A stretch of DNA of 64,000 nt, from positions 4,602 to 68,601 of the forward strand of contig CAZFTR010000001.1 in the NCBI GenBank assembly GCA_964522405.1, given 5' to 3'. This stretch comes from an uncultured Gammaproteobacteria bacterium (GTDB taxonomy: Bacteria; Patescibacteriota; Patescibacteriia; Magasanikbacterales; UBA922). How positions within the stretch are numbered: the stretch's first letter is position 1; each line of letters starts with the position of its first letter. Shown here one piece after another: positions 1 to 64,000 of this stretch. The translations under genes and the position numbers were made by a program. The notes under the pieces are model-generated. The model was given only the letters and a program-made list of their open reading frames with translations. It did no database searches and had not been told where the DNA came from.

Positions 1-106
1 ATTTTACTCCGCGTTGATATTCGTTTACCTGGCGGATACTGATAACTATTATCAGTAGTACGAAGCCGATGGCGTATCCCATATATTTTAATTAAGGATT
101 AAATTG

Positions 107-178
107 TGGGTCTGCAAGGAATCGAACCTTGATCTAAAGCTTAGAAGGCTTCTATTCTATCCGTTGAACTACAGACCC
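107..178 (-). tRNA. tRNA-Arg (anticodon TCT)
   Basis: The reverse complement GGGTCTGTAGTTCAACGGATAGAATAGAAGCCTTCTAAGCTTTAGATCAAGGTTCGATTCCTTGCAGACCCA folds as a cloverleaf: 7-bp acceptor stem GGGTCTG/CAGACCC, T-arm CAAGG-TTCGATT-CCTTG, anticodon loop CTTCTAA. CCA is not encoded. Confidence 0.8.
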
Positions 179-218
179 TTGATTTGTGTAATGAGTTTAT
201 ACTATTTTAGTCTTTTTG

Positions 219-1217
219 TCAATCCTGTTGACGATTTTTTCCATGAAATTTTTTATGTATATTTTTTAGTTCTCGGTCAGTAATGTGGGTATATATTTGG
301 GTAGTGGTGATAGAGGAGTGGCCAAGCATGCTCTGCACACTTCGAATATCTGCGCCATTCTGGAGTAAATCTGTCGCATATGAATGTCTAAGTGTGTGTG
401 GAGTTACTGGTTTTGTAATTCCAGCCATTTTTGCATATTTTTGCACACTTCTTTGAACAGATCTGGGAGTAAGCGGTATATCTTCTACAGGTTTTCCAGT
501 CTTGCCACTTACTGTCTTCTGTTTTCCGGTTCTTTTGTCATGAGAAATGAATAAATAGGGATTGATATCATATCTGGCTTCTAAATATTTCTTTATCCAA
601 TATCTGGCTTGCTCTGAAAGGAAGACAATTCTGCTTTTACCACCCTTTCCTCTTATAGTAAATTCTTCTTTTTTGAGGTTTATATCAGTTATTTTTAGCT
701 TAACTAGCTCTGACACACGAAGTCCGGCTGAAAAAAGTAATTCCAAGATTGCTTTGTCTCTAAGTGATATTAATTGCTTAGCAGAGGCTTTTTTCTTTTT
801 TTCAATTCCGGGGATTCCTTGAATCGGAGCTTCCATAAGTCTATCTAAGTCAGTTCCTTCCAGAAAACTAACTTCTCGATCTGGCATTTTCATAAGTTCT
901 ATTTTTTCCGGAGCCAAAGTCTCTACATCCCTTTTGGCTAGATATTTTAAAAATGATCTAACAGCTATAAGATGGTAATTTTGAGTATTTTTTTTGAGAG
1001 GGTCTCCATGAACATCAATAAGTCTATTGAGCCAAAGTCGATATTTACGTACTTTTTCTGCAGTTATAGCACTTGGTTTTTTATTTTCGCCAAGCCATTC
1101 AAGAAATCTGCTTAAATAAAAATGATAATTTTGTATAGTCCTATCACTACGATTTTTTTCAATTTCCAGGTATTCAAGAAATTCTTTTAAATAAATTTTC
1201 AGATTTTTTTCTGGCAT
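219..1217 (-). CDS. tyrosine site-specific recombinase, XerC/XerD-like
   Basis: The C-terminal catalytic region HTLRHSYATDLLQNGADIRSVQSMLGHSSITTTQIYTHI gives the R..H..R..Y signature of phage-integrase/Xer recombinases. The N-terminus has a SAM-like core-binding domain. Confidence 0.85.
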   Translation of the reverse strand: MPEKNLKIYLKEFLEYLEIEKNRSDRTIQNYHFYLSRFLEWLGENKKPSAITAEKVRKYRLWLNRLIDVHGDPLKKNTQNYHLIAVRSFLKYLAKRDVETLAPEKIELMKMPDREVSFLEGTDLDRLMEAPIQGIPGIEKKKKASAKQLISLRDKAILELLFSAGLRVSELVKLKITDINLKKEEFTIRGKGGKSRIVFLSEQARYWIKKYLEARYDINPYLFISHDKRTGKQKTVSGKTGKPVEDIPLTPRSVQRSVQKYAKMAGITKPVTPHTLRHSYATDLLQNGADIRSVQSMLGHSSITTTQIYTHITDRELKNIHKKFHGKNRQQD

Positions 1218-1413
1218 ATTTATATTTTACTATATATATTTTACGACACAATTTTGTCCACGTCAATTTAGATTAGTTTACTTTGTGGTTTATGCATTTA
1301 TTTGGTATAATAAATTGGACTTTTGCTAATATTTTTTGTAAAAAGTTTAAAAACCCTAAGGTTAATCCAGTCAGTTTTTCAAATGGCTTTCAATAGGGAA
1401 ATTTTTTATATTT

Positions 1414-4400
1414 ATGAATAGGCTTGAAAAGAAAACAAAGCCATTTTTGCATATCAGTGCATTTCTAACTGCTGCAGCATTTGTGGTTGCCTTTGCTTTT
1501 CTTTTTTCTGATCTTCATGCAGTAACTAAGACTTGGGATTTTGATAGTGCTTCAGATTATACCTTTGATGCAGATTATCTAAAAATAACAGATGGAAAAG
1601 CAGGGTTTGTGACATTTGATCAAACAGACGATGATAATACTCAAACAGGTTTTGGTGGTGGTACACACACAGGTACAGGCTGGAGTGCCAGTAATAACAG
1701 TCTGGGTATAGTTACCGGTACAGTTGCTCTTTATTGGAAATTTGATGAGGTAAGCGGAAATTTAGTCACTGATTCGTCCGGTAGTGGTATGAATGGAGGC
1801 TTGAATCAAAGTGATGGTTTTGATAATAACTGGGTTTTAGGAAAGTTTGCTAATGCTTTTGAATTTGCTAGCTCAACAAGTGAATCATTTGTAGCGCCAA
1901 CCTTTAATACTAAGCCAAATAGCGAACTGTATACCTCTGATATTTTTAGCGTTGCGCTTTGGGTTAGGTTAGATGAGTTGGTTGATAATAATTTTATTGA
2001 TTTATTTCATCGTATCAGCGGTGGAATTTCACGTTTGTACATGAGAGTCCAACCTACTCATAAAATAAGTTGGTCCATATGGGATGGAAGTCCGAATTGG
2101 AGTGGTTTGGTGGGGAATACTACTATTGAAATTGATAATTGGTACTATGTTGTTGGTACATATGATGGGGAAAATTTAAAGCTCTATATTAATGGTGAAT
2201 TAGATGGTTCAATGGCTAATTCCAATGGGATTGAGCAGTTTGATGGTAATAGAATCGCTGGTATAGCAACTATTACAGGAGGTCCTTATGGCGCAACTCA
2301 ACATTTGGATGGAATAGTTGATGATGTTCAATATTATTCTCGCGCCCTAAGCACAGAAGAAATATTGCATAATTACATCAACAGGCCCCCAGCCCAGCAA
2401 GGAATATTTGAATCACGTGTCATGAACAATTACGCAGCATCTTACTGGTGGTCATTAGCATGGAATCCAAAAGCTCCATATGGCAAAGAATTGCCAGATA
2501 ATCCACGTATGGGATTATTGATGCATTTTGATGAGGCAAGCGGAAGTACTGATTTTATCGATTCTTCAAGCGGTGGTAATTTAATATCATGTTCTGGCAC
2601 TTCTTGTCCGCTAACCGGCATAGCAAGTCAGCTTAGTACAGGCGCATATTTTGATGGAGTAGATGACAAGCTGGTTTTTAGTAATAGTCCTACATATAAT
2701 GCTGATGAAATCAAAGATTTTTCATTTAGTACATGGGTAAAGTCTGATTTGAGTCAGAATGGTTTTCATGTTATTGCTTCCGGAGGTTTATCTGATAACT
2801 CTGGCTGGAGTGTCTATACTTACAAAACTGCAAGTGGTGCTGAAAACGTGTATTTTGAAATAGCAAGACCTGGATATACAACTCAATACAAGATACGCGG
2901 TGTCAGTACACAAGATGATAGGTTTGTTTTTATTGGAGGTACCTATGATGCTAGTACTGATGAACTCATTATTTACAAAAATGGTAGTGGAATCGTTGGT
3001 TATGATTCAGCTGGAGCATTAACACAGGCACCTGGAGATGTTTTTGAAATTGGACAAAGAGCACTGCATTCCGGTTTTTCGGATTTTCCCTTCAGAGGTG
3101 TTATAGATGAATTTACGATTTACAATAAAAAGCTTTCAGATCAAGAGATGAGAAATCTATTTGTAGCCCAAAGACAAGGGGCTGCCATGTTGGACGACAA
3201 TGCACCTGATCGAGCTTTAGTGCTTCATATGAATGAAGCAGGAGGTAGTTCGGCGTTTAAAGACAAATCATCTTATAATAATAGCGCCTCTTGTTCTGGT
3301 AATACATGTCCTGTAGCGGGTGTAGAAGGACAAGTTGGCACAGCTTTGAAGTTTGATGGCGTTGATGATTATGTAGAGATAAGTGGTAGTAGTTTAGAAA
3401 TTTCTGATAAATTAACAATGGGTCTCTGGGTAAAACCGGAAACTAGCGGCTCGCATAAACAATTGATAAGTAAGAATCCGGCACCTGGCTCAGTGTCAAG
3501 TTATTATTTGTCATTAACAGCGCTAAAACCATGTGTTTGGCTTGGTCAAAACATGGTGGGTTGGAAATGTTCCATTAGTGCCGTACCTCTTAATGAATGG
3601 TCGTATGTTGCTGCAGTATTTGATGGTAGAAGTTTGAGAATTTATATCAATGGTGTTTTGGACAAAACATATAGTGGTCTAAGTGGTGTTATACCTACAA
3701 ACCCGGGTACATCAGTATGGCTTGGAAATAGACCTGATCTTTCCGGATATATGTATAAAGGTGGAATGGATGAAATAACCATATTCAGCAAAGCACTTTC
3801 CGCAGAAAAAATTTTAAATATATATAATGAACAAAAAATAGGAAAATTGGGATTGGAAAATATTGCCAGCGATCGCTCATTGGAAACAGCACAATACAGT
3901 GCAAGTGGAGCTAACATGACAGATAACGAATTATTATTGCATTTTAATGAAGCTTCATACAGTGGAACAGTAGATGAAGTTGTAGATAAATCAGGAAATG
4001 AGAATCACGGATTAGTGGTTGGAGGAGGCGATACTGTTGCCTATGGAAAATTAAATAGAGCAGCAAGTTTTGATGGAGTTGATGATAGTGTAACCATTGC
4101 TGATAACAATACCCTGGACACCAAGGAATCTGATTTAAGTATCGAAGCATGGATTAAACCGGAAAACGTTTCACAGGCCGGATATATCGTAACAAAACGT
4201 CTAAATGAATCTCCATGGACACAATGGGGCGTGGGAATATTTGATGGTAGTACTAATTATGGTTCAGGAAAGAAATTAGTCTGTACTTTCGGTTTAACCT
4301 CAGGTAGTGGTAGTTATTTTCATGATGTGGTGACAGTTGATGATATATTAGATGGGGATTGGCATCATGTAGTTTGTCGTGTTGATTATGGTAATAACAT

Positions 4401-7400
4401 AGAAGTATTTGTAGATGGTGTAAAAGTGGATACAAACATTATAAGAGATCAGAGTTGGACATCTCTTGAAAATGATGAACCAATTACAGTGGGTTCTGGG
4501 AATGGCGCCTTTTATTACAAGGGTTTAATTGATGAAGTTGCTGTCTATAGTCGTGCTTTATTGGATGAAGAAGTCCTAGATAGATACAAACGTGGGGCTG
4601 TTCGTGTTAAGTATCAAATTCGCTCATGCAATGACAGTGCTTGTGACGGTGAAACATATATGGGGCCGGATGGAACAGCAAGTACATATTATTCAGAATT
4701 ACAAAATAGTTTTTATTCAACTCCGGCCATAGGGCTTGCGAGTGTTCCGAATAATACGTACTTTCAGTATAAGGCAATATTTGAAACAGAAAACGCTTCA
4801 TATTTACCAGAAATATCATCAGTAACAGCAGGCCCAGATCATCAATCAATTGGTACATTTGAATTGATGCCAGCTAAGGCGTCAGCAGTATCATTTGCAA
4901 ATATAGACAGCTTCACAGATCAGGATGTTGGATTGATTACCGGTATAAATGATCCAGTGCCATACTACCAAATAACAAACCAAGGTGATCAAGAAATGCC
5001 TTCTTGGTATTTTTGGAATGGTTCAAGCTGGGCACAAACTTTTAACCCGGATGATTCCAATACTGAGTCAGAAATAAATACAAACATATCACAATTTTCA
5101 ACAGACATTGGAACTGGAAAATTCCTTTGGAAAGCATTTTTAAAAGTTATAGAAGCAGCAAAGAGTCTCAAGTTGTTCCAAGTAGAAGTAGATTACAATG
5201 CGCCTCCTACAGCTAATGTACTTGAAACAAAAGGGTCAGCAGTATATTTTGATGGGGAGAATGATTATATAACAATTCCTGATTCAGAAGGTTTTAATTT
5301 TGCAGGAAAGACGGCAAGTGTAGCCTTTTGGTTTAAGGTGCCTAATATTGAAATAATAAATCACATGATTGATCGTCAGGAGGGTGGATATCCTGGAGCA
5401 GGTTGGTATATAGGAATAAGACCAAATGGTAGATTGCACATAAATCATAGAGCCACAGATGACACTATTAATCTTTACTCAACAGCTCTTGTCAACGATA
5501 ATCAATGGCATTTCGGAGTGATAACCATTGATTCAGCTGATAATTTAGCAACAATGTATGTGGATGGAGTATTAAACTCAACCGATACCTTTGAGGGATT
5601 GATAGATAAAAATGATTCTTTCTTTATTGGTACTACTGGTGGTGGAAATTCGTCATATTATTTTAAAGGTTCAGTAGATGAAATAGCTTTTTATAATTAC
5701 AGTCTTACTCAGGAAGAAATAGACTTGTATTACAATTCAGGTAATGGCAGACGCGGTTTAGCTTCGGACAATGGATTAATTTCTGGTTGGAATTTTGACG
5801 AAGGAGCTGGAGATACCGCAAAAGACTATGGAATAAATGCCAATAATGGAGAATTATACAATGGCGCAACTTGGGTTCCAGGAAAGATTTCAGAGACAAC
5901 AAATATGTATGGTCCATATCCATATTTTTCAAGTATCTTTAATGATACCAAAGATAGTTATAAATCAGCACTTAGTTTTGATGGTGGCGGAGGATATGTT
6001 GAACTGGGAAAGAAGTTAGACGAAGAAAATATTACGGTTTTAGCTTGGATAAAGCTGGATGAACATAATTATTTTAATTATATAACCAGTAATTCCAGAG
6101 ATTGTTGTGCTAAATACGATGGGGATGAACTTAAGGTCAATGAAGGTGGTAGGCTTAGTGGTAGGATTTGGAATAATGATCCTGCAATTAGTGATTGGAA
6201 TTTAGTTAATGCAAAACTTGTTTCAAATCAGGTTTTAGCACTAGATACTTGGTACCAAGTAGCCTTTACATATGATGGCTCAACCATGGCTCTTTATGTG
6301 AATGGTGAACTTGATAATACTAAGGCCTCTACTCTCGGTATTGGTCAACCGTCTTCGTTTAATAGAACAATTGGAGCGATGGCAATGAGTCCGCATAATT
6401 ATAATTTTAGAGGTGATCTAGATGAGGTATCAATTTATGATCGTGCTCTTACAGCAGAAGAAATAGCAACTCATTATAACGGCGGTAATGGAAGATATGG
6501 TTTGGCAACAGATAGTGGATTAATAGGAGGTTGGCATTTTTATGAAGGTGCTGGAAATGCTGTGCAAGATTATAGTCCATACGGCAATCATGGAACAATA
6601 AAAAATAGTCTAGAATGGACCACAGGAGTTGTAAATGATCATGATTACGCCAACAAAGCTCGCATCCAAGTAAGTACAGATCCAAATTTTGAAAATATTA
6701 CTCACTGGGATTCAGGAGTTGAAGGTACAACACTTCCAAATTTTGTAGTTGCTTCTGAAAGATCAAAAGATATCAAATATGGCTCTCTTGGAAATGGTCC
6801 AATAATAGATTCGTTTAGTATGGCTGATGGGGACATTACCTATTATTGGCGTATAAAGTATTGGGATCATCATGGAGCAGAGGGAATATGGTCAGCTACA
6901 AGCAGTTTTACTATGCTTGACGCACCGGTTGCTCCTGGATCTGTTTCTGCTGCTAGAGTGTCAGACAATGAATTTACAGTTGGTTGGCAAGATCTTTCAA
7001 CTACAGAAGATAAATTTGTTTTAGAAAGAGACTACACACTCGGCGCTGGTGGATTTATGGGTTGGCAAAAGCTTACGGATTTAGCTCCAAACATAACCAA
7101 TTATACAGATAGTTCTACAGAAGTTGATTCAAAATACAAATATCGAGTAAAGGCAGTAAACCAAGCAGGTGAGTCAATTTATACAGAAGATCCGATAGAG
7201 CATTTCACCTCACCAAAGGCGCCTACCAGTGTAAGCTCAACCTATGATGGAGAAAATGCATTTACTGTTTCTTTTACTGATACTTCAGCAATTTCAAATA
7301 TACACGATGTAGAGAGATGTGATGATCAGATTTGTGACAATAATATCTATATGGCTGTAAGTGGTTCACCTGTTTCCACCTCGACTTTTCAAGATGCAGG

Positions 7401-10400
7401 TCTTGCTACAAACGCCAGATATAGATGGAGAGTACGTGCCTCTCTTGATCCAACTTCAGAATTGACTTCAGAATATGCCTATTCAAATTATGAGTTTAGT
7501 AAACCGCTTGCTCCAAGTAATTTTGCTTCAGAATTTGTAAGTGATAATCAGATTAATCTATCTTGGACAGATGATGTGCAATATGAGAGTGGATTTACAA
7601 TTTATGTTTCCGAGGATGGTAGTGAATATACTCCGATAACAATTGGAAACTCAACAACTACTGTTTCTCAAAATACTACAAATTATAGTTATGCTGATTC
7701 ATCCACAAATCATTCCTATAGTTTTAAGGCAAAATCATATATTGATGCTACAGCCAGTAACTCCGAGTTATTTTCAGATGATTCAGACATGACAGAAGTA
7801 ATTTATACATCACCTGTTGCGCCAACAATGTTAGCAGCAGTACCACTGAATTCAAGTAATATTCAATGGAATTTTACAGATAATTCAAATTATGAATTCG
7901 GGTATAAATTATTTACTGATGGGGGAGGAGAGATATTAAATTCAGAAAATGCAAATCTTGGCTCAATAGTTGAATCTGGCCTTTCTCCAAATACTGAATA
8001 TTCTCGTTATGTAACAACTTACAACAATTCAGGTTCTGCTTCTAGTGCAGTTACTTCAACTTATACAATCTCTGCAACTCCTTCAAACGGTCGTTCAATT
8101 TTCACATCTCAGACAGCTATAACAGTTGCCTGGGATGCAAATGGTAATCCTGATGGAACAGAATACTATATTGTCAATTCAAATACAGGTGCAAATTCCG
8201 GATGGGTAACAAAGCAAGAATTTGAGTTTAGTGATTTTAAATGTGGAAACAGTTATACTTTTGAAATAAAATCAAGAAACGCTCTAAGTCTCGAATCAAA
8301 TAATCATTCACTATCAATAAAAACAGATAATTGTTATGGTGGAGGAAGTCCAGCTACCCCACCTCCGGCATTGCCACCACCTCCAGAACCACCTAAGCCT
8401 GGAGATTTCAGCCTGGTTATAAATGAAGGTGAGCTGATTACAAACAATCTCACGGTAGTGCTTGCTATTGATGGAGGAGAAGATGCTATTATGATGGCTA
8501 TTTCAGAAGATGAAGGTTTTTTCGATACTTCTCAGATTCCATACAGTGAAGCATATGCTTTCCCATTATCAGAAGAAAATGGGACTAAGGTAGTTTATAT
8601 AAAGTTTTTTACAGAAGATGGAACTGAATCCCCAGTTATTTCTTCTGAAATTATTCTTGACACAGAAGCTCCGGAAATAATTGATCTAGAAATAGAAGAT
8701 GAATTTGAATTTGATCAAAATGTAATTGTAAAGGGAACTTCAGAAGCAGGAGCAAATATAATCCCAACTTTAAATAGTTCTCAAAAAACTGCAATTGAAA
8801 TTGATCAAGATGGAAATTGGGAAATTGATTTTGGTATTTTGGATTCAGGTGAATATATACTTGAACTGGTGACTAGAGATGGAGCTGGAAATGAGGGAGA
8901 TACTTATCTAGTTGCTTTTGTAGTTAATGAGGAGCCTATTGAAGAAGAGTCACAACCGCCGTCAGGAACAGCGACCACAACACCTGCGACAACTACCACT
9001 ACTCCGGAAGATGGCGAGGGCGGAGGATTGCCAGATCTTATAGACGAAGTTACAGACGTTATAGAAGATGTTCAGGATGCTGTGGACGAAACATATGAGG
9101 ATATAAAAGAAATAGTCAAAGAAATAATTCCATTGCCAGGACCACAAACAGGAGGTGAGTCTATAATTCCAACAGTGACCACCCAGAGCGGAAGTGAATT
9201 ATTAGGAGATGGACTATTGAGCTTTGGTTCAATAGGTCTGCCAAAAACATTTACAAATCTGGTTACCAGTTTCCCAACACTTGAAAAGACTTTTAGAGAT
9301 TTTGGAGTGAGAAATATAGCAGATCTTCATAGATTGCAGGGTGTAACTCTTGCTCTACCAACTATTGATGAACTTGTACCGGCTGATTCACTTGCTAAGT
9401 CAGCATTGGTTTTAGATACGCTTGAGGGATATACTATTGATGATTTAAGAGACGCTGCAGAAAAATTACCAACAGATGTAGTATTTTTTGAACTCAACAA
9501 TGGAAAGATTGCGCTTGCTCCGGTTGTAAATGGGGCATCATTTAGTGGAGAGGGTCCGACATTTAGAACTATACCAAATCAGGCTGTAAGCATGATTATA
9601 AGACCTTCAGAACCAGTTGAAACAATTACTTCACAGGTTGCGCTTAGAGAGCTTAGAACTAGGCAAGTTGCAGAAGCTCAAAAGAAAACAACCATACAAT
9701 CAGTAATTGATGCATTTGGGGAGACTGTCTCTGCTGTTCAGGTAAATGAAGTATCAGCAGCAGAAATAAAGGATCAAGATTTGGAAAGTACTCCTCAAGA
9801 TGAAAAAGGAAGATTTATTGTTGATCAAGTTGATTTTGAAGATTCAAATGATGATGGGGTTTATGTGGCAGATATAAATACTCCAGAAGTTTTTGGAAGT
9901 TTTGATATTATTACTGATGTTGATTATTCAACTCAGAAGAAGGACAATATCATTACCAATACCATGCTAATTGATCCTGAAGGTTATGTCTTTCACCAGA
10001 CAATTTCCGGAGAGGTTAGATTGGCAAATGCTAAAGTATCACTCTATCATTTTAGTGAAGAGTCTAGTGAATTTGAGCTTTGGGATGCAGAAAAATATGG
10101 ACAGGTAAATCCGCAGATTACAGATGATTCAGGAACTTATGCATTTTTAGTACCAGAAGGTCAGTATTATATTTCCGCACTTGCATCAACCTATAAACCA
10201 TATCAGTCACGAGGATTTACAGTACAGTCAAGTGGAAGAGGGGTACATATAAATATTGGACTTCAAAAATACTTTGATGTTGAACAATTCCTAAATATTG
10301 ATTATATAATTGTTACCATATTGATTGTCCTTTTAATACTTATGGTAAGAAGACTATTCAAAGGGATTAGAAAAATGAAAAAATACGATGATTATAATTA

Positions 10401-10401
10401 A
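1414..10401 (+). CDS. giant (2995 aa) cell-surface protein with an N-terminal signal/TM, six or more LamG (concanavalin-A-like, Laminin_G_3) repeats, several fibronectin-III-like domains, Pro-rich and Thr-rich linkers, and a C-terminal TM anchor
   Basis: Recurrent LamG motifs (L[KR][LI]Y[IV]NG..D) run with ALSFDGVDD...W.K and DE..IY.RALS..EI blocks at about aa 255, 520, 740, 975, 1380 and 1625. FN3-like SWTD/VGWQD segments lie at about aa 1850-2300. Linkers are PATPPPALPPPPEPPKPG and TATTTPATTTTTPEDGEGGG. The C-terminal hydrophobic helix IIVTILIVLLILMV is followed by RRLFKGIRKMKK. Confidence 0.8.
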   Translation: MNRLEKKTKPFLHISAFLTAAAFVVAFAFLFSDLHAVTKTWDFDSASDYTFDADYLKITDGKAGFVTFDQTDDDNTQTGFGGGTHTGTGWSASNNSLGIVTGTVALYWKFDEVSGNLVTDSSGSGMNGGLNQSDGFDNNWVLGKFANAFEFASSTSESFVAPTFNTKPNSELYTSDIFSVALWVRLDELVDNNFIDLFHRISGGISRLYMRVQPTHKISWSIWDGSPNWSGLVGNTTIEIDNWYYVVGTYDGENLKLYINGELDGSMANSNGIEQFDGNRIAGIATITGGPYGATQHLDGIVDDVQYYSRALSTEEILHNYINRPPAQQGIFESRVMNNYAASYWWSLAWNPKAPYGKELPDNPRMGLLMHFDEASGSTDFIDSSSGGNLISCSGTSCPLTGIASQLSTGAYFDGVDDKLVFSNSPTYNADEIKDFSFSTWVKSDLSQNGFHVIASGGLSDNSGWSVYTYKTASGAENVYFEIARPGYTTQYKIRGVSTQDDRFVFIGGTYDASTDELIIYKNGSGIVGYDSAGALTQAPGDVFEIGQRALHSGFSDFPFRGVIDEFTIYNKKLSDQEMRNLFVAQRQGAAMLDDNAPDRALVLHMNEAGGSSAFKDKSSYNNSASCSGNTCPVAGVEGQVGTALKFDGVDDYVEISGSSLEISDKLTMGLWVKPETSGSHKQLISKNPAPGSVSSYYLSLTALKPCVWLGQNMVGWKCSISAVPLNEWSYVAAVFDGRSLRIYINGVLDKTYSGLSGVIPTNPGTSVWLGNRPDLSGYMYKGGMDEITIFSKALSAEKILNIYNEQKIGKLGLENIASDRSLETAQYSASGANMTDNELLLHFNEASYSGTVDEVVDKSGNENHGLVVGGGDTVAYGKLNRAASFDGVDDSVTIADNNTLDTKESDLSIEAWIKPENVSQAGYIVTKRLNESPWTQWGVGIFDGSTNYGSGKKLVCTFGLTSGSGSYFHDVVTVDDILDGDWHHVVCRVDYGNNIEVFVDGVKVDTNIIRDQSWTSLENDEPITVGSGNGAFYYKGLIDEVAVYSRALLDEEVLDRYKRGAVRVKYQIRSCNDSACDGETYMGPDGTASTYYSELQNSFYSTPAIGLASVPNNTYFQYKAIFETENASYLPEISSVTAGPDHQSIGTFELMPAKASAVSFANIDSFTDQDVGLITGINDPVPYYQITNQGDQEMPSWYFWNGSSWAQTFNPDDSNTESEINTNISQFSTDIGTGKFLWKAFLKVIEAAKSLKLFQVEVDYNAPPTANVLETKGSAVYFDGENDYITIPDSEGFNFAGKTASVAFWFKVPNIEIINHMIDRQEGGYPGAGWYIGIRPNGRLHINHRATDDTINLYSTALVNDNQWHFGVITIDSADNLATMYVDGVLNSTDTFEGLIDKNDSFFIGTTGGGNSSYYFKGSVDEIAFYNYSLTQEEIDLYYNSGNGRRGLASDNGLISGWNFDEGAGDTAKDYGINANNGELYNGATWVPGKISETTNMYGPYPYFSSIFNDTKDSYKSALSFDGGGGYVELGKKLDEENITVLAWIKLDEHNYFNYITSNSRDCCAKYDGDELKVNEGGRLSGRIWNNDPAISDWNLVNAKLVSNQVLALDTWYQVAFTYDGSTMALYVNGELDNTKASTLGIGQPSSFNRTIGAMAMSPHNYNFRGDLDEVSIYDRALTAEEIATHYNGGNGRYGLATDSGLIGGWHFYEGAGNAVQDYSPYGNHGTIKNSLEWTTGVVNDHDYANKARIQVSTDPNFENITHWDSGVEGTTLPNFVVASERSKDIKYGSLGNGPIIDSFSMADGDITYYWRIKYWDHHGAEGIWSATSSFTMLDAPVAPGSVSAARVSDNEFTVGWQDLSTTEDKFVLERDYTLGAGGFMGWQKLTDLAPNITNYTDSSTEVDSKYKYRVKAVNQAGESIYTEDPIEHFTSPKAPTSVSSTYDGENAFTVSFTDTSAISNIHDVERCDDQICDNNIYMAVSGSPVSTSTFQDAGLATNARYRWRVRASLDPTSELTSEYAYSNYEFSKPLAPSNFASEFVSDNQINLSWTDDVQYESGFTIYVSEDGSEYTPITIGNSTTTVSQNTTNYSYADSSTNHSYSFKAKSYIDATASNSELFSDDSDMTEVIYTSPVAPTMLAAVPLNSSNIQWNFTDNSNYEFGYKLFTDGGGEILNSENANLGSIVESGLSPNTEYSRYVTTYNNSGSASSAVTSTYTISATPSNGRSIFTSQTAITVAWDANGNPDGTEYYIVNSNTGANSGWVTKQEFEFSDFKCGNSYTFEIKSRNALSLESNNHSLSIKTDNCYGGGSPATPPPALPPPPEPPKPGDFSLVINEGELITNNLTVVLAIDGGEDAIMMAISEDEGFFDTSQIPYSEAYAFPLSEENGTKVVYIKFFTEDGTESPVISSEIILDTEAPEIIDLEIEDEFEFDQNVIVKGTSEAGANIIPTLNSSQKTAIEIDQDGNWEIDFGILDSGEYILELVTRDGAGNEGDTYLVAFVVNEEPIEEESQPPSGTATTTPATTTTTPEDGEGGGLPDLIDEVTDVIEDVQDAVDETYEDIKEIVKEIIPLPGPQTGGESIIPTVTTQSGSELLGDGLLSFGSIGLPKTFTNLVTSFPTLEKTFRDFGVRNIADLHRLQGVTLALPTIDELVPADSLAKSALVLDTLEGYTIDDLRDAAEKLPTDVVFFELNNGKIALAPVVNGASFSGEGPTFRTIPNQAVSMIIRPSEPVETITSQVALRELRTRQVAEAQKKTTIQSVIDAFGETVSAVQVNEVSAAEIKDQDLESTPQDEKGRFIVDQVDFEDSNDDGVYVADINTPEVFGSFDIITDVDYSTQKKDNIITNTMLIDPEGYVFHQTISGEVRLANAKVSLYHFSEESSEFELWDAEKYGQVNPQITDDSGTYAFLVPEGQYYISALASTYKPYQSRGFTVQSSGRGVHINIGLQKYFDVEQFLNIDYIIVTILIVLLILMVRRLFKGIRKMKKYDDYN

Positions 10402-10412
10402 TAAATAATAAT

Positions 10413-10826
10413 ATGGGAAGATTTCGTGATACAATGCACAAGCCTGTCACTCTTGAAACTGTAATTATCTCAGTGATAATTGTTGCGCTGGTAGTTACAA
10501 ATATTTTGAGTTTCCTTAAATTAAATGAATACAAAGCTCGGGCAATTTCTCTTCAGCAGAAAAATACCATTCAGAGAAATATTATGAATTCAGAAAGGCA
10601 ATTATCAGATTTTTTTGCTTTTCTTCTTTCAAAGGTTTTGGTAGCAGAGGGAGAAATTACTTTTGAAGACAGATTAGCTCTTGAAAATAAAGTAAGATCA
10701 CTTGGTCATGAGGATATTTTGGCAAGTTGGAACGCTTTTACTATCGCAGAAACAGAGTTGCAGGCTCAGGAGAGAATTAGAGGTCTTCTAGGGCTTGTAG
10801 CAAATAAAATGCAGACAGAAAATTAG
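10413..10826 (+). CDS. hypothetical protein with an N-terminal TM helix
   Basis: The ORF starts 12 nt after the giant gene's stop and carries a hydrophobic N-terminus, VIISVIIVALVVTNILSFL. No family recognised. Confidence 0.5.
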   Translation: MGRFRDTMHKPVTLETVIISVIIVALVVTNILSFLKLNEYKARAISLQQKNTIQRNIMNSERQLSDFFAFLLSKVLVAEGEITFEDRLALENKVRSLGHEDILASWNAFTIAETELQAQERIRGLLGLVANKMQTEN

Positions 10827-10900
10827 TTTTCTAAAAAAATTATAAACAGTCGCATTTCAAATGTGACTTTTTTGCTTTTAAAAACTATTACTTAAAAATT

Positions 10901-10972
10901 GCTTCGCCGTCCTCGCCTCTCTTGCTAATCTGCTTTCAGCATTAGCAAGGAGTCTGCGGATTGTCTCATCAA
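10901..10972 (+). repeat. copy 1 of a ~70-nt conserved intergenic element (candidate structured-RNA motif). The other copies are at 36644-36712 and 62304-62372
   Basis: Conserved 5' flank gcttcgccgtcctcgcc, a hairpin with stem CTTGCTAAT/ATTAGCAAG and constant loop CTGCTTTCAGC, and conserved 3' flank ctgcggattgtctcatc. Confidence 0.6.
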
Positions 10973-11039
10973 TCTTTAAGTAATACTTTTTAAAAGCAAA
11001 AATAAACTATATCTTGACCCAGCACCATAAGCCAGAGGG

Positions 11040-11068
11040 TTGACAAAGTCACTTTTTTGTGGTATAAT
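11040..11068 (+). promoter_or_regulatory. sigma-70-like promoter, TTGACA-17nt-TGgTATAAT
   Basis: Perfect -35 TTGACA, 17-nt spacer, and a TG-extended TATAAT -10. It lies about 190 nt upstream of the 11260 gene. Confidence 0.6.
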
Positions 11069-11259
11069 ATATACATCAAAAATAAAAACAAACATAAAAA
11101 TAAACAAATATGAGCCAAATTCGTGGGGTTTCAGATACCCAAATAAAATCTGAAATTTCTTTTGTTTACGCATATCTTCTTACAGGTATCATGCTATTGG
11201 TAGCTGTTTTTTTATTCCTGCCTAGAGTCTCGGTAGGATAAAATATCACAAGTATTTTT

Positions 11260-12129
11260 ATGAGTGTGCAGTCTAAAATTAAAATCTCTCTAACAAGTAT
11301 TTTTTTTGCAATCATGATATTTATTAGTGCAGAGGCAGCACACGCAAATACTAGTAGTGCTTTTTATTTAAACAAAATTAAAGATCAAGCAGTAGATCTA
11401 ACTTCAGATGCAAAAGAATTTATTTCAAACACAGAAAAAACCATGCCATCTGAATTTAAAATATTTATACGTTCGATAAAAGAGCGCTTTTTTATTTTTG
11501 TAACCAGAAACCCGGAACAGAAAATACAAAGACGCCTTGAATACGCAAGAGACAATCTAGAGTTGGCTGATTTATTAAACCAGCAATTAGAAAATGATGA
11601 TTATAAAAGGATTGAGAAGGCTCTAAAAAGGGCAAATAACTATATGGGGGATATTGATATGAACTCAGTTGCTTGGATACCAAAAATTGATCAAGAAAAT
11701 ATGGATGATATCGCCTCCAAGCTTTCAGGGTATCAGATAAAGAGTGAAGATATATTAGATAAAGTTGAATTTCAATTTTCAGGAGAGAATTTGGATAAAT
11801 TTCAAGAATTAAGAGAAGATCTGCTTGGAACTGCCAAAACCATAATTGGAAAATTAAATTTGGAGAGCTTTTCTGGTGATACTAAGCAAAAAATAGTTGA
11901 GGTAAAAAATCAAATACAAACCAGAGAAAAAGATCTAGAAGAATATCAGGCTAAAAGAGAAGCGCTTTTGTATGAAGCCAAGGAGAGTGGAAAAGATACA
12001 CGCATAAAATTAGAAAAATTATACAAAGAACGTCGGGGAACTCTTGGTAAATACCTACAAAGAGCCAAAGAGGGTGGAAAAGAAATAAAGAAGAGTATCA
12101 AGGAGGCGGCTCAAGAAGATACCAGCTAA
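11260..12129 (+). CDS. secreted or membrane-anchored coiled-coil protein, hypothetical
   Basis: N-terminal signal-like segment SLTSIFFAIMIFISAEAAHA followed by a K/E-rich coiled-coil-like sequence. Confidence 0.6.
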   Translation: MSVQSKIKISLTSIFFAIMIFISAEAAHANTSSAFYLNKIKDQAVDLTSDAKEFISNTEKTMPSEFKIFIRSIKERFFIFVTRNPEQKIQRRLEYARDNLELADLLNQQLENDDYKRIEKALKRANNYMGDIDMNSVAWIPKIDQENMDDIASKLSGYQIKSEDILDKVEFQFSGENLDKFQELREDLLGTAKTIIGKLNLESFSGDTKQKIVEVKNQIQTREKDLEEYQAKREALLYEAKESGKDTRIKLEKLYKERRGTLGKYLQRAKEGGKEIKKSIKEAAQEDTS

Positions 12130-12130
12130 T

Positions 12131-12580
12131 ATGTTTTACTTGATTTTGCCTGATATAAGATCTTGTCACAATGTCGGAGCCATGTTTCGTACGGCAGACG
12201 CTTTTCAAGTGTCTAAGATTTTTTTAGTTGGCTATACAGCTTCACCTCCAAAAATACAAATTGATAAAGTCGCACTTGGTGCTGAAAAATGGGTTCCTTT
12301 TGAAAAGGTCGATGATCTTGAATCTCTATTAAAGAGTTTAAAAGAGAAAGGCATTGAGATCATTGCACTTGAAAAGAATAAAAAGAGTAAAGATATCTCT
12401 AAGATTAAACCTAAAAAGCCAATTGCCCTTATTGTTGGTAATGAGGTGGGTGGGATCAGCGAAGACATATTAAAAATTTGTGATAAGGTTGTTCACATCC
12501 CCATGTATGGAAAAAAAGAAAGTCTTAACGTAAGCATAGCAGCGGGAATTGCTATGTTCGAGCTTCATAAAAAAATTTAA
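12131..12580 (+). CDS. SpoU/TrmH-family (SPOUT) RNA 2'-O-methyltransferase, minimal 149-aa form
   Basis: Motifs GNEVGGISEDIL....HIPMYG...SLNVSIAAGIAMFEL match the SpoU methyltransferase C-terminal knot region. Confidence 0.7.
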   Translation: MFYLILPDIRSCHNVGAMFRTADAFQVSKIFLVGYTASPPKIQIDKVALGAEKWVPFEKVDDLESLLKSLKEKGIEIIALEKNKKSKDISKIKPKKPIALIVGNEVGGISEDILKICDKVVHIPMYGKKESLNVSIAAGIAMFELHKKI

Positions 12581-12661
12581 AAGATATTTATTGTTTAAAT
12601 TATCTGCTTCGGGTATACTATTATTAAATAGACTTTATCTGTCAAATAATAGTATTTTTTT

Positions 12662-13360
12662 ATGCATTTACCAATAGTAGCGCATACAATTTCAGTATTT
12701 GAACAAATGTACGACCGTATTCCTCCTGGTGTTCCGGAAGATATTGTTGCTGAATTAGAAACTCAGCTAAAAAGAATCAAATTAGATCATGATTTGAATT
12801 TAGTTGAGGTGGAAGACGCTATGATAGTTGCTGCCAAGAATCTCTGGCCTTACACCAGAGCTTTTCAGGAAATGTATTCTGCATATGCCCGAGATATGTC
12901 AGAGTCATTATTTTTGCAGATGGCTCAAGTTGGTTTGCGCTCTAAATATTCCAGATTTTTAGATTCCGGAGGAAATTTTGAAGATCTACATCGGGGCGTG
13001 GTAGCAGAATATTTTTCAGCAGAAGAGAGAGTTGAGCTCAGTGCTCTCTTGATAGAAATCCAAAATGAAATAAGAAAATTTGCTACTCAGTCACTTACTC
13101 ATTCGGACAAAGAAATATATCAGGAAAAAATAGAAGAATTTACTCAAATAATGGATCATATTGAAGATGAATTAGATCATCTCAGATCACTTGCAGAGCG
13201 TGAAGATGAGCATCCTCAGCTGATTGCAGAGATTAGAGAGCATATAAGGGCTTTTGAGCATGGTTTTGCTTTCCTGGGGCCTTCTGTGGACTATGAGGCG
13301 GTAAAAAATGCCAGAGGCTATGTAGAAGGTCGAAGATTTAATATTAAGATACGGGTATGA
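12662..13360 (+). CDS. hypothetical protein
   Basis: 232-aa ORF preceded by a plausible promoter TTGTTT-17-TATACT (12591-12619). It overlaps the next ORF by 4 nt (ATGA), which suggests operon coupling. Confidence 0.5.
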   Translation: MHLPIVAHTISVFEQMYDRIPPGVPEDIVAELETQLKRIKLDHDLNLVEVEDAMIVAAKNLWPYTRAFQEMYSAYARDMSESLFLQMAQVGLRSKYSRFLDSGGNFEDLHRGVVAEYFSAEERVELSALLIEIQNEIRKFATQSLTHSDKEIYQEKIEEFTQIMDHIEDELDHLRSLAEREDEHPQLIAEIREHIRAFEHGFAFLGPSVDYEAVKNARGYVEGRRFNIKIRV

Positions 13361-13731
13361 GACCAAAAGCAGAACCAACTAGAAAATCTGGATCAGTCGA
13401 AGTAGAGCTAGACACTGATTTAGATGTTGCTTCTGATGATTTTGATGATGATAGTGAAACTTTAAATAGACTTGCAGATGTTGTATCGGAAGAGCAATTA
13501 AGTGAGGGTGAATTTGTAAGATCTTATAGAGATAATGATGTCCTTTCCAGTTTAAACGATGGATTGAACACTGCATATGAAATATTGTCTGATTTGTTGA
13601 GTGGGCAGAAATTTGCCAATGTGTCCCCCGAACAAAGAGTACAGATGGAAAAAAGAATGCGTGATCGTATTGCCCAATATCATAGACAAATCGAAAAAAT
13701 AAAAGATCCTAATAGATTAAAACATGAATAA
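13357..13731 (+). CDS. hypothetical acidic protein
   Basis: 124-aa Asp/Glu-rich ORF, translationally coupled to the upstream ORF. Confidence 0.45.
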   Translation: MRPKAEPTRKSGSVEVELDTDLDVASDDFDDDSETLNRLADVVSEEQLSEGEFVRSYRDNDVLSSLNDGLNTAYEILSDLLSGQKFANVSPEQRVQMEKRMRDRIAQYHRQIEKIKDPNRLKHE

Positions 13732-14248
13732 TTCTAAAAAAATAATTTTGGTGGTTGCTAGTCAGGGTTTTCAGCCACATGAATATTTTGGTACCAAAGA
13801 AGTTCTTGAAAATGCCGGACTCCAAGTTCTTACTGCTAGTAATAAAATCGGAATAGCTCACTCAAGTGATGAGAGAGAAACTCAGGTAGATATGCTGGTT
13901 AGTGATATAGATCCCGAATTAGCTGATGGATTATTCTTCATTGGTGGACCCGGTGCTATGGATCATCTAAATAATGAAACAAGTTATCAAGTACTTAGAA
14001 AATGGCAAGAATCTGGAAAACCATTTGGCGCAATATGTATCTCTCCTAGAATTTTGGCCCATGCCGGAGTTTTGAAAGGGAAAAAAGCAACTGGCTGGAA
14101 TGGTGATAGTGAGTTAGAAGGAGTATTTAGTGAATTTAATGTTAATTTATCAAATGAAAACGTTATAATAGATGAAAATATTATAACTGCAAATGGTCCG
14201 GAAGCTGCAGAAGATTTTGGTAGAGCAATTGCAGGACTTTTTTCTTAG
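13724..14248 (+). CDS. DJ-1/PfpI (ThiJ) family protein
   Basis: FIGGPGAMDHL and the nucleophile-elbow segment GAICISPRILAHAGVL are typical of DJ-1/PfpI. Confidence 0.75.
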   Translation: MNNSKKIILVVASQGFQPHEYFGTKEVLENAGLQVLTASNKIGIAHSSDERETQVDMLVSDIDPELADGLFFIGGPGAMDHLNNETSYQVLRKWQESGKPFGAICISPRILAHAGVLKGKKATGWNGDSELEGVFSEFNVNLSNENVIIDENIITANGPEAAEDFGRAIAGLFS

Positions 14249-14267
14249 ATTTTCAAATTATAAATTT

Positions 14268-14294
14268 AAAAAACCCGAGTTATCGGGTTTTTAT
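14268..14294. terminator. bidirectional intrinsic terminator between convergent genes
   Basis: aaaaaaCCCGAgttaTCGGGttttt: a GC stem flanked by an A-run and a T-run. Confidence 0.7.
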
Positions 14295-14308
14295 ATTTTC
14301 TTTGGTAA

Positions 14309-14905
14309 TTATTTTAATTCATATGATCCAAATATTTCTCTACAAGTACACAGATTTCCTAAATGACAAAGTGTTAGCTTTGAAGCTCTGAATTTAAGAG
14401 GTAATTGATCATAAACAGGTTCATTTTTGCATTTCAAACTTATATGACCTTGGAAATTTTCAGGATTTTGATGATCTTTTTTGTAATTTTCTACCCAGTA
14501 TTTTGAAATAGGTTCAACCGGCTGATCTTGGTTAAACATTTCTATTTCTACCTTGTGGGTTAAAATTGAATCTAGTTGTTTCATTATTTCACCATGTAAG
14601 TCAGCAAGCTCTTTTGATGGTTTAATTTCAAAATAGAATGATTTTTTTCCATCAGGTTTAATATGTGTTGAAACTTTTGAAATTTCTAAATCAATTGAAT
14701 TGAATTTTTCGCTAATCTCTCCAAGTTTTTTGTTTATCAAATCAATTCGTGTTTTTTCTATTACTCCCATCGCTAGAGTAATATGAGGAAGATTATTTTT
14801 GTCATTGAATGCTGACAAGGGTGTAAATGTTTTGTTTAAGTTTATTGCAAGGTCAAGAATTTCTTTTGGTGGGATAAGGGCGACATCTATTGCAATTTTA
14901 GACAT
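14309..14905 (-). CDS. 2H phosphoesterase (LigT/ThpR-like, 2'-5' RNA ligase family)
   Basis: Two H-x-T/S-x motifs, LPHITLAMG and QGHISLK, at the spacing typical of the 2H superfamily. Confidence 0.65.
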   Translation of the reverse strand: MSKIAIDVALIPPKEILDLAINLNKTFTPLSAFNDKNNLPHITLAMGVIEKTRIDLINKKLGEISEKFNSIDLEISKVSTHIKPDGKKSFYFEIKPSKELADLHGEIMKQLDSILTHKVEIEMFNQDQPVEPISKYWVENYKKDHQNPENFQGHISLKCKNEPVYDQLPLKFRASKLTLCHLGNLCTCREIFGSYELK

Positions 14906-14925
14906 ATTTTGTAAGAGGCTTGTAT

Positions 14926-16287
14926 TTATTCTGTCTCAATAACAATCATTTGTTCAAGTCTACGAATATCTGCCAGAAGTTCAGATCGATCTTTGTTGAA
15001 CATGATAATATTGAATACACTGCTTCCGCCATGTTTGGCATAAAGACAGGAGTCTCCAATTTTTTTGTTTACGTAAATTCTTTTGAAGGATTTGAGATCT
15101 TGAGCTTTTTTGATACCAGTCATTTTTGAGAGTTTTCCTTCTTTTTGGGCAAAGAATTTCATAGCAACTGTATACCCCTTTACTTTTTTTAGAATTTCAG
15201 GTTTTTTAGGTAATTTAATCAACACATCATTCATGGTGTGGTTTATTCCATAAGAAAATTCATACATCATATGTCGAAAACCACCAACTCGAGGATTAAC
15301 TTCAATTATTTTCCAACCTTCTTCTGTTTTGAGTAGTTCGATGTGCGCGGTTGTGCTGCGAAGCGCAAGCGCATATATAGATTCTGCGGCAACTAACTTT
15401 GCTGTGTCTGCATTTGCTTCGTTTAATAGTGTTGGAGTTATTTGTCTATAGCCGAAGAAATCATCAAATCCAATACTTTTTCCAGGCTTAACATGAACTA
15501 TTGGACAAAAATAAATTTTACCTTTTGGATCAACATATGCATCGATAGAATACATCTCACCTTCCATAAATTTTTCAACCAGCACTTTCGGCTCACCTTT
15601 TCCACCATTCTCTTTGTAAACAGCTTCAATTTTTTTAAAAACTTTTTTCAGGACCTCTTCAAGTTCTTCTCTGTGATAGCAAATAGAAACAAGTCTGCTG
15701 GCAGCAAGGCCAGAAGGTTTGACTATGAGGGGATAGCCCACTTTTTCTTCTACTTCTTTTATAGTTTGCTTTGATAGTTTTTTAACTATGGTAAAAGGAG
15801 GGGTAATCTCAGGATCATGTGCAAAGAGTCTTTCTCGAGAAGCGATTTTGTCGCTGGACCATCTGAGAGATCTAACTGTAGGATTATTTACAAAAGGAAC
15901 ATGAGGAATTAATTTTTTTAGGAGAGGAAGTTCATCTTCTGATCTGGTTGTTAAAACTAAAATCTCATCTTGATAGGGTTTTAATGCTTGTTGAATCGCT
16001 ATTTCAGAAGAAGTGTCGCAGCTAAGTTTAAGGTCAAGCCTATCAATTGCATTTTTAGTAAATTCATCTAATTTTGTTTTGGAATCATAGATAAGTCCAA
16101 TGCGAAATTTTCTTTTTTCTTTTTTCTCGTATGCTTTTATGGCATCAATCATGTGTCCATAAATTTTACCAACATAGAGAATCAGATCTTTTTCTTTTTT
16201 ATTTTTTTCATCTTCGTTTGTGCGAATAACTTGATGATAAAGTTTTCCAACCAACTGTGTAATATTTTTTTCTATCCTTGAAGGCAT
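14926..16287 (-). CDS. ATP-grasp domain protein
   Basis: The C-terminal half (...EGEMYSIDAYVD...HIELLKTEEGWKIIEVNPRVGG) matches the ATP-grasp fold. The N-terminal ~180 aa are unassigned. Confidence 0.6.
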   Translation of the reverse strand: MPSRIEKNITQLVGKLYHQVIRTNEDEKNKKEKDLILYVGKIYGHMIDAIKAYEKKEKRKFRIGLIYDSKTKLDEFTKNAIDRLDLKLSCDTSSEIAIQQALKPYQDEILVLTTRSEDELPLLKKLIPHVPFVNNPTVRSLRWSSDKIASRERLFAHDPEITPPFTIVKKLSKQTIKEVEEKVGYPLIVKPSGLAASRLVSICYHREELEEVLKKVFKKIEAVYKENGGKGEPKVLVEKFMEGEMYSIDAYVDPKGKIYFCPIVHVKPGKSIGFDDFFGYRQITPTLLNEANADTAKLVAAESIYALALRSTTAHIELLKTEEGWKIIEVNPRVGGFRHMMYEFSYGINHTMNDVLIKLPKKPEILKKVKGYTVAMKFFAQKEGKLSKMTGIKKAQDLKSFKRIYVNKKIGDSCLYAKHGGSSVFNIIMFNKDRSELLADIRRLEQMIVIETE

Positions 16288-16381
16288 AAAATATATAATA
16301 AAATTACGTGGTTTAGTATAACAATTTTTCTGAGCTAGGTCAATGCTCTAAATCAAAAAATTAGCTAGTTTTAGCTAATTT

Positions 16382-17350
16382 TTATAGTGATTTTGGAGAA
16401 ATTTTACTGTGCTCTTTTACAATCGTCGAGATTTTTCTTTTATTTGCTAATCCTTTTTGCGCTCCAAATTCTTGAATAACGCTTACGGCATTGGCAGTTC
16501 CCCATTGCATGGCTTCGGCAATAGTTTTGTTGTTAATAATGGCTCCCATGAATCCACTTGCATAAGCATCACCTGCACCTGTTTTGGCAACAGCTTTTAT
16601 AGGATAGGCTTTCATGAATAGAAAATTTTCTCCATCATAAGTGTACGATCCTTCTGTTCCGTCAGTAATTACAACTGTTTTAACACCTTTTTTATGAATT
16701 GCTTTTAGACTGCTTTTTATATTTCGTTTTGAATTCAAAATAGTTGCAGCTTCTTCTCTGTTTACAAACAAAATATCAGTTTTGTCTAGCATCTCGCAGA
16801 CTTTTTTCAATCCATGCTTGAATTGAAATGAGCCAGGGTTCATGGCAATCTTGATTGAGGGATGTTTCTTTAGGTGAGAACAAAGTTGTTTTTGTAGACT
16901 AGAAAAAGATTTTCCAAGTGAAGTGTAATAGATCCACTTAGTTGCTGGAATTTTCATCAGGCTATAGCTGCGTGGAGCATGATACGAGAGTACTGTTCTT
17001 TCACTTTTATAATTTAGAATAATTGAGTATCTAGTTGCTTTTGATTTAAGGATTTTTATATTACCGGTATCAACTCCTGAATCTTTTAATTCATGTTCTA
17101 TAATATGACCTGTAATATCTTCTCCGAGTTCTGTAATTATTGAAGTACTTAGCCCTAGCTTTTTAAGGCCAACTGCAATATTGGCAGCGTTTCCACCGGT
17201 TGATTGGGCACTGTTTTTGATAGGGGTTTTATCAGCATAATTTATACAAAGAAGCTTCTTGTCCCTGTGCATGCCCACAGAAGAGGACTCGTCGTCTAAA
17301 ACTAGAAATGTGTCAAAAGTTGCGTCTCCAATTGTGACTAGATCAAACAT
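16382..17350 (-). CDS. PfkB-family carbohydrate kinase (ribokinase-like)
   Basis: N-terminal GG motif (STGGNAANIAVGL) and C-terminal PfkB signature AVAKTGAGDAYASGFMGA. Confidence 0.8.
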   Translation of the reverse strand: MFDLVTIGDATFDTFLVLDDESSSVGMHRDKKLLCINYADKTPIKNSAQSTGGNAANIAVGLKKLGLSTSIITELGEDITGHIIEHELKDSGVDTGNIKILKSKATRYSIILNYKSERTVLSYHAPRSYSLMKIPATKWIYYTSLGKSFSSLQKQLCSHLKKHPSIKIAMNPGSFQFKHGLKKVCEMLDKTDILFVNREEAATILNSKRNIKSSLKAIHKKGVKTVVITDGTEGSYTYDGENFLFMKAYPIKAVAKTGAGDAYASGFMGAIINNKTIAEAMQWGTANAVSVIQEFGAQKGLANKRKISTIVKEHSKISPKSL

Positions 17351-17355
17351 ATTTT

Positions 17356-17664
17356 CTATTTTATTTTTTTGTATTTTTTGAGATCCTGCTTATCGTGCTT
17401 GTGAAGTCCCATATATATTTCAACAATCTCTATTAAAGAAGCTATTGCAAGTCCACCCATTGCAATGATAAAAATTATATTACTAATAAAAAGCGCATAC
17501 ACTAACAAACATGATGCTCCAATCAATTTGACCAAATCTTGGCGTCTTTCTTGCTCTAGGAATACACTATAGGCAAGCAAAAGAGCTCCAATAATGGCAA
17601 CAATATAAACTAAGGCTTCAGTAGTCGTTATGGGTAGATTTGGAAGATATTTTTCTAAAAGCAT
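17356..17664 (-). CDS. small membrane protein, hypothetical
   Basis: 102 aa with three predicted TM helices. Confidence 0.45.
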   Translation of the reverse strand: MLLEKYLPNLPITTTEALVYIVAIIGALLLAYSVFLEQERRQDLVKLIGASCLLVYALFISNIIFIIAMGGLAIASLIEIVEIYMGLHKHDKQDLKKYKKIK

Positions 17665-17703
17665 AGTATTTTTATCGGTGTTTAGTATATCATAGCTCTA
17701 AAA

Positions 17704-19329
17704 TCAATCCAATATGCCATCTGGGAGTTGTTTTTTTATAGAATTTTTATTTTTTAACAAGTATAAAGTATTATTTGGGTTCCAACCTTTGATTTTTTCT
17801 TGCTCAATAACGTCAAATCCTTCGATCGGAGAAAAACTCAGAGCATAATCAGAAGTATTATTCACAAAAACATGACGTATCCACCACGGGCTACCAACCG
17901 GACCATGGGTTTTGTCTGATTCCTGAGCCGACCAGTAAGATTGGAATCCATTCCATTCATATCCAGCATCAATATGGTAAGTTTCCAGATCTGATTTAAA
18001 TAAAATATTTTCAGCCATATTCCATCTGGTTTTGTTCCAATTCATATAAAATGAAGTTTGACTAATGCTAAATATGGCAAAAATTAATAAACAAGTTCCA
18101 ATGGCAATTTTCGATATTTCTTTTTCTTGTAATTTTGCAACTAAAAGGATTGAAATCACAAAGAAAATTGGTAGAAAATATCGATCAAAACTTACAAATA
18201 GTAGAATTGGAATTAAAAATAAAATTCCAAAGAGATATACAAAATTTAACTCCTGTTTTTTTTCAGTTTTGTTTCTTAAAATCATGTAAATCAACCATCC
18301 GGCACTGGCAGCAGATATAATGGTGATAATTCCCAGAATTTTACTCGGAATAAGAGATGTGAATTCACCTCGCAGAACTCCCTGCATCGGTCCAAGTCCA
18401 TTTAGATTTATGATATTTGCTACATAGGGAAATTGCAGTAGTTTAATTTGTCTTATTAGGATCGCAATTATAATTGGGATAAGGGTGGTAGCCAAAAGCA
18501 ATTTGTCTTTGATTTTATTCAAATTTTTAATTCCCCAAGAAATAGAAAAAGGTAAAACAAAAAAACCAATATAAACAAAACTATACCAGAGCCACCAGAG
18601 CCCATTTATCAGAGTTTTTTTCAATCCAGGAATTTCATGGAGAGTAAAAGTATCTGGCAGAAAACCATTTTTCCATAAAAACCAATAAATTAGACAACCG
18701 AGAATTGCTGGGATGCCATAACTCCATAATAGGTTTTTGAATTTGATGTTTTTTAATTGTGTTAGAGAATAAATTCCGGCTGCAATCATGGCAACAATAT
18801 TTGTTTGTCGTGTATATGTTCCAAGAACCACGACAAGTCCAGCAAATAGTAACCAAATCGCTTTTTTGCTTACAAATCCTCTGTAGTACAGGTAAACAGA
18901 TAAGACAATGAAGAAGAGCCCGGGAATATCTGTCATAAAAGTAAAAGACAGATTATAGAAAATTGGATTTAGCCAGATTATTAGCGCAGCAAATAAGGCG
19001 AGTTTTTGTTTTTTGGTTATTTCAGCAATTAATTGATATGTAAGTAGAAGTGTTGCAAGAGACAGTACTAAAGTTGAAATACGTAGAGCAGAAAAAGAAA
19101 AAGTAAAAATTTTAGAAATGCCAACTCCAATAAGAATTGGCACATAAAAAGTCGGTCCGGCAAATGGATTCATGCGAAATTCACCAGTATTTACCCAGTG
19201 TTTGATAATTTCAGAGTGAACCCAGTCATCGTTCAGTGCAAATTCTCCGATTGGTGAAATAAAAACAAATTGGAGTAGAAAAAGTCCAATTATGATTAGT
19301 TGATATTTGTATTTTTTTAGGAAGTGCAT
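17704..19329 (-). CDS. polytopic membrane protein with a C-terminal soluble domain, possibly an ArnT/PMT-like glycosyltransferase
   Basis: Ten or more hydrophobic helices. The true start is taken as MHFLKKYK at 19329; the tracked ORF's first 66 codons read through the GC-rich repeat and look spurious. The family assignment is tentative. Confidence 0.5.
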   Translation of the reverse strand: MHFLKKYKYQLIIIGLFLLQFVFISPIGEFALNDDWVHSEIIKHWVNTGEFRMNPFAGPTFYVPILIGVGISKIFTFSFSALRISTLVLSLATLLLTYQLIAEITKKQKLALFAALIIWLNPIFYNLSFTFMTDIPGLFFIVLSVYLYYRGFVSKKAIWLLFAGLVVVLGTYTRQTNIVAMIAAGIYSLTQLKNIKFKNLLWSYGIPAILGCLIYWFLWKNGFLPDTFTLHEIPGLKKTLINGLWWLWYSFVYIGFFVLPFSISWGIKNLNKIKDKLLLATTLIPIIIAILIRQIKLLQFPYVANIINLNGLGPMQGVLRGEFTSLIPSKILGIITIISAASAGWLIYMILRNKTEKKQELNFVYLFGILFLIPILLFVSFDRYFLPIFFVISILLVAKLQEKEISKIAIGTCLLIFAIFSISQTSFYMNWNKTRWNMAENILFKSDLETYHIDAGYEWNGFQSYWSAQESDKTHGPVGSPWWIRHVFVNNTSDYALSFSPIEGFDVIEQEKIKGWNPNNTLYLLKNKNSIKKQLPDGILD

Positions 19330-19441
19330 ATTGTAAATGCTTGTCTCGCCCAAAGGATGGGATCCCGTCCAGTGAAAATTGGCGGGAAAAGGCTTAAAAA
19401 GCCTGAGAGATGACAGCGCTGTTATCCATAGTCTCCATTGT

Positions 19442-19520
19442 CGCCCATTCCACGTTCGCCGACAAGGGACTAAGAACAGGCGGCGCGCGAGCACCAGCCA
19501 GGCGCGTGTTGATTTACCAG
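19442..19520. repeat. GC-rich 79-nt perfect direct repeat, copy 1
   Basis: Sequence cgcccattccacgttcgccgacaagggactaagaacaggcggcgcgcgagcaccagccaggcgcgtgttgatttaccag is identical to 19875-19953. It is about 60% GC in an AT-rich context. Confidence 0.9.
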
Positions 19521-20209
19521 CCACCACCTTTGTTGTCTCTGCGGTTGGCGATGTGACCTGACAACGCCAGAGGCCAGACGATCCAGGCGATGAGAGCCGG
19601 GAAGCTCAGAACTTCCTCCCTCGGCATGGGGTTCCGCCTCGACTTTTCCATGCCCAGGTCTTTGGCGATGTAGATCAGGGCGAAAATGCCCAAGAACAGG
19701 TATCCGGCCAGGATACTGAGAGCAATCAAATCACTGGTGCTCAAAACCTTTCCTCCTTTCGCGGTTTTGCAATGTTGATTATAACAGTAAATAATTTTTT
19801 TTTCTATGGTTGGTTTCCAAATAAAAACCCTCCTTTTTAAGGGGGTAATAATGGTTAAAATAGTTCCCTTTCGCCGCCCATTCCACGTTCGCCGACAAGG
19901 GACTAAGAACAGGCGGCGCGCGAGCACCAGCCAGGCGCGTGTTGATTTACCAGTCTCCTTTTTTTTCTTCTTTTCGTCTCTGATCTCGATCAGGTAGCCG
20001 GCCAACATGAAGGGGCCTGCCATCAGCCCGAAGAGCCAGATCATGACACCGAATTTACTGGTGTCGGTGGGATTTCTTTCTTCTTCGCCCTTGCCGTGGT
20101 CACCGGTGACGTACAAGAGGGCGCCGAAGCTGAGGATGGCGTAGCCCCCGACCAGGCTGAGAATCATCAGGGCAGTGCTCAAAGTTCTCTCCTTGTTGCG
20201 ATTTTGCAA
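19514..20209 (-). CDS. GC-rich tandem pair of paralogous small two-TM membrane protein ORFs (A ~19955-20194, B ~19514-19754), fused in one frame through an A8 tract
   Basis: The halves LSTALMILSLVGGYAILSFGALLYVTG... and LSTSDLIALSILAGYLFLGIFALIYIA... are clearly homologous. Each is preceded by a conserved leader, atcaaYattgcaaaaYcgc, then AAGGAG, then TTG. Half B stops at the TAA inside the 79-nt repeat (cTGGTAAatc). Half A is out of frame by one base within an A8 run (19959-19966) and reads through. Confidence 0.4.
   Translation of the reverse strand: MQNRNKERTLSTALMILSLVGGYAILSFGALLYVTGDHGKGEEERNPTDTSKFGVMIWLFGLMAGPFMLAGYLIEIRDEKKKKKETGKSTRAWLVLARRLFLVPCRRTWNGRRKGTILTIITPLKRRVFIWKPTIEKKIIYCYNQHCKTAKGGKVLSTSDLIALSILAGYLFLGIFALIYIAKDLGMEKSRRNPMPREEVLSFPALIAWIVWPLALSGHIANRRDNKGGGW
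19875..19953. repeat. GC-rich 79-nt perfect direct repeat, copy 2
   Basis: Exact 79/79 match to 19442-19520. It is followed on the minus strand by a terminator-like hairpin, ccccctTAAAAaggaggg plus a T-run (19822-19846). Confidence 0.9.
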
Positions 20210-20325
20210 TATTGATTCTAGCAGGAAATAAAATTATTGTCTACTTTGCTTATAAAGAAAAAAGCCTCACCCTAGAAAAGGCGAGGCATAGTTTTTACTA
20301 TTGTTCACTGTTTATTGATCATTGC

Positions 20326-21297
20326 TTACTGTTCAGGCTCCCAAAGATTAATATATTCAATAGCACTAAGCGCAGCAGTCGCACCTTGCCCAGCAGAAAT
20401 ACTAATTTGTTTAAAAGGAATATTAGTCACGTCTCCGGCAGCGAAAAGTCCAGTACAATTTGTTTTGCAGCGAATATCTACTTCTATTTCTTTTGCTTTG
20501 TTTTTACTGGCACATTCTACAAATCCGGAATTTGGGATCATGCCAATGTGGACCATGACACCATTTATTCCATCAACTTGTTTTTCTTCTTCTGATCCAT
20601 TTTCTTGGTATTTAATACCAGTTACCATTTCATTGCCAAGTATTTCAGAAGTAAAACTATTGTAAATTATTTCTACATTTGATTTTTCTTTTACTTTGTC
20701 TACTAAAATTGTTTCACCTTTTGGAAAGCCTCCTAGATTGGACTCTGGATACTTGGTAACTAGATAAACTTTTTCAGCAATTTCTGCCATCATTAGAGCA
20801 GATTCGAGAGCTGCATTTCCTGCTCCAATAGTTGCTGTTGTTTTTCCTTTGTAGAGTGGTCCGTCACAAACCGTACAAAAAGTCACGCCTTTGTTTTTGT
20901 ATTCATTTTCTCCGGGAATTTTCAGTTCTCTAGGGTGAATGCCACTGGCAACTATCACAGCTTTGGTCTGGTATTCTTTTTTTTCACCGGAAAAATTTTC
21001 TGCGTGAACTACATGGTAGTTTTTTACTTGTTCAATTGATTTTACTTCAAAGCCATTATCAAATTGCACTCCATAGGAAAGAGCATGCTTGTGGAAATTT
21101 TGGGAAAGTTCAATTCCAGAAATAGTTTCAGTTCCAGGCCAGTTCTCTACAACTCCAGACAAAGCAACTTCACCACCAATGTCTTTGCTGACCACCACAA
21201 AATTCAATTTTCTGCGAGCAGCATAAATTGCAGCAGTACAACCTGCAGCTGCAGCTCCGATGATCACTAGATCAAGCATTTTTTCTTGATTTTCCAT
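20326..21297 (-). CDS. trxB: thioredoxin-disulfide reductase
   Basis: FAD-binding motif VIIGAAAAGCTAAIYAARR, redox-active CTVCDG (CxxC), and a second dinucleotide-binding motif. Confidence 0.85.
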   Translation of the reverse strand: MENQEKMLDLVIIGAAAAGCTAAIYAARRKLNFVVVSKDIGGEVALSGVVENWPGTETISGIELSQNFHKHALSYGVQFDNGFEVKSIEQVKNYHVVHAENFSGEKKEYQTKAVIVASGIHPRELKIPGENEYKNKGVTFCTVCDGPLYKGKTTATIGAGNAALESALMMAEIAEKVYLVTKYPESNLGGFPKGETILVDKVKEKSNVEIIYNSFTSEILGNEMVTGIKYQENGSEEEKQVDGINGVMVHIGMIPNSGFVECASKNKAKEIEVDIRCKTNCTGLFAAGDVTNIPFKQISISAGQGATAALSAIEYINLWEPEQ

Positions 21298-21336
21298 ATT
21301 TCATTTATTAATTTAGGTCTATATAAGAGTAACAGT

Positions 21337-22014
21337 CTATTTTCCCTTGGTCAAGCTGTCGATAAGTTGATTTAAGTCTTCAACATTTTCTTTTATAGTT
21401 TTTTCAGTATGAAAAACCGCACTCCCGGGACAAATTGCATCAACACCACTGGTGGAAATGTCTGGAATAGTTTCCAGATTTACTCCACCATCAAGAGAAA
21501 CAAACAGATCAGGATATTTTTCTTTTAGGTTTTTAATTCTTTCAGTGGTTTCCGGAATATACTTTTGCTTTTGAAAGCCCGGGACTACGCCCATGAACAT
21601 AACCGCATCAAGCTCTGAAATAAATTCATCTAAAACATCAATTGAGGTATCAGGATTGAGAACAATTCCAACCTTATGTCCTAGATTTTTTATAGAATTA
21701 ATAGTTTCAGCAATTTCAGTTTTCTCTACAGCTTCATAGTGAAATAAAACCCTTTTAATTTGGTGAACATCAGCCCATTTTGCAGTTTCTTCTACCGGGT
21801 TTGAGGTCATAAGATGAAGTTCAGCATCAATTTTCAGAAGTTCCTTGGTAACTTTCGGATCTCGCCAAGTGGTATTTGGTACAAATTTTCCATCAGCAAT
21901 ATCAATTTGAACCATTTTTATATATTTTTGTACCTCAAGAATCTGCTGGGTAAATTCTTCTTTTGATTGTACAAGTAAAGATGGAATTATCTGCATATCA
22001 CTCTTATTTTTCAA
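21337..22014 (-). CDS. rpe: ribulose-phosphate 3-epimerase
   Basis: Motifs MQIIPSLL, ELHLMTSNP and DGGVN match Rpe. The true start is probably the internal Met at 21996; the annotated start overlaps rpiB. Confidence 0.8.
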   Translation of the reverse strand: MKNKSDMQIIPSLLVQSKEEFTQQILEVQKYIKMVQIDIADGKFVPNTTWRDPKVTKELLKIDAELHLMTSNPVEETAKWADVHQIKRVLFHYEAVEKTEIAETINSIKNLGHKVGIVLNPDTSIDVLDEFISELDAVMFMGVVPGFQKQKYIPETTERIKNLKEKYPDLFVSLDGGVNLETIPDISTSGVDAICPGSAVFHTEKTIKENVEDLNQLIDSLTKGK

Positions 22015-22456
22015 GTTCTGCTACTTTGCCAAGTCTGCGTATATGTCGCTCATCACCACTAAATTCAGTTTCAAGCCATTTTTTGACCATTGCCAGGTGG
22101 TGATCTTCGCTTCCGAGTTTGGCTGCAAGGCAAAGCACATTAGTATTGTCATCTAGAACCATAGTCTCTGCAGCAGATAGATTATATCCAATTCCAGCCC
22201 GCACACCATTTACTTTGTTTGCAGCAATACAGACACCAACTCCATTTTTACAGATTAGAATTCCTCGTCCATTAGTTTCAGCGACTTTTTGAGCTAGCGG
22301 AATTGCATAATCCGGATAATCATCTGTTTCAATGTATTCAAAAGGGCCTAAATCTTCAATTTCAAGTTTGAGTTCGTTTTCAAGATAGCGAATAATCCGT
22401 TTTTTTAGTTGATATCCTCCATGATCTGATCCTATAAATAGCTTTCCTTGGTACAT
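22004..22456 (-). CDS. rpiB: ribose-5-phosphate isomerase B
   Basis: GSDHGGYQLK and ...CKNGVGVCIAANK match RpiB/LacAB. Confidence 0.85.
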   Translation of the reverse strand: MYQGKLFIGSDHGGYQLKKRIIRYLENELKLEIEDLGPFEYIETDDYPDYAIPLAQKVAETNGRGILICKNGVGVCIAANKVNGVRAGIGYNLSAAETMVLDDNTNVLCLAAKLGSEDHHLAMVKKWLETEFSGDERHIRRLGKVAELEK

Positions 22457-22591
22457 AATATATTGTTTATATTTAACTAGAAAAAATACTGTGATTATAT
22501 TGTAGCATAGAGATAGTTTGTGATAAAGGGAGTTTATGATTAGGTGAAATTGTGTTATAGTTTAACCAATATCGACTACATGGGGAGATGT

Positions 22592-22756
22592 ATGGTTTCC
22601 AGGTTGGGAAAGGAGCCGGTGGTGCTGGTCAAGGTTGTCTGGGGCGGGCTCAGCCCGGAGGATATTGCGGTTTACCGTCAAATCGCTAGGGACACAGTGG
22701 AGCGTTCCAAGCAAAATCGCTGCCATGGATGCGGCAGACCAAAGAAGGGGGAATGA
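22592..22756 (+). CDS. GC-rich small ORF (54 aa), possibly the product of a ~260-nt GC-rich transcript; could instead be a non-coding RNA
   Basis: A TG-extended -10 (tgtTATAGT) near 22545-22556, SD GGGGAGA 5 nt before ATG 22592, and an intrinsic terminator at 22795-22822. The protein MVSRLGKEPVVLVKVVWGGLSPEDIAVYRQIARDTVERSKQNRCHGCGRPKKGE has no recognised family. Confidence 0.35.
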   Translation: MVSRLGKEPVVLVKVVWGGLSPEDIAVYRQIARDTVERSKQNRCHGCGRPKKGE

Positions 22757-22794
22757 TGGGGGGCGCCACTCCATCTCGGATTGGCAAACTCGAA

Positions 22795-22822
22795 AAAACA
22801 TGAGAGAATCATGTTTTTTTGA
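22795..22822 (+). terminator. intrinsic terminator
   Basis: aaaaaaCATGAgagaaTCATGttttttt. Confidence 0.65.
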
Positions 22823-22843
22823 TATTAAATTTATCAAAACAAA

Positions 22844-22868
22844 AAAACAGCTTTTGCTGTTTTTCAGT
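22844..22868. terminator. bidirectional intrinsic terminator, likely ending the convergent minus-strand GC-rich gene
   Basis: aaaaaaacAGCttttGCTgttttt. Confidence 0.55.
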
Positions 22869-22959
22869 ACTTCCTAAAAATTCAAAAAAAATACTAAGGA
22901 AGGGGTGGGGCGGAAGGAATCACGGCGGGAGTCGCTGCGATCATCGCCCCGAGGGGGGA

Positions 22960-23631
22960 CTAGGCATCGATGGCCTCGAAGATCTGGGATCTGGGGCGGT
23001 CGGGGAGGGCGCGGGGCATGGCGTCGAGGGTCGTCATGTCCGCGTACCAGGCCTGCATGTAGCCGGTGGGACGGTGTTGGTCAGCGCTCGGCGCCGAGGC
23101 CTGGGCTCGGCTCTGGAGCAGGACGGCATTGAGCCGTTCCGGGTCGTTCTGGAACATCCAGAGCAGGAACTTCATCTGAAGCGCCTCCTCCTGGCTCATC
23201 TGGGGGATCTGGCCCGGACTGACCTTGGAGATCCGCTGACCCATGGTACGGAACAGGCCGTCGGCAGCCCTCAGCGCGGCCAGACGGTGCATCATGTTCT
23301 GGTTGTCCGGTTCCACCACTTGACTGCTCTCTTCGAGCGAAGCCCGCACCTTTTCCGGAATCTCTTCGCCGGCGGTTTCGTTGCCAGTGAAGATCAGGCG
23401 GTAGCGTGTCCGTTGACCCACGGGGATCTCGAGAATCAGTGCCAGCGGCGGGTTTTGGGCGATGGTGTACTCCAGGTAACACTCGATCATGTTTTCCGGA
23501 TCCTTGACTCCGGAGTCAGGGGGCTTGCTGTCTTCGTACGACTTCATGGCATTGTGCCAGTGCCAGAGAGTCAAGAAGAAGCCCAGGATCAGGACTGTGA
23601 TGAGGAGAGTCAGGAGGGTGAGAGAGTCCAT
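22960..23631 (-). CDS. GC-rich hypothetical protein with an N-terminal TM anchor (224 aa)
   Basis: Start MDSLTLLTLLITVLILGFFLTLW is preceded by AAGGAGG. Amino-acid composition is protein-like, whereas the overlapping plus-strand ORFs are G/R/L-rich antisense artefacts. About 58% GC. Confidence 0.55.
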   Translation of the reverse strand: MDSLTLLTLLITVLILGFFLTLWHWHNAMKSYEDSKPPDSGVKDPENMIECYLEYTIAQNPPLALILEIPVGQRTRYRLIFTGNETAGEEIPEKVRASLEESSQVVEPDNQNMMHRLAALRAADGLFRTMGQRISKVSPGQIPQMSQEEALQMKFLLWMFQNDPERLNAVLLQSRAQASAPSADQHRPTGYMQAWYADMTTLDAMPRALPDRPRSQIFEAIDA

Positions 23632-23759
23632 ATCGTGCCTCCTTGAGGCTTCCGGTTCTAGTCTGTTCAGTATTGTTGTCTTTTTTTGATAAAAAGTCAA
23701 GTCTGGAGTTTAGATTGACAAAACAACAATTTTGTCCTAATATGGGTATACAATTATAA

Positions 23760-23935
23760 AAGCGCAATACTCGCTATCAACGAGGATTCTGAGTCTCAGA
23801 AGCGCTGAAAGAAGAAAAACTTATATAAAGTTTAGTAGAATTTTCCGGGTAAGCCCGTAATAGCAGAAATTAAGAGCCACTTTGGAAGTGAGATGGTACC
23901 GCCCGATATTGGGTTCTCATGTGAGTGGTTTTTTA
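23760..23935 (+). promoter_or_regulatory. candidate T-box riboswitch leader of ileS
   Basis: A ~180-nt structured leader contains GAGAUGGUACCGCCCG, which resembles the T-box core (UGGUACCGC, 23895-23903), then a hairpin plus U-run near 23905-23934. ileS is the classic T-box-regulated gene. An Ile codon candidate (ATC, 23776-23778) sits in a loop context. Confidence 0.5.
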
Positions 23936-24083
23936 TTTATTATTAGTAAATTTGTTTAACCGTATTTATTATAAAATTCAACTCAGCTCTACAGAAATAA
24001 TTTGATATTCAGTTTAAATTGATCGCTCAACGTTTCATTTTATAATAAATACGGTTAAATTAACTCAAGCTATTAATTCATGT

Positions 24084-27053
24084 ATGCCTTACGAATCAAA
24101 TAAACATGAACTTGAAATAAAAAAGTTCTGGGACAACAACAAAATTTTTGAAAAATCTATAAATGAGCGTCCGGAAGATCAGCCCTATGTTTTTTATGAT
24201 GGTCCACCATTTGCAACCGGCTTGCCACATTATGGACATATAGTTGCCAGTTTGATGAAAGATGTTGTTCCCAGATATTGGACTATGCAAGGAAAGCGGG
24301 TTGAGCGTCTTTGGGGTTGGGATTGTCATGGTTTGCCGATTGAAAATATTGTTGAAAAAGAAATTGGATCAAAAAGTAAACAAGATATTGAAGAAATGGG
24401 AGTTGAAAAATTCAATGAGTCCTGTCGCTCAAAAGTTTTACATTATATAGATGAATGGAAAAGGACTATTCAAAGACTTGGACGCTGGGTTGATATGGAC
24501 AATGCCTACAAAACCATGGACAAAGATTATATGGAGTCAGTTTGGTGGGTTTTCAAAGAGCTTTGGGACAATGGTTTTGTTTATAAAGGATATAAATCAA
24601 TGCATGTTTGTCCACGTTGTGAGACAACACTTTCTCAGCAAGAAGTAAGTGAAGGTTACAAAGACATAAAAGATCTTTCCGCAACTGTAAAGTTTAAAAT
24701 TACCTCTACAATTTCAGATATTCATCAAGACCTGGGTGTGTGTAATGATCTCTTTGTTCTAGCTTGGACAACTACCCCTTGGACACTTCCTGGAAATGCC
24801 CTTTTGGCAGTTGGTGAGGATATTGAATATACAGTTGTTAAATTTGAAGGCTCTTGTTATGTGGTTGCCAAAGAAAGATTAATTGAAGTTTTTGATGAAA
24901 GAGAATTTGAAGTTGTTCAGCAATTAAAAGGAAAAGACCTGTTAGGTTTGGAATATGAGCCATTGTTTCCATATTATACTGATACAGAAAATGCTTTTAA
25001 GGTTGTGGCAGGAGATTTTGTAAGCACAGAAGAAGGAACAGGCGTGGTGCATATAGCTCCGGCTTTTGGTGAGGATGATTATCAAACAGGAAAAAAAGAA
25101 AAAACCGGCTGGGTCCAGCATGTTTCAATGAATGGAAAATTTAAGCCGGAAGTTGCAGATTTTGCAGGTCAGCAAGTTAAGCCAATAGAAGATCCTCAAA
25201 AAACAGATATAGAAATAATTAAATGGCTTGCTCACAATGAAAAGTTATTTTCAAAGAAAAAATATCTACATAGTTATCCGCATTGTTGGAGATGTGACAC
25301 CCCTCTAATAAATTACGCAACAGATTCCTGGTTCGTAAATGTAGAAAAATTAAAAAAGGACGCGCTTAAACATGCCAAAGAAATAAATTGGTCTCCAGAA
25401 CATATGAAAGAGGGGCGTTTTGGGAAGTGGCTAGAAGGAGCACGAGATTGGTCAATTTCTCGCCAGCGTTTTTGGGCATCAGTAATTCCAATTTGGGAAT
25501 GTGATAAGACAGGTGAATTTCATGTTATCGGTTCTGTAGAAGAACTTGAGAAATTAACCGGAGAAAAAATAGAAGACCTACATAAGCATACAGTAGATAA
25601 ACTAACTTGGAAAAATCAAAAAACAGGAGGAACTATGAAACGAATTCCAGATGTTCTTGATTGTTGGTTTGAAGCAGGTTCAATGCCTTACGCCCAAGTT
25701 CATTATCCATTTGCCAATCAAGAAAAATTTGAAGCAAGTTTTCCAGCAGAATTTATTGCCGAAGGACAAGATCAAACACGAGCCTGGTTTTATTATCTGC
25801 ATATTATTGCAACAGGTGTAAAACAAAAACATGCATTTAACAATGTGGTGGTAAATGGAATAGTTCTAGCAGAAGACGGAAAGAAGATGAGTAAGAAATT
25901 ACAAAATTATCCAGACCCAATGGTTGTGCTGGAGAAATACGGAGCAGATGCGCTTAGATACTACTTGGTGAGTTCACCGGTGATGCAAGCAGAAACTTTG
26001 AATTTTTCAGAAGAAGGTGTTCGAGAAGTTTTTAATAAGGTTGTCAATACACTTTGGAATGTAGGTAGTTTTTATGAGATGTTTGCAGATGAAAATTCAA
26101 AGTTCGATTTAGAATTGGCAAAGAATTCAAAAAATGTTTTGGATAAATGGATACTTGCCAAACTACATAGATTGCTTGAAGAAGTTACAAAAGAAATGAA
26201 TGAATACAGACTTAATGATGCATCTCGCCCAATTTTAGATTTTATATTAGATCTTTCACAGTGGTATGTGCGCAGATCAAGAGATAGATTTAAAGGTGAT
26301 GATGAAGAAGATAAAAAAGCAGCACTTGCTACGCTCCATGAAGTTCTTTTAACTCTTTCAAAAATCATGGCACCGTTTACTCCGTTTATTGCAGAGAAGA
26401 TTTATAAAGAAGTTGGTGGTGAGAAAGAATCTGTTCATTTGGATATGTGGCCAGAGGTGGATCAAAATATTTTGCTAGCAAACACGAATCTCTTAGTGGA
26501 TATGGAATCAGTCAGAGAAGTAGTTAAGCTTGGAAATTCTCTTAGAAAAGAAAACTCATTGAAAGTTAGACAGCCGCTTGCAAGTTTAAAAGCAGTTGCT
26601 ACTCTCTCAGGAGATAAAGATTATCTTGAGCAATATCAAAAAATTATTTCAGAAGAATTAAATATTAAGAAAGTTGAGTTAAGAAATTTACCTGGAAATA
26701 AAGAAATGGAAGAGATGAGAAGTTTGGCAAATGATAAAATTAAAGTTGCCGAAGATCAAAGATCTATCGTAGTCCTTAACACAGAAATAACCCCACAACT
26801 CGCCAAAGAAGGACTTCTCCGCGAAACAATCCGCGCCATAAATCAAATCAGAAAACAACAAGGCTTGATAATGCATGACCAAGTTCTTGTAGAATTTTCA
26901 ACAGAAGATAAAGTATTAAATGAAATCTTTACAAAAGCAGAATTTGCAGAAGAATTAAAAAAACAAACACTCACAAGTGAAATCAAATCAGGTGGAACTG
27001 AAGAAATAGAAATAGATAAAAGAAAAATTAAGATAATTGTGAAAAAAGCGTAA
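24084..27053 (+). CDS. ileS: isoleucine--tRNA ligase
   Basis: HIGH motif PHYGHI, KMSKS motif KMSKKL, WSISRQRFWAS and the Zn-binding CPRCE segment. 989 aa. Confidence 0.9.
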   Translation: MPYESNKHELEIKKFWDNNKIFEKSINERPEDQPYVFYDGPPFATGLPHYGHIVASLMKDVVPRYWTMQGKRVERLWGWDCHGLPIENIVEKEIGSKSKQDIEEMGVEKFNESCRSKVLHYIDEWKRTIQRLGRWVDMDNAYKTMDKDYMESVWWVFKELWDNGFVYKGYKSMHVCPRCETTLSQQEVSEGYKDIKDLSATVKFKITSTISDIHQDLGVCNDLFVLAWTTTPWTLPGNALLAVGEDIEYTVVKFEGSCYVVAKERLIEVFDEREFEVVQQLKGKDLLGLEYEPLFPYYTDTENAFKVVAGDFVSTEEGTGVVHIAPAFGEDDYQTGKKEKTGWVQHVSMNGKFKPEVADFAGQQVKPIEDPQKTDIEIIKWLAHNEKLFSKKKYLHSYPHCWRCDTPLINYATDSWFVNVEKLKKDALKHAKEINWSPEHMKEGRFGKWLEGARDWSISRQRFWASVIPIWECDKTGEFHVIGSVEELEKLTGEKIEDLHKHTVDKLTWKNQKTGGTMKRIPDVLDCWFEAGSMPYAQVHYPFANQEKFEASFPAEFIAEGQDQTRAWFYYLHIIATGVKQKHAFNNVVVNGIVLAEDGKKMSKKLQNYPDPMVVLEKYGADALRYYLVSSPVMQAETLNFSEEGVREVFNKVVNTLWNVGSFYEMFADENSKFDLELAKNSKNVLDKWILAKLHRLLEEVTKEMNEYRLNDASRPILDFILDLSQWYVRRSRDRFKGDDEEDKKAALATLHEVLLTLSKIMAPFTPFIAEKIYKEVGGEKESVHLDMWPEVDQNILLANTNLLVDMESVREVVKLGNSLRKENSLKVRQPLASLKAVATLSGDKDYLEQYQKIISEELNIKKVELRNLPGNKEMEEMRSLANDKIKVAEDQRSIVVLNTEITPQLAKEGLLRETIRAINQIRKQQGLIMHDQVLVEFSTEDKVLNEIFTKAEFAEELKKQTLTSEIKSGGTEEIEIDKRKIKIIVKKA

Positions 27054-27149
27054 TAAAAAAGTTTCCCCTCCTTTTTAAGTAGGGGCTATGCCACGTCAGT
27101 CGCGACTGACGTGGTTAGGGGGTGGTTTACTCTACACTTCTAACAAATA

Positions 27150-27176
27150 AAAAACACCCGAATCGGGTGTTTTTTA
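27150..27176 (+). terminator. intrinsic terminator after ileS
   Basis: aaaaaaCACCCGaatCGGGTGtttttt. Confidence 0.8.
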
Positions 27177-27679
27177 AATGGTGGTTTTTATGATCGCGCC
27201 ACACCGGAATTCACAATAGTTTATAAAATCCGGTGTGGCGGCGCGATCAAGTGTCTGTTCACGAGGTTGTTGTCCCTCGTTTACCAGAATCAATCCACCA
27301 CCTCTCCCTTATTTACTACTAACGCTCTTCTGGCGCTTTCGTTTTATTCTCGATAGGGAGCTGTTCTAATCGCGTTGCACGATCAGTCTAACGGGTACAG
27401 CCATGAACGGCTTCACGAACAGGCTGTTCGTATCGATCCAAACTGTTCCTGCATTGCACAGAAAACGACTGGTTTCGCGCTTTTTTGTGTGCGCGTGCTT
27501 CAGTCTCAGAATGATCGGAGTGGGTTCTTGCCGGGGTAGGTGCTACAGTCAATATATCTTGCCTTGGAATGAAGTCGAACCGGGCTTCAATCTTTGGTTT
27601 GATACTCGTGTAGAGCCTTATTCAGTCGTTCGGGTGACTGTCACACGTAGTAGGATCAGATCCTCTACGGTGCTGGTAG

Positions 27680-28141
27680 CTATCGCTTGCCGTACTTTTT
27701 ACGCAGGCTGCGACGCTCGATTTCGCGCTCCAGGAGATCCACCGCTTTTTTGGCTTCCTTGAGCCACCAGTGGCGGATGTCATGGATGTTGCCTTCTTTC
27801 AGGCACTTCCAGAGGAGCCAGAGCCAGTACTGGGTACCGTCTTCTTCGCCGTAGATCAGCGTTTCGAACGGTTCGGGGAGGTTGAAGCCCCCGTCCTTGT
27901 GCTCGGTCATCTCGAATCCCTTGTCGCCATTCTCAACTGCTGCGGCGACCAGGTCGACGAGTCTGTCCTCTCTGCGGTAGAGCTGTCTCTCCTCGCGCAT
28001 GACAGCGAGGAAATCAGTCCAGTCCTCCATGTACGCGGGGACGTAACTGAGGAACTGCTCACTCATCTCACCCACCCAGTGCTCGTGCCTATCAGCAACG
28101 AATTCCGTGTAGGAGAGATCCAAAAACTCTCTTCTATCCAT
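27680..28141 (-). CDS. GC-rich hypothetical protein (153 aa)
   Basis: Protein-like, Trp-rich acidic sequence. SD GGAG lies 7 nt before the ATG, and the 5' leader has a GC hairpin CCCCGGC-acggg-GCCGGGG at 28162-28180. About 57% GC. Confidence 0.55.
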   Translation of the reverse strand: MDRREFLDLSYTEFVADRHEHWVGEMSEQFLSYVPAYMEDWTDFLAVMREERQLYRREDRLVDLVAAAVENGDKGFEMTEHKDGGFNLPEPFETLIYGEEDGTQYWLWLLWKCLKEGNIHDIRHWWLKEAKKAVDLLEREIERRSLRKKYGKR

Positions 28142-28569
28142 CTAACACTCCGAAGCTACTGCCCCGGCCCCGTGCCGGGGAGCTCCGAGATCTCTCTCGG
28201 TTATATCTAGCAAATTTTGCAAAATATAATCGAGAGAGATTTTTGAGTTTTAAATGTCAGCTTTCAAATTATACAAACGAATTATATAATTTGGAACTGT
28301 CCCGAGGCTGAAGCTTCGGGTGAGTTTCTGGCGCTGTTGCGACCTGAGTCGCGAGGCGCAGTTGGTCTTGCTCTTAGAGTGTTGGGGGAGCTGATTGACC
28401 CTACCCCTTCTACTGATTTCGAACTTGTCGCACAGCCGGTTTTCTGGCTCTCTACCTACTCAATTGCCAACTCGTGGCATCCACATCTAGATTTCCCCGA
28501 AAGTTCAGAGAAACTCTCGGTCCACAGGAGCGGAGTTAAATCCGCATCTTCATCGATTAGAAATCGATG

Positions 28570-28872
28570 CTACTTGCTTCCCTCCTGGTGTTTCACCAGA
28601 CGTCGATGGACTTTCTCATCGGCGTAGTCCAGCTCGAGTCGGAGCATCGCGTCCTCGAAGGAGCTCAGCGCTTTCTCGACGCTGTCCGGCGTCGTCGTCT
28701 CGGTGGTGGTGATCGACTGGGAGATCGGATCGGCCCATGCATGGAGGATGCGCGTGGCACGTTTTCCGTACTTGTGGCGCGCGCCTTCGGGCATGTTGCG
28801 CATGACAGAGGTCAGTCGGTTCTCGAGCGCCTCGAGACGGACCTGGAAAAGATATTGCTCGCTTTTCTTCAT
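28570..28872 (-). CDS. GC-rich hypothetical protein (~100 aa; start ATG 28872 chosen by analogy to its paralogous leader, alternative GTG at 28893)
   Basis: A leader paralogous to the 153-aa gene: hairpin CCCTGGt-aaagg-GCCAGGG, then gcagtRgcttYggag, then 7-9 nt, then ATG. Confidence 0.45.
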   Translation of the reverse strand: MKKSEQYLFQVRLEALENRLTSVMRNMPEGARHKYGKRATRILHAWADPISQSITTTETTTPDSVEKALSSFEDAMLRLELDYADEKVHRRLVKHQEGSK

Positions 28873-29111
28873 CTTTCTTTTCTCCAAAGCCACTGCCCTG
28901 GCCCTTTACCAGGGAGCCCAAGAGATTTCCCTTGGTTAAGCGAAAAAAGCAGATAACCGCTTAAATTAGGCAAAAGCCTAAATTTTCGCTAAATCAAGGG
29001 AAATTTCAGTGAATTGTCAATAACGGCTAACAATTAATTATAGCAGGTTTTGACGGTTTTGTCAATGAGTGGTAAAATTAGATAACGACTTCAAAAATTA
29101 ACTAAAAAATT

Positions 29112-30596
29112 ATGATTAAATACACAAATGCTCCGGAATTGACCAAAAATACTGAATTTTTGATTGTTCCTGTACTTGAGGAGAAAGGTTTAGATGCTTG
29201 GACCAAGAAATTAGACCAGGAATATGGTGGACTTTTATCAAAAGCCATTGATACAGAAGAATTTGAATCAAAAAAGCTGCAAACTGTTCTACTTTTTACT
29301 TCAAATGAAAAAACTACCTATATTCTACTAGTTGGTTTGGGAGAAAAAAAGAATTTGAATATTGAAACCTGGAAACGGGTAGTTGGTGTGGGTGTTATAG
29401 CAGCACAAAGCAAAAAACAAACTAAACTTGGGCTTTATGTTTCTTCTAAGATCTTGAAAGTTTTTGATAGTAAACATCTGGCACAAGAAACAGTTGTTGC
29501 TGTTGAAACTGCTAATTATGCTTTTGATAATTACAAAGAAGAAAAAGCAAAAGTAAAATCAATTGAAAGTTTTGAATTGTTGGGAAGTTTTAGTTCTTCT
29601 GAGCAAAAAGCAATTGAAAAAGGAATTAGTGATGGGCAGGTAATTGGTCAATCAGTTAACACAGCTAGAACTCTTGGAAATACATCCCCTTCAGAAATGT
29701 TTCCAGAACAGCTTGCCAAAGAAGCTGAGAAAATCGCCAAAGTAGTTCCAGGATTAAAAACCAAGGTTTTAAATCAAACAGAAATTGAAAAATTAAAAAT
29801 GGGTTCTTTTCTTGGTGTTGCTAGTGGATCACAACATGAACCGAAATTTATAATTATGGAGTATTGGGGAGCTGCAAAATCTCAGAAACCAACTGTCCTG
29901 GTTGGAAAAGGAATCACTTTTGATTCTGGTGGGCTGTCAATCAAGACTGGAAACTATATGTGTGATATGAAGTTTGATATGCTTGGCGCTGCAACTGCCA
30001 TTGCTACTATTGCTGCTGCTGCCAGACTTAAACTAAAGAAAAATATTATTACTCTTGCTCCAACTTGTGAAAATATGCCGGGCGGAGATGCTTATCGACC
30101 AGATGACATTCTTACTGCCATGAACGGAAAAACTATTGAAGTAAAAAATACAGATGCAGAAGGAAGACTTATACTTGCAGACGCATTGTGCTATGCTAGT
30201 AAATATCAGCCAAAAGAAGTTATAGATTTTGCAACGCTTACTGGAAGTTGTATGGCTGCGCTTGGTCTTGAAAGAAATGGTTTGTTTTCTCCTGAGCAAA
30301 AAATCGCAGATAAAATACTTGAGAGTAGCAAGGCAGTAGGTGAGCAACATTGGCAACTTCCGCTTGGAGAAGAATATAGCGAGTCTATGAAGAGTGAAAT
30401 TGCAGATATTTCAAATATAAGCAGTATTAGATATGGTGGAGCAAGCACTGCCGCTGCGTTTCTGCAATTTTTTACAGATTATGCCTGGGCTCATATAGAT
30501 CTTTCTGCAAGTTACCACAAAGGAAAAGGAAAACCATGGATCAGACATGGGGCAAATGGATCTGCGGTTCAGACTATGGTTGAGTATTTGAGGTAA
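29112..30596 (+). CDS. pepA: leucyl aminopeptidase (peptidase M17)
   Basis: M17 signature NTDAEGRL and metal-binding residues conserved. Confidence 0.9.
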   Translation: MIKYTNAPELTKNTEFLIVPVLEEKGLDAWTKKLDQEYGGLLSKAIDTEEFESKKLQTVLLFTSNEKTTYILLVGLGEKKNLNIETWKRVVGVGVIAAQSKKQTKLGLYVSSKILKVFDSKHLAQETVVAVETANYAFDNYKEEKAKVKSIESFELLGSFSSSEQKAIEKGISDGQVIGQSVNTARTLGNTSPSEMFPEQLAKEAEKIAKVVPGLKTKVLNQTEIEKLKMGSFLGVASGSQHEPKFIIMEYWGAAKSQKPTVLVGKGITFDSGGLSIKTGNYMCDMKFDMLGAATAIATIAAAARLKLKKNIITLAPTCENMPGGDAYRPDDILTAMNGKTIEVKNTDAEGRLILADALCYASKYQPKEVIDFATLTGSCMAALGLERNGLFSPEQKIADKILESSKAVGEQHWQLPLGEEYSESMKSEIADISNISSIRYGGASTAAAFLQFFTDYAWAHIDLSASYHKGKGKPWIRHGANGSAVQTMVEYLR

Positions 30597-30625
30597 GTAG
30601 GGATCGCTTACGCGTTTATTAGGCT

Positions 30626-30670
30626 GGCTTGGGGTATTCGGATTTACGGATGATTCAGATAATACGGATC
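30626..30670 (+). repeat. copy a of a second dispersed intergenic repeat family (modules GGCTTGGGGTATTCGGAT and GGATTTACGGAT..ACGGATC)
   Basis: Both modules recur at 56858-56943 in a different order. The region is noticeably more GC-rich than its surroundings. Confidence 0.6.
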
Positions 30671-30736
30671 GAACAATGTGTTGGTAAATCATTATTCACT
30701 TGTTAATTATTAATTGTTAGTTGCTAGTTAAGTAGT

Positions 30737-31315
30737 ATGATTTCATACATCACCGGAAAAATACTTTCAAAAAGTAAAGTCAGTGCTGTTGTTTTGACAA
30801 CTGGCGGAGTTGGCTATGAAATTGGCCTTACAACACTTCAACTTTCTGGAATTTCAGAGGGACAAGAGATAGGTTTTTTTGCATATTTGAAAGTAAGTGA
30901 CAGTAGTCTTGATTTGTATGGATTTGAGTCAGCAGAGGAGAGAGAATTTTTCACATTGCTTCTTTCAGTTTCAGGAGTCGGACCAAAAAGCGCCATGAAT
31001 ATTCTAGGACTTGGCTCAATAGATCAGATCAAAGATGCAATAGCTCGCCAAGATGTAAAATACCTAACAGCAGTACAGGGAATGGGAAAGAAAACAGCAG
31101 AGCGAATGGTAGTAGAATTAAAATCTAAGATTGCCAAACAAGTTACGCAAGTTAGTGAAGAAAAAAATGGCGGTGTGTTAGGTGATGTGGTAGAAGGATT
31201 GGTTTCACTTGGTTATAGTCGGGATGACGCAAGAGAGGTTGCTCAGAAATTGGATAGTACAGGGAAGACAAGTGAAGATCTGCTACGTATCGCCTTGCGG
31301 ATGATGAGTAAATAG
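30737..31315 (+). CDS. ruvA: Holliday junction branch-migration protein RuvA
   Basis: N-terminal MISYITGKL...GVGYEI and a helix-hairpin-helix region (GVGPKSAMNIL) match RuvA. 192 aa. Confidence 0.85.
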   Translation: MISYITGKILSKSKVSAVVLTTGGVGYEIGLTTLQLSGISEGQEIGFFAYLKVSDSSLDLYGFESAEEREFFTLLLSVSGVGPKSAMNILGLGSIDQIKDAIARQDVKYLTAVQGMGKKTAERMVVELKSKIAKQVTQVSEEKNGGVLGDVVEGLVSLGYSRDDAREVAQKLDSTGKTSEDLLRIALRMMSK

Positions 31316-31324
31316 GAACTAAAA

Positions 31325-31541
31325 TAAATAAAAAATCGGTGTTGAGCCGATTTTTTTATTTATGGGTATTTTAAAATAATTGGGTATGTCGCTTCACATC
31401 CCCGAGCCAAAGTACAGAGTGGTTAGTTCAGCTCTCGCCATTAATGCGCGGTACTGGCGAAAGACCTACGCATCTTCAATAAGGACACACTCTCCTCCTG
31501 AATAGGAGCCGAAGCACCTTCCCATAAAGATGTGAAGCGAC
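31325..31541 (-). ncRNA. candidate small RNA (~215 nt) with its own promoter, a 13-bp closing helix and an intrinsic terminator
   Basis: Minus-strand promoter TTGACG(31576-31571)-17nt-TAACAT(31553-31548), TSS near 31541. A 13-bp closing helix pairs GUCGCUUCACAUC with GAUGUGAAGCGAC (31529-31541 / 31388-31400) around a GC-rich ~130-nt core containing a GCUUCGGC hairpin. It ends at terminator tcggctcaacaccga plus a T-run (31336-31350; this hairpin also terminates ruvA). No ORF. Confidence 0.5.
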
Positions 31542-31595
31542 AGGAGTATGTTAGCACTTTGGTTTTTTGGCGTCAAAAAAGTGAGAAAAAGTTTC

Positions 31596-31805
31596 CTATT
31601 TTGTTTTGAGTAAATTATAAATGGCTGCGATTATAAAAACTAACTGGAGAATAATAAAGATTAGATCTCCAATATAAATACTATATATTTCTAAACAGAG
31701 ACCGCCAATTATATAAAGAATATTCTGATTTTTTCTTTTTTTGGTAATTATTCCTATGGAGATAAGCAATAATCCGATTGCTCCGATAATTTTGAAGATG
31801 CTCAT
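31596..31805 (-). CDS. small membrane protein (69 aa)
   Basis: Two hydrophobic helices. 4-nt overlap with the upstream ORF in a minus-strand operon with mutM. Confidence 0.4.
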   Translation of the reverse strand: MSIFKIIGAIGLLLISIGIITKKRKNQNILYIIGGLCLEIYSIYIGDLIFIILQLVFIIAAIYNLLKTK

Positions 31806-32056
31806 AAAGACTTCTTATTTTTTTTATAAATTCTTCTTGTGTTGTAGAGAACAGCCACAAGAAACCAACCCAGTAAGGCAAATAATGAAGCTAGTATGAT
31901 TTGAAATAGGGCTAAACTTAATTTTGCATCTGGAGCATCCATCATAAAGGGTACTTGAAAAATAACCGCAAGCACAAAAAGTGGTAAAAGATATAGAATA
32001 AATTTAAAACTTTTTCTTAAGATTTTTCTTTTGTAGGTTTTTAAGGTTTTAAGCAT
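31802..32056 (-). CDS. small membrane protein (84 aa)
   Basis: Two TM helices. Immediately downstream of mutM on the same strand. Confidence 0.45.
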   Translation of the reverse strand: MLKTLKTYKRKILRKSFKFILYLLPLFVLAVIFQVPFMMDAPDAKLSLALFQIILASLFALLGWFLVAVLYNTRRIYKKNKKSL

Positions 32057-32087
32057 AAATTAAGGATATATTAAAAATATTTAAGAA

Positions 32088-32909
32088 TTATTTTTGACAA
32101 GTTGAGCAATAGAAACTAGATCTACCATTTTGTTTTACTCTCTCTATTGCCCCGGAACAATTTAAACAATTTTGAGAGTCTCTGCCATAGACTTTAAATG
32201 TTTGTTGGAATTCTCCAACGTCACCATTGAGTTGCACATAGTCTCGCAGTGTTGAACCGCCCAGCTTAATGGCCTTTTTGAGAATTTTTTTGATATTTTT
32301 TACTAATAATTTTACCTCTTGCGGCTCTAGAGAGTTTGCCGGTCTTAGAGGTGATATTTTGCTTTCAAACAAGGATTCATTTATATAAATATTACCAACA
32401 CCAACGACGATTTTATTATCCATCATGGCTGTTTTGATGTTGATTGATTTCCCGGAGATTTTTTTGGATAGGTATGCACTGTTAAATTTTTGGCTAAGAG
32501 GTTCAGGTCCTAATTCTCTGAGCATTTTATGCTCTGCAATTTGATTTGCAGGTAGTAGATCAATTAAGCCAAATCTGCGAACATCATTGTAGATTAAGCA
32601 ACTATGGTCATTAAATTTAACTACAAAGTGGTCATGTTTATTTAGTTGGTTAGGTGGATTTTTTAAATAAATTAATTTTCCAGTCATTCCCAGATGGATG
32701 AGTAGGGTTTGGGCATTATCAAAATCAATCAAGATATAACGAGCCCTTCTGCTGATCGCTTTTATCCTTTGTTTTTTCAAAATTTGAAGATTTTTAGGGT
32801 AGGGAAGCCTTAGTCTTTTGCCTGAAATTGAAATCTCGACAATTTTTTGGTTTGGAATATATTTTTTCAGGCCGGCGACAATGGTTTGTACTTCAGGGAG
32901 TTCGGGCAT
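32088..32909 (-). CDS. mutM: formamidopyrimidine-DNA glycosylase
   Basis: N-terminal MPELPEV with catalytic Pro2, helix-two-turn-helix, and a C-terminal zinc finger CLNC...CSTC. Confidence 0.9.
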   Translation of the reverse strand: MPELPEVQTIVAGLKKYIPNQKIVEISISGKRLRLPYPKNLQILKKQRIKAISRRARYILIDFDNAQTLLIHLGMTGKLIYLKNPPNQLNKHDHFVVKFNDHSCLIYNDVRRFGLIDLLPANQIAEHKMLRELGPEPLSQKFNSAYLSKKISGKSINIKTAMMDNKIVVGVGNIYINESLFESKISPLRPANSLEPQEVKLLVKNIKKILKKAIKLGGSTLRDYVQLNGDVGEFQQTFKVYGRDSQNCLNCSGAIERVKQNGRSSFYCSTCQK

Positions 32910-33185
32910 AGGGGGAGGGGGATGGGAGGGTTTAAGTATGTGTGAAATTTGGGAGAGTGCGAATTAGCGAATTATATATATTTTAATAGGTTAATAAAAT
33001 TTGGCCTATTTCACATAACGTTAGGGATATACGAAGTTTTTCTGCAGCGTAGCGGAAGAAAAATTTGGGTGAAGCCCGAGCCGAGGGCTGAACCGTATAT
33101 CCCTTGTTATGTGCCCCGACGACTGAAAGGAGGAGAGCGCAGCGTGGTTCGACCGAAGGGAGAAAGTCCGCCGTAGCCCACCGTC

Positions 33186-33833
33186 CTATTCGCAATTATT
33201 ATGCAACTTCCACATTTCTGGATCGTGTCCTTCAGGGATATTCTCGCATGGATTGCCAGAGGTATACCCTCTCAATTCATTATATTGTTCTACTTGCTGG
33301 GGCGTAAGAATTTCAACCATAGACAAGTGATATTTCAAATGAACAAACCTCAATTGACCATACAACTCAGCACTTTCTTTAACTTTTTCTTGAAGAAATG
33401 CGTTTGTAATTGTTTTAGTTGTGAATGAATCATCAATTTCTTTTTCAATATCTATAATTTTTTCACCAAGATCAATGGCTTCGGAACGCATTTCTTCATA
33501 AAGTGCTTCAATTTGTTTATGTTGTTCATTTGCTAGTTGAAATTCTCCTCCATCATACGCATCCAAAACATGACGAGGGCCAGGGTATCCGTTAAGTTCG
33601 GCAGGTTTTGCCATTCCTCCGAAAGGAGTTCCAGCCCCAGCAAGTAGTCCCTCAATATCATTTTGAGAAAGTGATTTTATACCTCTGGCTTCTTGTCCTG
33701 CATAAGGTGAATGTACTGCACTTTCGTCAGAAGTTTGAGAAGTACTTTTATGCTGTTGCGAGAATATCCCTACAACTACAGCGATAAGAATAACTCCAAT
33801 AATAATTGCGAATTTTTTATTAAACTTTTTCAT
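33186..33833 (-). CDS. secreted protein with an LTXXQ motif (Spy/CpxP-like periplasmic family)
   Basis: Signal peptide MKKFNKKFAIIIGVILIAVVVGIF, plus LTPQQVEQYNELRG and LSQNDIEGLLAG motifs. Confidence 0.5.
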   Translation of the reverse strand: MKKFNKKFAIIIGVILIAVVVGIFSQQHKSTSQTSDESAVHSPYAGQEARGIKSLSQNDIEGLLAGAGTPFGGMAKPAELNGYPGPRHVLDAYDGGEFQLANEQHKQIEALYEEMRSEAIDLGEKIIDIEKEIDDSFTTKTITNAFLQEKVKESAELYGQLRFVHLKYHLSMVEILTPQQVEQYNELRGYTSGNPCENIPEGHDPEMWKLHNNCE

Positions 33834-34086
33834 AATGATTAGCTAAATTATAAATGATTTAAAAGTTTTCCGCTAAAGGCGGGCGGAGGCGAATTGCACA
33901 TAACTAGCATTTATAGGAACAGTTTACCAAATAACAACAGAAATTGGTATGTTATGCGAACTGTCATCTGCAAATTAGCTCACCTCTAAATAATACCACC
34001 CATCCCTCATCCCATCAAATAAAAAACAAGCCCCCTCTCACAGGCCTGTTTTTATTGTTCATTGTTTATTGGTCACTGGTCATTGA

Positions 34087-36582
34087 TCAAAGCAAAGCAA
34101 TACTCGCCACCTTATCCCCCTCAACCTTAAATCTCATCATTCTCACTCCTTGAGTAGCTCGACCAAGCGTGGAAACACTCTTCAGCGGTGTTCTTACCAC
34201 TTGCCCGTTTACAGAAATCATCATCAGGTCTTGCTCTTCTGTATTGTTGATTACTCTGGCACCAATTATCTCTCCGGTTTTGCTGGTAATTGACATGGTC
34301 TTAATTCCGCTTCCTCCGCGACCTTGTACTTTATACTCTTTCAAGGCCGTGCGTTTTCCTAGTCCGTTTTCTGAAACCACTAGAAGTTCAAATACTTTTT
34401 TGTTGATTAGATCTGGTTGGGCTATTCCCATTCCTACTATCTGATCTTTGGATTTTAGTCTGATTCCTCGAACTCCACTGGCTGTTCGTCCCATTGCTCT
34501 TACTCCTGATTCTTTGAAGCGAATTGCTTGGCCCAGTTTGGTAATCAGCACTATATCGTCTTTCCCTGCTGATGGGCGAACCCATTCCAGATAATCGTCT
34601 TCTTTTAGTTTTAGAGCAATCAATCCTGATCTCCGCACATTTCCAAAGTCTTCTATTTTTGTTTTCTTGATGGTTCCTTTGTTGGTTACCATGACCAGGA
34701 ATTTGTATTTGCTCATATCATCCATGGAGAGTATGGCTGATACTTTTTCATTTGGTGCCAATTGCAAGAAATTTACCAGTGCTTGTCCTTTTGCTGTTCT
34801 GCTGGTTTGTGGTATTTCATAAGCTCGCAGCAAAAATACTCGTCCTCTGGTGGTAAAGAATAGCAAATTGTCATGAGTATTGGTTGAGATCAAGTGTTCT
34901 ACCACATCTTCTTCTTTGGTGGTTAGCCCCATAACACCTTTTCCACCTCTTCCTTGGGTTTTGAAGGTGTCTGTGGGCATTCTTTTGATATATCCGTCTT
35001 TTGTTCCAAGGATTATAGTTGGTTCATTTGGTACCAGGTCTTCTACACTAAATTCTTTTACTCCGTGAGCTATGATTGCTGTGCGTCTTTCGTCTGCGTA
35101 TTTTTCTTTTATTCCAGCAATATCTTTTTTGATAATCCCTAATATTTTCTTTGGACTTTTGAGGATTGATTCTAGCTCTGCAATTAGTTTTTTCTTTTCT
35201 TTTAATTCATCATCTATTTTCTTTCTTTCCAAATTGGCCAGCTGTTGTAGCTTCATTTCAAGAATGGCAACTGTTTGTCGCTCTGTAAATTTGAATTTCT
35301 TCATCAAATTAGCTTTGGCCTCTTCTTTGTCTTTTGATTTTCTAATTGTATTGATCACCGCATCTATTTTGTCCAGTGCTTTTTTCAAGCCTTCAAGAAT
35401 ATGGGCGCGATCTTTTGCTTTGTTTAATTCAAACTCTGTTCTTCTCCTTATAACTTCTTGTCTGTGCTTGATATATTCTTCTAGTACTGTTTTTAAATTC
35501 AAAACTCTTGGTTGAATTCCATCAATCAGAGCCAGCATGTTGACATGAAATGTTGTTTGCAAGTCTGTTAATTTGAAAAGTCTATTTAGGATTTTTTTGG
35601 CGTATGCGTCTTTTTTTAGTTGGATTACTACCCGAACCCCTTCTTTGTTTGATTCATCACGTAGATCTTTTATTCCTTCTATTTTCTTTTCTTGTACTAG
35701 TGTGGCAATTTTCTCTAGAAGTTTTGATTTGTTTACTTGATAAGGAACTTCTGTCACTACAATTTGATAATATCCGGTTTTTAATTCCTGAATATCTGTT
35801 TTAGCGCGAACCACTATTCCTCCGCGTCCGGTGGCATATGCTGCGGCAATGTCTTTTTTATTATAAATAATTCCACCGGTAGGGAAGTCTGGTCCTTTTA
35901 CATGTTTTACCAGTTCATCAATGGTTGTTTTCGGATCTTCGATCAAGGCTGCAATTCCATCACAAAGTTCTCCAAGATTATGTGGAGGTATATTGGTGGC
36001 CATTCCAACTGCAATACCCATGCTTCCGTTGAGTAGAAGATTTGGAAGTTTACTTGGTAGTACTCTTGGTTCTTTTCCTGATCCATCATATGTTGGACCA
36101 TAATCCACTGTTTGTTTTTCTATGTCTAGAAGCATTTCTTCTGCTATTGCTTCCAGTTTTGCCTCTGTATAACGCATGGCAGCTGCTCGATCTCCGTCCA
36201 TTGAACCGAAGTTTCCTTGTCCTCGAACCAGGGTATTTCTCATGCTAAAGTATTGCGCCATTCTCACCATTGAGTCATAAATTGCAGCATCTCCATGAGG
36301 ATGGTATTTTGCCATTACTTCACCTACTACATGAGCTGATTTGCGGAATTTTGAATTATGTTTAAGGCCGATACTCCACATAGCATAGAGGATTCTTCTG
36401 TGAACCGGTTTGAGTCCATCTCGAACGTCTGGTAATGCGCGTGATACTATTACACTCATTGCATAATCAAGATAGGATGTTTGCATTTCATCTACCAGAC
36501 TAATTGGTTCTACTTTTCCAATTGACCCCATTTCTGCAACTTCTTCTCCCTTTTTTGGAGTTTTGATCTTTTTCAATGCCAT
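34087..36582 (-). CDS. gyrA: DNA gyrase subunit A
   Basis: AAAMRYTE active-site Tyr region, KYHPHGD, and a GyrA-box-like QGRGGKG in the C-terminal beta-pinwheel. 831 aa. Confidence 0.9.
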
Positions 36583-36643
36583 ATATGTTTTTATATTTAT
36601 TTCTTCTTTGGTTATAATTTTAGAGTATATTTTATTAAACTAG

Positions 36644-36712
36644 CTTCGCCGTCCTCGCCTCTCTTGTTGATTTGCTTTCAGCATCAACAAGGTGGCTGTG
36701 GATTGTCTCATC
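36644..36712 (+). repeat. copy 2 of the ~70-nt conserved intergenic element
   Basis: gcttcgccgtcctcgcctct-CTTGTTGAT-ttgctttcagc-ATCAACAAG-gtggctgtggattgtctcatc. The stem carries compensatory changes relative to copy 1. Confidence 0.6.
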
Positions 36713-36805
36713 TACTTTAATAAAATATACTCTAAAATTATAACAACTGATTTCAATAAAAAGGGATCTTATTAGAATCATCCCGCCTATATTGTAGTTT
36801 GTAAA

Positions 36806-37540
36806 TTATTCACTGTCAATTTCTATAGTAGAAGTTGTGATTTCTATTGTGCTGGTTACTGAGTCAGTGCTGGTGGACATTTTTTCTAATATTAGATTGG
36901 CAAAACTTTCGCGAATGGCAGCAATCAATGATTGATCTTCATCTTTATTTTTGATTTCATCAATTCTTTTTTCCAGTGTTTCATCTGATTTGGTGATTAT
37001 TTTCATGGTTTCCTGCAGATCATCTTTGCTTTCACTGAGAAGTCTTTCTTCTAGTCCAGTTTCTTGCTTTGTGTCATATAGAAAAGTTTTTATATTGAAA
37101 AACCAAATGATAAATATTGCCAGAGAAAAAATTATCACTCCAGCCCACATCCAAACAAATAGATTTTTTCCATGTACAACAGGTTTTGCCATTTGTTTTT
37201 GTGGTTTTTGGAATTTAACTGTAGGTTTTGTAGGTGGCAGTTCAATATTTGCTGGTTTTTGAGCAGGTGGCTGTTTGCTTGGGGTGAGAACCGGTCTTTT
37301 CTTAATATCCTGCAATATCATGCTCGGAATTTCATCAACCATTTTTTTGATTGCTTTTTTTTCTTCTAATTTTTCTAGTTTTTCAGTAGGTGGAGTTTTT
37401 TCTAGAACTTTTTTCACTCTTTTTTTTCTGGGCTTAGTTTTCTTTTTTGCAACAGTTTTTTTTGCAGGTTTTTTTGGAGCAATTTTCTTTTTTTTGCCTT
37501 TTGCCTCTGCTTTGGGTTTTTTTGTTTTTTTGACAGGCAT
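36806..37540 (-). CDS. hypothetical protein with a Lys/Pro/Ala-rich (histone-H1-like) N-terminus, a central TM helix and an acidic C-terminus
   Basis: KKPKAEAKGKKKKIAPKKPAKK..., TM LFVWMWAGVIIFSLAIFIIWFF. Confidence 0.5.
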   Translation of the reverse strand: MPVKKTKKPKAEAKGKKKKIAPKKPAKKTVAKKKTKPRKKRVKKVLEKTPPTEKLEKLEEKKAIKKMVDEIPSMILQDIKKRPVLTPSKQPPAQKPANIELPPTKPTVKFQKPQKQMAKPVVHGKNLFVWMWAGVIIFSLAIFIIWFFNIKTFLYDTKQETGLEERLLSESKDDLQETMKIITKSDETLEKRIDEIKNKDEDQSLIAAIRESFANLILEKMSTSTDSVTSTIEITTSTIEIDSE

Positions 37541-37581
37541 ACCTTAATTATAGTTTGTAGTTTACAGTTGATAGTTTACAG

Positions 37582-38199
37582 TTATTCTTTTGATAGGATA
37601 ATTATTTGGGTGTCTTCTTGTGGAAGATCTTTTTTCTTTAGTATTACTTTTTTCTCAGGTTTAATATCATGAGCTATTCCCATTTCTTTTAGAAATTTTT
37701 CAGGACCTTTTATTTTTGGATTATTATCACTTTTGAATGCCATTGGAATGACAATTTTTGGTTCAAGTTCATTTATAACCTTGATGGCTGCTTCAGTTTT
37801 GTAAGCATCTTCATGTTCAATTGGAATTATTAGAATATCTATATCAGACAATAATTCTTTTTGTCTGTCTGTTAAGGATTTGTTAGTAAGTCCAAGATGG
37901 CCGACACTGAGATTCTCAGAGTCAATTCTAACCATGGTTTCACCTTTTTGTGTGCCCTCTGCTGAGGTTATTAGAACTCCCTTTACATCACATTCTCCAG
38001 GTTCAGATAGAGTAAAAGGATTTCCAGAGATAGTTATAGAGTCTTTTTCTCCTCTAGTATAGAGAGAAACATGAGAAGTCAGACTTCGTGGAAAATTTCC
38101 AGTTTTTGGTTTGTATGTGTCGATAGTAATGATCACATCTTCATTAAGTGCTTTTGTTTGGAGTTTAAAAGCAGTATTTCCCAGCCAAGATATATGCAT
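37582..38199 (-). CDS. metal-dependent hydrolase, beta-lactamase fold (UPF0173-like)
   Basis: The N-terminus MHISWLGNTAFKLQTK resembles the MBL-fold MKxTWLGHSxF family. 205 aa. Confidence 0.45.
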   Translation of the reverse strand: MHISWLGNTAFKLQTKALNEDVIITIDTYKPKTGNFPRSLTSHVSLYTRGEKDSITISGNPFTLSEPGECDVKGVLITSAEGTQKGETMVRIDSENLSVGHLGLTNKSLTDRQKELLSDIDILIIPIEHEDAYKTEAAIKVINELEPKIVIPMAFKSDNNPKIKGPEKFLKEMGIAHDIKPEKKVILKKKDLPQEDTQIIILSKE

Positions 38200-38434
38200 A
38201 TTTATTTTAAATCAGCTAAATTATGGGAATATTATACCAAGGTTTGCATCTATTGGCAAGTAATTAAAACTAGCTAATTTCCCCTAATATTTGGCTAATT
38301 TAAGCGATTTGGCCTAGGGCTTGCATTTTTTCATTCAAGGTGCTATAATATGCCCACTTTTATATATATCTGGTAATACCAGAGCTTGAGAAATCAGGCT
38401 AATCATGGATTGTTAAATCCATATTAATTTATTT

Positions 38435-39691
38435 ATGCAAAACACAGAAGTAGACACAAAAACAGTAGATTTTGGCAAACTTTTGACTGAGTATTTTGCT
38501 AAGATTCCTCAAATTGGGGATTTAGCAAAAGGAAAGGTTATTTCTATAGACAAAGGTGAGGTCAGAATTGATATCAACGGAATGATAGTTGGTGTTGTGC
38601 GTGGTCATGAACTGTTTAGTGAATCAAAGGAATTTTCTGATGTATCAGTTGGAGATGATGTAGAGGCTACTGTAATAGAAGAAGAAAATGAGAACGGAGA
38701 AATGGAACTTTCATTCAGAATAGCTGGACATAAGATTGTTTGGGCTAGAATGCAAGATTTTGTTAATGACAATACTGTTGTTGATGGAAAAGTTATTGGA
38801 GCAAACAAAGGTGGAATGATGATAAAAGTTGACGCTCTGGTTGGTTTCCTTCCTGTTTCTCAATTAAGTCCTGAGAATTATCCTCGTGTTCCCGGTGGAG
38901 ATAAAAATCGTATTTTAGAGCATTTACGTGATTTTGTTGGAAAAACAATGAAAGTAAAAGTTCTTGATGCTAGAGAAGATGAAGAAAAATTAATTTTATC
39001 AGAAAAAGCTGTTTGGGAAGATTCACAAAAAAGTATTTTAGAATCATATAAAACCGGAGATATTGTAGAAGGTGAAATTAGCGCTCTTACTCCGTTTGGA
39101 GCATTTATGAAGTTTGGTGATGGTCTTGAGGGGCTTATCCATATTTCTGAGATTGTTTGGCAGAGAATTGATCATCCAAAAGATGTTTTGAAAACCGGAC
39201 AACCTGTAAAAGCACAAATTATTGATTTGAATAAATCAAAAATTTACCTTTCTCTTAAACGTCTTATCAATGATCCTTGGAAAACTGTAAAAGATAAATA
39301 CAAAGTAGGTCAAACTGTAACCGGAGAAATTCACAAAGTTGAGCCGTTTGGGCTTATGGTAAAGTTGGACAATGAAATTCATGGTTTAGCTCATATTTCT
39401 GATCTCTCTGATAAACAAATTGGAGACAGTAAAGCTTTCTTGAGTAAATTCAATGTTGGAGATGATCAAAAATTTGAAATTATCTCTATAGAGCCTTCTG
39501 ATCATCGTTTAGGTCTAAGACTTGATGGTGTAAAAGGAAGAGCTGAAAAACAAGAAAAAGCTCCAGTAAAGACAGAGGCTGAAACAAAAGAAAAAGAAGA
39601 AAAGCCTGCAGAAGAGGTAAAACCTGCTCAAACTGAAGAAGCAGAGAAAAAAGAAGAGAAAACTGAAGAGAAAACTGAAGAGGCAGCTTAA
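38435..39691 (+). CDS. rpsA: 30S ribosomal protein S1 with a K/E-rich tail
   Basis: Four S1-domain repeats (G..V.G.V..I...G.FV). A promoter with gtgcTATAAT lies upstream at 38341-38350. Confidence 0.75.
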   Translation: MQNTEVDTKTVDFGKLLTEYFAKIPQIGDLAKGKVISIDKGEVRIDINGMIVGVVRGHELFSESKEFSDVSVGDDVEATVIEEENENGEMELSFRIAGHKIVWARMQDFVNDNTVVDGKVIGANKGGMMIKVDALVGFLPVSQLSPENYPRVPGGDKNRILEHLRDFVGKTMKVKVLDAREDEEKLILSEKAVWEDSQKSILESYKTGDIVEGEISALTPFGAFMKFGDGLEGLIHISEIVWQRIDHPKDVLKTGQPVKAQIIDLNKSKIYLSLKRLINDPWKTVKDKYKVGQTVTGEIHKVEPFGLMVKLDNEIHGLAHISDLSDKQIGDSKAFLSKFNVGDDQKFEIISIEPSDHRLGLRLDGVKGRAEKQEKAPVKTEAETKEKEEKPAEEVKPAQTEEAEKKEEKTEEKTEEAA

Positions 39692-39817
39692 AAAGGTTAA
39701 GAAATTATTAAAACCACCCTTAAAAAGGGTGGTTTTATATACATTGACAAAAGAGCCATTTTTGGCTATAATTGCATTCATTGTTAGTGAACAATATATA
39801 ATTAAGTATTTATTTTT

Positions 39818-41674
39818 ATGAAAGAACTTATTAAAAAATTTGGTGTGGTGGTTCTTACCTTGCTGCTTATAGCTGCTCTTTTGAGTTTTTCTGAGATGAA
39901 AAAAGAAAAACCAGAAGAGGTTGGTATTAATAAGCTGGTTCAGGAAATAGAAGAGGGTTCTGTTAAGTCAATTGATATTACCGGAGATATTTTAAAGGTA
40001 AAACTTGTTGATGATAATGCACCTAAGCAAGAAGTAAAAAAAGAATTTGGACAGTCTTTTTCTGAGCTTATGAACAACTATGATGTTGATCCTGTTAAGC
40101 TAAAAGCTGTAGAAGTTTCTATTAAAAAAGAAAGCGGAGCAGGTTATTGGCTTGAGCAACTAGCTCCTTACTTACTTCCATTACTACTTATTGTTGGATT
40201 GATTTATTTTATGAGCCGACAAGTTCAGGGAGTAAACAATCGTGCTATGGGGTTTGGACAAAGTAAAGCTCGTGAATCCAAGCAAGATGATAAAAACAAA
40301 AAAACTTTCAAAGACGTTGCAGGGTCAAAAGAAGCAAAGGAAGAACTGCGCGAAATAATTGAATTTTTAAAACATCCAAAGAAATTTTCAGACATGGGCG
40401 CAAAGATTCCTAAAGGAGTTTTATTGATGGGTGCACCTGGTACTGGAAAAACACTTCTTGCTAAGGCTGTTTCCGGAGAAGCTGGAGTTCCTTTTTTCCA
40501 TATAAGCGGGTCTGAATTTGTAGAGATGTTTGTCGGAGTAGGTGCCAGTCGTGTTCGCGACCTTTTTAACAAAGCAAAGAAAACAGCACCGGCAATCGTA
40601 TTTATCGATGAGATTGATGCTGTTGGTAGAAAGCGTGGAGCAGGACTTGGTGGATCTCATGATGAGCGTGAACAAACACTAAATCAGATTTTGGTGGAAA
40701 TGGATGGTTTTGAAACTAATAGTGGTGTAATAGTAATAGCTGCTACTAATAGGCCGGACGTTCTTGATCAAGCTCTTCTTCGTCCAGGACGTTTTGACAG
40801 GAGAGTAGTGATTGATCTACCTGATATAGATGCCCGAGAAGAGATTTTGGGAGTTCATGCAAGTAACAAGCCAATTGCCAAAGATGTTAAACTTCGTGAA
40901 ATTGCTGAGAGAACGCCTGGTTTTTCCGGTGCTGATCTTGAAAATTTGTTAAATGAGGCTGCTATTATGGCAGTAGGAAGGAAAGTTAAAGAAATTGATT
41001 CAAAGCTTGTGCTTGAAGCTATAGAAAAAGTAATGCTAGGACCTGAAAAGCGATCCAGAGTAATGGACAAAAAAGACAAAGAAATGACTGCTTATCATGA
41101 GGCAGGCCATGCAGTGGTTGGGCATTTTCTAGAGCATTGTGATCCTATTCGAAAAGTGTCTATCATTGGTCGTGGTATGGCTGGTGGTTACACACTTAGT
41201 GTGCCAGAAAAAGATATTCCTTATAGAACCCTTGCAAAATTCAAAGATGATATGGCTATGATGCTGGGAGGATATGTGATTGAGAAAATGAAATATGGAG
41301 ATGAATTTCTCTCAACAGGCCCATCTAGTGATTTGAAAAAAGCTACAGAAACTGCTACTAAGATGGTTATGAGATATGCCATGAGTGATAAGCTTGGACC
41401 AAGACTTTATGGTGAGAATGAAGAAATGATTTTCTTGGCTCAAGAAATTCATAATAAGAAAAATTATTCTGAGAAAACTGCAGAGCTTATTGATGAAGAG
41501 ATAGATGAGCTTCTTACAAACGCAAAGAAAACAGCAGAAAAAATCCTGCATGATCATATGGAAGAGATTGAGAAATTGGTTGAGCATTTACTAGAAAAAG
41601 AAACAATTGAGAGAGGCGAGTTTGTAAAAGTTATGGGCTCTGGAGCAAAGAAGGAAGAAGAATCTGAAGCCTAA
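39818..41674 (+). CDS. ftsH: ATP-dependent zinc metalloprotease FtsH
   Basis: N-terminal TM, Walker [12 protein letters not shown] region, and HEAGHA zinc-binding motif. Confidence 0.95.
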
Positions 41675-41803
41675 AAAATTGATTCTAAATATAAAATCCG
41701 CTGAAATGCGGATTTTATAATATTTGATCGCATATTAATAAAAAATATGCTATAATGCTGGATAGTTTAAAAGTCATTTAAATATATTTTTAATATCTTC
41801 TAT

Positions 41804-42790
41804 ATGAAAGAACCAAAATACGGAGAGGCTCTCCGTGCAAGTTGGAAACTTTCTTGGCAACACAAGAGTTTATGGTCATTTGGACTATTTGCTATGTTGC
41901 TTGGCCAGCTTGGAATTTCAGAGCTTTTGCTTAAGCTCGGTATGGCTTCATCCACTTTCCAAACAGGTGGTTTTTGGCCTTATTTAGTTTTTTTCTTAAA
42001 TCCAAAAACTTGGATTAGTGCAGCAAAAGCTGGTGAATTCGGGCCTGACAGAGTGGTCTGGATGATTTGGCTTATACTTATACTTGCGGCAGTTTTTGCC
42101 TTTTTATTGTTTATTGCTACAGTCTGCCAGGGGGCAATAGTACACGCTGCAGCAAAATATAGCAAAAGAGCTTCTTCTTTTCCAGACGAAAGAAAATCAT
42201 GGCATGCAGGAGTTAAACATTTTTGGCGAGTATTGTCTCTCAATATTGCTAGAAAGATCGCTTTTTTTCTGATGGCTCTTCTGGTTGTTTGGTCAACTTT
42301 CAATGCTCTTATTTCAGCAAGTTTTAGTGATAGTCTTTTGTTTATCTTAATTTTCATACTCGCAGCAGTGTTTGGTATGATTTTGTCACTTCTGCTTATA
42401 TACGCAGTTGCATATGTAATTGTAGAAGAATATTCATTTGGAGAAGCAATTTCATCAGCTTGGAAATTATTTGTAAATCATTGGTTGGTATCATTTGAGG
42501 TTGGTTTTTCTCTTTTGGTTTTGAATATTGTAGCAATAATCTTGGTAGTGGCAGGATTTTTATACCTATTCCTACTTCCTGTAGTGGTGGCAACCTACAT
42601 CTCTTCAGTTTTTGGCGGCTTGGTTCTGTTCAAGGTAGCTGTGTTTATTGGATATGTATTTTTTGTGGTATTTGCTATATCTATTTCAGCCATATTTACA
42701 GTTTTTGTAACTAGTGTATGGACTCATTTATTTGTAAAAATGCATAAAGTTGGTGTTAAGAGCAAGATTCTACATTTGTTTAGAAAATAA
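41804..42790 (+). CDS. polytopic membrane protein, hypothetical
   Basis: 328 aa with 6-8 predicted TM helices. No recognised family. Confidence 0.5.
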   Translation: MKEPKYGEALRASWKLSWQHKSLWSFGLFAMLLGQLGISELLLKLGMASSTFQTGGFWPYLVFFLNPKTWISAAKAGEFGPDRVVWMIWLILILAAVFAFLLFIATVCQGAIVHAAAKYSKRASSFPDERKSWHAGVKHFWRVLSLNIARKIAFFLMALLVVWSTFNALISASFSDSLLFILIFILAAVFGMILSLLLIYAVAYVIVEEYSFGEAISSAWKLFVNHWLVSFEVGFSLLVLNIVAIILVVAGFLYLFLLPVVVATYISSVFGGLVLFKVAVFIGYVFFVVFAISISAIFTVFVTSVWTHLFVKMHKVGVKSKILHLFRK

Positions 42791-42819
42791 GTATATTTGA
42801 GGAGTGAAATTGAGTATAT

Positions 42820-44565
42820 ATGGCCTATCCGTCAATTGATGATTTGATGAAAAAAGGAGGTGGTGGTGCAGGTAAGCCTGCTAGTTCTTTGCGTGTTTCT
42901 TCCAAAAAAACTGAAGAGCAGTTTGAAGAGAAAATGGATCAAATCAAAAAGAAAGAATTGGAAACTGAGGCCAAAAGAAGTCGTCAGCTATATGACAATA
43001 AGTATTCCTATATTGATCTTAATAAGTTTCCTGTAAGTCAAGAAGCTTTGAGACAAATACCAAAAGACATTGCAGAAAAATTAAAGCTGGTTTGTTTTTA
43101 TGCTGATACTCATGAAATTAGACTTGGTGCGCTTGACCCGGGCGATGAGGCGGTGCATCAATATATAAAGGAAATTGAAAAGCAAAGATATTTAAATTCA
43201 AAGCTCTATCTAATATCTCAAATTAGCTTTAATCATGTTTTAGATTTGTATAGAACTTTGCCGATTGTAAAACCAATAACCAAAGATGTTACCATTGAAC
43301 AGACTGATTTACAAAAAGTACAAGCTAGTATAAAAGATTTCAGTTCAGTTGAACAAACACTTAAACAAAAAACAACTACTGATATTCTCACTATCATTTT
43401 AGGCGCAGCATTCAAGTTGGGTGCTTCAGATGTTCATGTTGAAACAGAAGAAGAACAAATTGTAGTAAGGTATAGAATTGATGGAATTTTACATGATGTG
43501 GCTGAGCTCGATGTTGAGATCATGAAAAAGCTTATTTCTCGTGTAAAATTACTTTCTTCTCTTAAAATAAATATTAGAAATAAGCCTCAAGACGGGCGTT
43601 TTACAATTAAATTTGATACTGGAGATGTTGATGTTCGTGTTTCTGTTATTCCTACTGTCTATGGAGAGAGTGTAGTTATGCGTCTTCTTATGCAGAACAG
43701 GGAGGGTTTATTACTAGATGATCTTGGCTTTAGAGGTGCTGCTCTTGAGCTTCTGAGGGAAGAAATACAAAGACCAAATGGAATGATTTTAACTACTGGA
43801 CCTACTGGAAGTGGTAAGACTACCACCTTGTATGCCATTATGCAGATGTTAAATAAGCCTGGTGTTAAAATAATCACTTTGGAAGATCCGGTTGAGTATC
43901 GTTTAGAAGGAATAAACCAAAGCCAAATTGATCGATCAAAAGATTATACCTTTGCCAAGGGTTTGCGTTCGTTACTTCGTCAAGATCCTGATATTGTTAT
44001 GGTTGGTGAAATAAGAGATTTGGAAACAGGAGATATTGCTGTTCAGGCTTCACTTACAGGTCATCTGATGCTTTCAACAGTTCATACCAATAGTGCTGCC
44101 GGTGCAATTCCTCGACTTTTGGCCATGGGTATAAAACCTTTTCTGCTTAGTCCGGCTTTAAATGTAGTTATTGGTCAGAGGTTAGTTAGAAAAATTGCCG
44201 AAGGATCAAGAAAGGAAAAACCATTAGAAGAATTTGACCAAGCAACGCAAGATAAAATTTTAAAAATATTAGACAGTTTACCAGAGCAGGAAAAAGCAAA
44301 AATTGCTGACAAGCCTAAAGTTTTTTATGAACCAGTTGCAGAAAATAGTGAAGATGGTATAGGATATAAAGGAAGGATAGGAATTTTTGAAGTATTTAGA
44401 ATGACAGAAGAGCTGGAAAAAATGATAGCAGCAGGACAAATAGCAGAGGCCGAAGTAGCTTCAGTTATTAGAAAAGATGGTATGTTAACTATGGCTCAGG
44501 ATGGATTATTAAAGGCTCTTGATGGTTTAACTAGTGTTGAAGAAGTATTTAGAGTTTCTGATTAA
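42820..44565 (+). CDS. pilB: type II/IV secretion system ATPase (GspE/PilB family)
   Basis: Walker A GPTGSGKTTT, Asp box and His box conserved. 581 aa. Confidence 0.85.
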   Translation: MAYPSIDDLMKKGGGGAGKPASSLRVSSKKTEEQFEEKMDQIKKKELETEAKRSRQLYDNKYSYIDLNKFPVSQEALRQIPKDIAEKLKLVCFYADTHEIRLGALDPGDEAVHQYIKEIEKQRYLNSKLYLISQISFNHVLDLYRTLPIVKPITKDVTIEQTDLQKVQASIKDFSSVEQTLKQKTTTDILTIILGAAFKLGASDVHVETEEEQIVVRYRIDGILHDVAELDVEIMKKLISRVKLLSSLKINIRNKPQDGRFTIKFDTGDVDVRVSVIPTVYGESVVMRLLMQNREGLLLDDLGFRGAALELLREEIQRPNGMILTTGPTGSGKTTTLYAIMQMLNKPGVKIITLEDPVEYRLEGINQSQIDRSKDYTFAKGLRSLLRQDPDIVMVGEIRDLETGDIAVQASLTGHLMLSTVHTNSAAGAIPRLLAMGIKPFLLSPALNVVIGQRLVRKIAEGSRKEKPLEEFDQATQDKILKILDSLPEQEKAKIADKPKVFYEPVAENSEDGIGYKGRIGIFEVFRMTEELEKMIAAGQIAEAEVASVIRKDGMLTMAQDGLLKALDGLTSVEEVFRVSD

Positions 44566-44601
44566 AATTAAATAATTAAATTTCCATAAGAATAGTTAAA
44601 T

Positions 44602-45750
44602 ATGGTTCGAAAAAAGAATCCCAGACAAATTTCATCTAATTATGGTCAACCTGTGCGTTTTTATAAGCTGGTTGCCTTGAGTTTTTTATTTATTACCATT
44701 GTTTTGTTGGGCCTTATTGTTTTTATGTCTGCAAAGCGAGCAAATATAACTATTACTACCAGGCCTGAGCCGGTTGACAGTAATGTTAGTATAAATGTCG
44801 GTGAAAATGCCGTAGCACCGAGCATTGCCGGTACTGTTACTAGCTCTTTGGTAGTGTTGGAAAAGAAATTTGAACCAAAAGGAGTTAGACAAGAGGTTAG
44901 TACTGCGACCGGACATGTAACTTTGATAAATGATCGCTCTGTAGATCAGCCTCTAGTGGCTACTACTCGATTATTAACACCAGAAGGAGTATTATTTAGA
45001 CTTGAAAATCGAGTTTTAATCCCAGCAAAAAGTTCAATCCAGGCAGAAGTTTATGCAGATAAAGAGGGCGAGATAAGTAATATTGAGGCAACTGATTTTA
45101 CAATTCCAGGTTTGAGTAAATCTCTACAAAAATTAGTTTATGCGAAAAGTGATCAGCCAATTTCTGGAGGAGTTCGTTATGTGGGAATTTTGAGTAAAAA
45201 AGATCTTCAGCAGGCAGAGCAAGCTATGCTTGACGATGTCAAAGCATTGGCAAAAACAACTTTGGAAGAAAATAGCCAAGGTCAGAGATTTGTATTTTCA
45301 TTGGTACAAAATACTGTTGAGTCTGATACAGAAATTGGAGTAGAAACTGATGGTTTTAATTTATCTGCAAAAGCAACTGTAGTTGGGGTATATTATGATA
45401 TTGAGGAATTAAAAAAATTAGCTGAAAGTGTCTTAGCAAAACAAGCAGTTGGTTCAAGTGAATTTGTTCAGGTTGGAGAAGGAGAACCAACAGCAATTCT
45501 AGAAGATTATGATTTAGAAGATGAAACTGCAGTTTTGGCAGCCACTTTTAATGGGCTTGTCACTATTGATGCTAACAGCAAAGAGCTGGATAAATTAATG
45601 TTTTATGGAAAAACAGAGGATGAAGTAAGAAGATATGTTTTATCACTTGATCATGTTCATGGTGTAGATGTTAGTTTTCGTCCACTTTGGAATAGTACTG
45701 TTCCTCATGTTGCAGATCATGTAAATGTGGTGGTTAGGCAAGTTGAATAG
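44602..45750 (+). CDS. hypothetical protein with an N-terminal TM anchor; possibly pilus-associated given its position after pilB
   Basis: TM segment LVALSFLFITIVLLGLIVFM. No recognised family. Confidence 0.5.
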   Translation: MVRKKNPRQISSNYGQPVRFYKLVALSFLFITIVLLGLIVFMSAKRANITITTRPEPVDSNVSINVGENAVAPSIAGTVTSSLVVLEKKFEPKGVRQEVSTATGHVTLINDRSVDQPLVATTRLLTPEGVLFRLENRVLIPAKSSIQAEVYADKEGEISNIEATDFTIPGLSKSLQKLVYAKSDQPISGGVRYVGILSKKDLQQAEQAMLDDVKALAKTTLEENSQGQRFVFSLVQNTVESDTEIGVETDGFNLSAKATVVGVYYDIEELKKLAESVLAKQAVGSSEFVQVGEGEPTAILEDYDLEDETAVLAATFNGLVTIDANSKELDKLMFYGKTEDEVRRYVLSLDHVHGVDVSFRPLWNSTVPHVADHVNVVVRQVE

Positions 45751-45797
45751 TTTGATTTGTTTGACAACGATAATTTATCATGATAATTTAAAGATGT

Positions 45798-45851
45798 ATG
45801 AGAAATAGAAGATTTACAACCACTACATTGAATTTTCTTTTTTCGAGGTAG
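45798..45851 (+). CDS. candidate Thr-codon-rich leader peptide 1 (MRNRRFTTTTLNFLFSR)
   Basis: 17-codon mini-ORF with four consecutive Thr codons (ACA ACC ACT ACA). It is followed by a terminator at 45883-45905 (ACCCTCgaaaGAGGGTtttttt). There is no SD, so the call is speculative. Confidence 0.3.
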   Translation: MRNRRFTTTTLNFLFSR

Positions 45852-45909
45852 TGGATTTTTGCTAAATAATCTGATAACCATGACCCTCGAAAGAGGGTTT
45901 TTTATTTTT

Positions 45910-45966
45910 ATGAATTTGTTTATTTTAACAACTACTACAACTACTACTAACTCTCCACCGGTTTGA
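45910..45966 (+). CDS. candidate Thr-codon-rich leader peptide 2 (MNLFILTTTTTTTNSPPV)
   Basis: 18-codon mini-ORF with seven consecutive Thr codons. It is followed by a terminator at 45990-46013 (CACCCCaaaccaGGGGTGtttttt). There is no SD. Confidence 0.3.
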   Translation: MNLFILTTTTTTTNSPPV

Positions 45967-46093
45967 GGTAGTTTTTGTAAAGCAAAAAACACCCCAAACC
46001 AGGGGTGTTTTTTAATGAGTGAGAAAGTTGTAAACAGATTTGAAATTGAGATTTGTTTCTAGCTTTTTGACAAAAAAAGGAGGTGGCTAGATT

Positions 46094-47086
46094 ATGAGAT
46101 TTGGTCTTGAGGCTGAATTTCTGCTCGAAAACATCAAGGTCGATCAAGCGTTGGAGCTTGGGATCCCTGGTGTGACGAGAGAGTTCTTTGACATGATGGT
46201 GGAAGTCGTGACTGGCATCCATCAAACAAGGGGAGAAGCAGTAGAGGAGCTTCGCGATCGTACCATTGCCTTGCAGAGGGGTGGGGCAGTGCTTCATCCA
46301 TTTGCTTCGCATGCCTTTGGTGATCCCTGGGACAGGGTGGGGTTTGAAAGTGTGACCGGAGTAAGCGACTATTACCGTTGGGTGTACTACGTAGCTTGCC
46401 AGAATCCGCTTGAGCTTCACCACGTTGGGATCCACATCAACGCTTCTCAGGCTGGGTTGGTGGGTGACGCACTGATTCATGCCACTAACTGGTTGCGCTG
46501 CTTGAACTTCTTGTTCATTTTGCTCGGTTCCAACTCTCCGCTTCAGCGAGGTTTGCCTTCAGGATGTCTCTCCAGGCGTTCTTACTTCTATCCAAACCGG
46601 TATGACGTACCGCTTTGGTGTGGAGAGGCTAGTTTCAGAGCCTGGGTGCGGCAGGAGGAGGCTCTCGGCAAGATCTATCCTGGAAAAGCGCGTTGCTGGA
46701 TGTCGGTTTGCCCTCGGCTCGAGGGCGATAAGATCGATTCTGAGCTCGAGAGGATTGAGCTCAGATCGCTCGACAGTGGTGCCAACCTGTCGTGGGAGGT
46801 GCTGGAGGGATGTTGTCAGCTCCTCGAGCGCATTGTGGTCTACTCAGGCCATGGTTCAGAGCTCCCTGTTGACATTGATCAAATCCAGTTCAATGACAAG
46901 GCTGTAGCTCGTCTTGGCCGGCAAGCAACGCTCTTGTTTGAGGGTCGGAGCCGTCAAGCAGAGGAATTGGCCAGGTATTGGTGTCAGGGAATTGAGTCGC
47001 TTGAACAAGTTCTGGACTACGGTTCACAGGCTGAAAAAATCCTGAACCAGATCCAGGATTCTGGGGTCCAAACCCAAAGGAGGTAG
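46094..47086 (+). CDS. GC-rich carboxylate-amine ligase, glutamate-cysteine ligase family 2 (GCS2/YbdK-like)
   Basis: The N-terminal MRFGLEAEFLL block matches the GCS2-family ExE start. 330 aa, about 58% GC against ~35% in the flanks. Strong SD AAGGAGGTG. Confidence 0.5.
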   Translation: MRFGLEAEFLLENIKVDQALELGIPGVTREFFDMMVEVVTGIHQTRGEAVEELRDRTIALQRGGAVLHPFASHAFGDPWDRVGFESVTGVSDYYRWVYYVACQNPLELHHVGIHINASQAGLVGDALIHATNWLRCLNFLFILLGSNSPLQRGLPSGCLSRRSYFYPNRYDVPLWCGEASFRAWVRQEEALGKIYPGKARCWMSVCPRLEGDKIDSELERIELRSLDSGANLSWEVLEGCCQLLERIVVYSGHGSELPVDIDQIQFNDKAVARLGRQATLLFEGRSRQAEELARYWCQGIESLEQVLDYGSQAEKILNQIQDSGVQTQRR

Positions 47087-47199
47087 AGGAGGGGCGGGAG
47101 TGTGAAGGCGCTCCCGGTTCCCAAAATTATTTTATATATTTAAAGTAATTTAGGAATTTAAAAGTTGACAAAATATTTGAGATAATGTAATCTCAATAT

Positions 47200-47410
47200 T
47201 AGACGCATTTGTACAAAAGCCAGCCCAGTGGTAGCTTCCTAGACAGGAATAGATGATAGAACTGAGAGTCATCTTCTAGAGAAAGCCACATGGTACCACT
47301 TTTGGAGCGTCAAGACAAAATATAAAAGTTAAACTTTCAGGTGGAACCGTCTTTAATCTAAACTTTAAGGACCCTGATTAGCTAAGTTTTTGGGCTGTCA
47401 GGGTTTTTTT
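47200..47410 (+). promoter_or_regulatory. candidate T-box riboswitch leader of thrS
   Basis: Promoter TTGACA(47165-47170)-17-TAATCT. The ~215-nt leader has a hairpin AGATGA-tagaACUgagag-TCATCT with the Thr codon ACU at 47261-47263, a T-box-like CAUGGUACCACUUUUGGAGCG (47303-47323) with a UGGA bulge candidate, and a terminator CCCTGAttagctaagtttttgggctgTCAGGG plus T7 (47372-47410) just before the thrS start. Confidence 0.5.
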
Positions 47411-47425
47411 ATTTAAAATAATTAT

Positions 47426-49228
47426 ATGTCAGAAAAAGATATTTTAGTTGATTCAATTGCTAAAGAGCAAAATGGGTCAAAGAAAGAAAATTCAATTGTT
47501 AGATCAAGACATTCTTTGTCACATCTTATGACAATGGCGGTTTTGGATATGTATCCTGATACACCACTTGGCATTGGTCCGACAATTGAAAAAGGTTTTT
47601 ATCAGGATTATGATTTTGCAGAACCTGTGGCTGAAAATATTTTGCCAAAATTAGAAAAAAGAATCAAAAAATATCTTAAGCAAAAGATAGATTTTGTACA
47701 AAGCAATGGAAATTTTGAAGATGCGCTTGAGTTTTACAAAGATGATCCCTACAAGACTGAAATAATCAATGAGTTAAAAGAAAAAGGTGAAAAGCAAGTA
47801 AGTTTTTATGATTCTGATTGGTTCCATAATCTTTGTGGTGGTCCTCATGTTGGAAATACTTCTGAAATAAATCCAGATGCTTTTAAACTTGTCAAAATTG
47901 CCGGAGCTTACTGGAGAGGTGATGAAAAAAATAAAATGTTGACTAGGATTTATGGAGTTGCTTTTGAGACCAAAGAAGAACTTGACGCTTATCTTGAAAT
48001 GATGGAAGAAGCCAAGAAAAGAGATCATAGAAAGCTTGGAAAAGAACTGGATCTTTTTACTTTTTCCGAGCTTGTTGGGCCTGGTCTTCCGCTGTGGACC
48101 CCCAAAGGAACAGCACTACGAAATACATTAGATGATTTTGTTTGGCAGCTTCGTCAAGAAAGAGGTTATCAAAAAGTTACAATACCTCATATTACAAAAA
48201 AAGAATTATATGAAAAAAGTGGACATTGGCAGAAATTTGCTGATCAATTATTTCATATCAAAACCAGAGAAGGTCATGAATTTGCCATGAAGCCAATGAA
48301 CTGCCCGCATCATACACAGATTTATAATCATTTATCCAGGAGTTATCGCGACTTGCCGCAGAGATATGCAGAAACTACAACATGTTATCGAGATGAACAA
48401 ACCGGCGAACTTCATGGAATTTCTAGAACTAGAGCCTTTAGCCAAGACGATGCCCATGTTTTTTGTAGAACTTCACAAGTAAAGGAAGAATTTCTCAAGA
48501 TTTGGGATATTATTGATATTTTCTACAAAGCTACTGGTTTTGAGAAACTCGAAGTTCGCTTATCACTTCATGATCCGGATAATTTTGATAAATATTTAGG
48601 AACTCCAGAACTTTGGAAAGATGCAGAAAATCAATTAAGAGAGTTGGCCGAGGAACGGGGAGTGGAGTATAGAGAAGATCTTGGAGAAGCGGCATTTTAT
48701 GGACCAAAAATAGATTTTATTGCCAAAGATTCCATAGGAAGAGAGTGGCAAGTAGCTACAATACAGCTCGATATTAATATGCCAGAGAGATTTGATCTCA
48801 CTTGTATAAATGAAAAAGGAGAATCTGAAAGAATAGTTATGATTCACGCAGCAATTATGGGTTCTATTGAAAGATTTTTTTCAATATTCATAGAGCATCA
48901 TGCCGGCGCATTTCCAATTTGGCTTTCTCCAGCTCAGGTTCATTTTGTCCCGGTTTCAAATGAAAATCATCTCCAGGGTGTGAAGAAGTTCGCAGAAGAA
49001 CTAAAAGACTTGGGAATTAGGGTAAGTGTTGACAGTGCTGATGAAACAGTTGGAAAGAAAATTAGAAAGGCCTCAGGACAGAAAATCCCTTATGTTGTAG
49101 TTGTTGGTGATAAAGAGTTGGGTGGTGGAGATTGGACAGTAAGAGTTCGAGGGCAAGAAGAACAGATAGCAATATCCAAAAAAGAATTTATTGATAAAGT
49201 CTTAAAAGAAATTGAAGAAAAGAAATAA
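47426..49228 (+). CDS. thrS: threonine--tRNA ligase
   Basis: Class II motifs, FAMKPMNCPHH zinc site, and RTRAFSQDDAHVFC. 600 aa. Confidence 0.9.
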   Translation: MSEKDILVDSIAKEQNGSKKENSIVRSRHSLSHLMTMAVLDMYPDTPLGIGPTIEKGFYQDYDFAEPVAENILPKLEKRIKKYLKQKIDFVQSNGNFEDALEFYKDDPYKTEIINELKEKGEKQVSFYDSDWFHNLCGGPHVGNTSEINPDAFKLVKIAGAYWRGDEKNKMLTRIYGVAFETKEELDAYLEMMEEAKKRDHRKLGKELDLFTFSELVGPGLPLWTPKGTALRNTLDDFVWQLRQERGYQKVTIPHITKKELYEKSGHWQKFADQLFHIKTREGHEFAMKPMNCPHHTQIYNHLSRSYRDLPQRYAETTTCYRDEQTGELHGISRTRAFSQDDAHVFCRTSQVKEEFLKIWDIIDIFYKATGFEKLEVRLSLHDPDNFDKYLGTPELWKDAENQLRELAEERGVEYREDLGEAAFYGPKIDFIAKDSIGREWQVATIQLDINMPERFDLTCINEKGESERIVMIHAAIMGSIERFFSIFIEHHAGAFPIWLSPAQVHFVPVSNENHLQGVKKFAEELKDLGIRVSVDSADETVGKKIRKASGQKIPYVVVVGDKELGGGDWTVRVRGQEEQIAISKKEFIDKVLKEIEEKK

Positions 49229-49330
49229 ACATTTTAATTATAATTGAGCCGCTTCCAGAGTATTGGAGGCGGTTTTTTTATTCACAGTCTAATTCTTGAA
49301 ATTATTATCAACATCATGTAGAATATTTGT

Positions 49331-49533
49331 CTGTTCCTTTTTTGGCAGGTAACAGGGGGGCGTGATGATCATCATCTGAGATAGAGTCTGGAGACCTGAT
49401 TCAGGCGCCGCGTTCGCGCGGCAAAAAGATTTTTTTCCAGACAGCGCGTTCCCGGTTTGGGTAGTTTACCACTCCGGGGGCGTCGCAGGAATAAATTAGA
49501 CAAATCAAAAAACCGGCTTAGTGCCGGTTTTTT
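49331..49533 (+). ncRNA. candidate small RNA (~200 nt) with a consensus promoter and an intrinsic terminator
   Basis: The thrS terminator (49244-49278) is followed by TTGAAA(49296-49301)-17nt-TAGAAT(49319-49324). A GC-rich ~200-nt region follows with hairpins (GGCGCCGCGUUCGCGCGGC; GUCUGGAGACC...), ending at aaaaaACCGGCttagtGCCGGTtttttt (49510-49532). No ORF of 60 aa or more. Confidence 0.5.
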
Positions 49534-49540
49534 GATTGAT

Positions 49541-50653
49541 TTATGCACTTGCTTGTTGAGCAGAAGCTTGTTCTGTACTCATTTGTTCTTCGGCTTGCAA
49601 GTCTCTTATGGCCTGCTCTACTTCTATGCTACGAATATCTCCTTTGAGAAGTGCTATGTGTTCTGCCATTTCTTCTTTTGAAAATCCTTTAGATTTTATT
49701 ACTCGGTATTCATTTCCTTTGGCATCTACAAATTTTCCGGTTTTTTTAATTTCGTCTACAGTGGCACTTATGGCATTTTGTCGAGCTTTTTCATTGGCAA
49801 AATCTTGCTCATCTACAAGTTTGGTAGCTTCTTCTATAATTTGATCTTCACTCATTTCAGCAGTACTCATGATTTGTCCTGATTCTTTTATTTCTTGGGC
49901 AATTTTTCTAATAGCCTTCAGTTTTTCTTCTTCATTGGCATAATCTTGCTGGTCAGCAATTAGCGCAGCTGTTTGAATAATTTCTTTTTCATCCATTCCT
50001 GTTTCCAGATTTTCAATAACAGCAGATTTTAGATCATGAGTTTGATCCAATTGATCTGTAGATGCGTCAGCATATTGATCTCCGGTAAGTTTTTCCAGAA
50101 ACCCTTCAAGTTGATTATATTTACCTCTGATTTTCCTTAGGCTTAATATTACTTCTGCAAGCTGCTCAATATCTACATTTGGATCTTTTTCAAGCTCAAT
50201 GCGTTTTTCATCGAGATTTGCAATTAGTTCCAGGTAATCAAAAATTTTTTCATTTGCTTGCTCGATTAGCTGAGTAACTTCTGCAGTTTTTTCTTCTGCT
50301 ATTCTCTCCCCGATGTGAATCACATCTCTACCTCCAGGAGTTTCTAAATCCGAGTCATCAGCAGTAGCCATGGTCTCTTCACTTTGTCTTCGAATTTCAG
50401 CAAGAGATAAATTTTGCCTCCTGCTGAGAGGATCTGTTTCTTCAGAAGTGGCTGGTTTTCCGATGGGTTGATGCAATTCAATTAATTCTCCACCTTGTGT
50501 AGGATTGGGAGTTTGCTGTTCAGTTTGGGGTTCGTCTTCACGGTATTGATTAGGATCAATACCAGCCTCGCTTAAGGCTTGATTGATATCTGCCTGAGGT
50601 AGGTCTACTCTCCCGCTAGGGGAAATATTATATCTTTTTTCAGGTTTAACCAT
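49541..50653 (-). CDS. hypothetical acidic coiled-coil protein with internal repeats
   Basis: 370 aa. Repeated ...DQQDYANEEEKLKAIRKIAQEIKESGQ and DEQDFANEKARQNAISATVDEIKKTGK blocks. Confidence 0.55.
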   Translation of the reverse strand: MVKPEKRYNISPSGRVDLPQADINQALSEAGIDPNQYREDEPQTEQQTPNPTQGGELIELHQPIGKPATSEETDPLSRRQNLSLAEIRRQSEETMATADDSDLETPGGRDVIHIGERIAEEKTAEVTQLIEQANEKIFDYLELIANLDEKRIELEKDPNVDIEQLAEVILSLRKIRGKYNQLEGFLEKLTGDQYADASTDQLDQTHDLKSAVIENLETGMDEKEIIQTAALIADQQDYANEEEKLKAIRKIAQEIKESGQIMSTAEMSEDQIIEEATKLVDEQDFANEKARQNAISATVDEIKKTGKFVDAKGNEYRVIKSKGFSKEEMAEHIALLKGDIRSIEVEQAIRDLQAEEQMSTEQASAQQASA

Positions 50654-50661
50654 AAGTATAT

Positions 50662-52959
50662 TTAATTTGAAGATTCCGGAGTTTGATCAGGATTGTTTGC
50701 TGAGTTAAAAGCACTGTCTACGTCTTCTGGCTTTCCTGTAGAAAGTGGCTTGTCACCCACAGCTCCGAGAAGAGTTTTTCTTCTTAGTGCTTCTTTTCTT
50801 TTTGCAGCTGTGGTAAGCGGTTTGGCAGTTCTAGGATCAAAGCGTTTGCCAACCACGACTCTACCTTCTGGTCTCTTTGGGCTGGCTTTTACGCCAGGCA
50901 CTTCCAAATAACGAGCATCTTGCACAATGGCTGCTCTATCTGCGTCTGTAAGTTCTTTTATCTTTGGTCTTCCTTGAGTGTCTGTAGTCTCTCTTTTTCG
51001 ACTTGCAGGTCTTTTTGCTTTGGCTGGCTTTGATTGTGGTGGTTTTCTTGAGGCTGTATCTTCTTCTTCATAATCTTCATATAAATCAGCGTCAGCAGTG
51101 CCTGTATTAACTCTAGGCACTTTCAAATAGGGAGCATCTTGTACAATGGCTGCTCTATCTGCGTCTGTAAGTTCTTGTACTTCTCCAATTTCCGGAGGTA
51201 GTTCAGGTGGTCCTTCTTTTGGTTCAAATGTTTTTCTTTTTCTTGCTCCAAGTCCTGTAGGTCTTTTTGTTTTGGTAGGAGTTTTTGCCACTCTTACTCT
51301 TTTTGGGGCTTTTGCTGGTTCTGGTTTTTCTTCTGGCTCAGCTGTTTCAAGTGGCTCGCCAGTGTCAACTCGACGCTCAGTTTTTCCTGGACTCTCTTTG
51401 CCTCCAGGTACTTCGAGGTAAGGAGCATCTTGAACTAGCCTGGCACGATCTTCGTCTGTAAGCTCCTGTGGTTCAGGTTCAAAAGATACTTCTCCTGTCT
51501 TAGGTTGCGATTGATCTTTTTGTGTGGTAGGTTCTGCTTCAGCTTTTGTTGGAGCTTCAGTATCTGCAGGTGTCATAGGGCTAGTTACTTGAGCTTCTAA
51601 TGGTTCTTTTGGTTCTGGTGGAGGACCATCCGTAGATTCTTCCGTTGGGATTGGAAGCTCTTCTGGTTTTTCATCCGGTTTAATTATTTTAAGAATACGT
51701 TCTGTCTCTGCTTCTGCTTCTGCTCCATAGTCTGGAGCTAATGCTACTTTTCCTTCTGTTGGTGGTTGCATTGCAGCTCTTGCTTTGGCATCTGCTAATC
51801 CATCTACTGCTGAATCTGTTTTTAAAATTGCACCCATTCCCAGGCCTGCTGCAATTGCTGCTGCCCAGCGCATAAATTTTCCTTGTTCTTTAATTCCGCC
51901 TCCACCTCCGCCACCTTTTTTTCTTTGTGGCATAGGGATTACATCTGCGGCTTGGTCTGTTTGGGGTGTTTCTGGTTCTGGCTCAGTTGTGGTTTGTTCA
52001 GATTCTCTGGTAGCAAAAGCTTCAGTAAGTTGACTTACGAGGTTTGCGAAATCTTGATTGTTTGCAAGAAGTTTGTTATAAAGTCTTCCAGATCCAAATC
52101 TAGGTTCTCCATTTGGCTTCAGTTTTACGGTTTTTTGTTTTCCGTTTAATTCAAAAGCAACTGAATTTATTTGATCTATGATTTGTTCCGGGGTTAGTGG
52201 GGGAGTTTCGATTTCCTCTATGCTCTGTTCAAGTGCTTCAGCTCTGGCGTGAAGTGCCGCTGCATCTGCCTTTATTTCTTCTGGAGTGACATCTGCTGAT
52301 CCAGCTTCTAATGCTTGTATTTTTGCTTCTAGGGCAGCAGTTTGAGCTTCAATTGAATCATCAACTTGCGGGGTTTCTACACCCTCCACCACAGTTGCAA
52401 TTTTTGAAGTAGGCATTGTTCTTTCTTCTGGTACAATCTCTGCGAATGGAATTTCTTCTTCCTCATCCGGTACAATCTCTGCCAATGGGATTTCCTCCTC
52501 AATTTCTTCAGCCTTCGGGGCTTCTAGAACTTCAGCTCCGGTGATTCCTCCTTTGGCAACAGCTTTATCAGCTTCTTCTTGTGAAAGAATATCTGCATCT
52601 GTTATTTCTGTGACAGATTCTTTAAGTCTTTCCAGTTTTTCTACAGGCTGTATAGGTTTTCTCTCTGAGGGGCCTTCAAGCGCAGTTAGAAGTGTGTCAA
52701 TTCTAGTTTGCGCAGCCATAACTTTTTCTGCTATATCGGGATCCATCATTTCCATAGGTTCTGTTGGTACAAGCGCCTCATCTTCTGGATCTAAGCTCTT
52801 TTCTAACTTGATAGCGCCATCTTTAAAAAGCTCAACTCCTGTTTCTTTTTTTGTTTGTTCAATAATGCCTTTTATCGCTTGTTTTACCTCTGTGCTGGTT
52901 ATTTCACCTAATTTTATTTTTTGATTGACTTCTTCACCACTAGTTTCTCCTGATTGCAT
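50662..52959 (-). CDS. hypothetical acidic Pro/Glu/Thr-rich protein with four copies of an ELTDADRAAIVQDAPYLEVPG repeat and one TM segment
   Basis: 765 aa. Repeats LTDEDRARLVQDAPYLEVPGG, ELTDADRAAIVQDAPYLKVP and ELTDADRAAIVQDARYLEVPG. TM segment MRWAAAIAAGLGMGAIL. A Gly8 tract is encoded by a G/C homopolymer-rich run. Confidence 0.55.
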   Translation of the reverse strand: MQSGETSGEEVNQKIKLGEITSTEVKQAIKGIIEQTKKETGVELFKDGAIKLEKSLDPEDEALVPTEPMEMMDPDIAEKVMAAQTRIDTLLTALEGPSERKPIQPVEKLERLKESVTEITDADILSQEEADKAVAKGGITGAEVLEAPKAEEIEEEIPLAEIVPDEEEEIPFAEIVPEERTMPTSKIATVVEGVETPQVDDSIEAQTAALEAKIQALEAGSADVTPEEIKADAAALHARAEALEQSIEEIETPPLTPEQIIDQINSVAFELNGKQKTVKLKPNGEPRFGSGRLYNKLLANNQDFANLVSQLTEAFATRESEQTTTEPEPETPQTDQAADVIPMPQRKKGGGGGGGIKEQGKFMRWAAAIAAGLGMGAILKTDSAVDGLADAKARAAMQPPTEGKVALAPDYGAEAEAETERILKIIKPDEKPEELPIPTEESTDGPPPEPKEPLEAQVTSPMTPADTEAPTKAEAEPTTQKDQSQPKTGEVSFEPEPQELTDEDRARLVQDAPYLEVPGGKESPGKTERRVDTGEPLETAEPEEKPEPAKAPKRVRVAKTPTKTKRPTGLGARKRKTFEPKEGPPELPPEIGEVQELTDADRAAIVQDAPYLKVPRVNTGTADADLYEDYEEEDTASRKPPQSKPAKAKRPASRKRETTDTQGRPKIKELTDADRAAIVQDARYLEVPGVKASPKRPEGRVVVGKRFDPRTAKPLTTAAKRKEALRRKTLLGAVGDKPLSTGKPEDVDSAFNSANNPDQTPESSN

Positions 52960-52962
52960 TTT

Positions 52963-53667
52963 TCAAATTTCAGCATTTAACAGATGATCTTTTCTCATTT
53001 GGGCCTGAGCTTCTCTTTGTCGATCTAATTCTTCTCTTTTAGTAGTTTCCTCAGCAGTATCTTCTGCAGCTCTACTATCTTTTCGTTCTTGAAGGGTTGC
53101 TCTAACCCTATCCAGCTCCTCTGCTGATTCTTCTTCAGTCATTTTCACGAAATCTGCAATTCTAGCTTCAGTATCTCTTGAGCCTTGCTCTAACTCTGCT
53201 CGAAATTTGGCCTCTCTTAGTCTTTCATCACTAATTCCTTTTTCCCCTTCAAGAAGCTTTTCTAGATCTTGTTCTCTCCTATCTGCTTCTGAAGCTGTTT
53301 TTGGTTGTCTTTTTCTCATTTCTTCAAAGGCCTTTTCATCAGCCACTTTGTCTTCTTCTGGGCTTGTCATGTCAAAGTCTGCAACAAATTTTTGATGTGC
53401 AGCTTCATCTTTTTCCTTTTGTTTTTTTTCTGCAGCTGTCAGAGATTTTCCCGGGTCCTCGCTTGTGGTAGGCTCTTTGGCATCTGGTACCAATTTAAGG
53501 CCGACTTTTCGAGCTTCTTCTGGCGTGACGCTTTCCGCCATTACTTGCGGCAATTGATCAAAAAAAGGAGTTCTCGATTGTTCCATTTTTTTAGCAGAAT
53601 TTCGTTCTGGCATATAATTGAAGTTAATATTACTTAGTATTTTAGCATAAAAAACCCATTTTGTCAA
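52963..53667 (-). CDS. hypothetical highly charged protein
   Basis: 234 aa, K/E/D/R-rich. Third member of a same-strand trio of low-complexity acidic proteins. Confidence 0.5.
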   Translation of the reverse strand: MTKWVFYAKILSNINFNYMPERNSAKKMEQSRTPFFDQLPQVMAESVTPEEARKVGLKLVPDAKEPTTSEDPGKSLTAAEKKQKEKDEAAHQKFVADFDMTSPEEDKVADEKAFEEMRKRQPKTASEADRREQDLEKLLEGEKGISDERLREAKFRAELEQGSRDTEARIADFVKMTEEESAEELDRVRATLQERKDSRAAEDTAEETTKREELDRQREAQAQMRKDHLLNAEI

Positions 53668-53808
53668 GTTTTTTGGCTAATTTTAGCAAAATTTATGCAG
53701 TTTTAGTCTTTTTTTGGCCTTGATTTTTAATTTATTTTCGTTTATAATAAGCTCCCAATAGCCTGAAAACTGTAATTTATCTATTCATTATCACCCAAAA
53801 GCAGTTTT

Positions 53809-55185
53809 TTGTCTAAGAAATTTGTATTTATGAGCATCAACTCAGAGAAAAAGCAGTATTTTTACCATATTTTGACATTTGGTTGTCAGATGAATAAAAG
53901 TGATTCTGAGAGAATGGAGTCATTATTACAAAATATGGGCATGAAAAGCACTGAAAATCAGGAAGATGCTGATTTTATTGTTATGAATAGTTGTTCTGTG
54001 CGCCAAAAGGCAGAAGATAGGATTGTTGGCTTTAGTCAGAAATTTATTAAATTAAAGAAAAAAAATCCAAAATTGATTGTTGCGGTTACTGGTTGTATGC
54101 CCGGGAGAGACAAGGGAAGTAAAATGAAATCACGGCTTAAGGGCGTTGATCTGTATTTCCCTACCAAAGACATGATTTTTCTTCCAAAATGGCTCTCTGA
54201 GCTTAATCCTGATTTGCGTGAACTGGATAATATTGAAAAAGATTATTTGAATCTCAGACCAACTTATCAGAGCGGTTTCCAAGCTTTTGTAACTCTTCAA
54301 ACCGGTTGTAATCATTTTTGTACTTATTGTGTGGTTCCTTTTGCTCGTGGGCTTGAGCAAAATCGATCTCTGAAAGATATTCTTGAAGAGGTAAAAGATC
54401 TTGCTAAAAACGGATATCTTGAAATTACATTACTTGGTCAAATTGTAAATCATTATATTGCTGAAGATCCTGAGTATTTTTCTACTCAAAATCCATACAA
54501 AGAAAATGATTTTGCTAAATTGCTTTGGGAAATAAATCAGATTAAAGGAATTGAAAGAATTCATTGGACAGCCCCTCATCCGATTTTCATGGATGATGAA
54601 GTAATTGATGCTTTGGCTCTACCAAAACAAGTTAATTTTATACATCTTCCGGTTCAATCAGGTAATGATGAGATGCTCAAGAAGATGAACCGCAGGCATG
54701 ATCGAGAATTTTATATTGATATTATCAAAAAAATTAGAGCCAAAAAGCCGGATATTGCCATTGGAACTGATATTATCGTAGGTTTTTGCGGGGAGACAGA
54801 CAGAATGTTTAATGATACAGTAGAGTTGTACAAGGAATGTGATTTTGATATTTCTTATAACGCTCAATATTCAACCAGAAGTGGGACTGTTGCTGATAAA
54901 GTTTTTGATGATGATGTGACTCACGCAGAAAAAAAACGCCGATGGTGGGTTTTACAAGAGCTAATGGAAGAAATTGTTTTAAAAAAGAATCAAGCATATA
55001 AAGGAAAAGAAGTTAAAGTCCTAGTAGAGGAATGTAGAGATGGATGGTGTAGAGGAAATTCAAATGAAATGAAAAGAGTACATTTTCAGGGTGACCAGTC
55101 AATGGTAGGAAAAATTATTGTGGTAAAAATAGAAAGATGCGACGAGTGGGTTCTCTGGGGAAAATATCAAAAAACATATGTTTAA
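53809..55185 (+). CDS. miaB: tRNA-2-methylthio-N6-dimethylallyladenosine synthase (radical SAM methylthiotransferase)
   Basis: N-terminal MTTase domain TFGCQMNKSDSE, radical-SAM motif GCNHFCTYC, and a TRAM domain. Confidence 0.85.
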   Translation: MSKKFVFMSINSEKKQYFYHILTFGCQMNKSDSERMESLLQNMGMKSTENQEDADFIVMNSCSVRQKAEDRIVGFSQKFIKLKKKNPKLIVAVTGCMPGRDKGSKMKSRLKGVDLYFPTKDMIFLPKWLSELNPDLRELDNIEKDYLNLRPTYQSGFQAFVTLQTGCNHFCTYCVVPFARGLEQNRSLKDILEEVKDLAKNGYLEITLLGQIVNHYIAEDPEYFSTQNPYKENDFAKLLWEINQIKGIERIHWTAPHPIFMDDEVIDALALPKQVNFIHLPVQSGNDEMLKKMNRRHDREFYIDIIKKIRAKKPDIAIGTDIIVGFCGETDRMFNDTVELYKECDFDISYNAQYSTRSGTVADKVFDDDVTHAEKKRRWWVLQELMEEIVLKKNQAYKGKEVKVLVEECRDGWCRGNSNEMKRVHFQGDQSMVGKIIVVKIERCDEWVLWGKYQKTYV

Positions 55186-56122
55186 AAGTGAAGAGACAAA
55201 ACTTCCTAAATTAATTGTTTTGCTTGGACCAACGGCTAGTGGTAAGACTGGTTGGAGTTTGCGTCTTGCCAAAAAAATAAATGGAGAAATTATTTCTGCA
55301 GATTCAAGACAAATCTATAAGAAAATGGATATTGGTACTGCCAAAGCAGGTGGTGAATGGAAGAGAAATGGTTTGCGCAGGACTTATTTTGTAGAGGATA
55401 TTCCTCATCATTTAATAGATTTCCTAAATCCCGGGAAAACTTTTTCTGTGGCAGAATTTCGAGACAAGGCAATTAAATATGCAAAATTATCATATAAAAA
55501 TAAGCGTGTTCCCATGCTGGTTGGTGGTACTGGATTATACATAAGTTCTGTTGTAGATAATTTTAATATTCCCAGAGTTACGGCAAATAAAAAACTTAGA
55601 AAAAGTTTAGAAGAAAAAACAAATCAAGAATTAATGGAATTGCTTCAGCGTCTTGATCATGAACATGCCAACAATATTGATCCAAAAAATACTCGTAGGC
55701 TTATCCGCGCTCTTGAAGTTTGTATACTGACAGGCGAACCATTTTCTGCACAAAAACAAAAAGGCGAACCTCTATTTGATATTTTACAGATTGCTCCGGA
55801 TATTCCAAGAGAAATTTTACATGAAAGAATTAATACTCGTGTTGATGAGATGGTTGAAGAAGGTTTGATTGATGAATTAAAAAATCTTCTTAAGCAAAAA
55901 TATGGTTGGAATCTGCCTAGCATGCAGGGGATTGGTTATAGACAATTTAAATCGTATCTTGATGGTCGCGAGTCTCTTGAAGATGCCATTGAAATTTTAA
56001 AAAGAGATACCAGAAGATTTGCCAGAAGACAAATGACTTGGTTTAGAAGAGATAAGAGAATAAAATGGTGTAAAACTTATGAAGATGCTGAAAAACAGGT
56101 TTTAGATTTTCTTGATTCTTGA
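55178..56122 (+). CDS. miaA: tRNA dimethylallyltransferase
   Basis: P-loop GPTASGKT and SADSRQIYK motifs. Overlaps miaB by 8 nt, so the two form an operon. Confidence 0.85.
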   Translation: MFKSEETKLPKLIVLLGPTASGKTGWSLRLAKKINGEIISADSRQIYKKMDIGTAKAGGEWKRNGLRRTYFVEDIPHHLIDFLNPGKTFSVAEFRDKAIKYAKLSYKNKRVPMLVGGTGLYISSVVDNFNIPRVTANKKLRKSLEEKTNQELMELLQRLDHEHANNIDPKNTRRLIRALEVCILTGEPFSAQKQKGEPLFDILQIAPDIPREILHERINTRVDEMVEEGLIDELKNLLKQKYGWNLPSMQGIGYRQFKSYLDGRESLEDAIEILKRDTRRFARRQMTWFRRDKRIKWCKTYEDAEKQVLDFLDS

Positions 56123-56169
56123 AGAAAGAGGATTATTAGAATATAATAAGATTATATTGATTAAATTTT

Positions 56170-56841
56170 ATGCCTCAAAATCTCCCTCCAATATTACCAG
56201 GATCCAGTTCTTCATCAAAACCAGCATCAGGTATAAGTAGAGCCCAGGATCTGTCAGTTACCAAGCTTCAACAGAAAAAAGATCGAGAATCTGCTGTAGT
56301 TTCTACTAGTCAAGCTATACGTCGTACTCAGACAGGTCGGCCAATAACATCTGTGAGTCGTATAGGTCGGGAAGAAGCTAAGACTTCTATATCACGACCT
56401 GATAGAGAAGTGAGATCTATTTATGATTCAGCTGAGCAGCAAATAGGTGATGATTACAGAAGGCACGGCCATATCAGGAGGTTGATCAAGGAGAGACAGC
56501 AAGCAGCAGTTGAAGAGAAAAAGCGCGTTGAGGAAGAGTCAAAAGGATTTTTTATTGGTACTGGAAAGAGATATAGAAAAACTGGTCCAAGCACTCTTAA
56601 GAAAAAATTAAGAAGAATGGTAAGAAAAGATCCAGCACAATATCGAAATATTTCTTTGAAAGACAGAGAGAAATTTGAAGATATTGTGGATACTAGCTTA
56701 AAACATAAACGCACAGGTACTAGAATAAACAGAAAAGACCGAATCAAGATGAGAAGAAAAGCATTTAAATCATGGAAAGGTGGGGAGATTAGCAAGCAAG
56801 ATTACAAAGATTTCAAAAAACTTATCTATCGTTTGGAGTAG
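56170..56841 (+). CDS. hypothetical basic protein
   Basis: 223 aa, R/K-rich. No recognised family. Confidence 0.45.
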   Translation: MPQNLPPILPGSSSSSKPASGISRAQDLSVTKLQQKKDRESAVVSTSQAIRRTQTGRPITSVSRIGREEAKTSISRPDREVRSIYDSAEQQIGDDYRRHGHIRRLIKERQQAAVEEKKRVEEESKGFFIGTGKRYRKTGPSTLKKKLRRMVRKDPAQYRNISLKDREKFEDIVDTSLKHKRTGTRINRKDRIKMRRKAFKSWKGGEISKQDYKDFKKLIYRLE

Positions 56842-56857
56842 TAAATCAACAGGTGTA

Positions 56858-56943
56858 CTGCGGATTTACGGATAATTGAAACGGATCATTGGCGCGTTGA
56901 TGAAACTGGCTTGGGGTATTCGGATAGATTATTTTATCCGAAT
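56858..56943 (+). repeat. copy b of the second dispersed intergenic repeat family
   Basis: ctgcGGATTTACGGATaATTgAaACGGATCattgg...ctGGCTTGGGGTATTCGGATagattattttATCCGAAT. The tail forms an 8-bp hairpin ATTCGGAT/ATCCGAAT. Confidence 0.6.
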
Positions 56944-56967
56944 GCTATCTGTAAAACCGGATACATA

Positions 56968-58530
56968 TTAATTTTTATTTTTCAATTCTTCTTTTAAAAG
57001 TTTTTCTACAACTTTTGGATCGGCGCTTCCTTCTGTTGCTTTCATAACCATACCAATTAGGAATTTTAATACTGTATCTTTTCCAGAGCGAAATTGTTCC
57101 ACCTGTTGCGGATAACTTTTTACTGTATCTTTTATTATTTCTGTAATTTTTCCTTCGTCAGATATTTGGCCATATCCTTTTTCTTCCATAATATGGGTTG
57201 GATCCTTGTCAGTGTTTGCCTCAATCATTTCTAAAAGTATTTTTTGAGCATTTGTGGAGTTTACTCTACCTGCATATACCAATGCTATTAACTCTGCAAA
57301 ATTTTCAGGAGAAATTTTTATTTCAGAGATAGAGATTTTCTTTTCCTTTGTTAGACCCATCAGTTTGCTGGTCAGCCAACCGCCGGTTAATTTTGCTAAA
57401 GTATTTCGTTTGTTTTCTTTGATCTCATCAGTTTCACCTTTGATCTCCGGAAGACTGTGAAGCCAATCAACCAGTTCGCTCATAACGTTTTCAGCAAAAT
57501 TAGCCCAGTATCTGTCATCTGTCAAAATTTTTGAATCAGCATAAGAAAAACCATATTCCTGGTTAAATCTATTTCTTTTTGACTGAGGAAGTTCTGGAAG
57601 TGAAATATCACCAGCAATTTTCATCGGATGAAAAGGTGGTATGTCTGGTTCTGGAAAATAACGGTAGTCTTGGGCATTTTCTTTGGTTCTTTGTAATACA
57701 GTTTCTTGCTTGTTTTCATCCCAGCCTCGAGTTTGTTGCACCCAGCTTTCTCCTGCTTCAATCATCTCAGTTTGTCTTTTGATTTCAAATTCAATTGCTT
57801 TTTCAACTGCTTTGAATGAATTGATATTCTTTAGTTCAACTTTTTCGTTTAATTGGTAGTTTCCAAGTGGCTTTACAATTCCGTCCACTATTTCAAATTT
57901 TCCTGATTCTTGCATGGATATATTTGCTTCGCATCGCATATGCCCTTTTTCCATGTTTGCGTCACTTACTTCCAGATATCTCATGATCAGTTGTAATTCT
58001 TGGCAATATTTTTTGGCTTCTGCAGCTGTTTTAAAATCCGGATCAGTAACAATTTCAACCAGTGGCACGCCAGCTCTGTTAAAATCCACATAAGTCTCTC
58101 CTTTTGCGCCATGTAGCAGTTTGGCAGTGTCTTCTTCTAGGTGAACTCTGGTTATGCCGATTTTGGCTTGGTCTCGAACATTGTCTTCTGTTGGAAAATT
58201 GAGAGTAATTGATCCATGTTCTGCAATTGGTTCATCATATTGTGAAATTTGATATCCTTTGGGAAGATCAGGATAGAAATAATGTTTTCGATCAAATTTT
58301 GAGAGTTCCCTTATACTGCATCCTAGAGCTTTTCCAATCAAAACAGTCCAGACAATTGCTTGTCGGTTTGGAACCGGTAATGTACCAGGATGGGCAAGTG
58401 AAATTTCTGAAATATGAGTATTTGGTTGATTGCTATCAGGGTCATTTTTTTCAGAAGAGAACATCTTACTCTTGGTTTTGAGCTCGACATGGACTTCCAT
58501 TCCAATAATTGCTGTATATTGTTTTGACAT
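56968..58530 (-). CDS. gatB: Asp-tRNA(Asn)/Glu-tRNA(Gln) amidotransferase subunit B
   Basis: N-terminal GMEVHVELKT, central catalytic core, and a C-terminal YqeY-like domain. 520 aa. Confidence 0.85.
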   Translation of the reverse strand: MSKQYTAIIGMEVHVELKTKSKMFSSEKNDPDSNQPNTHISEISLAHPGTLPVPNRQAIVWTVLIGKALGCSIRELSKFDRKHYFYPDLPKGYQISQYDEPIAEHGSITLNFPTEDNVRDQAKIGITRVHLEEDTAKLLHGAKGETYVDFNRAGVPLVEIVTDPDFKTAAEAKKYCQELQLIMRYLEVSDANMEKGHMRCEANISMQESGKFEIVDGIVKPLGNYQLNEKVELKNINSFKAVEKAIEFEIKRQTEMIEAGESWVQQTRGWDENKQETVLQRTKENAQDYRYFPEPDIPPFHPMKIAGDISLPELPQSKRNRFNQEYGFSYADSKILTDDRYWANFAENVMSELVDWLHSLPEIKGETDEIKENKRNTLAKLTGGWLTSKLMGLTKEKKISISEIKISPENFAELIALVYAGRVNSTNAQKILLEMIEANTDKDPTHIMEEKGYGQISDEGKITEIIKDTVKSYPQQVEQFRSGKDTVLKFLIGMVMKATEGSADPKVVEKLLKEELKNKN

Positions 58531-58614
58531 ATTTTTAGTTTAATATTCACTATATTAGCATGGATTTAGAGATATTAAAAGCCCCTATTTAGGGGCTTTT
58601 TTTGTTGTGGTTTT

Positions 58615-59385
58615 TTATTCTTTTGTAGGCGCTGGCACTTTTTTTAGTTCAAGGAAAAGTATTACTTTGGCAAAAATTGTCAGAGGAGTAAATAGTAATC
58701 CTACAATTATTACTAGAATATTTATAATACTCATGGCAATCACATTTGCGATTGTTCCAAGTGTTACACTTTGTTTTAAAAATACAATTGCGTATTTGAG
58801 TATCTGCTGAGGAATAATGGCAATTACCGCAAAAACAATCCAAGGCAAAGCAAGTCTCCAAAGAACTGCCCACCATCTTTTATTTGTTAGGCTTTTGCTG
58901 AATTTAATAGCTTCAATAGGTTTTTTGATTTCATCAATTGCTATTGCTTCCATGGTAAACACAAACCAAACCCCAATTATTACCCCAGGGATAATAAATA
59001 GAATTGTACCAAGTATGGCAGCTATGGCAACGATTATAGATGCGGCTACAGCAGGCCAGAGCAAAAATCTAGCATCAGTAAGTTCTTCGCTAAGAGGTAA
59101 AAGTTCTTTTCCAGTGTACATTGAGGCCGAAATTCTGGTAATTGCAATTGAAATCCAAAGTTCAATCAAAATTGCAATAACATATAGTATGAAATAACCT
59201 ATGGCAATTATGAGATTGACTGTGGATGTGATTCCCTGTGAAATTATTGGGTCAACAATAGTTCCAATTATGGCCAAAAAACCAAGTGGAATAAATAGAA
59301 GTGTGAGATATTTAAATAATACTTGCCAATTTTTTTTATAAAGAGAAAAGCACTTGATGACAATATCCCATGCTTTGATAAGCAT
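58615..59385 (-). CDS. polytopic membrane protein, hypothetical
   Basis: 256 aa with about 6 TM helices. Confidence 0.5.
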   Translation of the reverse strand: MLIKAWDIVIKCFSLYKKNWQVLFKYLTLLFIPLGFLAIIGTIVDPIISQGITSTVNLIIAIGYFILYVIAILIELWISIAITRISASMYTGKELLPLSEELTDARFLLWPAVAASIIVAIAAILGTILFIIPGVIIGVWFVFTMEAIAIDEIKKPIEAIKFSKSLTNKRWWAVLWRLALPWIVFAVIAIIPQQILKYAIVFLKQSVTLGTIANVIAMSIINILVIIVGLLFTPLTIFAKVILFLELKKVPAPTKE

Positions 59386-59449
59386 ATAAATAGTTTTAAG
59401 AATAACTGTTTTTTATTATATCATTTTTACCTAAAAATGAGAAATATTT

Positions 59450-60034
59450 TTACAGTTTTTTTGATACTACACCCCAGATTTTTTCATGAATTTCTTCTAT
59501 TGATTGATTGGCATCTACTGGTATCCAACCGTATTCTTGGCCTAGTCTGGCGTAGACCGCTCTGACTTTTTCTTGAAGATCGTTGTTAGTTTCGTATATA
59601 TGATCTTTTTCTGTGGCTTCTTTGAATCTATTTCCATCAAAAACAAATGCAATGTCTTCCTTTAGAAGATGAGAATTAATTGTTTTCATGAATTCTTCAT
59701 CAACTCCTGATCCAATTCCCCAGCTCAGGCCCGAACCTGTATAATCTTCTCCTACAATATGTATTCCAGATTCAAGTTTTTGTTTTAGAATTGATTCATA
59801 CTGGGTACGATTGATAACATTCAGAAGTTGAGATTCTCGGTAAGAAAAATCATATGGATTTCCTCCGCGGAGAAAATCATTGACCATTTTCCCGGATGGT
59901 TCTATATCGTAAAGTGGATATTTTAGATATTCAGCTTCAAAACCTTCTTTGTTGAGCCGTTCAACTAGAAGTTTTGCTTGGGTACTTTTTCCTGTGTTGT
60001 TGATTCCGTAGAGGACAATAAATTTTCCATCCAT
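59450..60034 (-). CDS. tmk: thymidylate kinase
   Basis: P-loop YGINNTGKSTQ and the DRY-like EDYTGSGLSWG motif. Located next to folA and thyA. Confidence 0.65.
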   Translation of the reverse strand: MDGKFIVLYGINNTGKSTQAKLLVERLNKEGFEAEYLKYPLYDIEPSGKMVNDFLRGGNPYDFSYRESQLLNVINRTQYESILKQKLESGIHIVGEDYTGSGLSWGIGSGVDEEFMKTINSHLLKEDIAFVFDGNRFKEATEKDHIYETNNDLQEKVRAVYARLGQEYGWIPVDANQSIEEIHEKIWGVVSKKL

Positions 60035-60036
60035 AT

Positions 60037-60507
60037 TTATTTTTTATAAGTTACAAAAGCTAAATTATCTCTTTCATCGCGCTCAGTTTCATGCCAAGTA
60101 TTAAGATCAATCTCTGGGAAAAAAGCATCCCCATTAACTTGCTCATGAACATGGGTGATGTATAGTGTGTCGGCAATATCCATGGTTTGGTTATAGATTT
60201 GCCCTCCGCCAATAACTACTATTTCTTGATTTGGATACTTTGAAATAGCATCATTTATATTTTGGAAAAGATCTACATCTTTTGGAACAGCATATTCGGG
60301 ATTTCTAGTGATTACAATATTTTTGCGATGGGGTAGTGGTCTGAATTTTTCTGGGATTGATTCCCAGGTTTTTCTACCCATGAGGACAATTTTCCCTTTG
60401 GTTTTTTCCTTGAAATGCTTCATGTCTTCTGGTAGATGCCAAGGAAGGTCTCCATCTTTTCCAATACAGTTGTTTTCTGAAATTGCTGCTATGAGTGAGA
60501 TTGGCAT
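60037..60507 (-). CDS. folA: dihydrofolate reductase
   Basis: MPISLIAAISENNCIGKDGDLPW... and the GGGQIY motif. Confidence 0.9.
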   Translation of the reverse strand: MPISLIAAISENNCIGKDGDLPWHLPEDMKHFKEKTKGKIVLMGRKTWESIPEKFRPLPHRKNIVITRNPEYAVPKDVDLFQNINDAISKYPNQEIVVIGGGQIYNQTMDIADTLYITHVHEQVNGDAFFPEIDLNTWHETERDERDNLAFVTYKK

Positions 60508-60510
60508 ATT

Positions 60511-61383
60511 CTAAACTGCTATATCAAATGAAATTCTTGGATAGCTTTCATATCCTGTTTTTTTGGTGTCGCTTGCTTGCCAATCAAATATTGAAGTGAA
60601 ATTTTCTGTTTTGATTTTGCAAAGAGGGTATTTATCTGGATCGCGACTAAGCTGTTCTCTGGCTCCCTCTACATGGTTGCTGTAAATATGTACATCTCCT
60701 AAAAATCCAACCAGTTTTCCTTCTTCTAATCCTGCTTCTTTGGCAAGTAAGTGGAGGAGGATTGCATAGCTCGCTATATTAAAGGGTAGGCCAAGCATAA
60801 CATCTACTGATCTCTGGTTCCAAAGCAAATTTAATTTACCATCGATTACTGTAACTTGAAAACAATAATGACATGGTGGAAGCGCCATTTGATCAAGCAT
60901 GCTTGGATTCCAAGCATTTACTATCATTCTTCTGCTACTCGGGTCTTTTTTAAGTAATTCTATTAAGTTTTTTAGTTGGTCCACGCCCTTTCCAGTGTAG
61001 TCTGTGTCATAATTTTCATAATTTCCATTGAAATGTCTCCATTGAAATCCATAGACAGCTCCAAGATCTCGCTCTTCTGCCATTTTTTGTTTTGTTTCTT
61101 CGTCATGCGCATAAGGAACTTTTTTTGGATTACACCATTCGTCCCAAATATGACATTTTCGTTCTTTGAGCCATTCTTTGTCTGTAATTCCTTTTATAAA
61201 AAATTCTAACTCTGTGGCAACAATCTTAAAAGGCATTTTTTTGGTAGTGAGAAGTGGAAAACCTCTACTCATGTCATGTTCAAACATGGCTCCTGCAATA
61301 GCAATAGTTCCGGTTCCAGTACGGTCGGATTTTTCTACTCCTGTTTCTAGGATTTTTCGTACTATGTCTAGGTAGGTTTTCAT
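60511..61383 (-). CDS. thyA: thymidylate synthase
   Basis: Active-site PPCHYCFQ and LPFNIASYA motifs. Confidence 0.95.
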   Translation of the reverse strand: MKTYLDIVRKILETGVEKSDRTGTGTIAIAGAMFEHDMSRGFPLLTTKKMPFKIVATELEFFIKGITDKEWLKERKCHIWDEWCNPKKVPYAHDEETKQKMAEERDLGAVYGFQWRHFNGNYENYDTDYTGKGVDQLKNLIELLKKDPSSRRMIVNAWNPSMLDQMALPPCHYCFQVTVIDGKLNLLWNQRSVDVMLGLPFNIASYAILLHLLAKEAGLEEGKLVGFLGDVHIYSNHVEGAREQLSRDPDKYPLCKIKTENFTSIFDWQASDTKKTGYESYPRISFDIAV

Positions 61384-61385
61384 AT

Positions 61386-61883
61386 TTACGGATTGTTATT
61401 TAGAAGTCCTTCTATATGTTTTTTTTCTGCTGCTAATAATTTGAGTTCTACTCTATATTCATCGTACTCTTGGTCTAGCTCAGCTTTTTTATCAGTATTT
61501 GTTTGTGCGGTTCTTTCTTGGTCTATTTTTGTTTGTTTTTCTTCCATTTCTGCTATGCGTTCTTCAAATTCAGCAAGCTGTTTCCCGAGTTCTTCTGTGC
61601 ATATTGTTGGATTGCCAGTATTGATATCACAATAAAGATTTCTACGATCTTTTCTTAATTCTCGCCAGTAGCTGTGCATTCTTGATTTGTTATTTCTAAC
61701 TTCCTCTGGCTTTTTCTGCCTAAAAGGATTTCTGTCGTGCAATTTTCTCTCTATCCTTTTTCCTAGATTTGGTCTTTTCCCAATTTCTAAGGCTTTGCCG
61801 GCTGTAAATTGTTTTCTTGATGCTTCAGACATATTAAAACATTCCTGTGCTTCCATATTTTCCATCTCCTCTTGAGCTATCAT
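61386..61883 (-). CDS. hypothetical coiled-coil protein
   Basis: 165 aa, charged. Its end overlaps the dut start by 50 nt. Confidence 0.4.
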   Translation of the reverse strand: MIAQEEMENMEAQECFNMSEASRKQFTAGKALEIGKRPNLGKRIERKLHDRNPFRQKKPEEVRNNKSRMHSYWRELRKDRRNLYCDINTGNPTICTEELGKQLAEFEERIAEMEEKQTKIDQERTAQTNTDKKAELDQEYDEYRVELKLLAAEKKHIEGLLNNNP

Positions 61884-62259
61884 TTAATGTTTCGACTTCT
61901 TCTAGCTCAGCTATCGCGACTGGAAATATTATTAATTGGGCAATTTTCTGCCCTTTTTTTATTTCTACCGGTTTTTTTGTAAAATTTGTTAATATTACAT
62001 TATATTCTCCTCGATAGCCTGCATCATATACTCCTCCTGATGTTTTCATGCCTGACTTTGCCATTCCGCTTTTATCTTTTACTATGGCTGCATAACCCTC
62101 TTCAAATTCTAGTGCAAAGCCACAACCGAACACTTCTCTTTCTCCTGGTTCAATAACTGTATCTTTTTCTATTGAATACATGTCCAGCCCCACATCTCCA
62201 GGATGAGCATAATTCGGTAGTTTTGTGTCTGGATGTAATTTTTTTATTTTAATTTTCAT
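61834..62259 (-). CDS. dut: dUTP diphosphatase (dUTPase/dCTP-deaminase fold)
   Basis: Motifs PGDVGLDMYS and GVYDAGYRGE. 141 aa. Confidence 0.75.
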   Translation of the reverse strand: MKIKIKKLHPDTKLPNYAHPGDVGLDMYSIEKDTVIEPGEREVFGCGFALEFEEGYAAIVKDKSGMAKSGMKTSGGVYDAGYRGEYNVILTNFTKKPVEIKKGQKIAQLIIFPVAIAELEEVETLNDSSRGDGKYGSTGMF

Positions 62260-62303
62260 ATGTTGTTTTGACTTTTTGCGTTTGATTTTTTCTCTAAATC
62301 CTC

Positions 62304-62372
62304 CTTCGCCGTCCTCGGTTCTATTGTTGATCTGCTTTCAGCATCAACAATGTGCCTGCGGATTGTCTCATG
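62304..62372 (+). repeat. copy 3 of the ~70-nt conserved intergenic element
   Basis: ttcgccgtcctcggttct-ATTGTTGAT-ctgctttcagc-ATCAACAAT-gtgcctgcggattgtctcatg. The stem is again kept by compensatory changes. TGACTTTTTGC lies upstream, as in copy 1. Confidence 0.6.
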
Positions 62373-62476
62373 ATTTTTTAGAGAAAAAATCAATATAATT
62401 CATAAATTTATTCTACTACACATTTCAGAGATCAAATATAGATCTTTCAGCTATCTCCGAAGATGGATGCCCTGCG

Positions 62477-63064
62477 TTACGAGTTGTTGGCTTTATATTT
62501 GCCAATTATTTTTTCAATTTTTGCATAAAATTCTTCAAAGTCTCCAGTATTTTCTATAATATGATCTGCAATCTTAAATGATTCTCTAATTTTCCTTTCT
62601 GTCTCCTGATTGCATTCTTTTTGAAATTGTTCAAATGTCTTGTTTTGATCATCTGGATTTTCTGAACGCTGAGTTAGTCTCTCATATCTTGTTTTTTCAT
62701 CAAGATCAATGGCGATCAATATAAAGCCTGGAATTTCTTTGAGATATTCAACATCTGTTGGTCTTCTGATTCCTTCTGTAATGATAATTTTTGCGTCAGA
62801 TAGTTCTACGTCTTTGGCAAGTACTTTTGACATAATATCTTCACCATAGGTTCCTCGAAGAAATGTAGAAAGTGACTGCATATTGGTTCGGTTTTTTTCT
62901 ACATGAACTCTATCAAGTATATCACGAAGCATATCTGAAAAACGGAACGAAATCGCTCCGTATTTTTGTTTTATATAATCTGATGCTGTGGTTTTTCCTG
63001 ATGCAATTTCACCGGTTATTCCAATTATTAGTTTTTCCATATTATTTTTTTCTTTCAAAATCAC
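62477..63064 (-). CDS. P-loop nucleotide kinase (dephospho-CoA-kinase-like / dNMP-kinase-like)
   Basis: Walker A IGITGEIASGKTT. Sits in the thymidylate cluster and overlaps the dCMP deaminase gene by 23 nt. Confidence 0.55.
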   Translation of the reverse strand: MILKEKNNMEKLIIGITGEIASGKTTASDYIKQKYGAISFRFSDMLRDILDRVHVEKNRTNMQSLSTFLRGTYGEDIMSKVLAKDVELSDAKIIITEGIRRPTDVEYLKEIPGFILIAIDLDEKTRYERLTQRSENPDDQNKTFEQFQKECNQETERKIRESFKIADHIIENTGDFEEFYAKIEKIIGKYKANNS

Positions 63065-63542
63065 AACTATATTGTCGGTATTTTATTCCAGCTGCATCCA
63101 TAAGTCTTTTGGCTGCTATAAAAGCAGGTTGGCCGTCATACTTGTTGCTTTCGTATATTACTTCTTTTATTCCATTTTGGATTAAGGCCTTGGTGCATTC
63201 GTTGCAAGGAAAAAGTGTGCTGTATATTTTGCAATTAGTGGTGTCATTGTTGGAATTATAAACTGCGTTTTCCTCGGCATGACAGACATAAGCATATTTG
63301 GTATCTTGGTACTCTCCTTCACGCTCCCAAGGAAATTCTTCTTCACTAATTCCTCTTGGAAAGCCATTGTATCCTAGCCCAACCACGACATTGTTTTGGT
63401 CAGCTATTACTGCTCCAACTTGGCTGGAAGGGTCTTTGGAGCGCTCTGCAATGACATGGGCCATGCGCATAAAGCATTCATCCCAGGAGATATAGTTTTC
63501 ACGATATTTTATAGTCATAGTAGTAAAATTATAGCAGACCAT
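63042..63542 (-). CDS. dCMP deaminase (cytidine/deoxycytidylate deaminase family)
   Basis: Zn-binding motifs CHAEENAV and PCNECTKAL. Confidence 0.85.
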   Translation of the reverse strand: MVCYNFTTMTIKYRENYISWDECFMRMAHVIAERSKDPSSQVGAVIADQNNVVVGLGYNGFPRGISEEEFPWEREGEYQDTKYAYVCHAEENAVYNSNNDTTNCKIYSTLFPCNECTKALIQNGIKEVIYESNKYDGQPAFIAAKRLMDAAGIKYRQYSCDFERKK

Positions 63543-63605
63543 ATATTTGTTGGCAAATTAAAAAAAAGCCTCAATTTCGAGGCTTTTTTAGAAGTTTTTT
63601 TGAGA

Positions 63606-64000
63606 TTATTCAATTTCAATCTTTACACTTGGGCCCATGCTGCTGGCTAGGAATATTGATTTTATAAATGTTCCTTTTACAGATGATGCTTTGGCTTTTT
63701 TTACTGTTTCTATAAATATTTCGAAGTTTTCTTTTAGTTTTGAATCTTCAAAGCTAACTTTTCCAATTACCTGATGAATATTTCCAGAGTCGTCATTTTT
63801 AAATGATGCTTTTCCTTTTTTTAGATCATCAATCATTTTCTTTACATCTTTTCCAACTGTTTCTGTTTTTGGGTTGGGCATAAGGCCTTTTGGTCCAAGA
63901 ACTTTTGCAGCAATTGCAATTTTTGGCATCATTTCCGGTGTTGCAATTGCAATATCAAATTCCACTTTTCCAGTAGTTTTGATGGTTTTGATTTCTTCTT
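63606..64000 (-). CDS. rplA: 50S ribosomal protein L1 (C-terminal part; gene runs past the window end)
   Basis: The C-terminal ...KGTFIKSIFLASSMGPSVKIE matches L1. Upstream codons continue beyond 64000. Confidence 0.8.
   Translation of the reverse strand, partial: EEIKTIKTTGKVEFDIAIATPEMMPKIAIAAKVLGPKGLMPNPKTETVGKDVKKMIDDLKKGKASFKNDDSGNIHQVIGKVSFEDSKLKENFEIFIETVKKAKASSVKGTFIKSIFLASSMGPSVKIEIE

Follow-up and report, generated by a model that had tools for sequence, protein, structure and literature searches.

The window analysed here, i.e. the whole stretch of 64,000 nucleotides (64 kb), is chromosomal DNA of Candidatus Magasanikbacteria (CPR). The nearest GyrA sequences among 5.8 billion proteins showed 82-84% identity and belong to named Magasanikbacteria, and the genes of the window comprise gyrA, the genes of IleRS and ThrRS, ftsH, ruvA, a thymidylate-synthesis gene row and one tRNA gene. 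CPR bacteria possess tiny genomes, and to our knowledge almost nothing is known of their non-coding elements. The GC skew of the plus strand was positive in 14 of 16 bins of the 64-kb window; by the usual skew rule, the plus strand would thus be the leading-strand sequence and, with that, the lagging-strand template. A Pfam scan of the window ORFs revealed no transposase, only a Xer-like recombinase, and a RAYT (Y1 transposase) gene was likewise absent from the Pfam-scanned ORFs (64 kb plus the visible ~6 kb).

The Xer-like tyrosine recombinase (219-1217, minus strand; Phage_int_SAM_1 and Phage_integrase) adjoins tRNA-Arg(TCT) (106-178, minus strand), and short-read contigs break near this site. 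One ORF of 2,995 aa (1414-10401, plus strand) possesses an N-terminal hydrophobic segment, a C-terminal membrane anchor and internal repeats, e.g. FDGVDD. Upstream of the IleRS gene (24084-27053), a T-box leader was detected (23748-23921, plus strand), which is missed by the default scan, as it reached 40.5 bits (E 1e-7) versus an Rfam gathering threshold of 93. A long inverted repeat (23955-24059; arms of 23-28 bp, AT-rich apex of 49-59 nt) follows the T-box terminator and is separated by 24 nt from the ATG of IleRS; in a relative (L007/L054), an unrelated long inverted repeat is also located directly upstream of IleRS. Within 27770-28247 and 28567-29007, two small ORFs (146 and 129 aa, no Pfam match) showed similar GC-rich 3' ends, and each is followed by a long inverted repeat (28183-28247; 28922-29007).

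Three intergenic regions of the window contain the same 68-nt sequence (CTTCGCC...GTCTCAT), which could be aligned without gaps. The three copies are 85-90% identical, with 8, 10 and 7 pairwise differences out of 68 positions. A degenerate 46-nt pattern yielded exactly three matches (10903, 36645 and 62305), all on the plus strand, with none expected (100 shuffles). The description in the earlier note of three copies in one orientation, all located between ORFs, was thereby confirmed. Copy 1 is flanked by a 137-aa ORF and a YtxH-like gene, both on the plus strand, copy 2 by a 244-aa ORF and gyrA, and copy 3 by the genes of a CoaE-like kinase and dut, in the latter two cases all on the minus strand. 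The third site is situated within the gene row dCMP deaminase-kinase-dut-thyA-folA-tmk. The orientation to the flanking genes is thus inconsistent, as had been noted before (plus/plus genes at copy 1, minus/minus at the other two). The sequence is sense to local transcription in one of three cases and antisense in two, versus three of three on the plus strand with respect to the chromosome. The features discussed below are located as follows.

10869..11002, plus strand: copy 1, whole hairpin (inverted repeat; MFE -51.0 kcal/mol, z -11.3)
10869..10901, plus strand: copy 1, 5' arm, AT-rich and copy-specific (inverted-repeat scan)
10902..10969, plus strand: copy 1, core (pattern, alignment)
10902-10915, plus strand: copy 1, 5' block of the core
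10921-10929/10941-10949, plus strand: copy 1, stem of the core
10930-10940, plus strand: copy 1, apical loop of the core
10958-10969, plus strand: copy 1, 3' block of the core
10970..11002, plus strand: copy 1, 3' arm (inverted-repeat scan)
36611..36744, plus strand: copy 2, whole hairpin (-58.7 kcal/mol, z -12.5)
36644..36711, plus strand: copy 2, core (pattern, alignment)
62282..62393, plus strand: copy 3, whole hairpin (-40.6 kcal/mol, z -6.4)
62304..62371, plus strand: copy 3, core (pattern, alignment)
10848..10878, plus strand: intrinsic terminator of the 137-aa gene, context outside the element (terminator scan; contains TGACTTTTTTGC)
11040..11068, plus strand: consensus promoter TTGACA-17-TATAAT with TG downstream of copy 1, context (promoter scan)
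36791..36819, minus strand: promoter-like site TTGACA-17-TACAAT (11/12), context; would drive transcription through copy 2 into gyrA

The element had been described before as about 70 nt long. This holds for the conserved core; the whole element is about twice that length, and every core forms the apex of a near-perfect AT-rich inverted repeat with arms that differ from copy to copy. In copy 1, 31 of 33 positions of the arms (10869-10901/10970-11002) are paired (94% complementary), with 68 nt between them, and in copy 2 (36611-36643/36712-36744) 32 of 33. The 22-nt arms of copy 3 (62282-62303/62372-62393) form 17 perfect pairs, followed by three mismatches and two further pairs. The similarity between the copies ends exactly at the ends of the core, and the flanks are unrelated. 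As the cores cap inverted repeats and the similarity stops at their ends, the real units are hairpins of approximately 112-134 nt. No strand is favoured by the fold energies, since the reverse strands folded about equally well, for the whole hairpins as well as for the cores. The arms were also considered as possible guides directed at loci elsewhere, but among the matches listed none exceeded 13 nt. Over 51 elements with this layout, the arm mismatches comprised 21 G.T, 22 A.C and 44 transversion-type mismatches, i.e. no wobble bias was seen.

The cores have a GC content of 49-51% versus 37% in the window, and the nucleotides preceding them differ (ATTG, CTAG and CCTC). They are spaced by 25,742 and 25,660 nt, two distances only 82 nt apart (P ~0.004, calculated post hoc); a segmental duplication as the source of this spacing of about 25.7 kb was rejected by k-mer offset analysis, and the regularity is probably a coincidence. 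A second intergenic repeat family comprises two copies (30601-30680 and 56855-56960, plus strand) 26,282 nt apart, with a common exact 20-nt stretch (CTGGCTTGGGGTATTCGGAT) and CGGAT clusters. One of its copies contains CTGCGGATT, which is also present in the 68-nt core.

The consensus fold begins with the outer stem, which leads through an asymmetric internal loop (CUUC / CUCAU) to an irregular helix that has fixed bulges and contains two invariant G.U pairs; further inwards follow the covarying 9-bp stem and an apical loop with a 3-bp mini-stem. The earlier statement that the 9-bp stem differs between the copies by compensatory double changes proved correct: three pairs switch (C-G/A-U, U-A/C-G and G-C/A-U). 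All 12 variable columns of the core are confined to two 15-nt segments, and the three blocks (5', 14 nt; loop, 12 nt; 3', 12 nt) are invariant (P = 1.2e-5 for avoidance of these fixed blocks, which were defined post hoc). Together with the compensated stem, this avoidance is the pattern expected of a hairpin which is recognised by its shape plus specific bases. Over the named structure, 97.7% of the pair cells were paired, versus 81.9% after shuffling (0 of 500 shuffles reached the observed value) and 32-52% with slid partners. Changes on both sides were counted in 17 of 43 pairs, with 13 of these 17 in the non-homologous arms and a basis of three sequences. As pairing was kept through two-sided changes, the element appears to form a structured nucleic-acid hairpin, either as RNA or as single-stranded DNA. 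Only two one-sided changes occurred in the stem, both from C to U opposite G and tolerated on the plus strand only, and they are weak evidence that the plus strand is the strand that folds.

The element had previously been proposed as a candidate novel structured RNA. Of this proposal, the conserved hairpin with compensatory changes and the lack of an Rfam match were retained; the step from covariation to an RNA in particular was not supported, as matching changes on the two sides of an inverted repeat can also originate and persist at the DNA level. The alternative given in the earlier note, a site recognised by a protein or a recombinase, may apply.

The transcriptional context differs between the three sites. 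Copy 1 is located between the intrinsic terminator at 10848-10878 and the perfect promoter at 11040-11068, and it lies outside any obvious transcript because it follows the terminator and precedes the promoter. Its 5' arm starts 1 nt past the stem of the upstream terminator and takes in the T-tail. In the direction of gyrA transcription, copy 2 is preceded by the minus-strand promoter-like site (36819->36791) and followed by the gyrA start codon (36582); the base of its hairpin is 28 nt away from the gyrA ATG, so that it belongs to the predicted gyrA 5' UTR, in antisense. Copy 3 lies between the stop codon of the CoaE-like kinase gene (62477) and the start of dut (62259), 22 nt upstream of the dut ATG. 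The consensus scan found no promoter-like site at copy 3 on either strand, which places this copy inside the predicted kinase-dut transcript, again in antisense.

Sigma-70 consensus promoters are readily visible elsewhere in the window. Consensus scans, which weak or unusual promoters would escape, detected neither a promoter nor a terminator common to the three copies on either strand, and the best -10-like hexamers lie inside the arms. An intrinsic terminator (GC-rich stem plus T-run) was not found by scanning at any of the three hairpins. These terminator and promoter scans of all three copies agree with the earlier view that the element is neither a terminator nor a leader. A motif had also been reported about 40 nt upstream of copies 1 and 3. 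Indeed, TGACTTTTT(T)GC occurs 35-38 nt upstream of both cores; in copy 1, it is the 3' half of the terminator with its T-tail, and the TGACTTTTTGC motif is outside the element.

No known Rfam family was matched, in line with the initial assumption of novelty: at the gathering threshold, the window yielded one tRNA only. In E-value scans against Rfam 15, the three copies gave weak matches to generic long hairpins, and no family was common to the three. Hammerhead and other ribozyme cores as well as K-turn/C-D box motifs (minus strand, inspected by eye) were considered and rejected, as the words GAUGAG and CGAAG are not conserved in the required manner; snoRNA matches in Rfam were at noise level only.

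A covariance-model search for further homologues had been suggested in the earlier note, and it returned none in the window, in approximately 5.7 kb past its right end, in 4 loci of relatives or in a set of 80 loci. The model was built from three near-identical copies, so that its reach is limited and very divergent relatives could escape it. The set of 80 loci represents 1.35 Mb from 80 related Magasanikbacteria species, fetched via GyrA, without a match, and nhmmer agreed (0 matches; 1.35-1.47 Mb over the model and nhmmer searches). The right-hand extension of about 5.7 kb, obtained via Logan contigs, contained no new copy. An exact two-block pattern had 0 matches in 185,579 GTDB species genomes. 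In JGI metagenomes, it had three matches in GC-rich DNA, two of which (L005 and L006) lie in coding sequence, and the third (L004) looked non-coding and was set aside by eye only. These three and one further match, in GC-rich DNA of a viral contig, were judged to be due to chance, and blastn against phage and plasmid records gave 0 matches. Because matches were lacking in the searched genomes, metagenomes, phage and plasmid records and relatives, the core is confined, as far as can be seen, to one species.

One Logan contig (L012, SRR8146441_1798) stops about 15 nt before the hairpin of copy 3, a hint that assemblies are interrupted by the element. In one relative, the genes at the orthologous gyrA site are only 2 nt apart, and a long inverted repeat was present at this site in 5 of 80 relatives, which corresponds to chance level (background ~0.1 per kb). 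The idea that copy 2 invaded an ancestral hairpin in the gyrA 5' UTR is unsupported, as these 5 of 80 relatives equal the background density.

An inverted-repeat scan of the relatives revealed the same layout with unrelated cores, i.e. long AT-rich arms around a GC-rich structured apex. In Magasanikbacteria RIFCSPHIGHO2_01_FULL_33_34 (L027), a three-copy hairpin family was identified within 4.5 kb, and in two other species (L064 and L074) an orthologous element without an Rfam match is located just downstream of ftsH. The elements of the relatives have the following positions.

L027 15197-15296, 18246-18348 and 19665-19764, one strand: three-copy hairpin family (inverted-repeat scan)
L064 5487-5601 and L074 2150-2257: orthologous element just downstream of ftsH
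L019 6855-6957, L050 4967-5102, L059 22319-22414, L067 21029-21134 and L090 19694-19811: further GC-rich apex modules

The three copies of the L027 family are all on one strand, between gene pairs oriented minus/minus, minus/plus and plus/plus, at spacings of 3,049 and 1,419 nt. Their core, inner arms and flanks are conserved, with TTTATAAT on the 5' side and ATAAATAACACT on the 3' side. The outer arms and the inner stem vary yet remain paired, and the inner hairpin covaries. In the element downstream of ftsH, the 55-nt core with two hairpins is 94.5% identical between the two species, and the arms of 27-30 bp are unrelated and still paired; a model of this element finds those two copies only. 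The apices of the five further modules have 62-71% GC over 32-68 nt, are enclosed in AT-rich inverted repeats of 25-34 bp and are not represented in Rfam; those of L059 and L067 have a common junction, CCA|TCGCAYC. In L031, the scan also retrieved 5S rRNA, which is enclosed by an extended flanking stem of 24 bp. Common motifs (CGGATT, TCGCC and CTTTCAG) that might link the core to those of the relatives were rejected, as their enrichment was weak at best: CGGATTT was about 4-fold enriched with six occurrences, three of which belong to the one L027 family, and the other motifs were enriched at most about 2-fold.

The reading that we favour, at somewhat less than an even chance, is that the element is a lineage-specific interspersed hairpin repeat resembling REP, ERIC or MITE sequences, known from three copies and acting as a nucleic-acid hairpin. 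The unit of homology is a 68-bp imperfect hairpin with three blocks constrained in sequence and a stem constrained only to pair. Each copy tops a locus-specific AT-rich inverted repeat, which gives a folded object of about 112-134 nt, and the element would act and spread as a DNA hairpin and not as a dedicated RNA gene. Recognition would take place on one strand by the structure and the conserved blocks, most plausibly on the plus strand, which is probably the lagging-strand template. Copies 2 and 3 would be transcribed passively within their transcription units and could then form a long perfect RNA duplex, which may be cut by an RNase specific for double strands.

The sharp core ends and the unrelated flanks fit a 68-bp unit that may have arrived separately at three sites, as judged from the alignment. 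A repeat at the DNA level also fits the missing promoters and terminators, the site at which copy 1 is found, an orientation which follows the chromosome strand and not the genes, as in the analogous L027 family, the narrow distribution, the chance-level frequency of inverted repeats at the orthologous gyrA site, the foreign-looking composition and the neutral-looking arm mismatches. The arms might originate from insertion into pre-existing palindromes or, alternatively, from fold-back copying of one flank. Copy 1 gives a hint of the latter, since its 3' arm is complementary to the tail of a functional terminator. Several points speak against such a hairpin repeat. The family is known from three copies only, it lacks conserved terminal inverted repeats and target-site duplications, no transposase is present in the window, and we know of no repeat family that explains a different perfect inverted repeat around every copy. 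Moreover, the element downstream of ftsH in L064 and L074 looks like the result of purifying selection on a structured molecule at the level of the host, which favours a functional RNA and argues against the hairpin repeat. A GC-rich core in an AT-rich genome and, on the plus strand, two invariant G.U pairs and two U.G variants are also typical of structured RNAs and count against a DNA repeat.

The main rival reading, somewhat less probable, is that the three copies are paralogous small stable RNAs of approximately 70-100 nt, encoded on the plus strand and matured from long-stem precursors. The AT-rich arms would then be a processing stem for an RNase III-like enzyme, the conserved blocks would bind a protein or a target, and Shine-Dalgarno-like sequences are possible pairing partners of the C/U-rich CCUCGCCUCUC stretch. 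Loops and junctions that stay conserved while the stems covary are classically taken as the mark of a structured RNA, the core is GC-rich within an AT-rich genome, and G.U pairing at two invariant and two variable positions is workable on the plus strand only. Highly expressed RNA genes are usually co-directional with replication, and the plus strand is probably co-directional as well. Data from the relatives point in the same direction: the L064/L074 core was kept while its arms were wholly turned over with pairing preserved, the 5S rRNA of L031 is flanked by an extended 24-bp stem, and the L027 family has the conserved TTTATAAT just upstream of the stem. Nevertheless, the autonomous small RNA gene suggested by the earlier note was not supported: the copies have no promoter or terminator in common, copy 1 is bracketed by the terminator of its neighbour and a perfect promoter, and folding favours neither strand. 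If the best -10-like hexamers within the arms were used, the stem would be taken out of the RNA. In addition, the arms show no wobble enrichment, and three paralogues within 64 kb of a reduced genome with none in relatives would be unusual.

Rather unlikely, though worth tentative consideration, is the assumption that the three copies are one family of an undescribed class of elements in Magasanikbacteria, characterised by a GC-rich constrained apex in long AT-rich stems. In such a class, the arms would stay perfectly complementary despite complete replacement of their sequence, even at orthologous loci. Its members might be small RNAs derived from long double-stranded precursors. Alternatively, they might be copies of a mobile module that either enters palindromes or makes them; in the mobile version, the arms would be kept matched by arm-to-arm copying.

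We regard it as improbable that the element is a cis-acting mRNA hairpin whose long duplex is functional in either orientation, as a processing site or as a 5' or 3' stabiliser. As an intercistronic or 5' UTR site, it could uncouple gyrA and dut from the upstream genes. Copies 2 and 3 would be well placed for this role, as they precede the start codons of gyrA (28 nt) and dut (22 nt) within predicted transcripts, and other long inverted repeats of the window lie upstream of the starts of IleRS (24 nt) and pepA (~104 nt). ERIC and REP sequences are known to affect mRNA decay (PMC3184786). This explanation leaves the invariant, asymmetric blocks of the core unexplained, though, copy 1 lies past a terminator and before a promoter, outside a clear transcript, and the inverted repeats upstream of gyrA in 5 of 80 relatives are at chance level.

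Still less credit is given to a polar DNA site for a chromosome-associated protein, which would serve in replication, segregation, recombination or domain organisation at regular intervals along the replichore. The single orientation of all three copies, the conserved sequence blocks and the spacings of 25,742 and 25,660 nt (P ~0.004, post hoc) would agree with such a site. However, binding to a duplex requires neither compensatory changes in a stem nor a long flanking palindrome, the copies of the analogous L027 family are not spaced periodically (3,049 and 1,419 nt), and the element is absent from relatives with the same chromosome biology. Finally, a small ORF on the minus strand encoding a peptide of 14-23 aa (MRQS(A/T)x(S/T)LLMLKA(D/N)....) is hardly credible: each copy has the ATG and an open frame over the first 14 codons, but a Shine-Dalgarno sequence is lacking, the position of the stop differs (14, 23 and 16 aa), the 'synonymous' change of a Leu codon is the covariation of the stem, and no open reading frame of the core had a match among 5.8 billion proteins.

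If the favoured hairpin repeat is a mobile module, its layout with a conserved apex and hypervariable paired arms would be unusual and the reverse of that of REPINs and MITEs, and the origin of the flanking palindromes and the way in which they stay matched would call for an explanation. If the element is an RNA, it would represent a lineage-specific small RNA family from long double-stranded precursors, located beside essential genes, i.e. gyrA and the dut-thyA-folA-tmk row. Under either reading, short-read assemblies appear to be interrupted at the elements, gene callers could be misled by them, and they mark a recurring, previously undescribed feature of the intergenic DNA of Magasanikbacteria.

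Among known systems, the ERIC/IRU elements (imperfect palindromes of ~127 bp) are alike in that they are intergenic, occur in multiple copies, form one long imperfect hairpin and are often co-transcribed in either orientation (PMC3184786). They are confined to Enterobacteriaceae and relatives, and co-transcribed ERIC repeats affect the mRNA (PMC3184786). The ERIC palindrome is conserved throughout, whereas here only the 68-nt apex is conserved and the outer stem differs in each copy. Furthermore, the host belongs to another phylum and the distribution of the element is far narrower; on these features, it would be distinct from ERIC, and the indirect evidence, with no match in plasmid and phage records or in GTDB genomes, likewise speaks against similarity to the 127-bp ERIC consensus.

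REP, BIME and REPIN sequences, which are mobilised by RAYT (Y1 HUH) transposases, are likewise short imperfect intergenic hairpins which are recognised by their shape and a few bases; they are lineage-specific, lack terminal inverted repeats and target duplications and are themselves targets for mobile DNA (PMC3184786; PMC3337134). IS1397 and IS621 insert into REP palindromes and are thus a precedent for mobile DNA that targets palindromes (PMC3184786). A REPIN consists of conserved arms (two inverted REPs) and a variable spacer; in the element studied here this is reversed, with a conserved apex and variable arms (PMC3337134). Neither a GTAG-type foot in the element nor a RAYT gene among the window ORFs was seen, and only three copies are known.

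MITEs are defined by terminal inverted repeats common to the copies and by flanking target-site duplications. A MITE terminus, named in the earlier note as an identity that would overturn the proposal, does not apply, as the core ends (CTTCGCCGTCC... / ...GGATTGTCTCAT) are not inverted copies of each other and the flanking repeats are unrelated between the copies. No direct repeats indicative of a target-site duplication were found at the core ends (ATTG/CAAT, CTAG/CTAC and CCTC/GATT) or outside the arms. Similarities to MITEs such as Correia, RUP and Nezha are that these are shorter than 200 bp, non-coding and dispersed and are predicted to form stable RNA hairpins (PMC3184786); Correia-type elements are co-transcribed (PMC3184786).

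The ends of IS200/IS605-family elements and their derivatives, which transpose as single strands ('peel and paste'), are also imperfect hairpins with conserved bulges, without terminal inverted repeats and without duplications. According to Ton-Hoang et al. in 2010, the strand bias of IS200/IS605 is reportedly tied to the lagging-strand template. These elements carry a distinct hairpin at each end and integrate 3' of an invariable tetra- or pentanucleotide, whereas here one hairpin is present and the 5' neighbours differ. Integron attC sites, in which the R''/R' boxes (RYYYAAC / GTTRRRY) lie at the ends around a variable centre in cassette arrays, were considered and rejected: the arrangement is reversed in the element, and its copies occur about 25.7 kb apart among housekeeping genes and not in cassette arrays.

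The processing stems of stable RNAs (pre-5S, pre-16S and pre-23S rRNA) are similar in that a GC-rich structured RNA is enclosed in a long, fast-evolving flanking helix. The rRNAs are products of single essential genes with promoters and are conserved across phyla, in contrast to the core, whose three copies are restricted to one species and lack an evident promoter. On the features tested, the element is not a known RNA, not a MITE and not a REPIN. By analogy, its mode of action would be closest to that of intergenic palindromic repeats, but its inverted layout is unusual and is seen repeatedly among Magasanikbacteria.

Follow-up and report, generated by a model that had tools for sequence, protein, structure and literature searches.

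On the minus strand of the 64-kb window (the whole stretch of DNA analyzed here), positions 19340-20260 hold two homologous transcription units that together occupy ~0.9 kb of an AT-rich Magasanikbacteria-like (CPR) genome. This island is flanked by trxB, upstream of unit 1, and by a PMT_2-family glycosyltransferase gene, beyond unit 2, within a neighborhood formed by trxB, rpe, rpiB, PMT_2, and PfkB. The closest TrxB proteins bearing a source name were mostly labelled Candidatus Magasanikbacteria. The features of the two units are listed in Table 1.

Table 1. Features of the two units and of the spacer that separates them from the PMT_2 gene. Positions are those of the window.
Feature	Position	Strand	Description
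Unit-1 promoter (predicted, sigma-70)	20215..20243	-	-35 TAGACA, 17-nt spacer, extended -10 TGcTAGAAT; 10/12 matches
Unit-1 5' leader	20183..20214	-	Conserved ATCAATATTGCAAAATCGC; SD AAGGAG at 20189-20194, 6 nt ahead of TTG
P1 gene	19947..20182	-	TTG at 20182; 75 frame-0 codons to AAG at 19958
A8 tract	19959..19966	-	One base under the in-frame length; holds the in-phase heptamer A_AAA_AAG (19964-19958)
79-nt element, copy 1	19875..19953	-	CTGGTAAATCAAC...GAATGGGCG; 100% identical to copy 2
Unit-1 intrinsic terminator (predicted)	19818..19843	-	CCCTTAAAAAGGAGGG then T-run; ahead of any P1 frame-0 stop
Unit-2 promoter (predicted)	19778..19806	-	-35 TAGAAA, 17-nt spacer, TGtTATAAT; 10/12 matches
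Unit-2 5' leader	19745..19777	-	Conserved ATCAACATTGCAAAACCGC; SD AGGAGG at 19752-19757, 7 nt ahead of TTG
P2 gene	19514..19744	-	TTG at 19744; 76 aa (19517-19744); TAA at 19514-19516, within the repeat
79-nt element, copy 2	19442..19520	-	100% identical to copy 1
Read-through ORF P1-linker-P2	19514..20209	-	231 aa, exists in the A8 state; call in the NCBI assembly, 217 aa
Unit 2-PMT_2 spacer	19330..19441	-	18-bp palindrome GATAACAGCGCTGTCATC (19409-19426); weak hairpin AGGCTTTTTAAGCCT (19390-19404); PMT_2 ATG at 19329

The units follow each other with a period of 433-437 nt, and their promoters and leaders (63 nt) are 73% identical. The unit-1 promoter lies directly downstream of the trxB terminator (20264-20287). 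The leader motif ATCAAYATTGCAAAAYCGC was found at 20198-20216 and 19761-19779 only, that is, exactly twice in 64 kb when 0.14 occurrence was expected. This anatomy agrees with a first-pass annotation of the same DNA, which had described two tandem minus-strand units, each with a conserved leader, an AAGGAG SD, and a TTG start. The TTG codons are indeed at 20182 and 19744, and only the SD has to be amended, since AAGGAG is present in unit 1 but is replaced by AGGAGG in unit 2. The two units also differ at their ends: unit 1 has a clear intrinsic terminator, whereas the sole terminator-like feature of unit 2 is a weak hairpin. A promoter scan of the 19330..19441 spacer did not reveal a promoter dedicated to the PMT gene.

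When GC content was calculated in 200-nt bins, it reached 0.575-0.59 at 19400-19700 and at 19900-20200, as compared to 0.33-0.37 in the flanks, and fell to 0.405 in the AT-rich stretch separating the two units. At third codon positions (GC3), the P1 and P2 genes showed values of 0.75-0.79 versus 0.24-0.27 in trxB, PMT, and ileS. Both measures, windowed GC and codon usage, had been proposed as checks by the first-pass annotation; both set the island apart from its neighbors and, together with its absence from relatives, bear out the GC-rich island of non-native composition described there. In the relatives designated L003, L027, and L033/L034, trxB and PMT_2 are adjacent without any island (52 nt apart in L003), and in others the same slot is occupied by a RelE-like pair, a type II toxin-antitoxin (TA) module (L004), by three unrelated GC-rich (55-72%) ORFan cassettes devoid of such a 3' repeat (L031), or by TrmB and a GC-rich hairpin-array RNA (L026). 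Since trxB in relatives either adjoins PMT_2 or is followed by other inserts, the island is an insertion in a variable slot. It is a real, acquired, lineage-specific, and compositionally foreign islet. A shared origin of the four GC-rich islands of the window, or of these islands with those of the relatives, was considered and rejected, as neither common repeats nor homologous proteins were found. The idea that P1 and P2 are accessory subunits of the PMT_2 enzyme was also discarded because relatives with the same enzyme lack both genes.

The junction between trxB and unit 1 recurs in Logan contigs of two distinct runs, and the A8 tract recurs in one Logan contig (L001), in which the P1 sequence is identical. 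The recurrence of A8 indicates that it is not a random assembly slip, and an assembly chimera is not supported, since both the junction and A8 are reproduced. The contig that covers A8 may come from the same reads as the assembly. Logan support extends to the trxB-unit-1 junction and to A8, and the unit-2-PMT junction and the A9 tract of unit 2 are known from the assembly alone. The tandem order, for its part, relies on a short-read assembly through the exact 79-nt repeat, inside which the Logan contig breaks.

P1 and P2 share 33% identity (BLASTP, E 2e-11). Their nucleotide identity at the three codon positions is 0.41/0.61/0.40, against 0.27/0.27/0.34 by chance; the second position is conserved and the third stays at chance level, showing that they are old, selected, protein-coding paralogues. 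GC content at the three codon positions is 0.49/0.37/0.79 in the P1 gene and 0.50/0.45/0.75 in the P2 gene, and only the proposed frame shows this GC3 periodicity. A structured non-coding RNA was rejected on account of this strong periodicity and of the lack of any Rfam match, either at gathering thresholds or in an E-value search. The fold z-scores of the unit mRNAs (-0.3 and -0.9, the whole range of values being -0.3 to -0.9) indicate no excess structure, as compared to -7.9 for the true hairpin-array RNA of L026. The AlphaFold model of P2 is a helix-loop-helix (H3-31 and H42-72; pLDDT 69), and P1 and P2 (76-78 aa) are predicted to be two-helix membrane proteins. Thus, BLASTP, codon positions, and the model all favor the paralogous hairpin membrane proteins of ~80 aa that had been suggested from the letters of the sequence.

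The BLAST and HMM searches advocated in the first-pass annotation returned no homologue from any collection searched. No match to P2 was obtained in a word-indexed protein search, and a HMMER profile built from P1 and P2 retrieved, among 1.84 billion representatives, the fused ORF itself as its sole match. Neither protein matched Pfam, PHROGs, or NCBIfam, no relatives were confirmed by tblastn after a scan of IMG/VR, and a Foldseek comparison of the AlphaFold hairpin with the PDB gave nothing below E 5. Exact-protein look-ups with P2, the PMT protein, and the 217-aa fusion retrieved no contigs.

P1 and P2 resemble type I toxins and class II holins in their size class, hydrophobic helices, and basic C-terminal tail. 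We considered them as type I TA-like or holin-like toxins held in check by their TTG starts, by an antisense RNA over the 3' element, or by the frameshift. The predicted features (small, hydrophobic, two helices, charged C-terminus) fit such toxins, as do the coupling of strong promoters to weak TTG starts, the type II TA module found in the slot of L004, and a weak antisense promoter (9/12 matches) that lies within the leader of unit 2 and is directed into the 3' end of unit 1. However, the promoter scan detected no antisense promoter facing the 3' end of unit 2, the mRNAs are not unusually structured, and 76-78 aa with two TM helices is larger than typical type I toxins. Unlike these families, P1 and P2 show no sequence or profile similarity (no match in Pfam, PHROGs, or NCBIfam), no convincing cognate antisense RNA, and no lysis-cassette context, the flanks examined being free of lysin and phage genes. 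A toxin of this kind appears unlikely. For class II holins in particular, the architecture fits, but the candidate was rejected in the absence of a PHROG or Pfam match and of endolysin or phage genes in the flanks examined.

Each unit ends, as had been noticed at first reading, in a perfect 79-nt repeat (100% identity), and a 30-mer of this element occurs twice in the window when no occurrence is expected. In unit 2, the element provides the last Trp codon and the stop codon of P2. Short-word blastn and tblastn revealed no further copies in the window or in 31 fetched related loci, an exact 24-mer of the element had no match in GTDB representative genomes, JGI metagenomes, or IMG/VR, and blastn of the entire island against phage and plasmid collections returned nothing. 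Looking for the repeat at other loci, another check suggested earlier, thus yielded none in the window, the relatives, or the public collections. A dispersed repeat or MITE was rejected, given two copies only in 64 kb and none in the 31 related loci. As P1 and P2 are old and diverged, the identity of the two copies requires either gene conversion or a constraint at the nucleotide level. The element showed neither structure nor promoter nor motif to account for such a constraint, and its fold, whether as RNA or as single-stranded DNA (ssDNA), is no more stable than that of shuffled sequences. Only its contrast with coding sequence that has reached saturation leads us to infer that gene conversion has held the segment identical base for base, probably to preserve a 3' sequence that both mRNAs need.

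Two tandem ORFs that point the same way and each carry a conserved repeat at the 3' end are reminiscent of the chromosomal VCR/attC arrays of Vibrio, in which co-oriented small ORFans are each followed by a conserved 60-140-nt repeat. The 79-nt element might then be an attC-type site at the 3' ends of cassettes in an integron-like or other site-specific array, and the slot is a hotspot of foreign cassettes in relatives. An attC site is an imperfect palindrome that folds end-to-end as ssDNA, with cores RYYYAAC...GTTRRRY, and integron cassettes are mostly promoterless. The element contains AATCAAC near its 5' end (RYYYAAC-like) and GTGGAAT near its 3' end (GTTRRRY-like), each with 6/7 matches, but these imperfect cores pair at only 5/7 positions. 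As ssDNA, it does not form an end-to-end hairpin on either strand (z +0.19 and +0.54); its hairpins are internal and its ends unpaired. Unlike Vibrio cassettes, those of the island are only two, are paralogous to each other, and carry their own 10/12 promoters. The homology of the promoters and of the coding sequences points to a duplication rather than to independent capture. There is no IntI or attI and no adjacent integrase; among the Pfam-scanned subset of ORFs, the only tyrosine recombinase (219-1217) is Xer-like and lies 18 kb away, beside a tRNA. The element was found nowhere else, and the L031 cassettes lack such a repeat. The recombining, attC-like cassette system put forward at first reading is not upheld by these data, and an array of this type is very improbable.

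In unit 1, as assembled, the stop codon of the element is out of frame. Because the tract is A8 in place of A9, ribosomes would miss the TAA, and the P2-like end of P1, GGA GAC TGG TAA (19958-19947), can be reached only through a -1 shift or an A9 tract. Beyond the A8 tract, frame 0 reads ...KKKKKETGKSTR, has no stop codon for 71 codons, crosses the terminator and the unit-2 promoter, and enters P2 in frame. The open 130-nt spacer has a chance of 0.02 in shuffles, a frame statistic that was computed after the observation. As the first-pass annotation had anticipated, A8 shifts P1 out of frame by one base so that it is fused to P2, and the ORF 19514-20209 is continuous. Its proposal that the repeat supplies the stop codon of each unit holds for unit 2, but in unit 1, as assembled, the TAA is out of frame. 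The annotated 217-aa "protein" is a frameshift artefact, and the region should be read as two small genes. As the unit-1 terminator precedes any in-frame stop, the A8 state would yield a non-stop P1 product, which is likely tagged by tmRNA, and read-through transcripts would give a P1-linker-P2 fusion.

One rival account of this frameshift is that P1 is a fresh pseudogene, created by a 1-nt deletion in an A9 tract, that P2 is the sole functional copy, and that the A-tracts play no part in regulation. Homopolymer frameshifts build up in reduced genomes, A8 runs are common here (18 in 64 kb), the frameshift is present in both assemblies covering A8, and the P2 coding sequence has no tract at all. 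On the other hand, P1 is otherwise intact, keeping its full GC3 periodicity, SD, start, and promoter, the damage is limited to its last three codons, and the longest homopolymer of the window is located in the adjoining unit-2 promoter. We regard this account as less probable than not, while giving it more weight than any of the other rivals.

Programmed recoding was envisaged as well. P1 contains, in the right phase (frame-0 AAA AAG), the same A_AAA_AAG heptamer as dnaX, for which -1 ribosomal frameshifting was reportedly described by Tsuchihashi & Kornberg in 1990. Used as a dnaX-type -1 site or as a transcriptional slippage site, it could produce both P1 ending in GDW* and its fusion with P2. 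The -1 frame closes after three more codons, just as P2 does, frame 0 remains open into P2, and the corresponding frame of copy 2 runs into the PMT gene. Unlike dnaX, however, the P1 site lacks the canonical stimulators: no hairpin is found 5-9 nt downstream, the first one starting ~18 nt away with a stability at the level of shuffled sequences, and no SD-like element (GGAG) lies ~10 nt upstream. In addition, the paralogue P2 has neither slippery site nor homopolymer tract, a terminator separates the two coding sequences, and the frame statistics are post hoc. It is thus highly unlikely that the site is a programmed one.

A stochastic role of the A-tracts is, on the basis of their sequence and position, plausible. 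The end ...KKKKKGDW* would be restored by one additional A, gained through slippage during replication or slippage of RNA polymerase, or by ribosomes slipping back one base (-1) on A_AAA_AAG. In AT-rich endosymbionts, poly(A) transcriptional slippage is said to rescue frameshifted genes (Tamas et al. 2008), and +1 A in P1 would likewise restore the ancestral C-terminus. The A9 tract (19795-19803), the only A/T run of at least 9 nt in the window, spans the -35 element and the spacer of the unit-2 promoter. Two of the 18 A/T runs of at least 8 nt in 64 kb are located inside the 0.9-kb island, including that A9, when ~0.25 would be expected (Poisson P ~0.03, by our own arithmetic). The SSR tract typical of a contingency locus is therefore present, in that A8 length sets the P1 frame and A9 sits in the -35/spacer of unit 2. 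Switches based on homopolymer coding tracts have been reviewed (PMC2831843). As in such loci, the A8 tract lies in a coding sequence and sets its frame, and, as in the poly-A spacer of Mycoplasma Vlp genes, A9 lies in the promoter spacer of an adjacent membrane-protein paralogue. Against switching, tracts of eight or nine A are short by the standards of classical contingency loci, this AT-rich genome has many A8 runs, and no polymorphism in tract length was seen, the single other contig covering A8 having A8 as well.

Taken together, these data can be accommodated if one self-contained, moron-like transcription unit was duplicated in tandem long ago to give the island. The unit comprises a strong extended -10 promoter, a short and conserved 5' UTR, an SD, and a TTG start, followed by the coding sequence of a two-helix membrane protein and by the 79-nt 3' segment. 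P1 and P2 would have diverged under purifying selection until synonymous sites were saturated, the 79-nt tail being homogenized meanwhile, and the A8 tract and the A9 of the unit-2 promoter would stochastically switch two alternative small membrane proteins on and off. We consider this explanation as a whole, from foreign insertion and tandem duplication to homogenized tail and A-tract switching, about as likely to be right as wrong. Like phage morons or genomic islets, each unit couples a near-consensus promoter of its own to one small gene and deviates in GC content, and the units sit between genes that are otherwise contiguous; the likeness is full for unit 1, with its clear terminator, and unit 2 has only the weak terminator-like hairpin. 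Unlike morons, the island is surrounded by a housekeeping chromosome and not by a prophage, has no PHROG match, and consists of a unit that is tandemly duplicated with an identical 3' element. Because the slot collects accessory modules in relatives, our guess for P1 and P2 is an accessory envelope, immunity, or toxin-type role.

A bolder scheme, with the island as one case among many across the lineage, would be that fixed intergenic slots of these Magasanikbacteria-like genomes (trxB|PMT and the one upstream of rpiB) repeatedly gain unrelated GC-rich ORFans placed on paralogous AT-rich native-style promoter modules, forming a promoter-equipped system, possibly host-derived, that captures and expresses foreign DNA, in which the identical 79-nt element and the A-tracts switch, delete, or fuse membrane-protein modules. 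Fusion is suggested by one frame of the element being in phase with the next gene in both copies: in copy 2, the frame equivalent to the P1 read-through also continues in frame into the PMT gene (P1-P2, and potentially P2-PMT). Such a system seems improbable.

The island provides a clean, junction-verified case of ultra-small CPR genomes acquiring and domesticating foreign genes, here orphan GC3-rich ORFs under native-type promoters, in a slot that holds wholly different cargo in relatives. The identical 79-nt tail, next to saturated synonymous sites, offers a small and well-defined system in which to test for concerted evolution or an unrecognized 3'-UTR function. If the A-tracts do switch, the locus would represent contingency-locus behavior affecting membrane proteins of an episymbiotic CPR lineage, in which surface variability could matter for host attachment or phage escape.

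The GC-rich island between trxB and the PMT_2 gene comprised two homologous units on the minus strand (20260-19330), repeated with a period of 433-437 nt. Downstream of the promoter of each unit lay the leader ATCAAYATTGCAAAAYCGC, whose two occurrences are the only ones in the window (0.14 expected), and an SD sequence (AAGGAG in unit 1, AGGAGG in unit 2) was found 6-7 nt 5' of the TTG start. The GC content was 0.575-0.59 across both coding sequences and repeats, 0.405 in the spacer, and 0.33-0.37 in the flanks. The first-pass annotation, which had described tandem minus-strand units with a common leader in low-GC surroundings, was accurate save for small details; the TTG starts held in both units, but the AAGGAG ascribed to each was present only in unit 1.

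Features of the island and of the rest of the window
Feature	Position	Strand	Details
Unit-1 promoter, sigma-70-type, extended -10	20243-20215	minus	TAGACA-17-TGcTAGAAT, 10/12 matches
Unit-2 promoter, sigma-70-type, extended -10	19806-19778	minus	TAGAAA-17-TGtTATAAT, 10/12 matches
Unit-1 terminator	19843-19828	minus	
79-nt element, copy 1 (unit 1)	19875-19953		
79-nt element, copy 2 (unit 2)	19442-19520		
A8 run	19959-19966		
A9 run	19795-19803		
ORFs of further GC-rich islands	22960-23631, 27680-28141, 28570-28893	minus	GC3 0.74-0.82
Divergent GCS2/YbdK-like ligase ORF	46094-47086	plus	
Island 3 promoter	29065-29037	minus	perfect 12/12 consensus
Island 3 terminator	27176-27148		strong
Small transcription unit beside island 2	22560-22822	plus	TGtTATAGT-type -10
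Its terminator hairpin	22790-22822		14 bp
AT-rich repeat family	10869-11002, 36611-36744, 62278-62397		
Xer-like tyrosine recombinase	219-1217	minus	Phage_integrase and SAM-like N-terminal domain
tRNA gene	107-178	minus	only one in the window

When TrxB of the window was used for an exact-protein look-up, two Logan contigs were recovered, each from a different sequencing run; both extend from trxB over its terminator and on into unit 1 at 100% identity. One of them (L001, SRR8146441) covered the A-tract, with A8, spanned the next GC-rich island and part of ileS, and ended 30 nt into the repeat, the expected break point of a de Bruijn assembly. Since these contigs cross the AT-rich/GC-rich junctions, the assembly chimera that had been envisaged was ruled out for the trxB-unit-1 side, as was a binning artefact. 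This support reaches from trxB to 30 nt into copy 1 of the repeat; the tandem order and the unit-2-PMT junction are as assembled.

The two units encode P1 (75 codons up to the A-tract) and P2 (76 aa), small membrane proteins which, as proposed earlier, are paralogs (33% identity, E 2e-11). The AlphaFold model of P2 was a helix-loop-helix (H3-31 and H42-72, pLDDT 69). GC at codon positions 1/2/3 was 0.49/0.37/0.79 for P1 and 0.50/0.45/0.75 for P2, a periodicity seen in the proposed frame only, whereas third-position GC of trxB, PMT, and ileS was 0.24-0.27. In the codon alignment, identity at the three positions was 0.41/0.61/0.40 (chance 0.27/0.27/0.34), indicating that synonymous sites are saturated and second positions conserved, the mark of long-diverged paralogues that are selected at the protein level. 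A structured RNA was rejected in view of this codon periodicity, the lack of any match to Rfam families, and the folding of the unit mRNAs and the 79-nt repeat, which was no better than that of shuffles (z -0.3 to -0.9). P1 and P2 are thus protein genes with codon usage foreign to the host, in agreement with the first description, and belong to no described family.

The repeat reported at the end of each unit was 100% identical over 79 nt. It starts with CTGG TAA, so that in P2 both the final Trp codon and the stop codon come from the repeat; the same role suggested for P1 does not hold as assembled, the frame being one base short. Because the adjacent coding sequence is saturated, this perfect identity cannot be a remnant of the duplication. 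The units remain weakly similar for ~15 nt past the element, which, together with the 73% identity of their promoter/leader regions, shows that the entire unit was duplicated. The 79 nt must thus have undergone homogenisation or be under extreme constraint; gene conversion between the two copies would be the most economical explanation, and the conserved sequence probably has a 3' UTR role. Neither an end-to-end ssDNA hairpin (z +0.2 and +0.5) nor a promoter on either strand was found within the element. Copies at other loci, which had been thought worth seeking, were found neither elsewhere in the window nor in 31 related loci, and an exact 24-mer was absent from GTDB representatives, JGI metagenomes, and IMG/VR. 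The whole island had no blastn match in phage and plasmid collections. The repeat has a single open forward frame (GKSTRAWLVLARRLFLVPCRRTWNG) that, after both copies, meets no stop in the unique spacer and joins the downstream gene in phase (P2 for copy 1, the PMT_2 gene for copy 2). In shuffles, before the one-in-three phase factors, the first spacer was open with a probability of 0.02 and the second with one of 0.16, in a post hoc test done after the pattern had been seen, which makes it a lead and not evidence.

The A8 run leaves the unit-1 frame one base short, so that, as first noticed, a continuous ORF (19514-20209) runs on past the repeat into P2; on the way it crosses both the unit-1 terminator and the unit-2 promoter. 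Read-through transcripts would encode a 231-aa fusion, called as a 217-aa protein in the NCBI annotation. As assembled, P1 has no in-frame stop ahead of the unit-1 terminator, so any transcript ending there would be a non-stop mRNA. The frame-0 codons at the run are AAA AAA AAG, with an in-phase slippery heptamer A_AAA_AAG at 19964-19958; one added A, or a -1 slip, leads to GGA GAC TGG TAA (...KKKKKGDW*), which parallels the P2 end (...GGGW*). P1 shares this heptamer with dnaX-type frameshift sites, but canonical stimulators were absent around it. Among 18 A/T runs of at least 8 in the window, the sole run of at least 9 is the A9 in the -35/spacer of the unit-2 promoter. The presence of two long A-tracts in 0.9 kb, against ~0.25 expected, suggests possible contingency-type switching, and the island has the formal features of SSR switches.

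Taken together, the island is an acquired, orphan islet that encodes small membrane proteins and bears a homopolymer frameshift; in the way they work, its units resemble morons or small genomic islets. Of the initial interpretation, the foreign island and the real A-tract frameshift were retained. The attC-type cassette system was rejected, since the likeness to integron cassettes is superficial and tests for their defining attC and IntI features were negative, the search for IntI covering the subset of window ORFs that was scanned against Pfam.

Three more GC-rich islands (22550-23650, 27300-29000, and 46000-47100) lie between housekeeping genes, with GC up to 0.70 in 200-nt bins. The 223-aa island ORF, also carried by L001, had no homologue except itself, and the remaining minus-strand ORFs had no family matches. 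Promoter matches were weaker in island 2 (9/12) than in island 3. Next to island 2 lies a small transcription unit, GC-rich and identical in L001, in which a 58-aa ORF with a CxxC motif may be present; the codon-position GC (0.47/0.64/0.59) makes its coding status doubtful, and the unit may be an RNA. Elsewhere, three copies of an AT-rich repeat of ~120-134 nt (67-76% identity) were observed; in two of them, inverted-repeat arms of 33 nt (94-97% complementary) enclose a 68-nt loop, a structure resembling a MITE or long intergenic hairpin. No connection was found between the island and the Xer-like recombinase, which adjoins the tRNA gene.

The closest TrxB proteins carrying a source name were mostly labelled Candidatus Magasanikbacteria; these sequence matches support the CPR assignment, and the Gammaproteobacteria label of OZ246405.1, whose TrxB groups with them, is probably wrong. 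The gene order in relatives was rpiB-rpe-trxB-PMT_2-102aa-PfkB-ATP-grasp, with a trxB-PMT gap of 52-137 nt in L003, L027, and L033/L034, and this adjacency indicates that the island is an insertion. L028 was without the PMT gene. In L004, the slot held an AT-rich RelE-like pair (7000-7480), a small module whose second ORF looked, by eye, RelE/YafQ-type toxin-like. In L026 (Ga0208373_1000364), it held a TrmB regulator, a GC-rich hairpin array, and a YgjV-like gene. The array, a ~540-nt non-coding stretch with promoter and terminator (4095-4675, plus strand), consists of ~12 hairpins in tandem that follow the pattern YAC-CGNG-NNN-CTCG-TRG (fold z -7.9), had no match in Rfam, and looks like an undescribed multi-hairpin, perhaps sponge-like, RNA. 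In L031, a closer relative (TrxB 76% identical), the slot (3200-6600, minus strand) contained three unrelated ORFan cassettes (237, 173, and 384 aa; 55-72% GC) with AT-rich spacers in between. Two of these cassettes, with unrelated coding sequences and long hairpin-containing 5' UTRs, have in common an 84-nt promoter/leader module (TTGACA-17-TGcTATACT GCTTGGTCTGTTA; 74% identity), suggesting reuse of promoter modules for captured ORFs. Upstream of rpiB, where the window has island 2, L003 (1-4500) and L004 (300-4800) carried 4.5-kb islands of 46-59% GC encoding large orphan proteins, one pair being 26% identical between the two relatives; that of L004 additionally encodes UPRTase-like and PNP/MTAP-like enzymes.

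Patescibacteria are known to carry HGT islands often (PMC12455944). The distinctive point in the present case is that a GC3-rich orphan ORF is consistently paired with an AT-rich native-type promoter. The interest of the island is raised somewhat by its perfectly homogenised 3' element, and also by the lineage-wide recurrent filling of one slot by unrelated GC-rich cassettes.

Follow-up and report, generated by a model that had tools for sequence, protein, structure and literature searches.

Self-contained GC-rich gene islets, probably acquired horizontally, in an AT-rich Magasanikbacteria-like chromosome

Four GC-rich islands interrupt a 64-kb stretch of DNA (the window) from a Magasanikbacteria-like Patescibacterium whose own genes carry no Shine-Dalgarno (SD) sites. 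We consider it probable that these islands are horizontally acquired, self-contained, moron-like islets placed in variable intergenic slots, and that at least some came from GC-rich CPR relatives. The evidence supports a foreign composition on three counts, since the islands depart from the host in GC3, in amino-acid make-up and in their use of SDs.

Results

Four GC-rich islands in an AT-rich background

The preliminary description of this DNA had listed four GC-rich islands, and an objective scan returned the same four and nothing else. In 500-nt and 100-nt windows, four blocks at 0.48-0.72 GC rose above a background of about 0.36. When islands were defined by 150-nt windows more than 0.12 over the median and a length of at least 300 nt, exactly four were found in 64 kb (islands 1 to 4: 19326-20250, 22526-23675, 27226-28950 and 46101-47125). 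All lie inside 28 kb and measure 0.9-1.9 kb with one or two genes each, and non-island 300-nt windows had a mean GC of 0.360 (sd 0.038, maximum 0.487). GC over the four intervals first listed was 0.522, 0.552, 0.517 and 0.534 (z = 4.1-5.1). The GC of 55-60% originally ascribed to the islands applies to their ORF cores (55-60% or more) but not to whole islands (52-55%), because AT-rich promoter/terminator spacers interrupt each island (for example 19700-19899, 22800-22899 and 28200-28299). The junctions do fall exactly at predicted promoters or terminators, and the motif said to be shared by two boundaries, the exact 14-mer CCCTCCTTTTTAAG, is present at 19828 and 27066, but at 19828 it separates the two island-1 cassettes and marks no edge.

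Five of the eight AT/GC junctions, belonging to islands 1 and 2, were recovered at 100% identity in three independent read-set assemblies, namely the Logan assemblies of SRR8146441, SRR31802803 and SRR31802802 (contigs L022, L085 and L086, spanning window positions 19924-25030, 20098-22655 and 21963-22863; islands 3 and 4 lie outside this coverage). These reproduced junctions demonstrate that islands 1 and 2 are real.

Island ORFs differ from host genes in composition and initiation signal

Seven ORFs are distributed over the four islands. Their GC3 is 0.57-0.82, against 0.19-0.35 in 42 host ORFs (Mann-Whitney p = 1.4e-5), and GC3 > GC1 > GC2 throughout except in the island-4 ORF (GC1 0.61 > GC3 0.57). 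Codon periodicity, with the third position richest in GC, was seen in 5/7, the island-4 gene and the small ORF of island 2 showing it more weakly. The proteins are enriched in GARP and depleted in FYMINK amino acids (p about 4e-4 each). Codon usage correlated with that of host genes at -0.05 to -0.20 for islands 1-3 and at +0.30 for the island-4 ligase gene, and at 0.48-0.87 among the island ORFs and with the GC-rich relative L081. The earlier claim that the islands bring their own SDs was borne out, as SD cores precede 6/7 island ORFs but only 1/42 host ORFs (Fisher p = 3e-6); the host L11, L1 and NusG genes are also without SD. Sigma-70 promoter-like sites are predicted ahead of all five minus-strand island ORFs (one a 12/12 consensus match) and, in agreement with the suggestion of own terminators, terminator-like hairpins stand behind several island ORFs, both kinds of element being called by consensus match only. 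Taken together, these results demonstrate that the seven ORFs are coding and contrast with the host in composition and SD use. The view of the blocks as GC-rich protein-coding DNA fits these ORFs but not the whole of island 3, which is only ~40% coding. Most island proteins are ORFans, and two are without any homologue in a search of 5.8e9 proteins. The features are collected in Table 1.

Table 1. Positions of island features in the window
Feature	Position	Strand	Remark
Island 1, two tandem paralogous cassettes	19340..20215	-	GC 0.52
79-nt 3' element, copy 2	19442..19520	-	overlaps TM2 stop codon
TM2 ORF, 76 aa, TTG start	19514..19744	-	GC3 0.74; translation
Inter-cassette spacer	19778..19843	-	terminator-like hairpin 19828-19843, then TM2 promoter-like site
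79-nt 3' element, copy 1	19875..19953	-	100% identical to 19442-19520
TM1 ORF, TTG start 20182	19947..20182	-	SD AAGGAG at 20189-20194
TM1 promoter-like site TAGACA-17-TAGAAT, TG extension	20215..20243	-	
Island-2 small ORF, 54 aa from ATG 22592 (58 aa from ATG 22580)	22592..22756	+	GC3 0.65
P223, 223-aa ORFan	22960..23631	-	GC3 0.82
Hairpin-rich non-coding tail, downstream of 153-aa gene	27060..27679	-	no codon periodicity
153-aa ORFan	27680..28141	-	GC3 0.74
Leader and promoter-like region of 153-aa gene	28142..28267	-	fold z = -8.4
GC-elevated non-coding spacer, downstream of 100-aa gene	28290..28569	-	fold z = -2.3
100-aa ORFan	28570..28872	-	GC3 0.77
Leader (two hairpins) and predicted promoter of 100-aa gene	28873..29065	-	fold z = -5.2
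Island 4: SD, ligase ORF, short GC-rich 3' hairpin	46077..47125	+	

Islands 1 to 3 carry small membrane proteins and ORFans

Each island-1 cassette encodes a protein of ~76-78 aa with two predicted transmembrane segments, and the two proteins, TM1 and TM2, are homologous (E = 7e-10). The cassettes are colinear: promoter/leader regions are ~80% identical, the ORFs ~50% at the nucleotide and 33% at the amino-acid level, and the last 79 nt 100%. These 3' elements extend to a 102-nt repeat at 90%, and the copy at 19442-19520 folded no better than shuffles (z = -1.1). TM2, which had no match in Pfam, PHROG, NCBIfam or PADLOC, has an SD (AAGGAGG) at most 25 nt upstream and a promoter-like site, TAGAAA-17-TATAAT, at 19778-19806; the spacer hairpin before it contains CCCTCCTTTTTAAG and is weakly terminator-like, with its T-run on the minus strand. 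In TM1 the conserved TGG-TAA (19947-19952) is thrown out of frame by an 8-base homopolymer run (19959-19966), a T8 also found in Logan contig L022, and the assembled frame continues into TM2 as a 231-aa ORF (19514-20209).

In island 2, the small ORF is followed by a terminator-like hairpin (22790-22822). P223 has a hydrophobic, transmembrane-like N-terminal segment (judged by eye), an SD (AAGGAGG, 23638-23644), a promoter-like site (23672-23700) and a terminator-like hairpin (22842-22865), and its unit is flanked by the 11-mer TTTTTTTGATA, the flanking repeats all being short and AT-rich. Among 5.8e9 proteins P223 matched only itself, and among 1.84e9 representatives it found a single remote homologue (P0017, E = 7e-11). 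This protein (P0017/P0019) is KKW42753.1 of Ca. Magasanikbacteria GW2011_GWA2_56_11, a genome of 56% GC.

About 45% of island 3 (about 900 nt) is non-coding and hairpin-rich, with no codon periodicity in 27085-27679 or 28290-28569. Its tail (27060-27679) folds at an MFE z of -10.5 (20 shuffles only) and comprises a terminator-like hairpin (27066-27084), a perfect palindrome (27091-27114), a predicted bidirectional terminator (27148-27176) and a long hairpin (27191-27249). The two encoded proteins are unrelated to each other. The 153-aa protein matched only itself among 5.8e9 proteins and no family in Pfam, PHROG, NCBIfam or PADLOC, and its single-sequence AF2 model was unusable (pLDDT 42); the 100-aa protein matched none of these collections except for one weak PADLOC match (E 0.0024). 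The leader of the 153-aa gene forms a long hairpin and then a second one ending in GGGGCAGTAGCTTCGGAG, a motif that contains the gene's SD (GGAG, 28148-28151) and is present twice in the window, where 0 occurrences would be expected. The leader region of the 100-aa gene is paralogous to 28142-28250, and their alignment displays compensatory changes. The predicted promoter of the 100-aa gene, TTGACA-17-TATAAT (29037-29065), is a perfect consensus (12/12) and overlaps a divergent PepA promoter-like site at 29050-29078.

Island 4 carries a predicted YbdK-like ligase that recurs in other CPR genomes

An SD (AAGGAGG, 46077-46083) precedes the 330-aa island-4 ORF (46094-47086, GC3 0.57). Its product passes the Pfam GCS2 cutoff (25.4 bits against 21 bits), and its AF2 model (pLDDT 93.6) superposes best on the folds of 1TT4 and 1R8G (YbdK) with a TM of 0.74; it is predicted to be a YbdK/GCS2-like carboxylate-amine ligase, differing from YbdK in being only ~15% identical and far below NCBIfam equivalog cutoffs. 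Thirteen homologues at 45-53% identity share 59 invariant columns. Unlike YbdK/GCS2 ligases at large, this family of 14 sequences so far consists only of GC-rich, SD-led singletons in CPR-like contigs. In 7/7 contexts examined the gene recurs as a GC-rich, SD-led singleton in a lower-GC CPR genome, and in L023, L024, L025, L082, L083 and L084 it stands amid SD-less neighbours, in at least six different contexts; a compositionally 'native' setting was found in 0/7. The GC3 excess over host level is graded, from +0.03 to +0.30, as expected from differing amelioration ages. An M20 peptidase adjoins the ligase in both L024 and L082, and the two peptidases are only 44% identical.

Slot occupancy varies among relatives

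The gene order TrxR-Rpe-RpiB-[slot]-IleRS-[slot]-PepA-RuvA is conserved among relatives, and the occupancy of its slots varies. In L081, a 57.5% GC contig with core proteins 48-76% identical to those of the window, the P223 homologue occupies the orthologous RpiB-IleRS slot; IleRS and PepA are adjacent, so island 3 is absent there. In L001 the IleRS-PepA slot holds a different 179-aa GC-rich ORF (GC3 0.69) and the RpiB-IleRS slot holds other, mildly GC-elevated ORFs, and in L008 a GC-elevated, SD-led ORF directly follows IleRS. The pairing of SD with GC3 excess is also seen in L008, L014 and L023. In GC-rich L081 the slot genes are SD-led and the core genes are not, which suggests that an SD may be a trait of accessory genes as a class, and not a relic of an SD-using donor.

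Discussion

Previous work reports genomic islands and transfers of single genes as widespread among Patescibacteria, and 83% of the transfers it inferred took place between members of this group (PMC12455944). Both those islands and the present ones deviate sharply from the host in GC and in codon usage, occur sporadically at conserved syntenic positions, carry unknown or accessory cargo and have other Patescibacteria as likeliest partners. The present units differ in being tiny (0.9-1.9 kb), in having no integrase, tRNA or direct-repeat association, in departing from the host in initiation signal as well (SD against none) and, unlike the usual AT-rich islands, in being GC-rich in an AT-rich host. 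As in SD-less Parcubacteria and in Bacteroidota, where SD-less initiation also occurs, the host genes here, ribosomal-protein genes included, are without SD. In some Parcubacteria this goes with loss of the 16S anti-SD motif, and such lineages are mostly without uL1 (PMC9297842), whereas the present host encodes uL1 and the 3' end of its 16S lies outside the window.

We propose that the islets entered an AT-rich, SD-less Magasanikbacteria-like chromosome and came to lie in the intergenic slots that separate its conserved housekeeping genes. Each unit would comprise a GC-rich ORF with a canonical SD, preceded by an AT-rich sigma-70-type promoter and followed by a terminator-like hairpin, to which island 3 adds a structured 5' leader; its expression would therefore not depend on neighbouring operons. 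These genes may have evolved for long in a GC-rich pool (about 55-65% GC) in which accessory genes are SD-led. At least P223 would trace back to the GC-rich members of this CPR clade and their gene pool, since its only homologue lies in the matching slot of a relative with high GC throughout. Two islets, giving TM1/TM2 and the two leader-sharing island-3 cassettes, may have been duplicated in tandem after arrival. The cargo is mixed, with a YbdK-like carboxylate-amine ligase alongside small membrane proteins and soluble ORFans. The transfer's direction, its recency and its donors we infer, and the same holds for the activity of the predicted promoters and terminators and for any function of the island genes.

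The foreign GC3, amino acids and SD fit the proposal of a high-GC donor, but no actual donor was found: for no island gene did a donor sequence exceed 30% identity, and none outside CPR, such as the suggested host of an episymbiont, came to light. The absence of mobility machinery or an integration scar also counts against import, and homologous recombination between genomes of 36% and 57% GC to reuse a slot is implausible. The islets might instead be long-resident native accessory genes under active maintenance of GC-rich coding and of initiation from an SD, for instance because translation is tied to anti-SD availability or mRNA stability, while the core initiates without SD. In all seven contexts, within lower-GC, SD-poor hosts, members of the YbdK-like family are GC-rich and SD-led, and the family's divergence is star-like, similar to that of host core proteins; its lack of native settings and the M20 adjacency, kept despite low peptidase identity, fit long residence equally with repeated import. 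The P223 homologue in its orthologous slot, SD-led slot genes even in GC-rich L081 and the recurrent SD and GC3-excess pairing also favour residence. Yet to keep GC3 at 0.7-0.8 where the genome stands at 0.22, selection would have to act strongly and without pause on hundreds of synonymous sites, which is implausible for small CPR populations; the amino-acid composition shows a GC shift as well, the graded GC3 excess resembles amelioration, slot contents differ among relatives and two ORFans have no relatives. We therefore regard long residence as unlikely. The preliminary description had held that the same genes at similar GC in related CPR genomes would mean no foreign signal. Literally, such genes exist, but the signal stands because the YbdK-like gene is an equally GC-rich, SD-led singleton in lower-GC hosts in every context, and the sole homologue of P223 belongs to a CPR relative of uniformly high GC.

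Still less probable is that the islets are morons or cargo left by higher-GC CPR phages or plasmids. Like phage morons, they have their own promoter-like site, SD and terminator-like hairpin, deviate in composition and sit precisely between two resident transcription units; ORFan status, typical of mobile-element cargo, and two weak PHROG matches of the small island-2 ORF (E 0.005-0.008) point the same way. Unlike morons, they lie between chromosomal housekeeping genes and not in a prophage, and the phage origin once entertained found no backing: there were no significant PHROG matches, no phage structural, replication or integrase genes near the islands, and no relatives among IMG/VR, INPHARED phages or PLSDB plasmids; PADLOC gave nothing meaningful. 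A single IMG/VR 'hit' was rejected as a seed-word coincidence within a prohead protease. Recombination of integron- or transposon-type selfish cassettes, site-specific or transpositional, has a slim chance of being the cause. Short single-ORF units in tandem, large imperfect palindromes beside ORFs, conserved ends around divergent middles in island 1, a leader shared by unrelated ORFs in island 3 and ORFan cargo with a composition unlike the host's do recall integron cassettes and CALIN arrays, and the two tandem pairs with shared leader or 3' modules lend slight weight to the suggested family of selfish cassettes. But the palindromes are without the outer R''/R' arrangement of attC (RYYYAAC...GTTRRRY, by eye), the units have promoter-like sites of their own at four dispersed loci rather than one array, no intI, integrase, transposase, terminal inverted repeat or convincing target-site duplication lies in or beside the islands, and no further copies occur in the window, 763 kb of loci, IMG/VR or JGI metagenomes. 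Large RNA genes are the usual cause of GC peaks in AT-rich genomes, and the non-coding part of island 3 and its two leaders fold strongly, the latter with compensatory changes. Nevertheless, that the blocks are structured RNAs with spurious ORFs is highly improbable: no Rfam family matched even at E <= 1, Rfam at gathering score and ARAGORN found only a tRNA-Arg (106-178) in the whole window, and codon periodicity (5/7 ORFs) together with protein-level homology (P223, TM1/TM2 and the YbdK-like family with its confident model) rules this out for the ORFs. A structured-RNA reading may hold only for the leaders and for 27085-27679 and 28290-28569. Finally, sharp GC steps, a metagenome contig and ORFan cargo could reflect GC-rich reads of another organism stitched into an AT-rich contig. 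This is very unlikely, and the least probable reading of all, because the junctions of islands 1 and 2 are identical in three independent assemblies; furthermore, junctions coincide with predicted promoters or terminators, host-like AT-rich spacers lie within islands, cassettes are duplicated in situ and analogous islets fill the same slots of relatives.

Horizontal acquisition of self-contained islets thus remains our preferred reading, and such transfer, an ordinary and known kind of event, would appear here in an unusually clean form.

Four GC-rich islands in an AT-rich chromosome

The mean GC content of the window was ~36%, and profiles in 500-nt and 100-nt windows revealed four blocks that reach 0.48-0.72 GC. 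An objective scan, in which islands were defined as stretches of at least 300 nt whose 150-nt windows exceeded the median by more than 0.12, returned the four islands claimed in the preliminary description and no fifth island in the 64 kb. Minor corrections concern the GC level, how much of the islands is coding and where a shared motif lies. The intervals first described had GC contents of 0.522, 0.552, 0.517 and 0.534 (z = 4.1-5.1), against a mean of 0.360 (sd 0.038, maximum 0.487) for non-island 300-nt windows. The islands and nearby features are listed in the table.

When an AT-rich genome shows GC peaks, structured RNA genes are usually responsible. Scanning the whole window with Rfam (at the gathering score) and ARAGORN identified only a tRNA-Arg, and relaxing Rfam to E <= 1 on the islands added only a sub-threshold T-box before ileS and noise. 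Together with the GC scan, this shows the islands to be real and distinct from known RNAs. The island ORFs have codon periodicity and protein homology and no Rfam match, which makes it very improbable that they are RNA genes; this exclusion covers the ORFs and stops short of the non-coding parts of island 3. Chimeric assembly is similarly hard to credit. Assemblies from three Logan runs (SRR8146441, SRR31802803 and SRR31802802) were 100% identical to window positions 19924-25030, 20098-22655 and 21963-22863, and together they cover island 2 at both of its junctions, island 1 at its right junction, and the internal AT/GC steps. One Logan contig stops within a 79-nt repeat of island 1, as expected of a real repeat, and a fourth run matches positions 53042-64000. 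Because three runs are identical across the junctions, chimerism, raised as a caveat in the preliminary description, is effectively excluded for islands 1 and 2, to which this independent re-coverage applies; islands 3 and 4 lie outside it.

Features of the window and of fetched loci (positions without a prefix refer to the window)
Feature	Position	Strand	Content
tRNA-Arg(TCT)	106-178	-	adjoins the recombinase gene (106-1217 together)
Xer/phage-integrase-family tyrosine recombinase	219-1217	-	Pfam E = 1e-44
Giant ORF	1414-10401	+	2995 aa; N-terminal hydrophobic segment; host-like GC3 of 0.22
Island 1	19326-20250	-	two tandem copies of one cassette: promoter-like site, SD, TTG start, ORF, 79-nt element, hairpin
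79-nt element, two copies	19442-19520, 19875-19953		GC-rich
231-aa ORF	19514-20209	-	open frame as assembled
T8 run	19959-19966		8-base homopolymer in first small membrane-protein gene
Island 2	22526-23675		54-58 aa ORF (+) convergent with 223-aa ORF (-); two terminator-like hairpins between
Small island-2 ORF	22592-22756	+
P223 gene	22960-23631	-	223 aa
Direct repeat around P223 unit	22814-22824, 23681-23691		11 nt, TTTTTTTGATA
Inverted repeat around P223 unit	22830-22849, 23674-23693		20 nt, 85%
T-box-like leader of ileS	23748-23921	+	40.5 bits, E = 2.6e-6; Rfam gathering score 93
Hairpin 3' of T-box-like leader	23955-23982, 24032-24059		AT-rich; arms 93% complementary; ileS start at 24084
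Island 3	27226-28950	-	153-aa and 100-aa ORFs, a paralogous leader before each
P153 gene	27680-28141	-	153 aa
P100 gene	28570-28872	-	100 aa
Island-3 segments lacking codon periodicity	27085-27679, 28290-28569		~900 nt
Island-3 palindromes	28183-28247, 28922-29007
Promoter-like site of P100 gene	29037-29065	-	perfect TTGACA-17-TATAAT
Face-to-face overlapping promoter-like sites	29037-29078	both	TTGACA-17-TATAAT (-) for P100; TTGACG-17-TAAAAT (+) for pepA
Island 4	46101-47125	+	single 330-aa ORF (46094-47086)
Long leader of next gene	47130-47425	+	T-box-like by eye
ORF after ileS	L008:12832-13236	+	134 aa, Cys-rich
ORF in Uhrbacteria MAG	L014:238-1596	+	452 aa
HIT-motif protein gene	L021:2229-2846	-	between folA and a cytidylyltransferase gene
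Phosphoribosyltransferase gene	L023:8127-8633	-	GC3 0.80
YbdK-like ligase gene	L023:10001-10969	+	GC3 0.70
M20 peptidase and ligase genes	L024:8864-10987, L082:244-2397		ligase gene directly downstream

Island genes differ from host genes in composition and initiation signal

GC content at third codon positions (GC3) was 0.57-0.82 in the seven ORFs of the four islands and 0.19-0.35 in 42 host ORFs (Mann-Whitney p = 1.4e-5). As in real GC-rich genes, GC3 exceeded GC1 and GC1 exceeded GC2, the exception being the island-4 ORF (GC1 0.61, GC3 0.57). The island proteins were enriched in G, A, R and P and depleted in F, Y, M, I, N and K (p about 4e-4 each). Codon usage correlated with that of host genes at -0.05 to -0.20 for islands 1-3 and at an intermediate +0.30 for the island-4 gene, while the islands correlated at 0.48-0.87 with one another and with a GC-rich relative. 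In GC3, GC z-score and codon usage, the blocks therefore show the atypical composition of horizontally acquired islets.

Shine-Dalgarno (SD) cores preceded six of the seven island ORFs and one of the 42 host ORFs (Fisher p = 3e-6), and AAGGAG(G) was found at four of the SD-bearing island ORFs. The genes for L11, L1 and NusG (rplK, rplA and nusG), just outside the window, also lack an SD. Host starts, surveyed in window 1-64000 and in the fetched locus L087:2471-5632, had A/T-rich leaders. It has been previously reported that part of the Parcubacteria use SD-less initiation, and that Parcubacteria without an anti-SD mostly lack uL1 (PMC9297842). The organism studied here encodes uL1.

Islands 1 to 3 encode ORFans with predicted signals of their own

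Each island-1 cassette encodes a protein of ~76-78 aa with two predicted transmembrane segments. The two copies are colinear, with promoter and leader ~80% identical and ORFs ~50% identical in nucleotides and 33% in amino acids (E = 7e-10). Beside these diverged ORFs the two copies of the 79-nt element are 100% identical, which would imply either that gene conversion took place recently or that the element is under strong constraint. This element is no structured RNA by its fold (z = -1.1 on either strand, no better than shuffles). In both copies the frame through the element is open into the next downstream gene, namely the second membrane-protein gene (TM2) and the PMT_2 glycosyltransferase gene. 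We also observed that the T8 run places a conserved TGG-TAA stop out of frame, and that the frame then stays open past the terminator and promoter spacer and enters TM2 in frame, forming the 231-aa ORF; the Logan contig L022 has the identical run length. A pseudogene created by a frameshift, slippage during transcription or a fused protein product could each account for this arrangement. The motif CCCTCCTTTTTAAG, previously placed at island boundaries, does occur in exactly two copies, both part of weak terminator-like hairpins, but the copy at 19828 lies between the island-1 cassettes rather than at an edge.

In island 2, the N-terminus of P223, the 223-aa protein, contains a hydrophobic segment that looks transmembrane-like by eye. 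Both repeats flanking its unit are AT-rich and of low complexity and may be due to chance. The two proteins of island 3, P153 and P100, were considered as diverged paralogues and rejected, as they share no similarity. Their leaders each consist of a long hairpin and a second hairpin ending in GGGCAGTRGCTTYGGAG, which includes the SD; the leader folds are strong (z = -8.4 and -5.2) and the stems carry compensatory C/T-G/A changes. The leader motif occurs twice in the window where none is expected. It had no match in IMG/VR, and its 55 matches in JGI metagenomes were all chance occurrences inside GC-rich genomes, none with an upstream hairpin. The non-periodic segment 27085-27679 is full of near-perfect hairpins, with z = -10.5 from 20 shuffles only.

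Consensus scans predicted sigma-70-like promoters before the five minus-strand island ORFs, including the perfect site before the P100 gene, and terminator-like hairpins behind several island ORFs. The predicted P100 promoter overlaps a promoter-like site of pepA face to face, suggesting possible transcriptional interference between islet and pepA. Searches of Pfam, PHROGs, NCBIfam and PADLOC gave nothing significant for six of the seven island proteins. In a set of 5.8 billion proteins, P223 and P153 had no matches other than themselves, and a tblastn comparison of the island proteins with the fetched loci, 763 kb in total, detected no further homologues. A single-sequence structure model of P153 was unusable (pLDDT 42).

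Island 4 encodes a putative YbdK-like ligase recurring in CPR genomes

The island-4 protein matched Pfam GCS2 (PF04107) with 25.4 bits against a cutoff of 21 bits (E = 1.1e-5) and fell far below the cutoffs of all NCBIfam equivalogs. An AF2 model from a 13-sequence alignment reached pLDDT 93.6 and pTM 0.92, and Foldseek returned 1TT4 and 1R8G as its best matches (E = 1e-13 to 5e-12, TM 0.69-0.74, ~15% identity). Both the GCS2 match and the modelled fold place the protein with the YbdK-type carboxylate-amine ligases. The alignment of 13 sequences shows conservation of His114 and of invariant Glu residues in the N-terminal part, and ATP-dependent ligation is the putative activity.

We found 13 homologues at 45-53% identity and compared seven gene contexts, the window and the fetched loci L023, L024, L025, L082, L083 and L084. 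In each of these contexts the ligase gene is the GC3-elevated member of its neighbourhood and has a strong SD, and its neighbours are SD-less; none of the seven contexts is compositionally native. GC3 of the gene ranged from 0.48 to 0.74, and of the seven contexts at least six have different flanks. We regard the family as a candidate for a mobile accessory enzyme in CPR bacteria.

The ligase gene directly follows an M20-family peptidase gene in two hosts that have diverged widely, the M20 proteins being 44% and the ligases 47% identical between them; this adjacency may mean that a peptide ligase and a peptidase work as a pair, or it may go back to an ancient insertion that both hosts share. 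The window and the other loci have no such M20 partner. L023, from a CPR MAG (GCA_964344485.1), contains two GC-rich, SD-led singletons 1.4 kb apart with a host-like gene between, a pair that mirrors the islet clustering of the window. Downstream of island 4 lies a gene which, read from sequence, encodes a putative ThrRS, and its long leader has no Rfam match at E <= 1.

Slots beside ileS are variably occupied

The neighbours identified by Pfam in the window are of a common housekeeping kind: TrxR, Rpe, RpiB, IleRS, PepA and RuvA, together with PfkB, a PMT_2 glycosyltransferase, an ATP-grasp protein and a Xer-like recombinase. The nearest IleRS proteins (59-60% identical) came from Patescibacteria MAGs, with Candidatus Magasanikbacteria at the top. 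The gene order TrxR-Rpe-RpiB-[slot]-IleRS-[slot]-PepA-RuvA is common to the window, an AT-rich Magasanikbacteria MAG (L001) and a groundwater contig of 57.5% GC (L081), whose core proteins are 36-76% identical in the three comparisons.

An exhaustive HMMER search of 1.84 billion representatives recovered one true homologue of P223, the colinear protein P0017 (30% identity, E = 7e-11); a second match, P0018, was a spurious repeat protein. The P0017 gene occupies the RpiB-IleRS slot of L081, as that of P223 does in the window. One member of the 90% cluster of P0017 is KKW42753.1, a protein of Ca. Magasanikbacteria GW2011_GWA2_56_11 (56% GC). L081 lacks island 3, its IleRS gene adjoining that of PepA. 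In L001 the RpiB-IleRS slot holds mildly GC-elevated ORFs and no P223, and the IleRS-PepA slot holds a different 179-aa ORF (GC3 0.69) with an SD-like GGAG and a two-hairpin leader (z = -5.6). The distribution is patchy among relatives of ~50-60% protein identity, which are not close strains. Across other IleRS-anchored CPR loci GC-rich islands are rare. An SD-led, GC-elevated ORF lies right after ileS in L008, from a genome of 25% GC, and SD-led ORFs in SD-poor loci mostly show a GC3 excess (L008, L014, the second L023 gene). The L014 ORF and the HIT-motif protein gene of L021 are likewise isolated and GC-elevated.

Origin of the islands

We consider it probable that the islands arose by horizontal acquisition of small, autonomous, moron-like units from a GC-rich pool. 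Small gene units with their own signals would arrive from this pool and settle in intergenic slots of the AT-rich, SD-less CPR chromosome, where two islets would later duplicate in tandem; different ages of amelioration would then be reflected in the graded GC3 excess of the ligase family (+0.03 to +0.30) and in the codon usage of the window copy, which is intermediate. In substance, our results bear out the earlier proposal that the DNA is foreign and came from a high-GC donor. A donor lead exists for P223, whose homologue occupies the same slot in a 56% GC Magasanikbacterium, and for none of the other ORFans; this pair suggests that one source lay among GC-rich members of the clade itself. 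In a published survey, the transfers inferred into Patescibacteria originated mostly in other Patescibacteria, and genomic islands were common (PMC12455944); the proposed GC-rich CPR source agrees with this survey. Among possible donors, GC-rich relatives within the CPR are the likeliest, ahead of phage and of the symbiont's host.

As autonomous units of deviant composition, with predicted promoters and terminators, the islets resemble phage morons, and this architecture lends a phage or plasmid origin some appeal. Unlike morons, which reside in a (pro)phage, they are flanked by TrxR, Rpe, RpiB, IleRS, PepA and RuvA. Searches of IMG/VR, PHROG, phage and plasmid sequences lent such an origin no support: PHROG hits were not significant, the island proteins had no phage relatives, and the ligase family, P223 and P153 found nothing in viral, plasmid or phage searches. 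The single IMG/VR "relative" of P153 was an 8-residue seed coincidence in a prohead protease. We regard the phage origin put forward in the preliminary description, or a plasmid one, as distinctly improbable. Its alternative of a selfish cassette family was not demonstrated. In or beside the islands we detected no integrase, transposase, attC, TIR or convincing TSD. The only tRNA and Xer-like recombinase of the window lie together ~18 kb from the nearest GC island; this recombinase could be XerC/D in its housekeeping role, or it could mark where an integrative element ends. The association of classical islands with an integrase or transposase, a tRNA and direct repeats is absent, TSD/TIR searches at all island edges gave short AT-rich matches only, and no other copies were found, so that the TIRs, TSD and multiple copies of a transposon or MITE were not detected. 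We took an attC site to follow a promoterless ORF on its 3' side, to have the order R''-L''...L'-R' and to carry RYYYAAC/GTTRRRY as its outermost motifs. The island-3 palindromes lie 5' of ORFs that have promoters and carry GTTRRRY-like words on the inner side, and were rejected as attC sites. An integron has IntI/attI nearby and a single array, whereas the islets occupy four dispersed loci and the only tyrosine recombinase is about 18 kb away. Integron or transposon cassettes are accordingly very improbable.

An unlikely reading, kept alive by five misfits of horizontal acquisition, is that GC-rich, SD-led accessory genes are a maintained CPR class with its own translational regime and not relics of import. 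No donor closer than 30% identity was found, genes and sites for mobility are missing, the ligase family appears in a native setting in none of seven contexts and follows an M20 peptidase in two hosts whose M20 proteins are only 44% identical, and the slot genes of GC-rich L081 are SD-led despite SD-less core genes. Same-slot reuse also fits poorly, because RecA-type recombination is implausible between genomes of 36% and 57% GC. The fuller version, a recurrent class that includes YbdK-like ligases and slot ORFans, with ileS slots reused across Magasanikbacteria regardless of host GC, is doubtful too. Genes of such a class might depend on an accessible anti-SD for their translation, or might give rise to GC-rich mRNAs of unusual stability; if the class is real, two translation regimes would exist within one reduced genome.

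Horizontal acquisition, as we prefer to read the islands, makes this a very clean natural case of foreign DNA in a streamlined CPR genome, a new instance of a known phenomenon, in which the SD/GC3 dichotomy and the recurrent family of YbdK-like singletons stand out. Tiny single-gene islets without mobility genes would accumulate in reusable slots beside essential genes such as ileS, with GC-rich members of the same CPR clade as plausible donors. Base composition, amino acids and initiation signal all set imported genes apart from the host, so that they are recognisable without a known donor; the pairing of an SD-led start with a GC3 excess would serve as a simple detector of recently acquired genes in SD-poor Patescibacteria.

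Follow-up and report, generated by a model that had tools for sequence, protein, structure and literature searches.

Why are two stretches of DNA that lie 354 nt apart (433 nt from start to start) identical in every one of their 79 positions, while the homologous sequences on both sides of them have diverged? This direct repeat lies in a window of 64,000 nucleotides, the whole stretch of DNA analysed here, and a first-pass annotation had read its identity as a sign of very recent duplication, of gene conversion or of a functional constraint such as a recombination site or a structured RNA. The identity itself was confirmed and lies far above chance: the block (Table 1) matches at 79 of 79 positions, and a search of the window at up to 3 mismatches returns only the two copies, compared with none in 100 dinucleotide shuffles. 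The bases bordering the block differ on either side (T at 19441 versus C at 19874, and C at 19521 versus T at 19954), so that the exact repeat is 79 nt long; if weaker similarity is counted in, the match becomes 94 nt long, with 94.7% identity. The GC content of the block is 63%, compared with about 35% for the window. On the minus strand either copy begins with CTGGTAAATC, as had been described. A third or diverged copy was found by nhmmer neither in the 64-kb window nor in any locus fetched.

Two tandem cassettes that end in the same block

The two block copies are not free-standing elements. They are the 3' ends of two cassettes, A and B, and comprise the last tryptophan codon and the stop codon, followed by the beginning of the untranslated trailer. 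Both cassettes lie in tandem on the minus strand and follow the same layout, in which an extended -10 promoter-like site is followed by a strong ribosome binding site, a TTG start, an ORF with about 76 codons, then the block and finally a hairpin (Table 1). The promoter-like sites of the two cassettes are homologous to each other, and the ORF products share 32% amino acid identity, a common MST start, two hydrophobic helices, an RNP loop motif and a basic tail. Identity between the ORFs is 0.41, 0.61 and 0.40 at the first, second and third codon positions, with the third positions near saturation, and GC3 in the proposed frames (0.79 for ORF A and 0.75 for ORF B) stands against 0.23-0.27 in seven host genes (0.24). 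This pattern over the codon positions, together with GC3, indicates that ORF A and ORF B are genuine genes of foreign composition that were duplicated long ago.

The terminator-like hairpin that had been noticed after copy 2 is real and carries a T-run; it is predicted to end the transcript of cassette A. The hairpin of cassette B is unrelated to it and was not flagged by the terminator scan, so transcription of cassette B may continue into the PMT gene.

We found no relatives of these sequences. Homologues of ORF A and ORF B were detected neither by a word-index protein search nor in viral loci, comparison with Pfam, PHROGs and NCBIfam gave no match (toxin families included), and an HMM profile searched against 1.84 billion representative proteins returned only the read-through ORF of the window itself. 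Pieces of the block had no homologue in viral contigs, GTDB genomes or JGI metagenomes, and the block had no match in phage and plasmid records. A 21-mer of the block gave ten chance matches in contigs of 61-75% GC, none of which extended.

Table 1. Features of the two-cassette locus and its neighbours, in window coordinates
Feature	Position	Strand	Description
Block copy 1	19442..19520	-	3' end of cassette B: in-frame TGG 19519-19517, TAA 19516-19514, then 72 nt of 3'UTR
Block copy 2	19875..19953	-	3' end of cassette A: TGG 19952-19950, TAA 19949-19947 (-1 frame of ORF A), then 72 nt of 3'UTR
Promoter-like site, cassette A	20215..20243	-	TAGACA-17-TAGAAT, TG before the -10 hexamer; then RBS AAGGAG
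Promoter-like site, cassette B	19778..19806	-	TAGAAA-17-TATAAT, TG before the -10 hexamer; then RBS AGGAGG
ORF A	19947..20182	-	TTG start at 20182; two hydrophobic helices, Lys-rich tail; GC3 0.79
ORF B	19514..19744	-	TTG start at 19744; 76 aa; ends ...NKGGGW-TAA; GC3 0.75; paralogue of ORF A
A8 tract	19959-19966	-	holds the in-frame heptamer A_AAA_AAG (19964-19958), four bases 5' of the block
Terminator-like hairpin, cassette A	19818..19843	-	CCCTTAAAAAGGAGGG + T-run, 31 nt past block copy 2; hairpin at 19843-19828
Weak hairpin, cassette B	19386..19404	-	AGGCTTTTTAAGCCT + TTTT after block copy 1 (hairpin 19404-19390); unflagged by the terminator scan
Promoter-like site, weak	19767..19795	+	TTGCAA-17-AATAAT, 9/12 matches
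Two-cassette GC-rich insert (~0.9 kb)	19340..20250	-	between the trxB terminator and the PMT_2 start
Thioredoxin-reductase-like gene (trxB)	20326-21297	-	own terminator at 20287-20264
PMT_2 glycosyltransferase gene	ATG at 19329	-	

A GC-rich insert between trxB and PMT_2

Do related genomes carry the cassettes at this position? By its trxB homologues, the organism falls among Candidatus Magasanikbacteria-like CPR bacteria, and the gene order rpiB-rpe-trxB-PMT-small protein-pfkB is conserved in related genomes. In one relative, whose trxB is 67% identical (L003), the trxB stop lies 52 nt from the PMT start and the insert is absent; in a second (L004) the insert is likewise absent and an AT-rich gap of about 0.5 kb separates the two genes. 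A third relative (L029, 76% identical) holds 4.3 kb in the same gap, with three blocks of 55-72% GC that contain unrelated orphan ORFs. From these genome comparisons, the cassette pair is an insert specific to its lineage, and the trxB-PMT gap is a hotspot into which GC-rich cassettes have come repeatedly. The cassette island showed no similarity to islands of the relatives or to further GC-rich islands in the window, and a search of the literature on GC-rich islands in Magasanikbacteria returned nothing relevant.

Probable gene conversion between old paralogues

An alignment of the two cassettes places the block within a longer region of homology, which includes the promoter and reaches some 20 nt past the block. 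Along this region the identity is 73% in the promoter and 5'UTR, 46% at the nucleotide level in the ORF, 79 of 79 in the block and 40% in the next 25 nt, beyond which it is random. The C-terminus just 5' of the block reads KGDW in ORF A (in the -1 frame) and GGGW in ORF B, and the 3' flank aligns as GGGCG-ACAATGGAGA versus GGGCG-GCGAAAGGGA. Homologous but diverged flanks on both sides mean that the block belongs to the duplicated unit itself and was not inserted into it. A very recent duplication of the unit, one of the causes proposed earlier, is excluded by ORFs that are only 46% identical and saturated at third codon positions. Base-by-base constraint is an unlikely source of the identity as well, considering that 79 of 79 matching positions stand beside flanks of 40% and 46%.

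Among the causes offered by the first-pass annotation gene conversion fits best, and it is the explanation towards which we lean: the block is probably a conversion tract, that is, a patch of one old paralogue that was recently copied onto the other or has been kept homogenised. Most likely, the perfect identity reflects recent conversion or continuing homogenisation, and not recent duplication, mobile insertion or constraint on each base. An ancient duplication gave rise to the tandem small-membrane-protein cassettes, which are strongly diverged everywhere outside the block. In the scheme proposed, one cassette would later have overwritten the 3' end of the other by homologous conversion, with a tract beginning at the tryptophan and stop codons. 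The tract might halt at the stop codon either because the diverged, paralogue-specific coding region offers no identity for pairing or because selection opposes its spread. A stretch that has once become identical would stay a good substrate for further conversion.

Conversion is an ordinary process. Besides the identity profile, the age of the two ORFs and the diverged but homologous flanks, it is supported by the findings that only two copies of the block exist in all collections searched, that no structure was found that would require 79 invariant bases and that a second assembly also contains the repeat. Other observations speak against it. One is the complementarity of the block to both translation-initiation regions at -33 kcal/mol, which 0.8-3.6% of shuffles equal. 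A first conversion event usually needs 25-30 nt of identity to start, and the flanks of the block are too diverged to provide this. Furthermore, the 5' edge of the identity lies no more than 4 nt from the stop codon; a neutral tract has no reason to end at a stop codon, which hints at a functional boundary. A sister species with the cassette was not found in the collections searched, and for this reason comparison cannot separate conversion from strong constraint.

By analogy, the locus is most like concerted evolution between tandem paralogues. Stretches of perfect identity inside two gene copies of one genome are likewise seen in the conversion tracts of tufA and tufB in Salmonella and E. 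coli, where one gene copy is overwritten by the other via homologous copying. The tract described here differs from these in that it is only 79 nt long and covers a stop codon and 3'UTR instead of coding region; moreover, unlike in tufA/tufB, the rest of the paralogues is near-saturated, and there are no orthologues to show the pattern within versus between genomes. As a textbook type of partial homogenisation of tandem paralogues, the block would be of little weight by itself. Deletions, too, can arise between direct repeats of this sort, and the block can mediate the loss of one cassette.

We are dealing with a real repeat that has an ordinary probable cause and an unusual and poorly sampled genomic setting. 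This setting is more interesting than the block: species-specific orphan genes with a GC3 of 0.75-0.8, each with an AT-rich promoter module, sit in a Magasanikbacteria-like lineage in recurrent gaps between conserved genes with a GC3 of 0.24.

A possible shared 3'UTR module

Could the two blocks be identical because both mRNAs must match one and the same partner? The block would then be a functional RNA module of the 3'UTR. We regard this possibility as unlikely, with only a minor part of our confidence, and yet as the main rival to gene conversion. Two versions of the partner can be envisaged. In the first, it would be the translation-initiation regions of the mRNAs themselves, with a fold-back that hides the Shine-Dalgarno (SD) sequence and the start codon, as in the hok or aapA1 type I toxin mRNAs. 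In the second, it would be a single antisense RNA transcribed from the plus strand between the cassettes.

The arrangement of the locus is consistent with a module. The block lies between stop codon and terminator and would be transcribed along with the ORF, its identity begins exactly at the stop codon, and the cassettes are arranged in tandem, encode small hydrophobic proteins and have separate promoters. Each of the two initiation regions is predicted to form a duplex with the block (-33.4 and -33.0 kcal/mol; shuffle p of 0.008 and 0.036), and these duplexes include an 11-bp pairing UGAGCACCAGU:GCUGGUGCUCG over the start of ORF B and ACAAGG:CCUUGU at the SD of ORF A. The minimum free energy fold of the modelled mRNA A pairs the start region with the block; that of mRNA B, however, leaves the block unpaired to the start region. 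About 2% of the GC-matched 40-mers in the window pair equally well with the block, and the pairing test was made only after the match had been noticed. The complementarity of the block to both translation-start regions is only weakly significant (p about 0.02).

A structured RNA, which had been suggested as one functional constraint, is not borne out by the folding of both orientations. The block has fold z-scores of -0.5 (minus strand) and -0.3 (plus strand), values that are ordinary for its composition; by itself it is not unusually stable, which speaks against a regulatory module. Over both strands, with and without sequence context, the z-scores range from -0.3 to -1.9 and point to no convincing structure. 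Rfam matched only one tRNA in the whole window at gathering thresholds, and at E-values up to 10 it gave only chance matches outside the block in the locus. We also found no homologues of the cassettes from which covariation could be read.

The second version of the partner finds a candidate source in the weak plus-strand promoter-like site, which faces block copy 2 and which, speculatively and if real, would yield an RNA antisense to the terminator and the block of cassette A. Against it, neither a plus-strand terminator near either block nor a plus-strand promoter before copy 1 was found.

The locus resembles multi-copy type I toxin-antitoxin repeats in its layout. Tandem cassettes of about 0.4-0.5 kb with a promoter, a small hydrophobic ORF and an untranslated conserved segment are likewise found in LDR (Ldr/Rdl), hok/sok, aapA/isoA and par (fst; DRa/DRb), and there, too, the mRNA ends can pair with the translation-initiation region, a pairing that is only weakly significant here. 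Type I toxins are usually shorter than 60 aa and have one transmembrane helix. In contrast, the proteins of the two cassettes have 76-79 aa, two hydrophobic helices, a charged loop and tail and no similarity to toxin families. Of the antisense gene that belongs to type I systems there is here one weak promoter-like site on the plus strand (9 of 12 matches), with no plus-strand terminator found near the blocks. If the block were a regulatory module, it would offer a first handle on the control of foreign cassettes in CPR bacteria.

A bolder combination of these elements can be drawn up, which we consider rather improbable. Here, the block would be the shared RNA module of a two-gene, type-I-toxin-like system of CPR bacteria, either with one 3'UTR sequence complementary to both SD/start regions or as the target, in both copies, of a single antisense RNA made from the plus-strand promoter between the cassettes; in either case the two copies would be obliged to remain identical. 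The heptamer A_AAA_AAG would in addition serve as a dnaX-like recoding site or phase switch, by which ORF A would either stop at the TAA of the block or continue into ORF B.

The block also bears a likeness to REP elements, whose hairpins just past stop codons lower the translation of the upstream gene. The block likewise has a G+C-rich hairpin (CGCGC...GCGCG) in a repeated extragenic sequence, beginning 7 nt past the TAA. Unlike REP, the block belongs to no dispersed family of many copies, nor is it built as an imperfect palindrome.

Stop codons and the A8 tract of ORF A

Does the block supply the stop codons of both ORFs, as had been claimed? For ORF B this holds: the ORF ends in GGC TGG TAA, of which TGG TAA are positions 2-7 of the block, in frame. 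For ORF A it does not, since the TAA lies in the -1 frame. The zero frame of ORF A reads GAG ACT GGT AAA at the block and meets no stop over 72 codons; it crosses the block, the terminator and the promoter and ribosome binding site of cassette B before it joins ORF B in frame. The chance of an open zero frame across the AT-rich spacer is not extreme (shuffle p of about 0.02). In the GenBank/NCBI annotation this read-through of ORF A appears as a single 217-aa protein (P0001).

A slip of -1 or one extra A in the A8 tract would give an ORF A ending in ...KKKKKKGDW-TAA. By inference, the TAA of the block terminated the ancestral ORF A (...KGDW-stop, like ...GGGW-stop in ORF B) and that the present A-tract probably carries a one-base frameshift. 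The same A8 tract is present in a Logan contig (L001, from SRR8146441) that is 100% identical to window positions 25030-19924 (5107 nt); this contig may share reads with the deposited MAG, and it is therefore a second assembly and not necessarily a second sample. Block and A8 frameshift together would have misled the annotation into the call of a 217-aa fusion protein.

Alternatively, the frame could be used rather than broken: A_AAA_AAG would be a dnaX-like site of programmed -1 frameshifting, stimulated by the block downstream of it, and would yield either a short ORF A (...KKKKKKGDW) or a zero-frame fusion of A, linker and B. Such a role is very improbable in our view. It would draw on a slippery heptamer that is in frame with the TTG at 20182 and 4 nt ahead of the block, on a -1 frame that ends three codons on at the TAA of the block, on the 72 open codons in frame with ORF B (p of about 0.02 for the open frame alone) and on the annotation of the fusion as one protein in GenBank. 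However, ORF B carries the block without a slippery site, and frameshifting thus provides no explanation for the block that the two cassettes share. The spacing is unfavourable too. Stimulators of dnaX-type frameshifts lie 5-9 nt downstream of the heptamer, whereas the first stable hairpin of the block begins 18 nt past it. A terminator and a promoter lie within the supposed fusion, and a plain A9-to-A8 mutation or a homopolymer error explains the same data.

Recombination sites and mobile elements

Is the block the footprint of a mobile element or of a site-specific recombination system (att, attC or MITE-like), by which the 433-bp unit was inserted as a cassette? Identical direct repeats around a segment do look like attL/attR or a target duplication, and the region as a whole was inserted at a hotspot where relatives carry other GC-rich cassettes. 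Nevertheless, this origin is highly unlikely and largely refuted. The flanks are homologous between the units on either side of the block, so that the whole cassette must have been duplicated, which contradicts a mobile insertion. Terminal inverted repeats and a hairpin from end to end are absent from the block, each cassette has its own promoter-like site, and no further copy was found in any collection searched. There is no integrase nearby: the sole tyrosine recombinase, an XerC/D-like gene at 219-1217 beside a tRNA, lies 18 kb from the block, and a scan of the neighbouring genes showed neither an integron integrase nor a transposase nor a reverse transcriptase. The recombination site that the first-pass annotation had entertained therefore has neither the inverted termini nor the attC-like hairpin nor a recombinase gene closer than 18 kb, and the block is internal to a duplicated unit.

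In integrons, the attC repeats are about 60-130 nt long and highly similar. Near-identical repeats after successive small ORFs of foreign composition, at a hotspot, are likewise seen in integron cassettes such as those with Vibrio cholerae repeats. Here, in contrast, there are two copies and paralogous cassettes with their own promoters, without attC hairpin, core sites or integrase. The closest candidates for attC core sites are AATCAAC near the 5' end and GTGGAAT near the 3' end, each with one mismatch to the motifs RYYYAAC and GTTRRRY and mutually complementary at 5 of 7 positions. An attC site was rejected, with neither motif present in full, the ends unpaired on either strand and no inverted repeat reported in the block. 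An integron cassette was rejected as well: the neighbours are trxB and PMT_2, IntI is missing and the cassettes carry their own promoter-like sites.

Other classes of repeats were considered and set aside. A dispersed repeat (REP, MITE, RPE or Correia-like) does not agree with two copies in 64 kb that stand in homologous contexts and have no inverted termini. Diversity-generating retroelements have TR/VR repeats of about 100 nt that differ at adenines, with the VR in the 3' coding end of the target gene and a reverse transcriptase nearby; the copies here are identical without adenine-specific differences, 72 of their 79 nt follow the stop codon, and no reverse transcriptase was seen among the neighbouring genes scanned. 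A CRISPR-like reading fails on the sequence features.

The repeat in the assembly

That the repeat is an assembly duplication artefact is very unlikely. The window does come from a metagenome-assembled contig, and L001, with its 100% identity over 5.1 kb, may be built from the same reads. However, what lies between the copies is no duplicated stretch: it is a separate paralogue, diverged and under a promoter of its own, and ordinary reads are longer than a 79-nt repeat. Moreover, L001 ends exactly 30 nt inside the block, which is k-1 for k = 31, as expected of a true repeat with two different continuations. The block thus breaks short-k assemblies.

GC-rich islands between conserved genes

Several islands of orphan genes, with a GC3 of 0.57-0.79 in an AT-rich genome (host GC3 about 0.24), are placed in the gaps separating conserved genes (see table). 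In both the IleRS|rpiB and the trxB|PMT gap the GC-rich content differs from relative to relative, and the gaps are empty in some of them (L027, L003). The GCS2-like island gene has homologues at other positions in two further CPR contigs (L040, L041), and there too their GC lies above that of the surroundings.

Promoters and leaders of the island genes

In L029, a related locus with trxB and the PMT_2 glycosyltransferase (PMT) gene, two copies of an 84-nt AT-rich module (74% identical to each other), holding a near-consensus minus-strand promoter (TTGACA-17-TATACT), each lie upstream of a GC-rich ORF; these two ORFs, of 173 aa and 384 aa, are unrelated. A standard promoter module seems to come with cassettes of this lineage, and likewise with the tandem minus-strand cassettes A and B of the window.

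In the window, we also found homologous structured 5'UTRs before both ORFs of island 27150-28950 (GC-rich, 107 aa and 153 aa, without obvious relationship to each other). Both UTRs share the order hairpin, GCTCCC..GGGGCAGT.GCTT.GGAG and ATG, the hairpin being either CCAAGGGAAATCTCTTGG or CCGAGAGAGATCTCGG, and show compensatory differences. Each ORF is followed 3' by 230-530 nt of GC-rich non-coding DNA with hairpins throughout.

An open frame from ORF A to ORF B

The zero frame of ORF A (19514-20209, minus strand) contains no stop in the 79-nt repeat block, in the terminator hairpin or in promoter B with its RBS. It runs in frame into ORF B, and GenBank annotates this read-through as a protein of 217 aa. 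By shuffling, p is about 0.02 for this frame staying open alone. The frame may be open by chance, following a frameshift from A9 to A8; alternatively, it may serve as a phase or recoding switch, or A and B may really be fused.

Further features of the window

A structured intergenic element recurs three times at a spacing of about 25.7 kb. Its core of about 68 nt (CTTCGCCGTCCTCGCC...GGATTGTCTCAT) is near-invariant among the copies and contains an inner hairpin with compensatory changes, while the enclosing AT-rich stem of about 30 bp has a different sequence in each copy and is self-complementary in all, with double changes in 21 of the 54 predicted pairs. A comparison with Rfam returned no real match, only microRNA-like chance matches far under the gathering scores. 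It has the appearance of an unclassified ncRNA, or else of a small element residing inside hairpins.

Close to the window start, an XerC/D-type tyrosine recombinase gene directly adjoins a tRNA gene. This could be a housekeeping xer gene, or the pair could mark one edge of an integrated element.

Coordinates of the features in the window and in loci of relatives
Feature	Sequence	Position	Strand	Remark
tRNA gene	window	107-178	minus	70.8 bits
XerC/D-type tyrosine recombinase gene	window	219-1217	minus
Large ORF	window	1414-10401		2995 aa; next after recombinase gene
Structured element, copy 1	window	10869-11002		intergenic
Structured element, copy 2	window	36611-36744		intergenic
Structured element, copy 3	window	62271-62404		intergenic
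Structured 5'UTRs	window	28938-28880; 28205-28145	minus	homologous
GC-rich islands	window	19340-20250; 22400-23700; 27150-28950; 46000-47200
GCS2-like gene	window	46094-47086		island gene
GC-rich island	L029	3200-6400
GC-rich island	L003	1-5400
GC-rich island	L004	1200-5700
84-nt module	L029	4874-4957; 6514-6597		two copies
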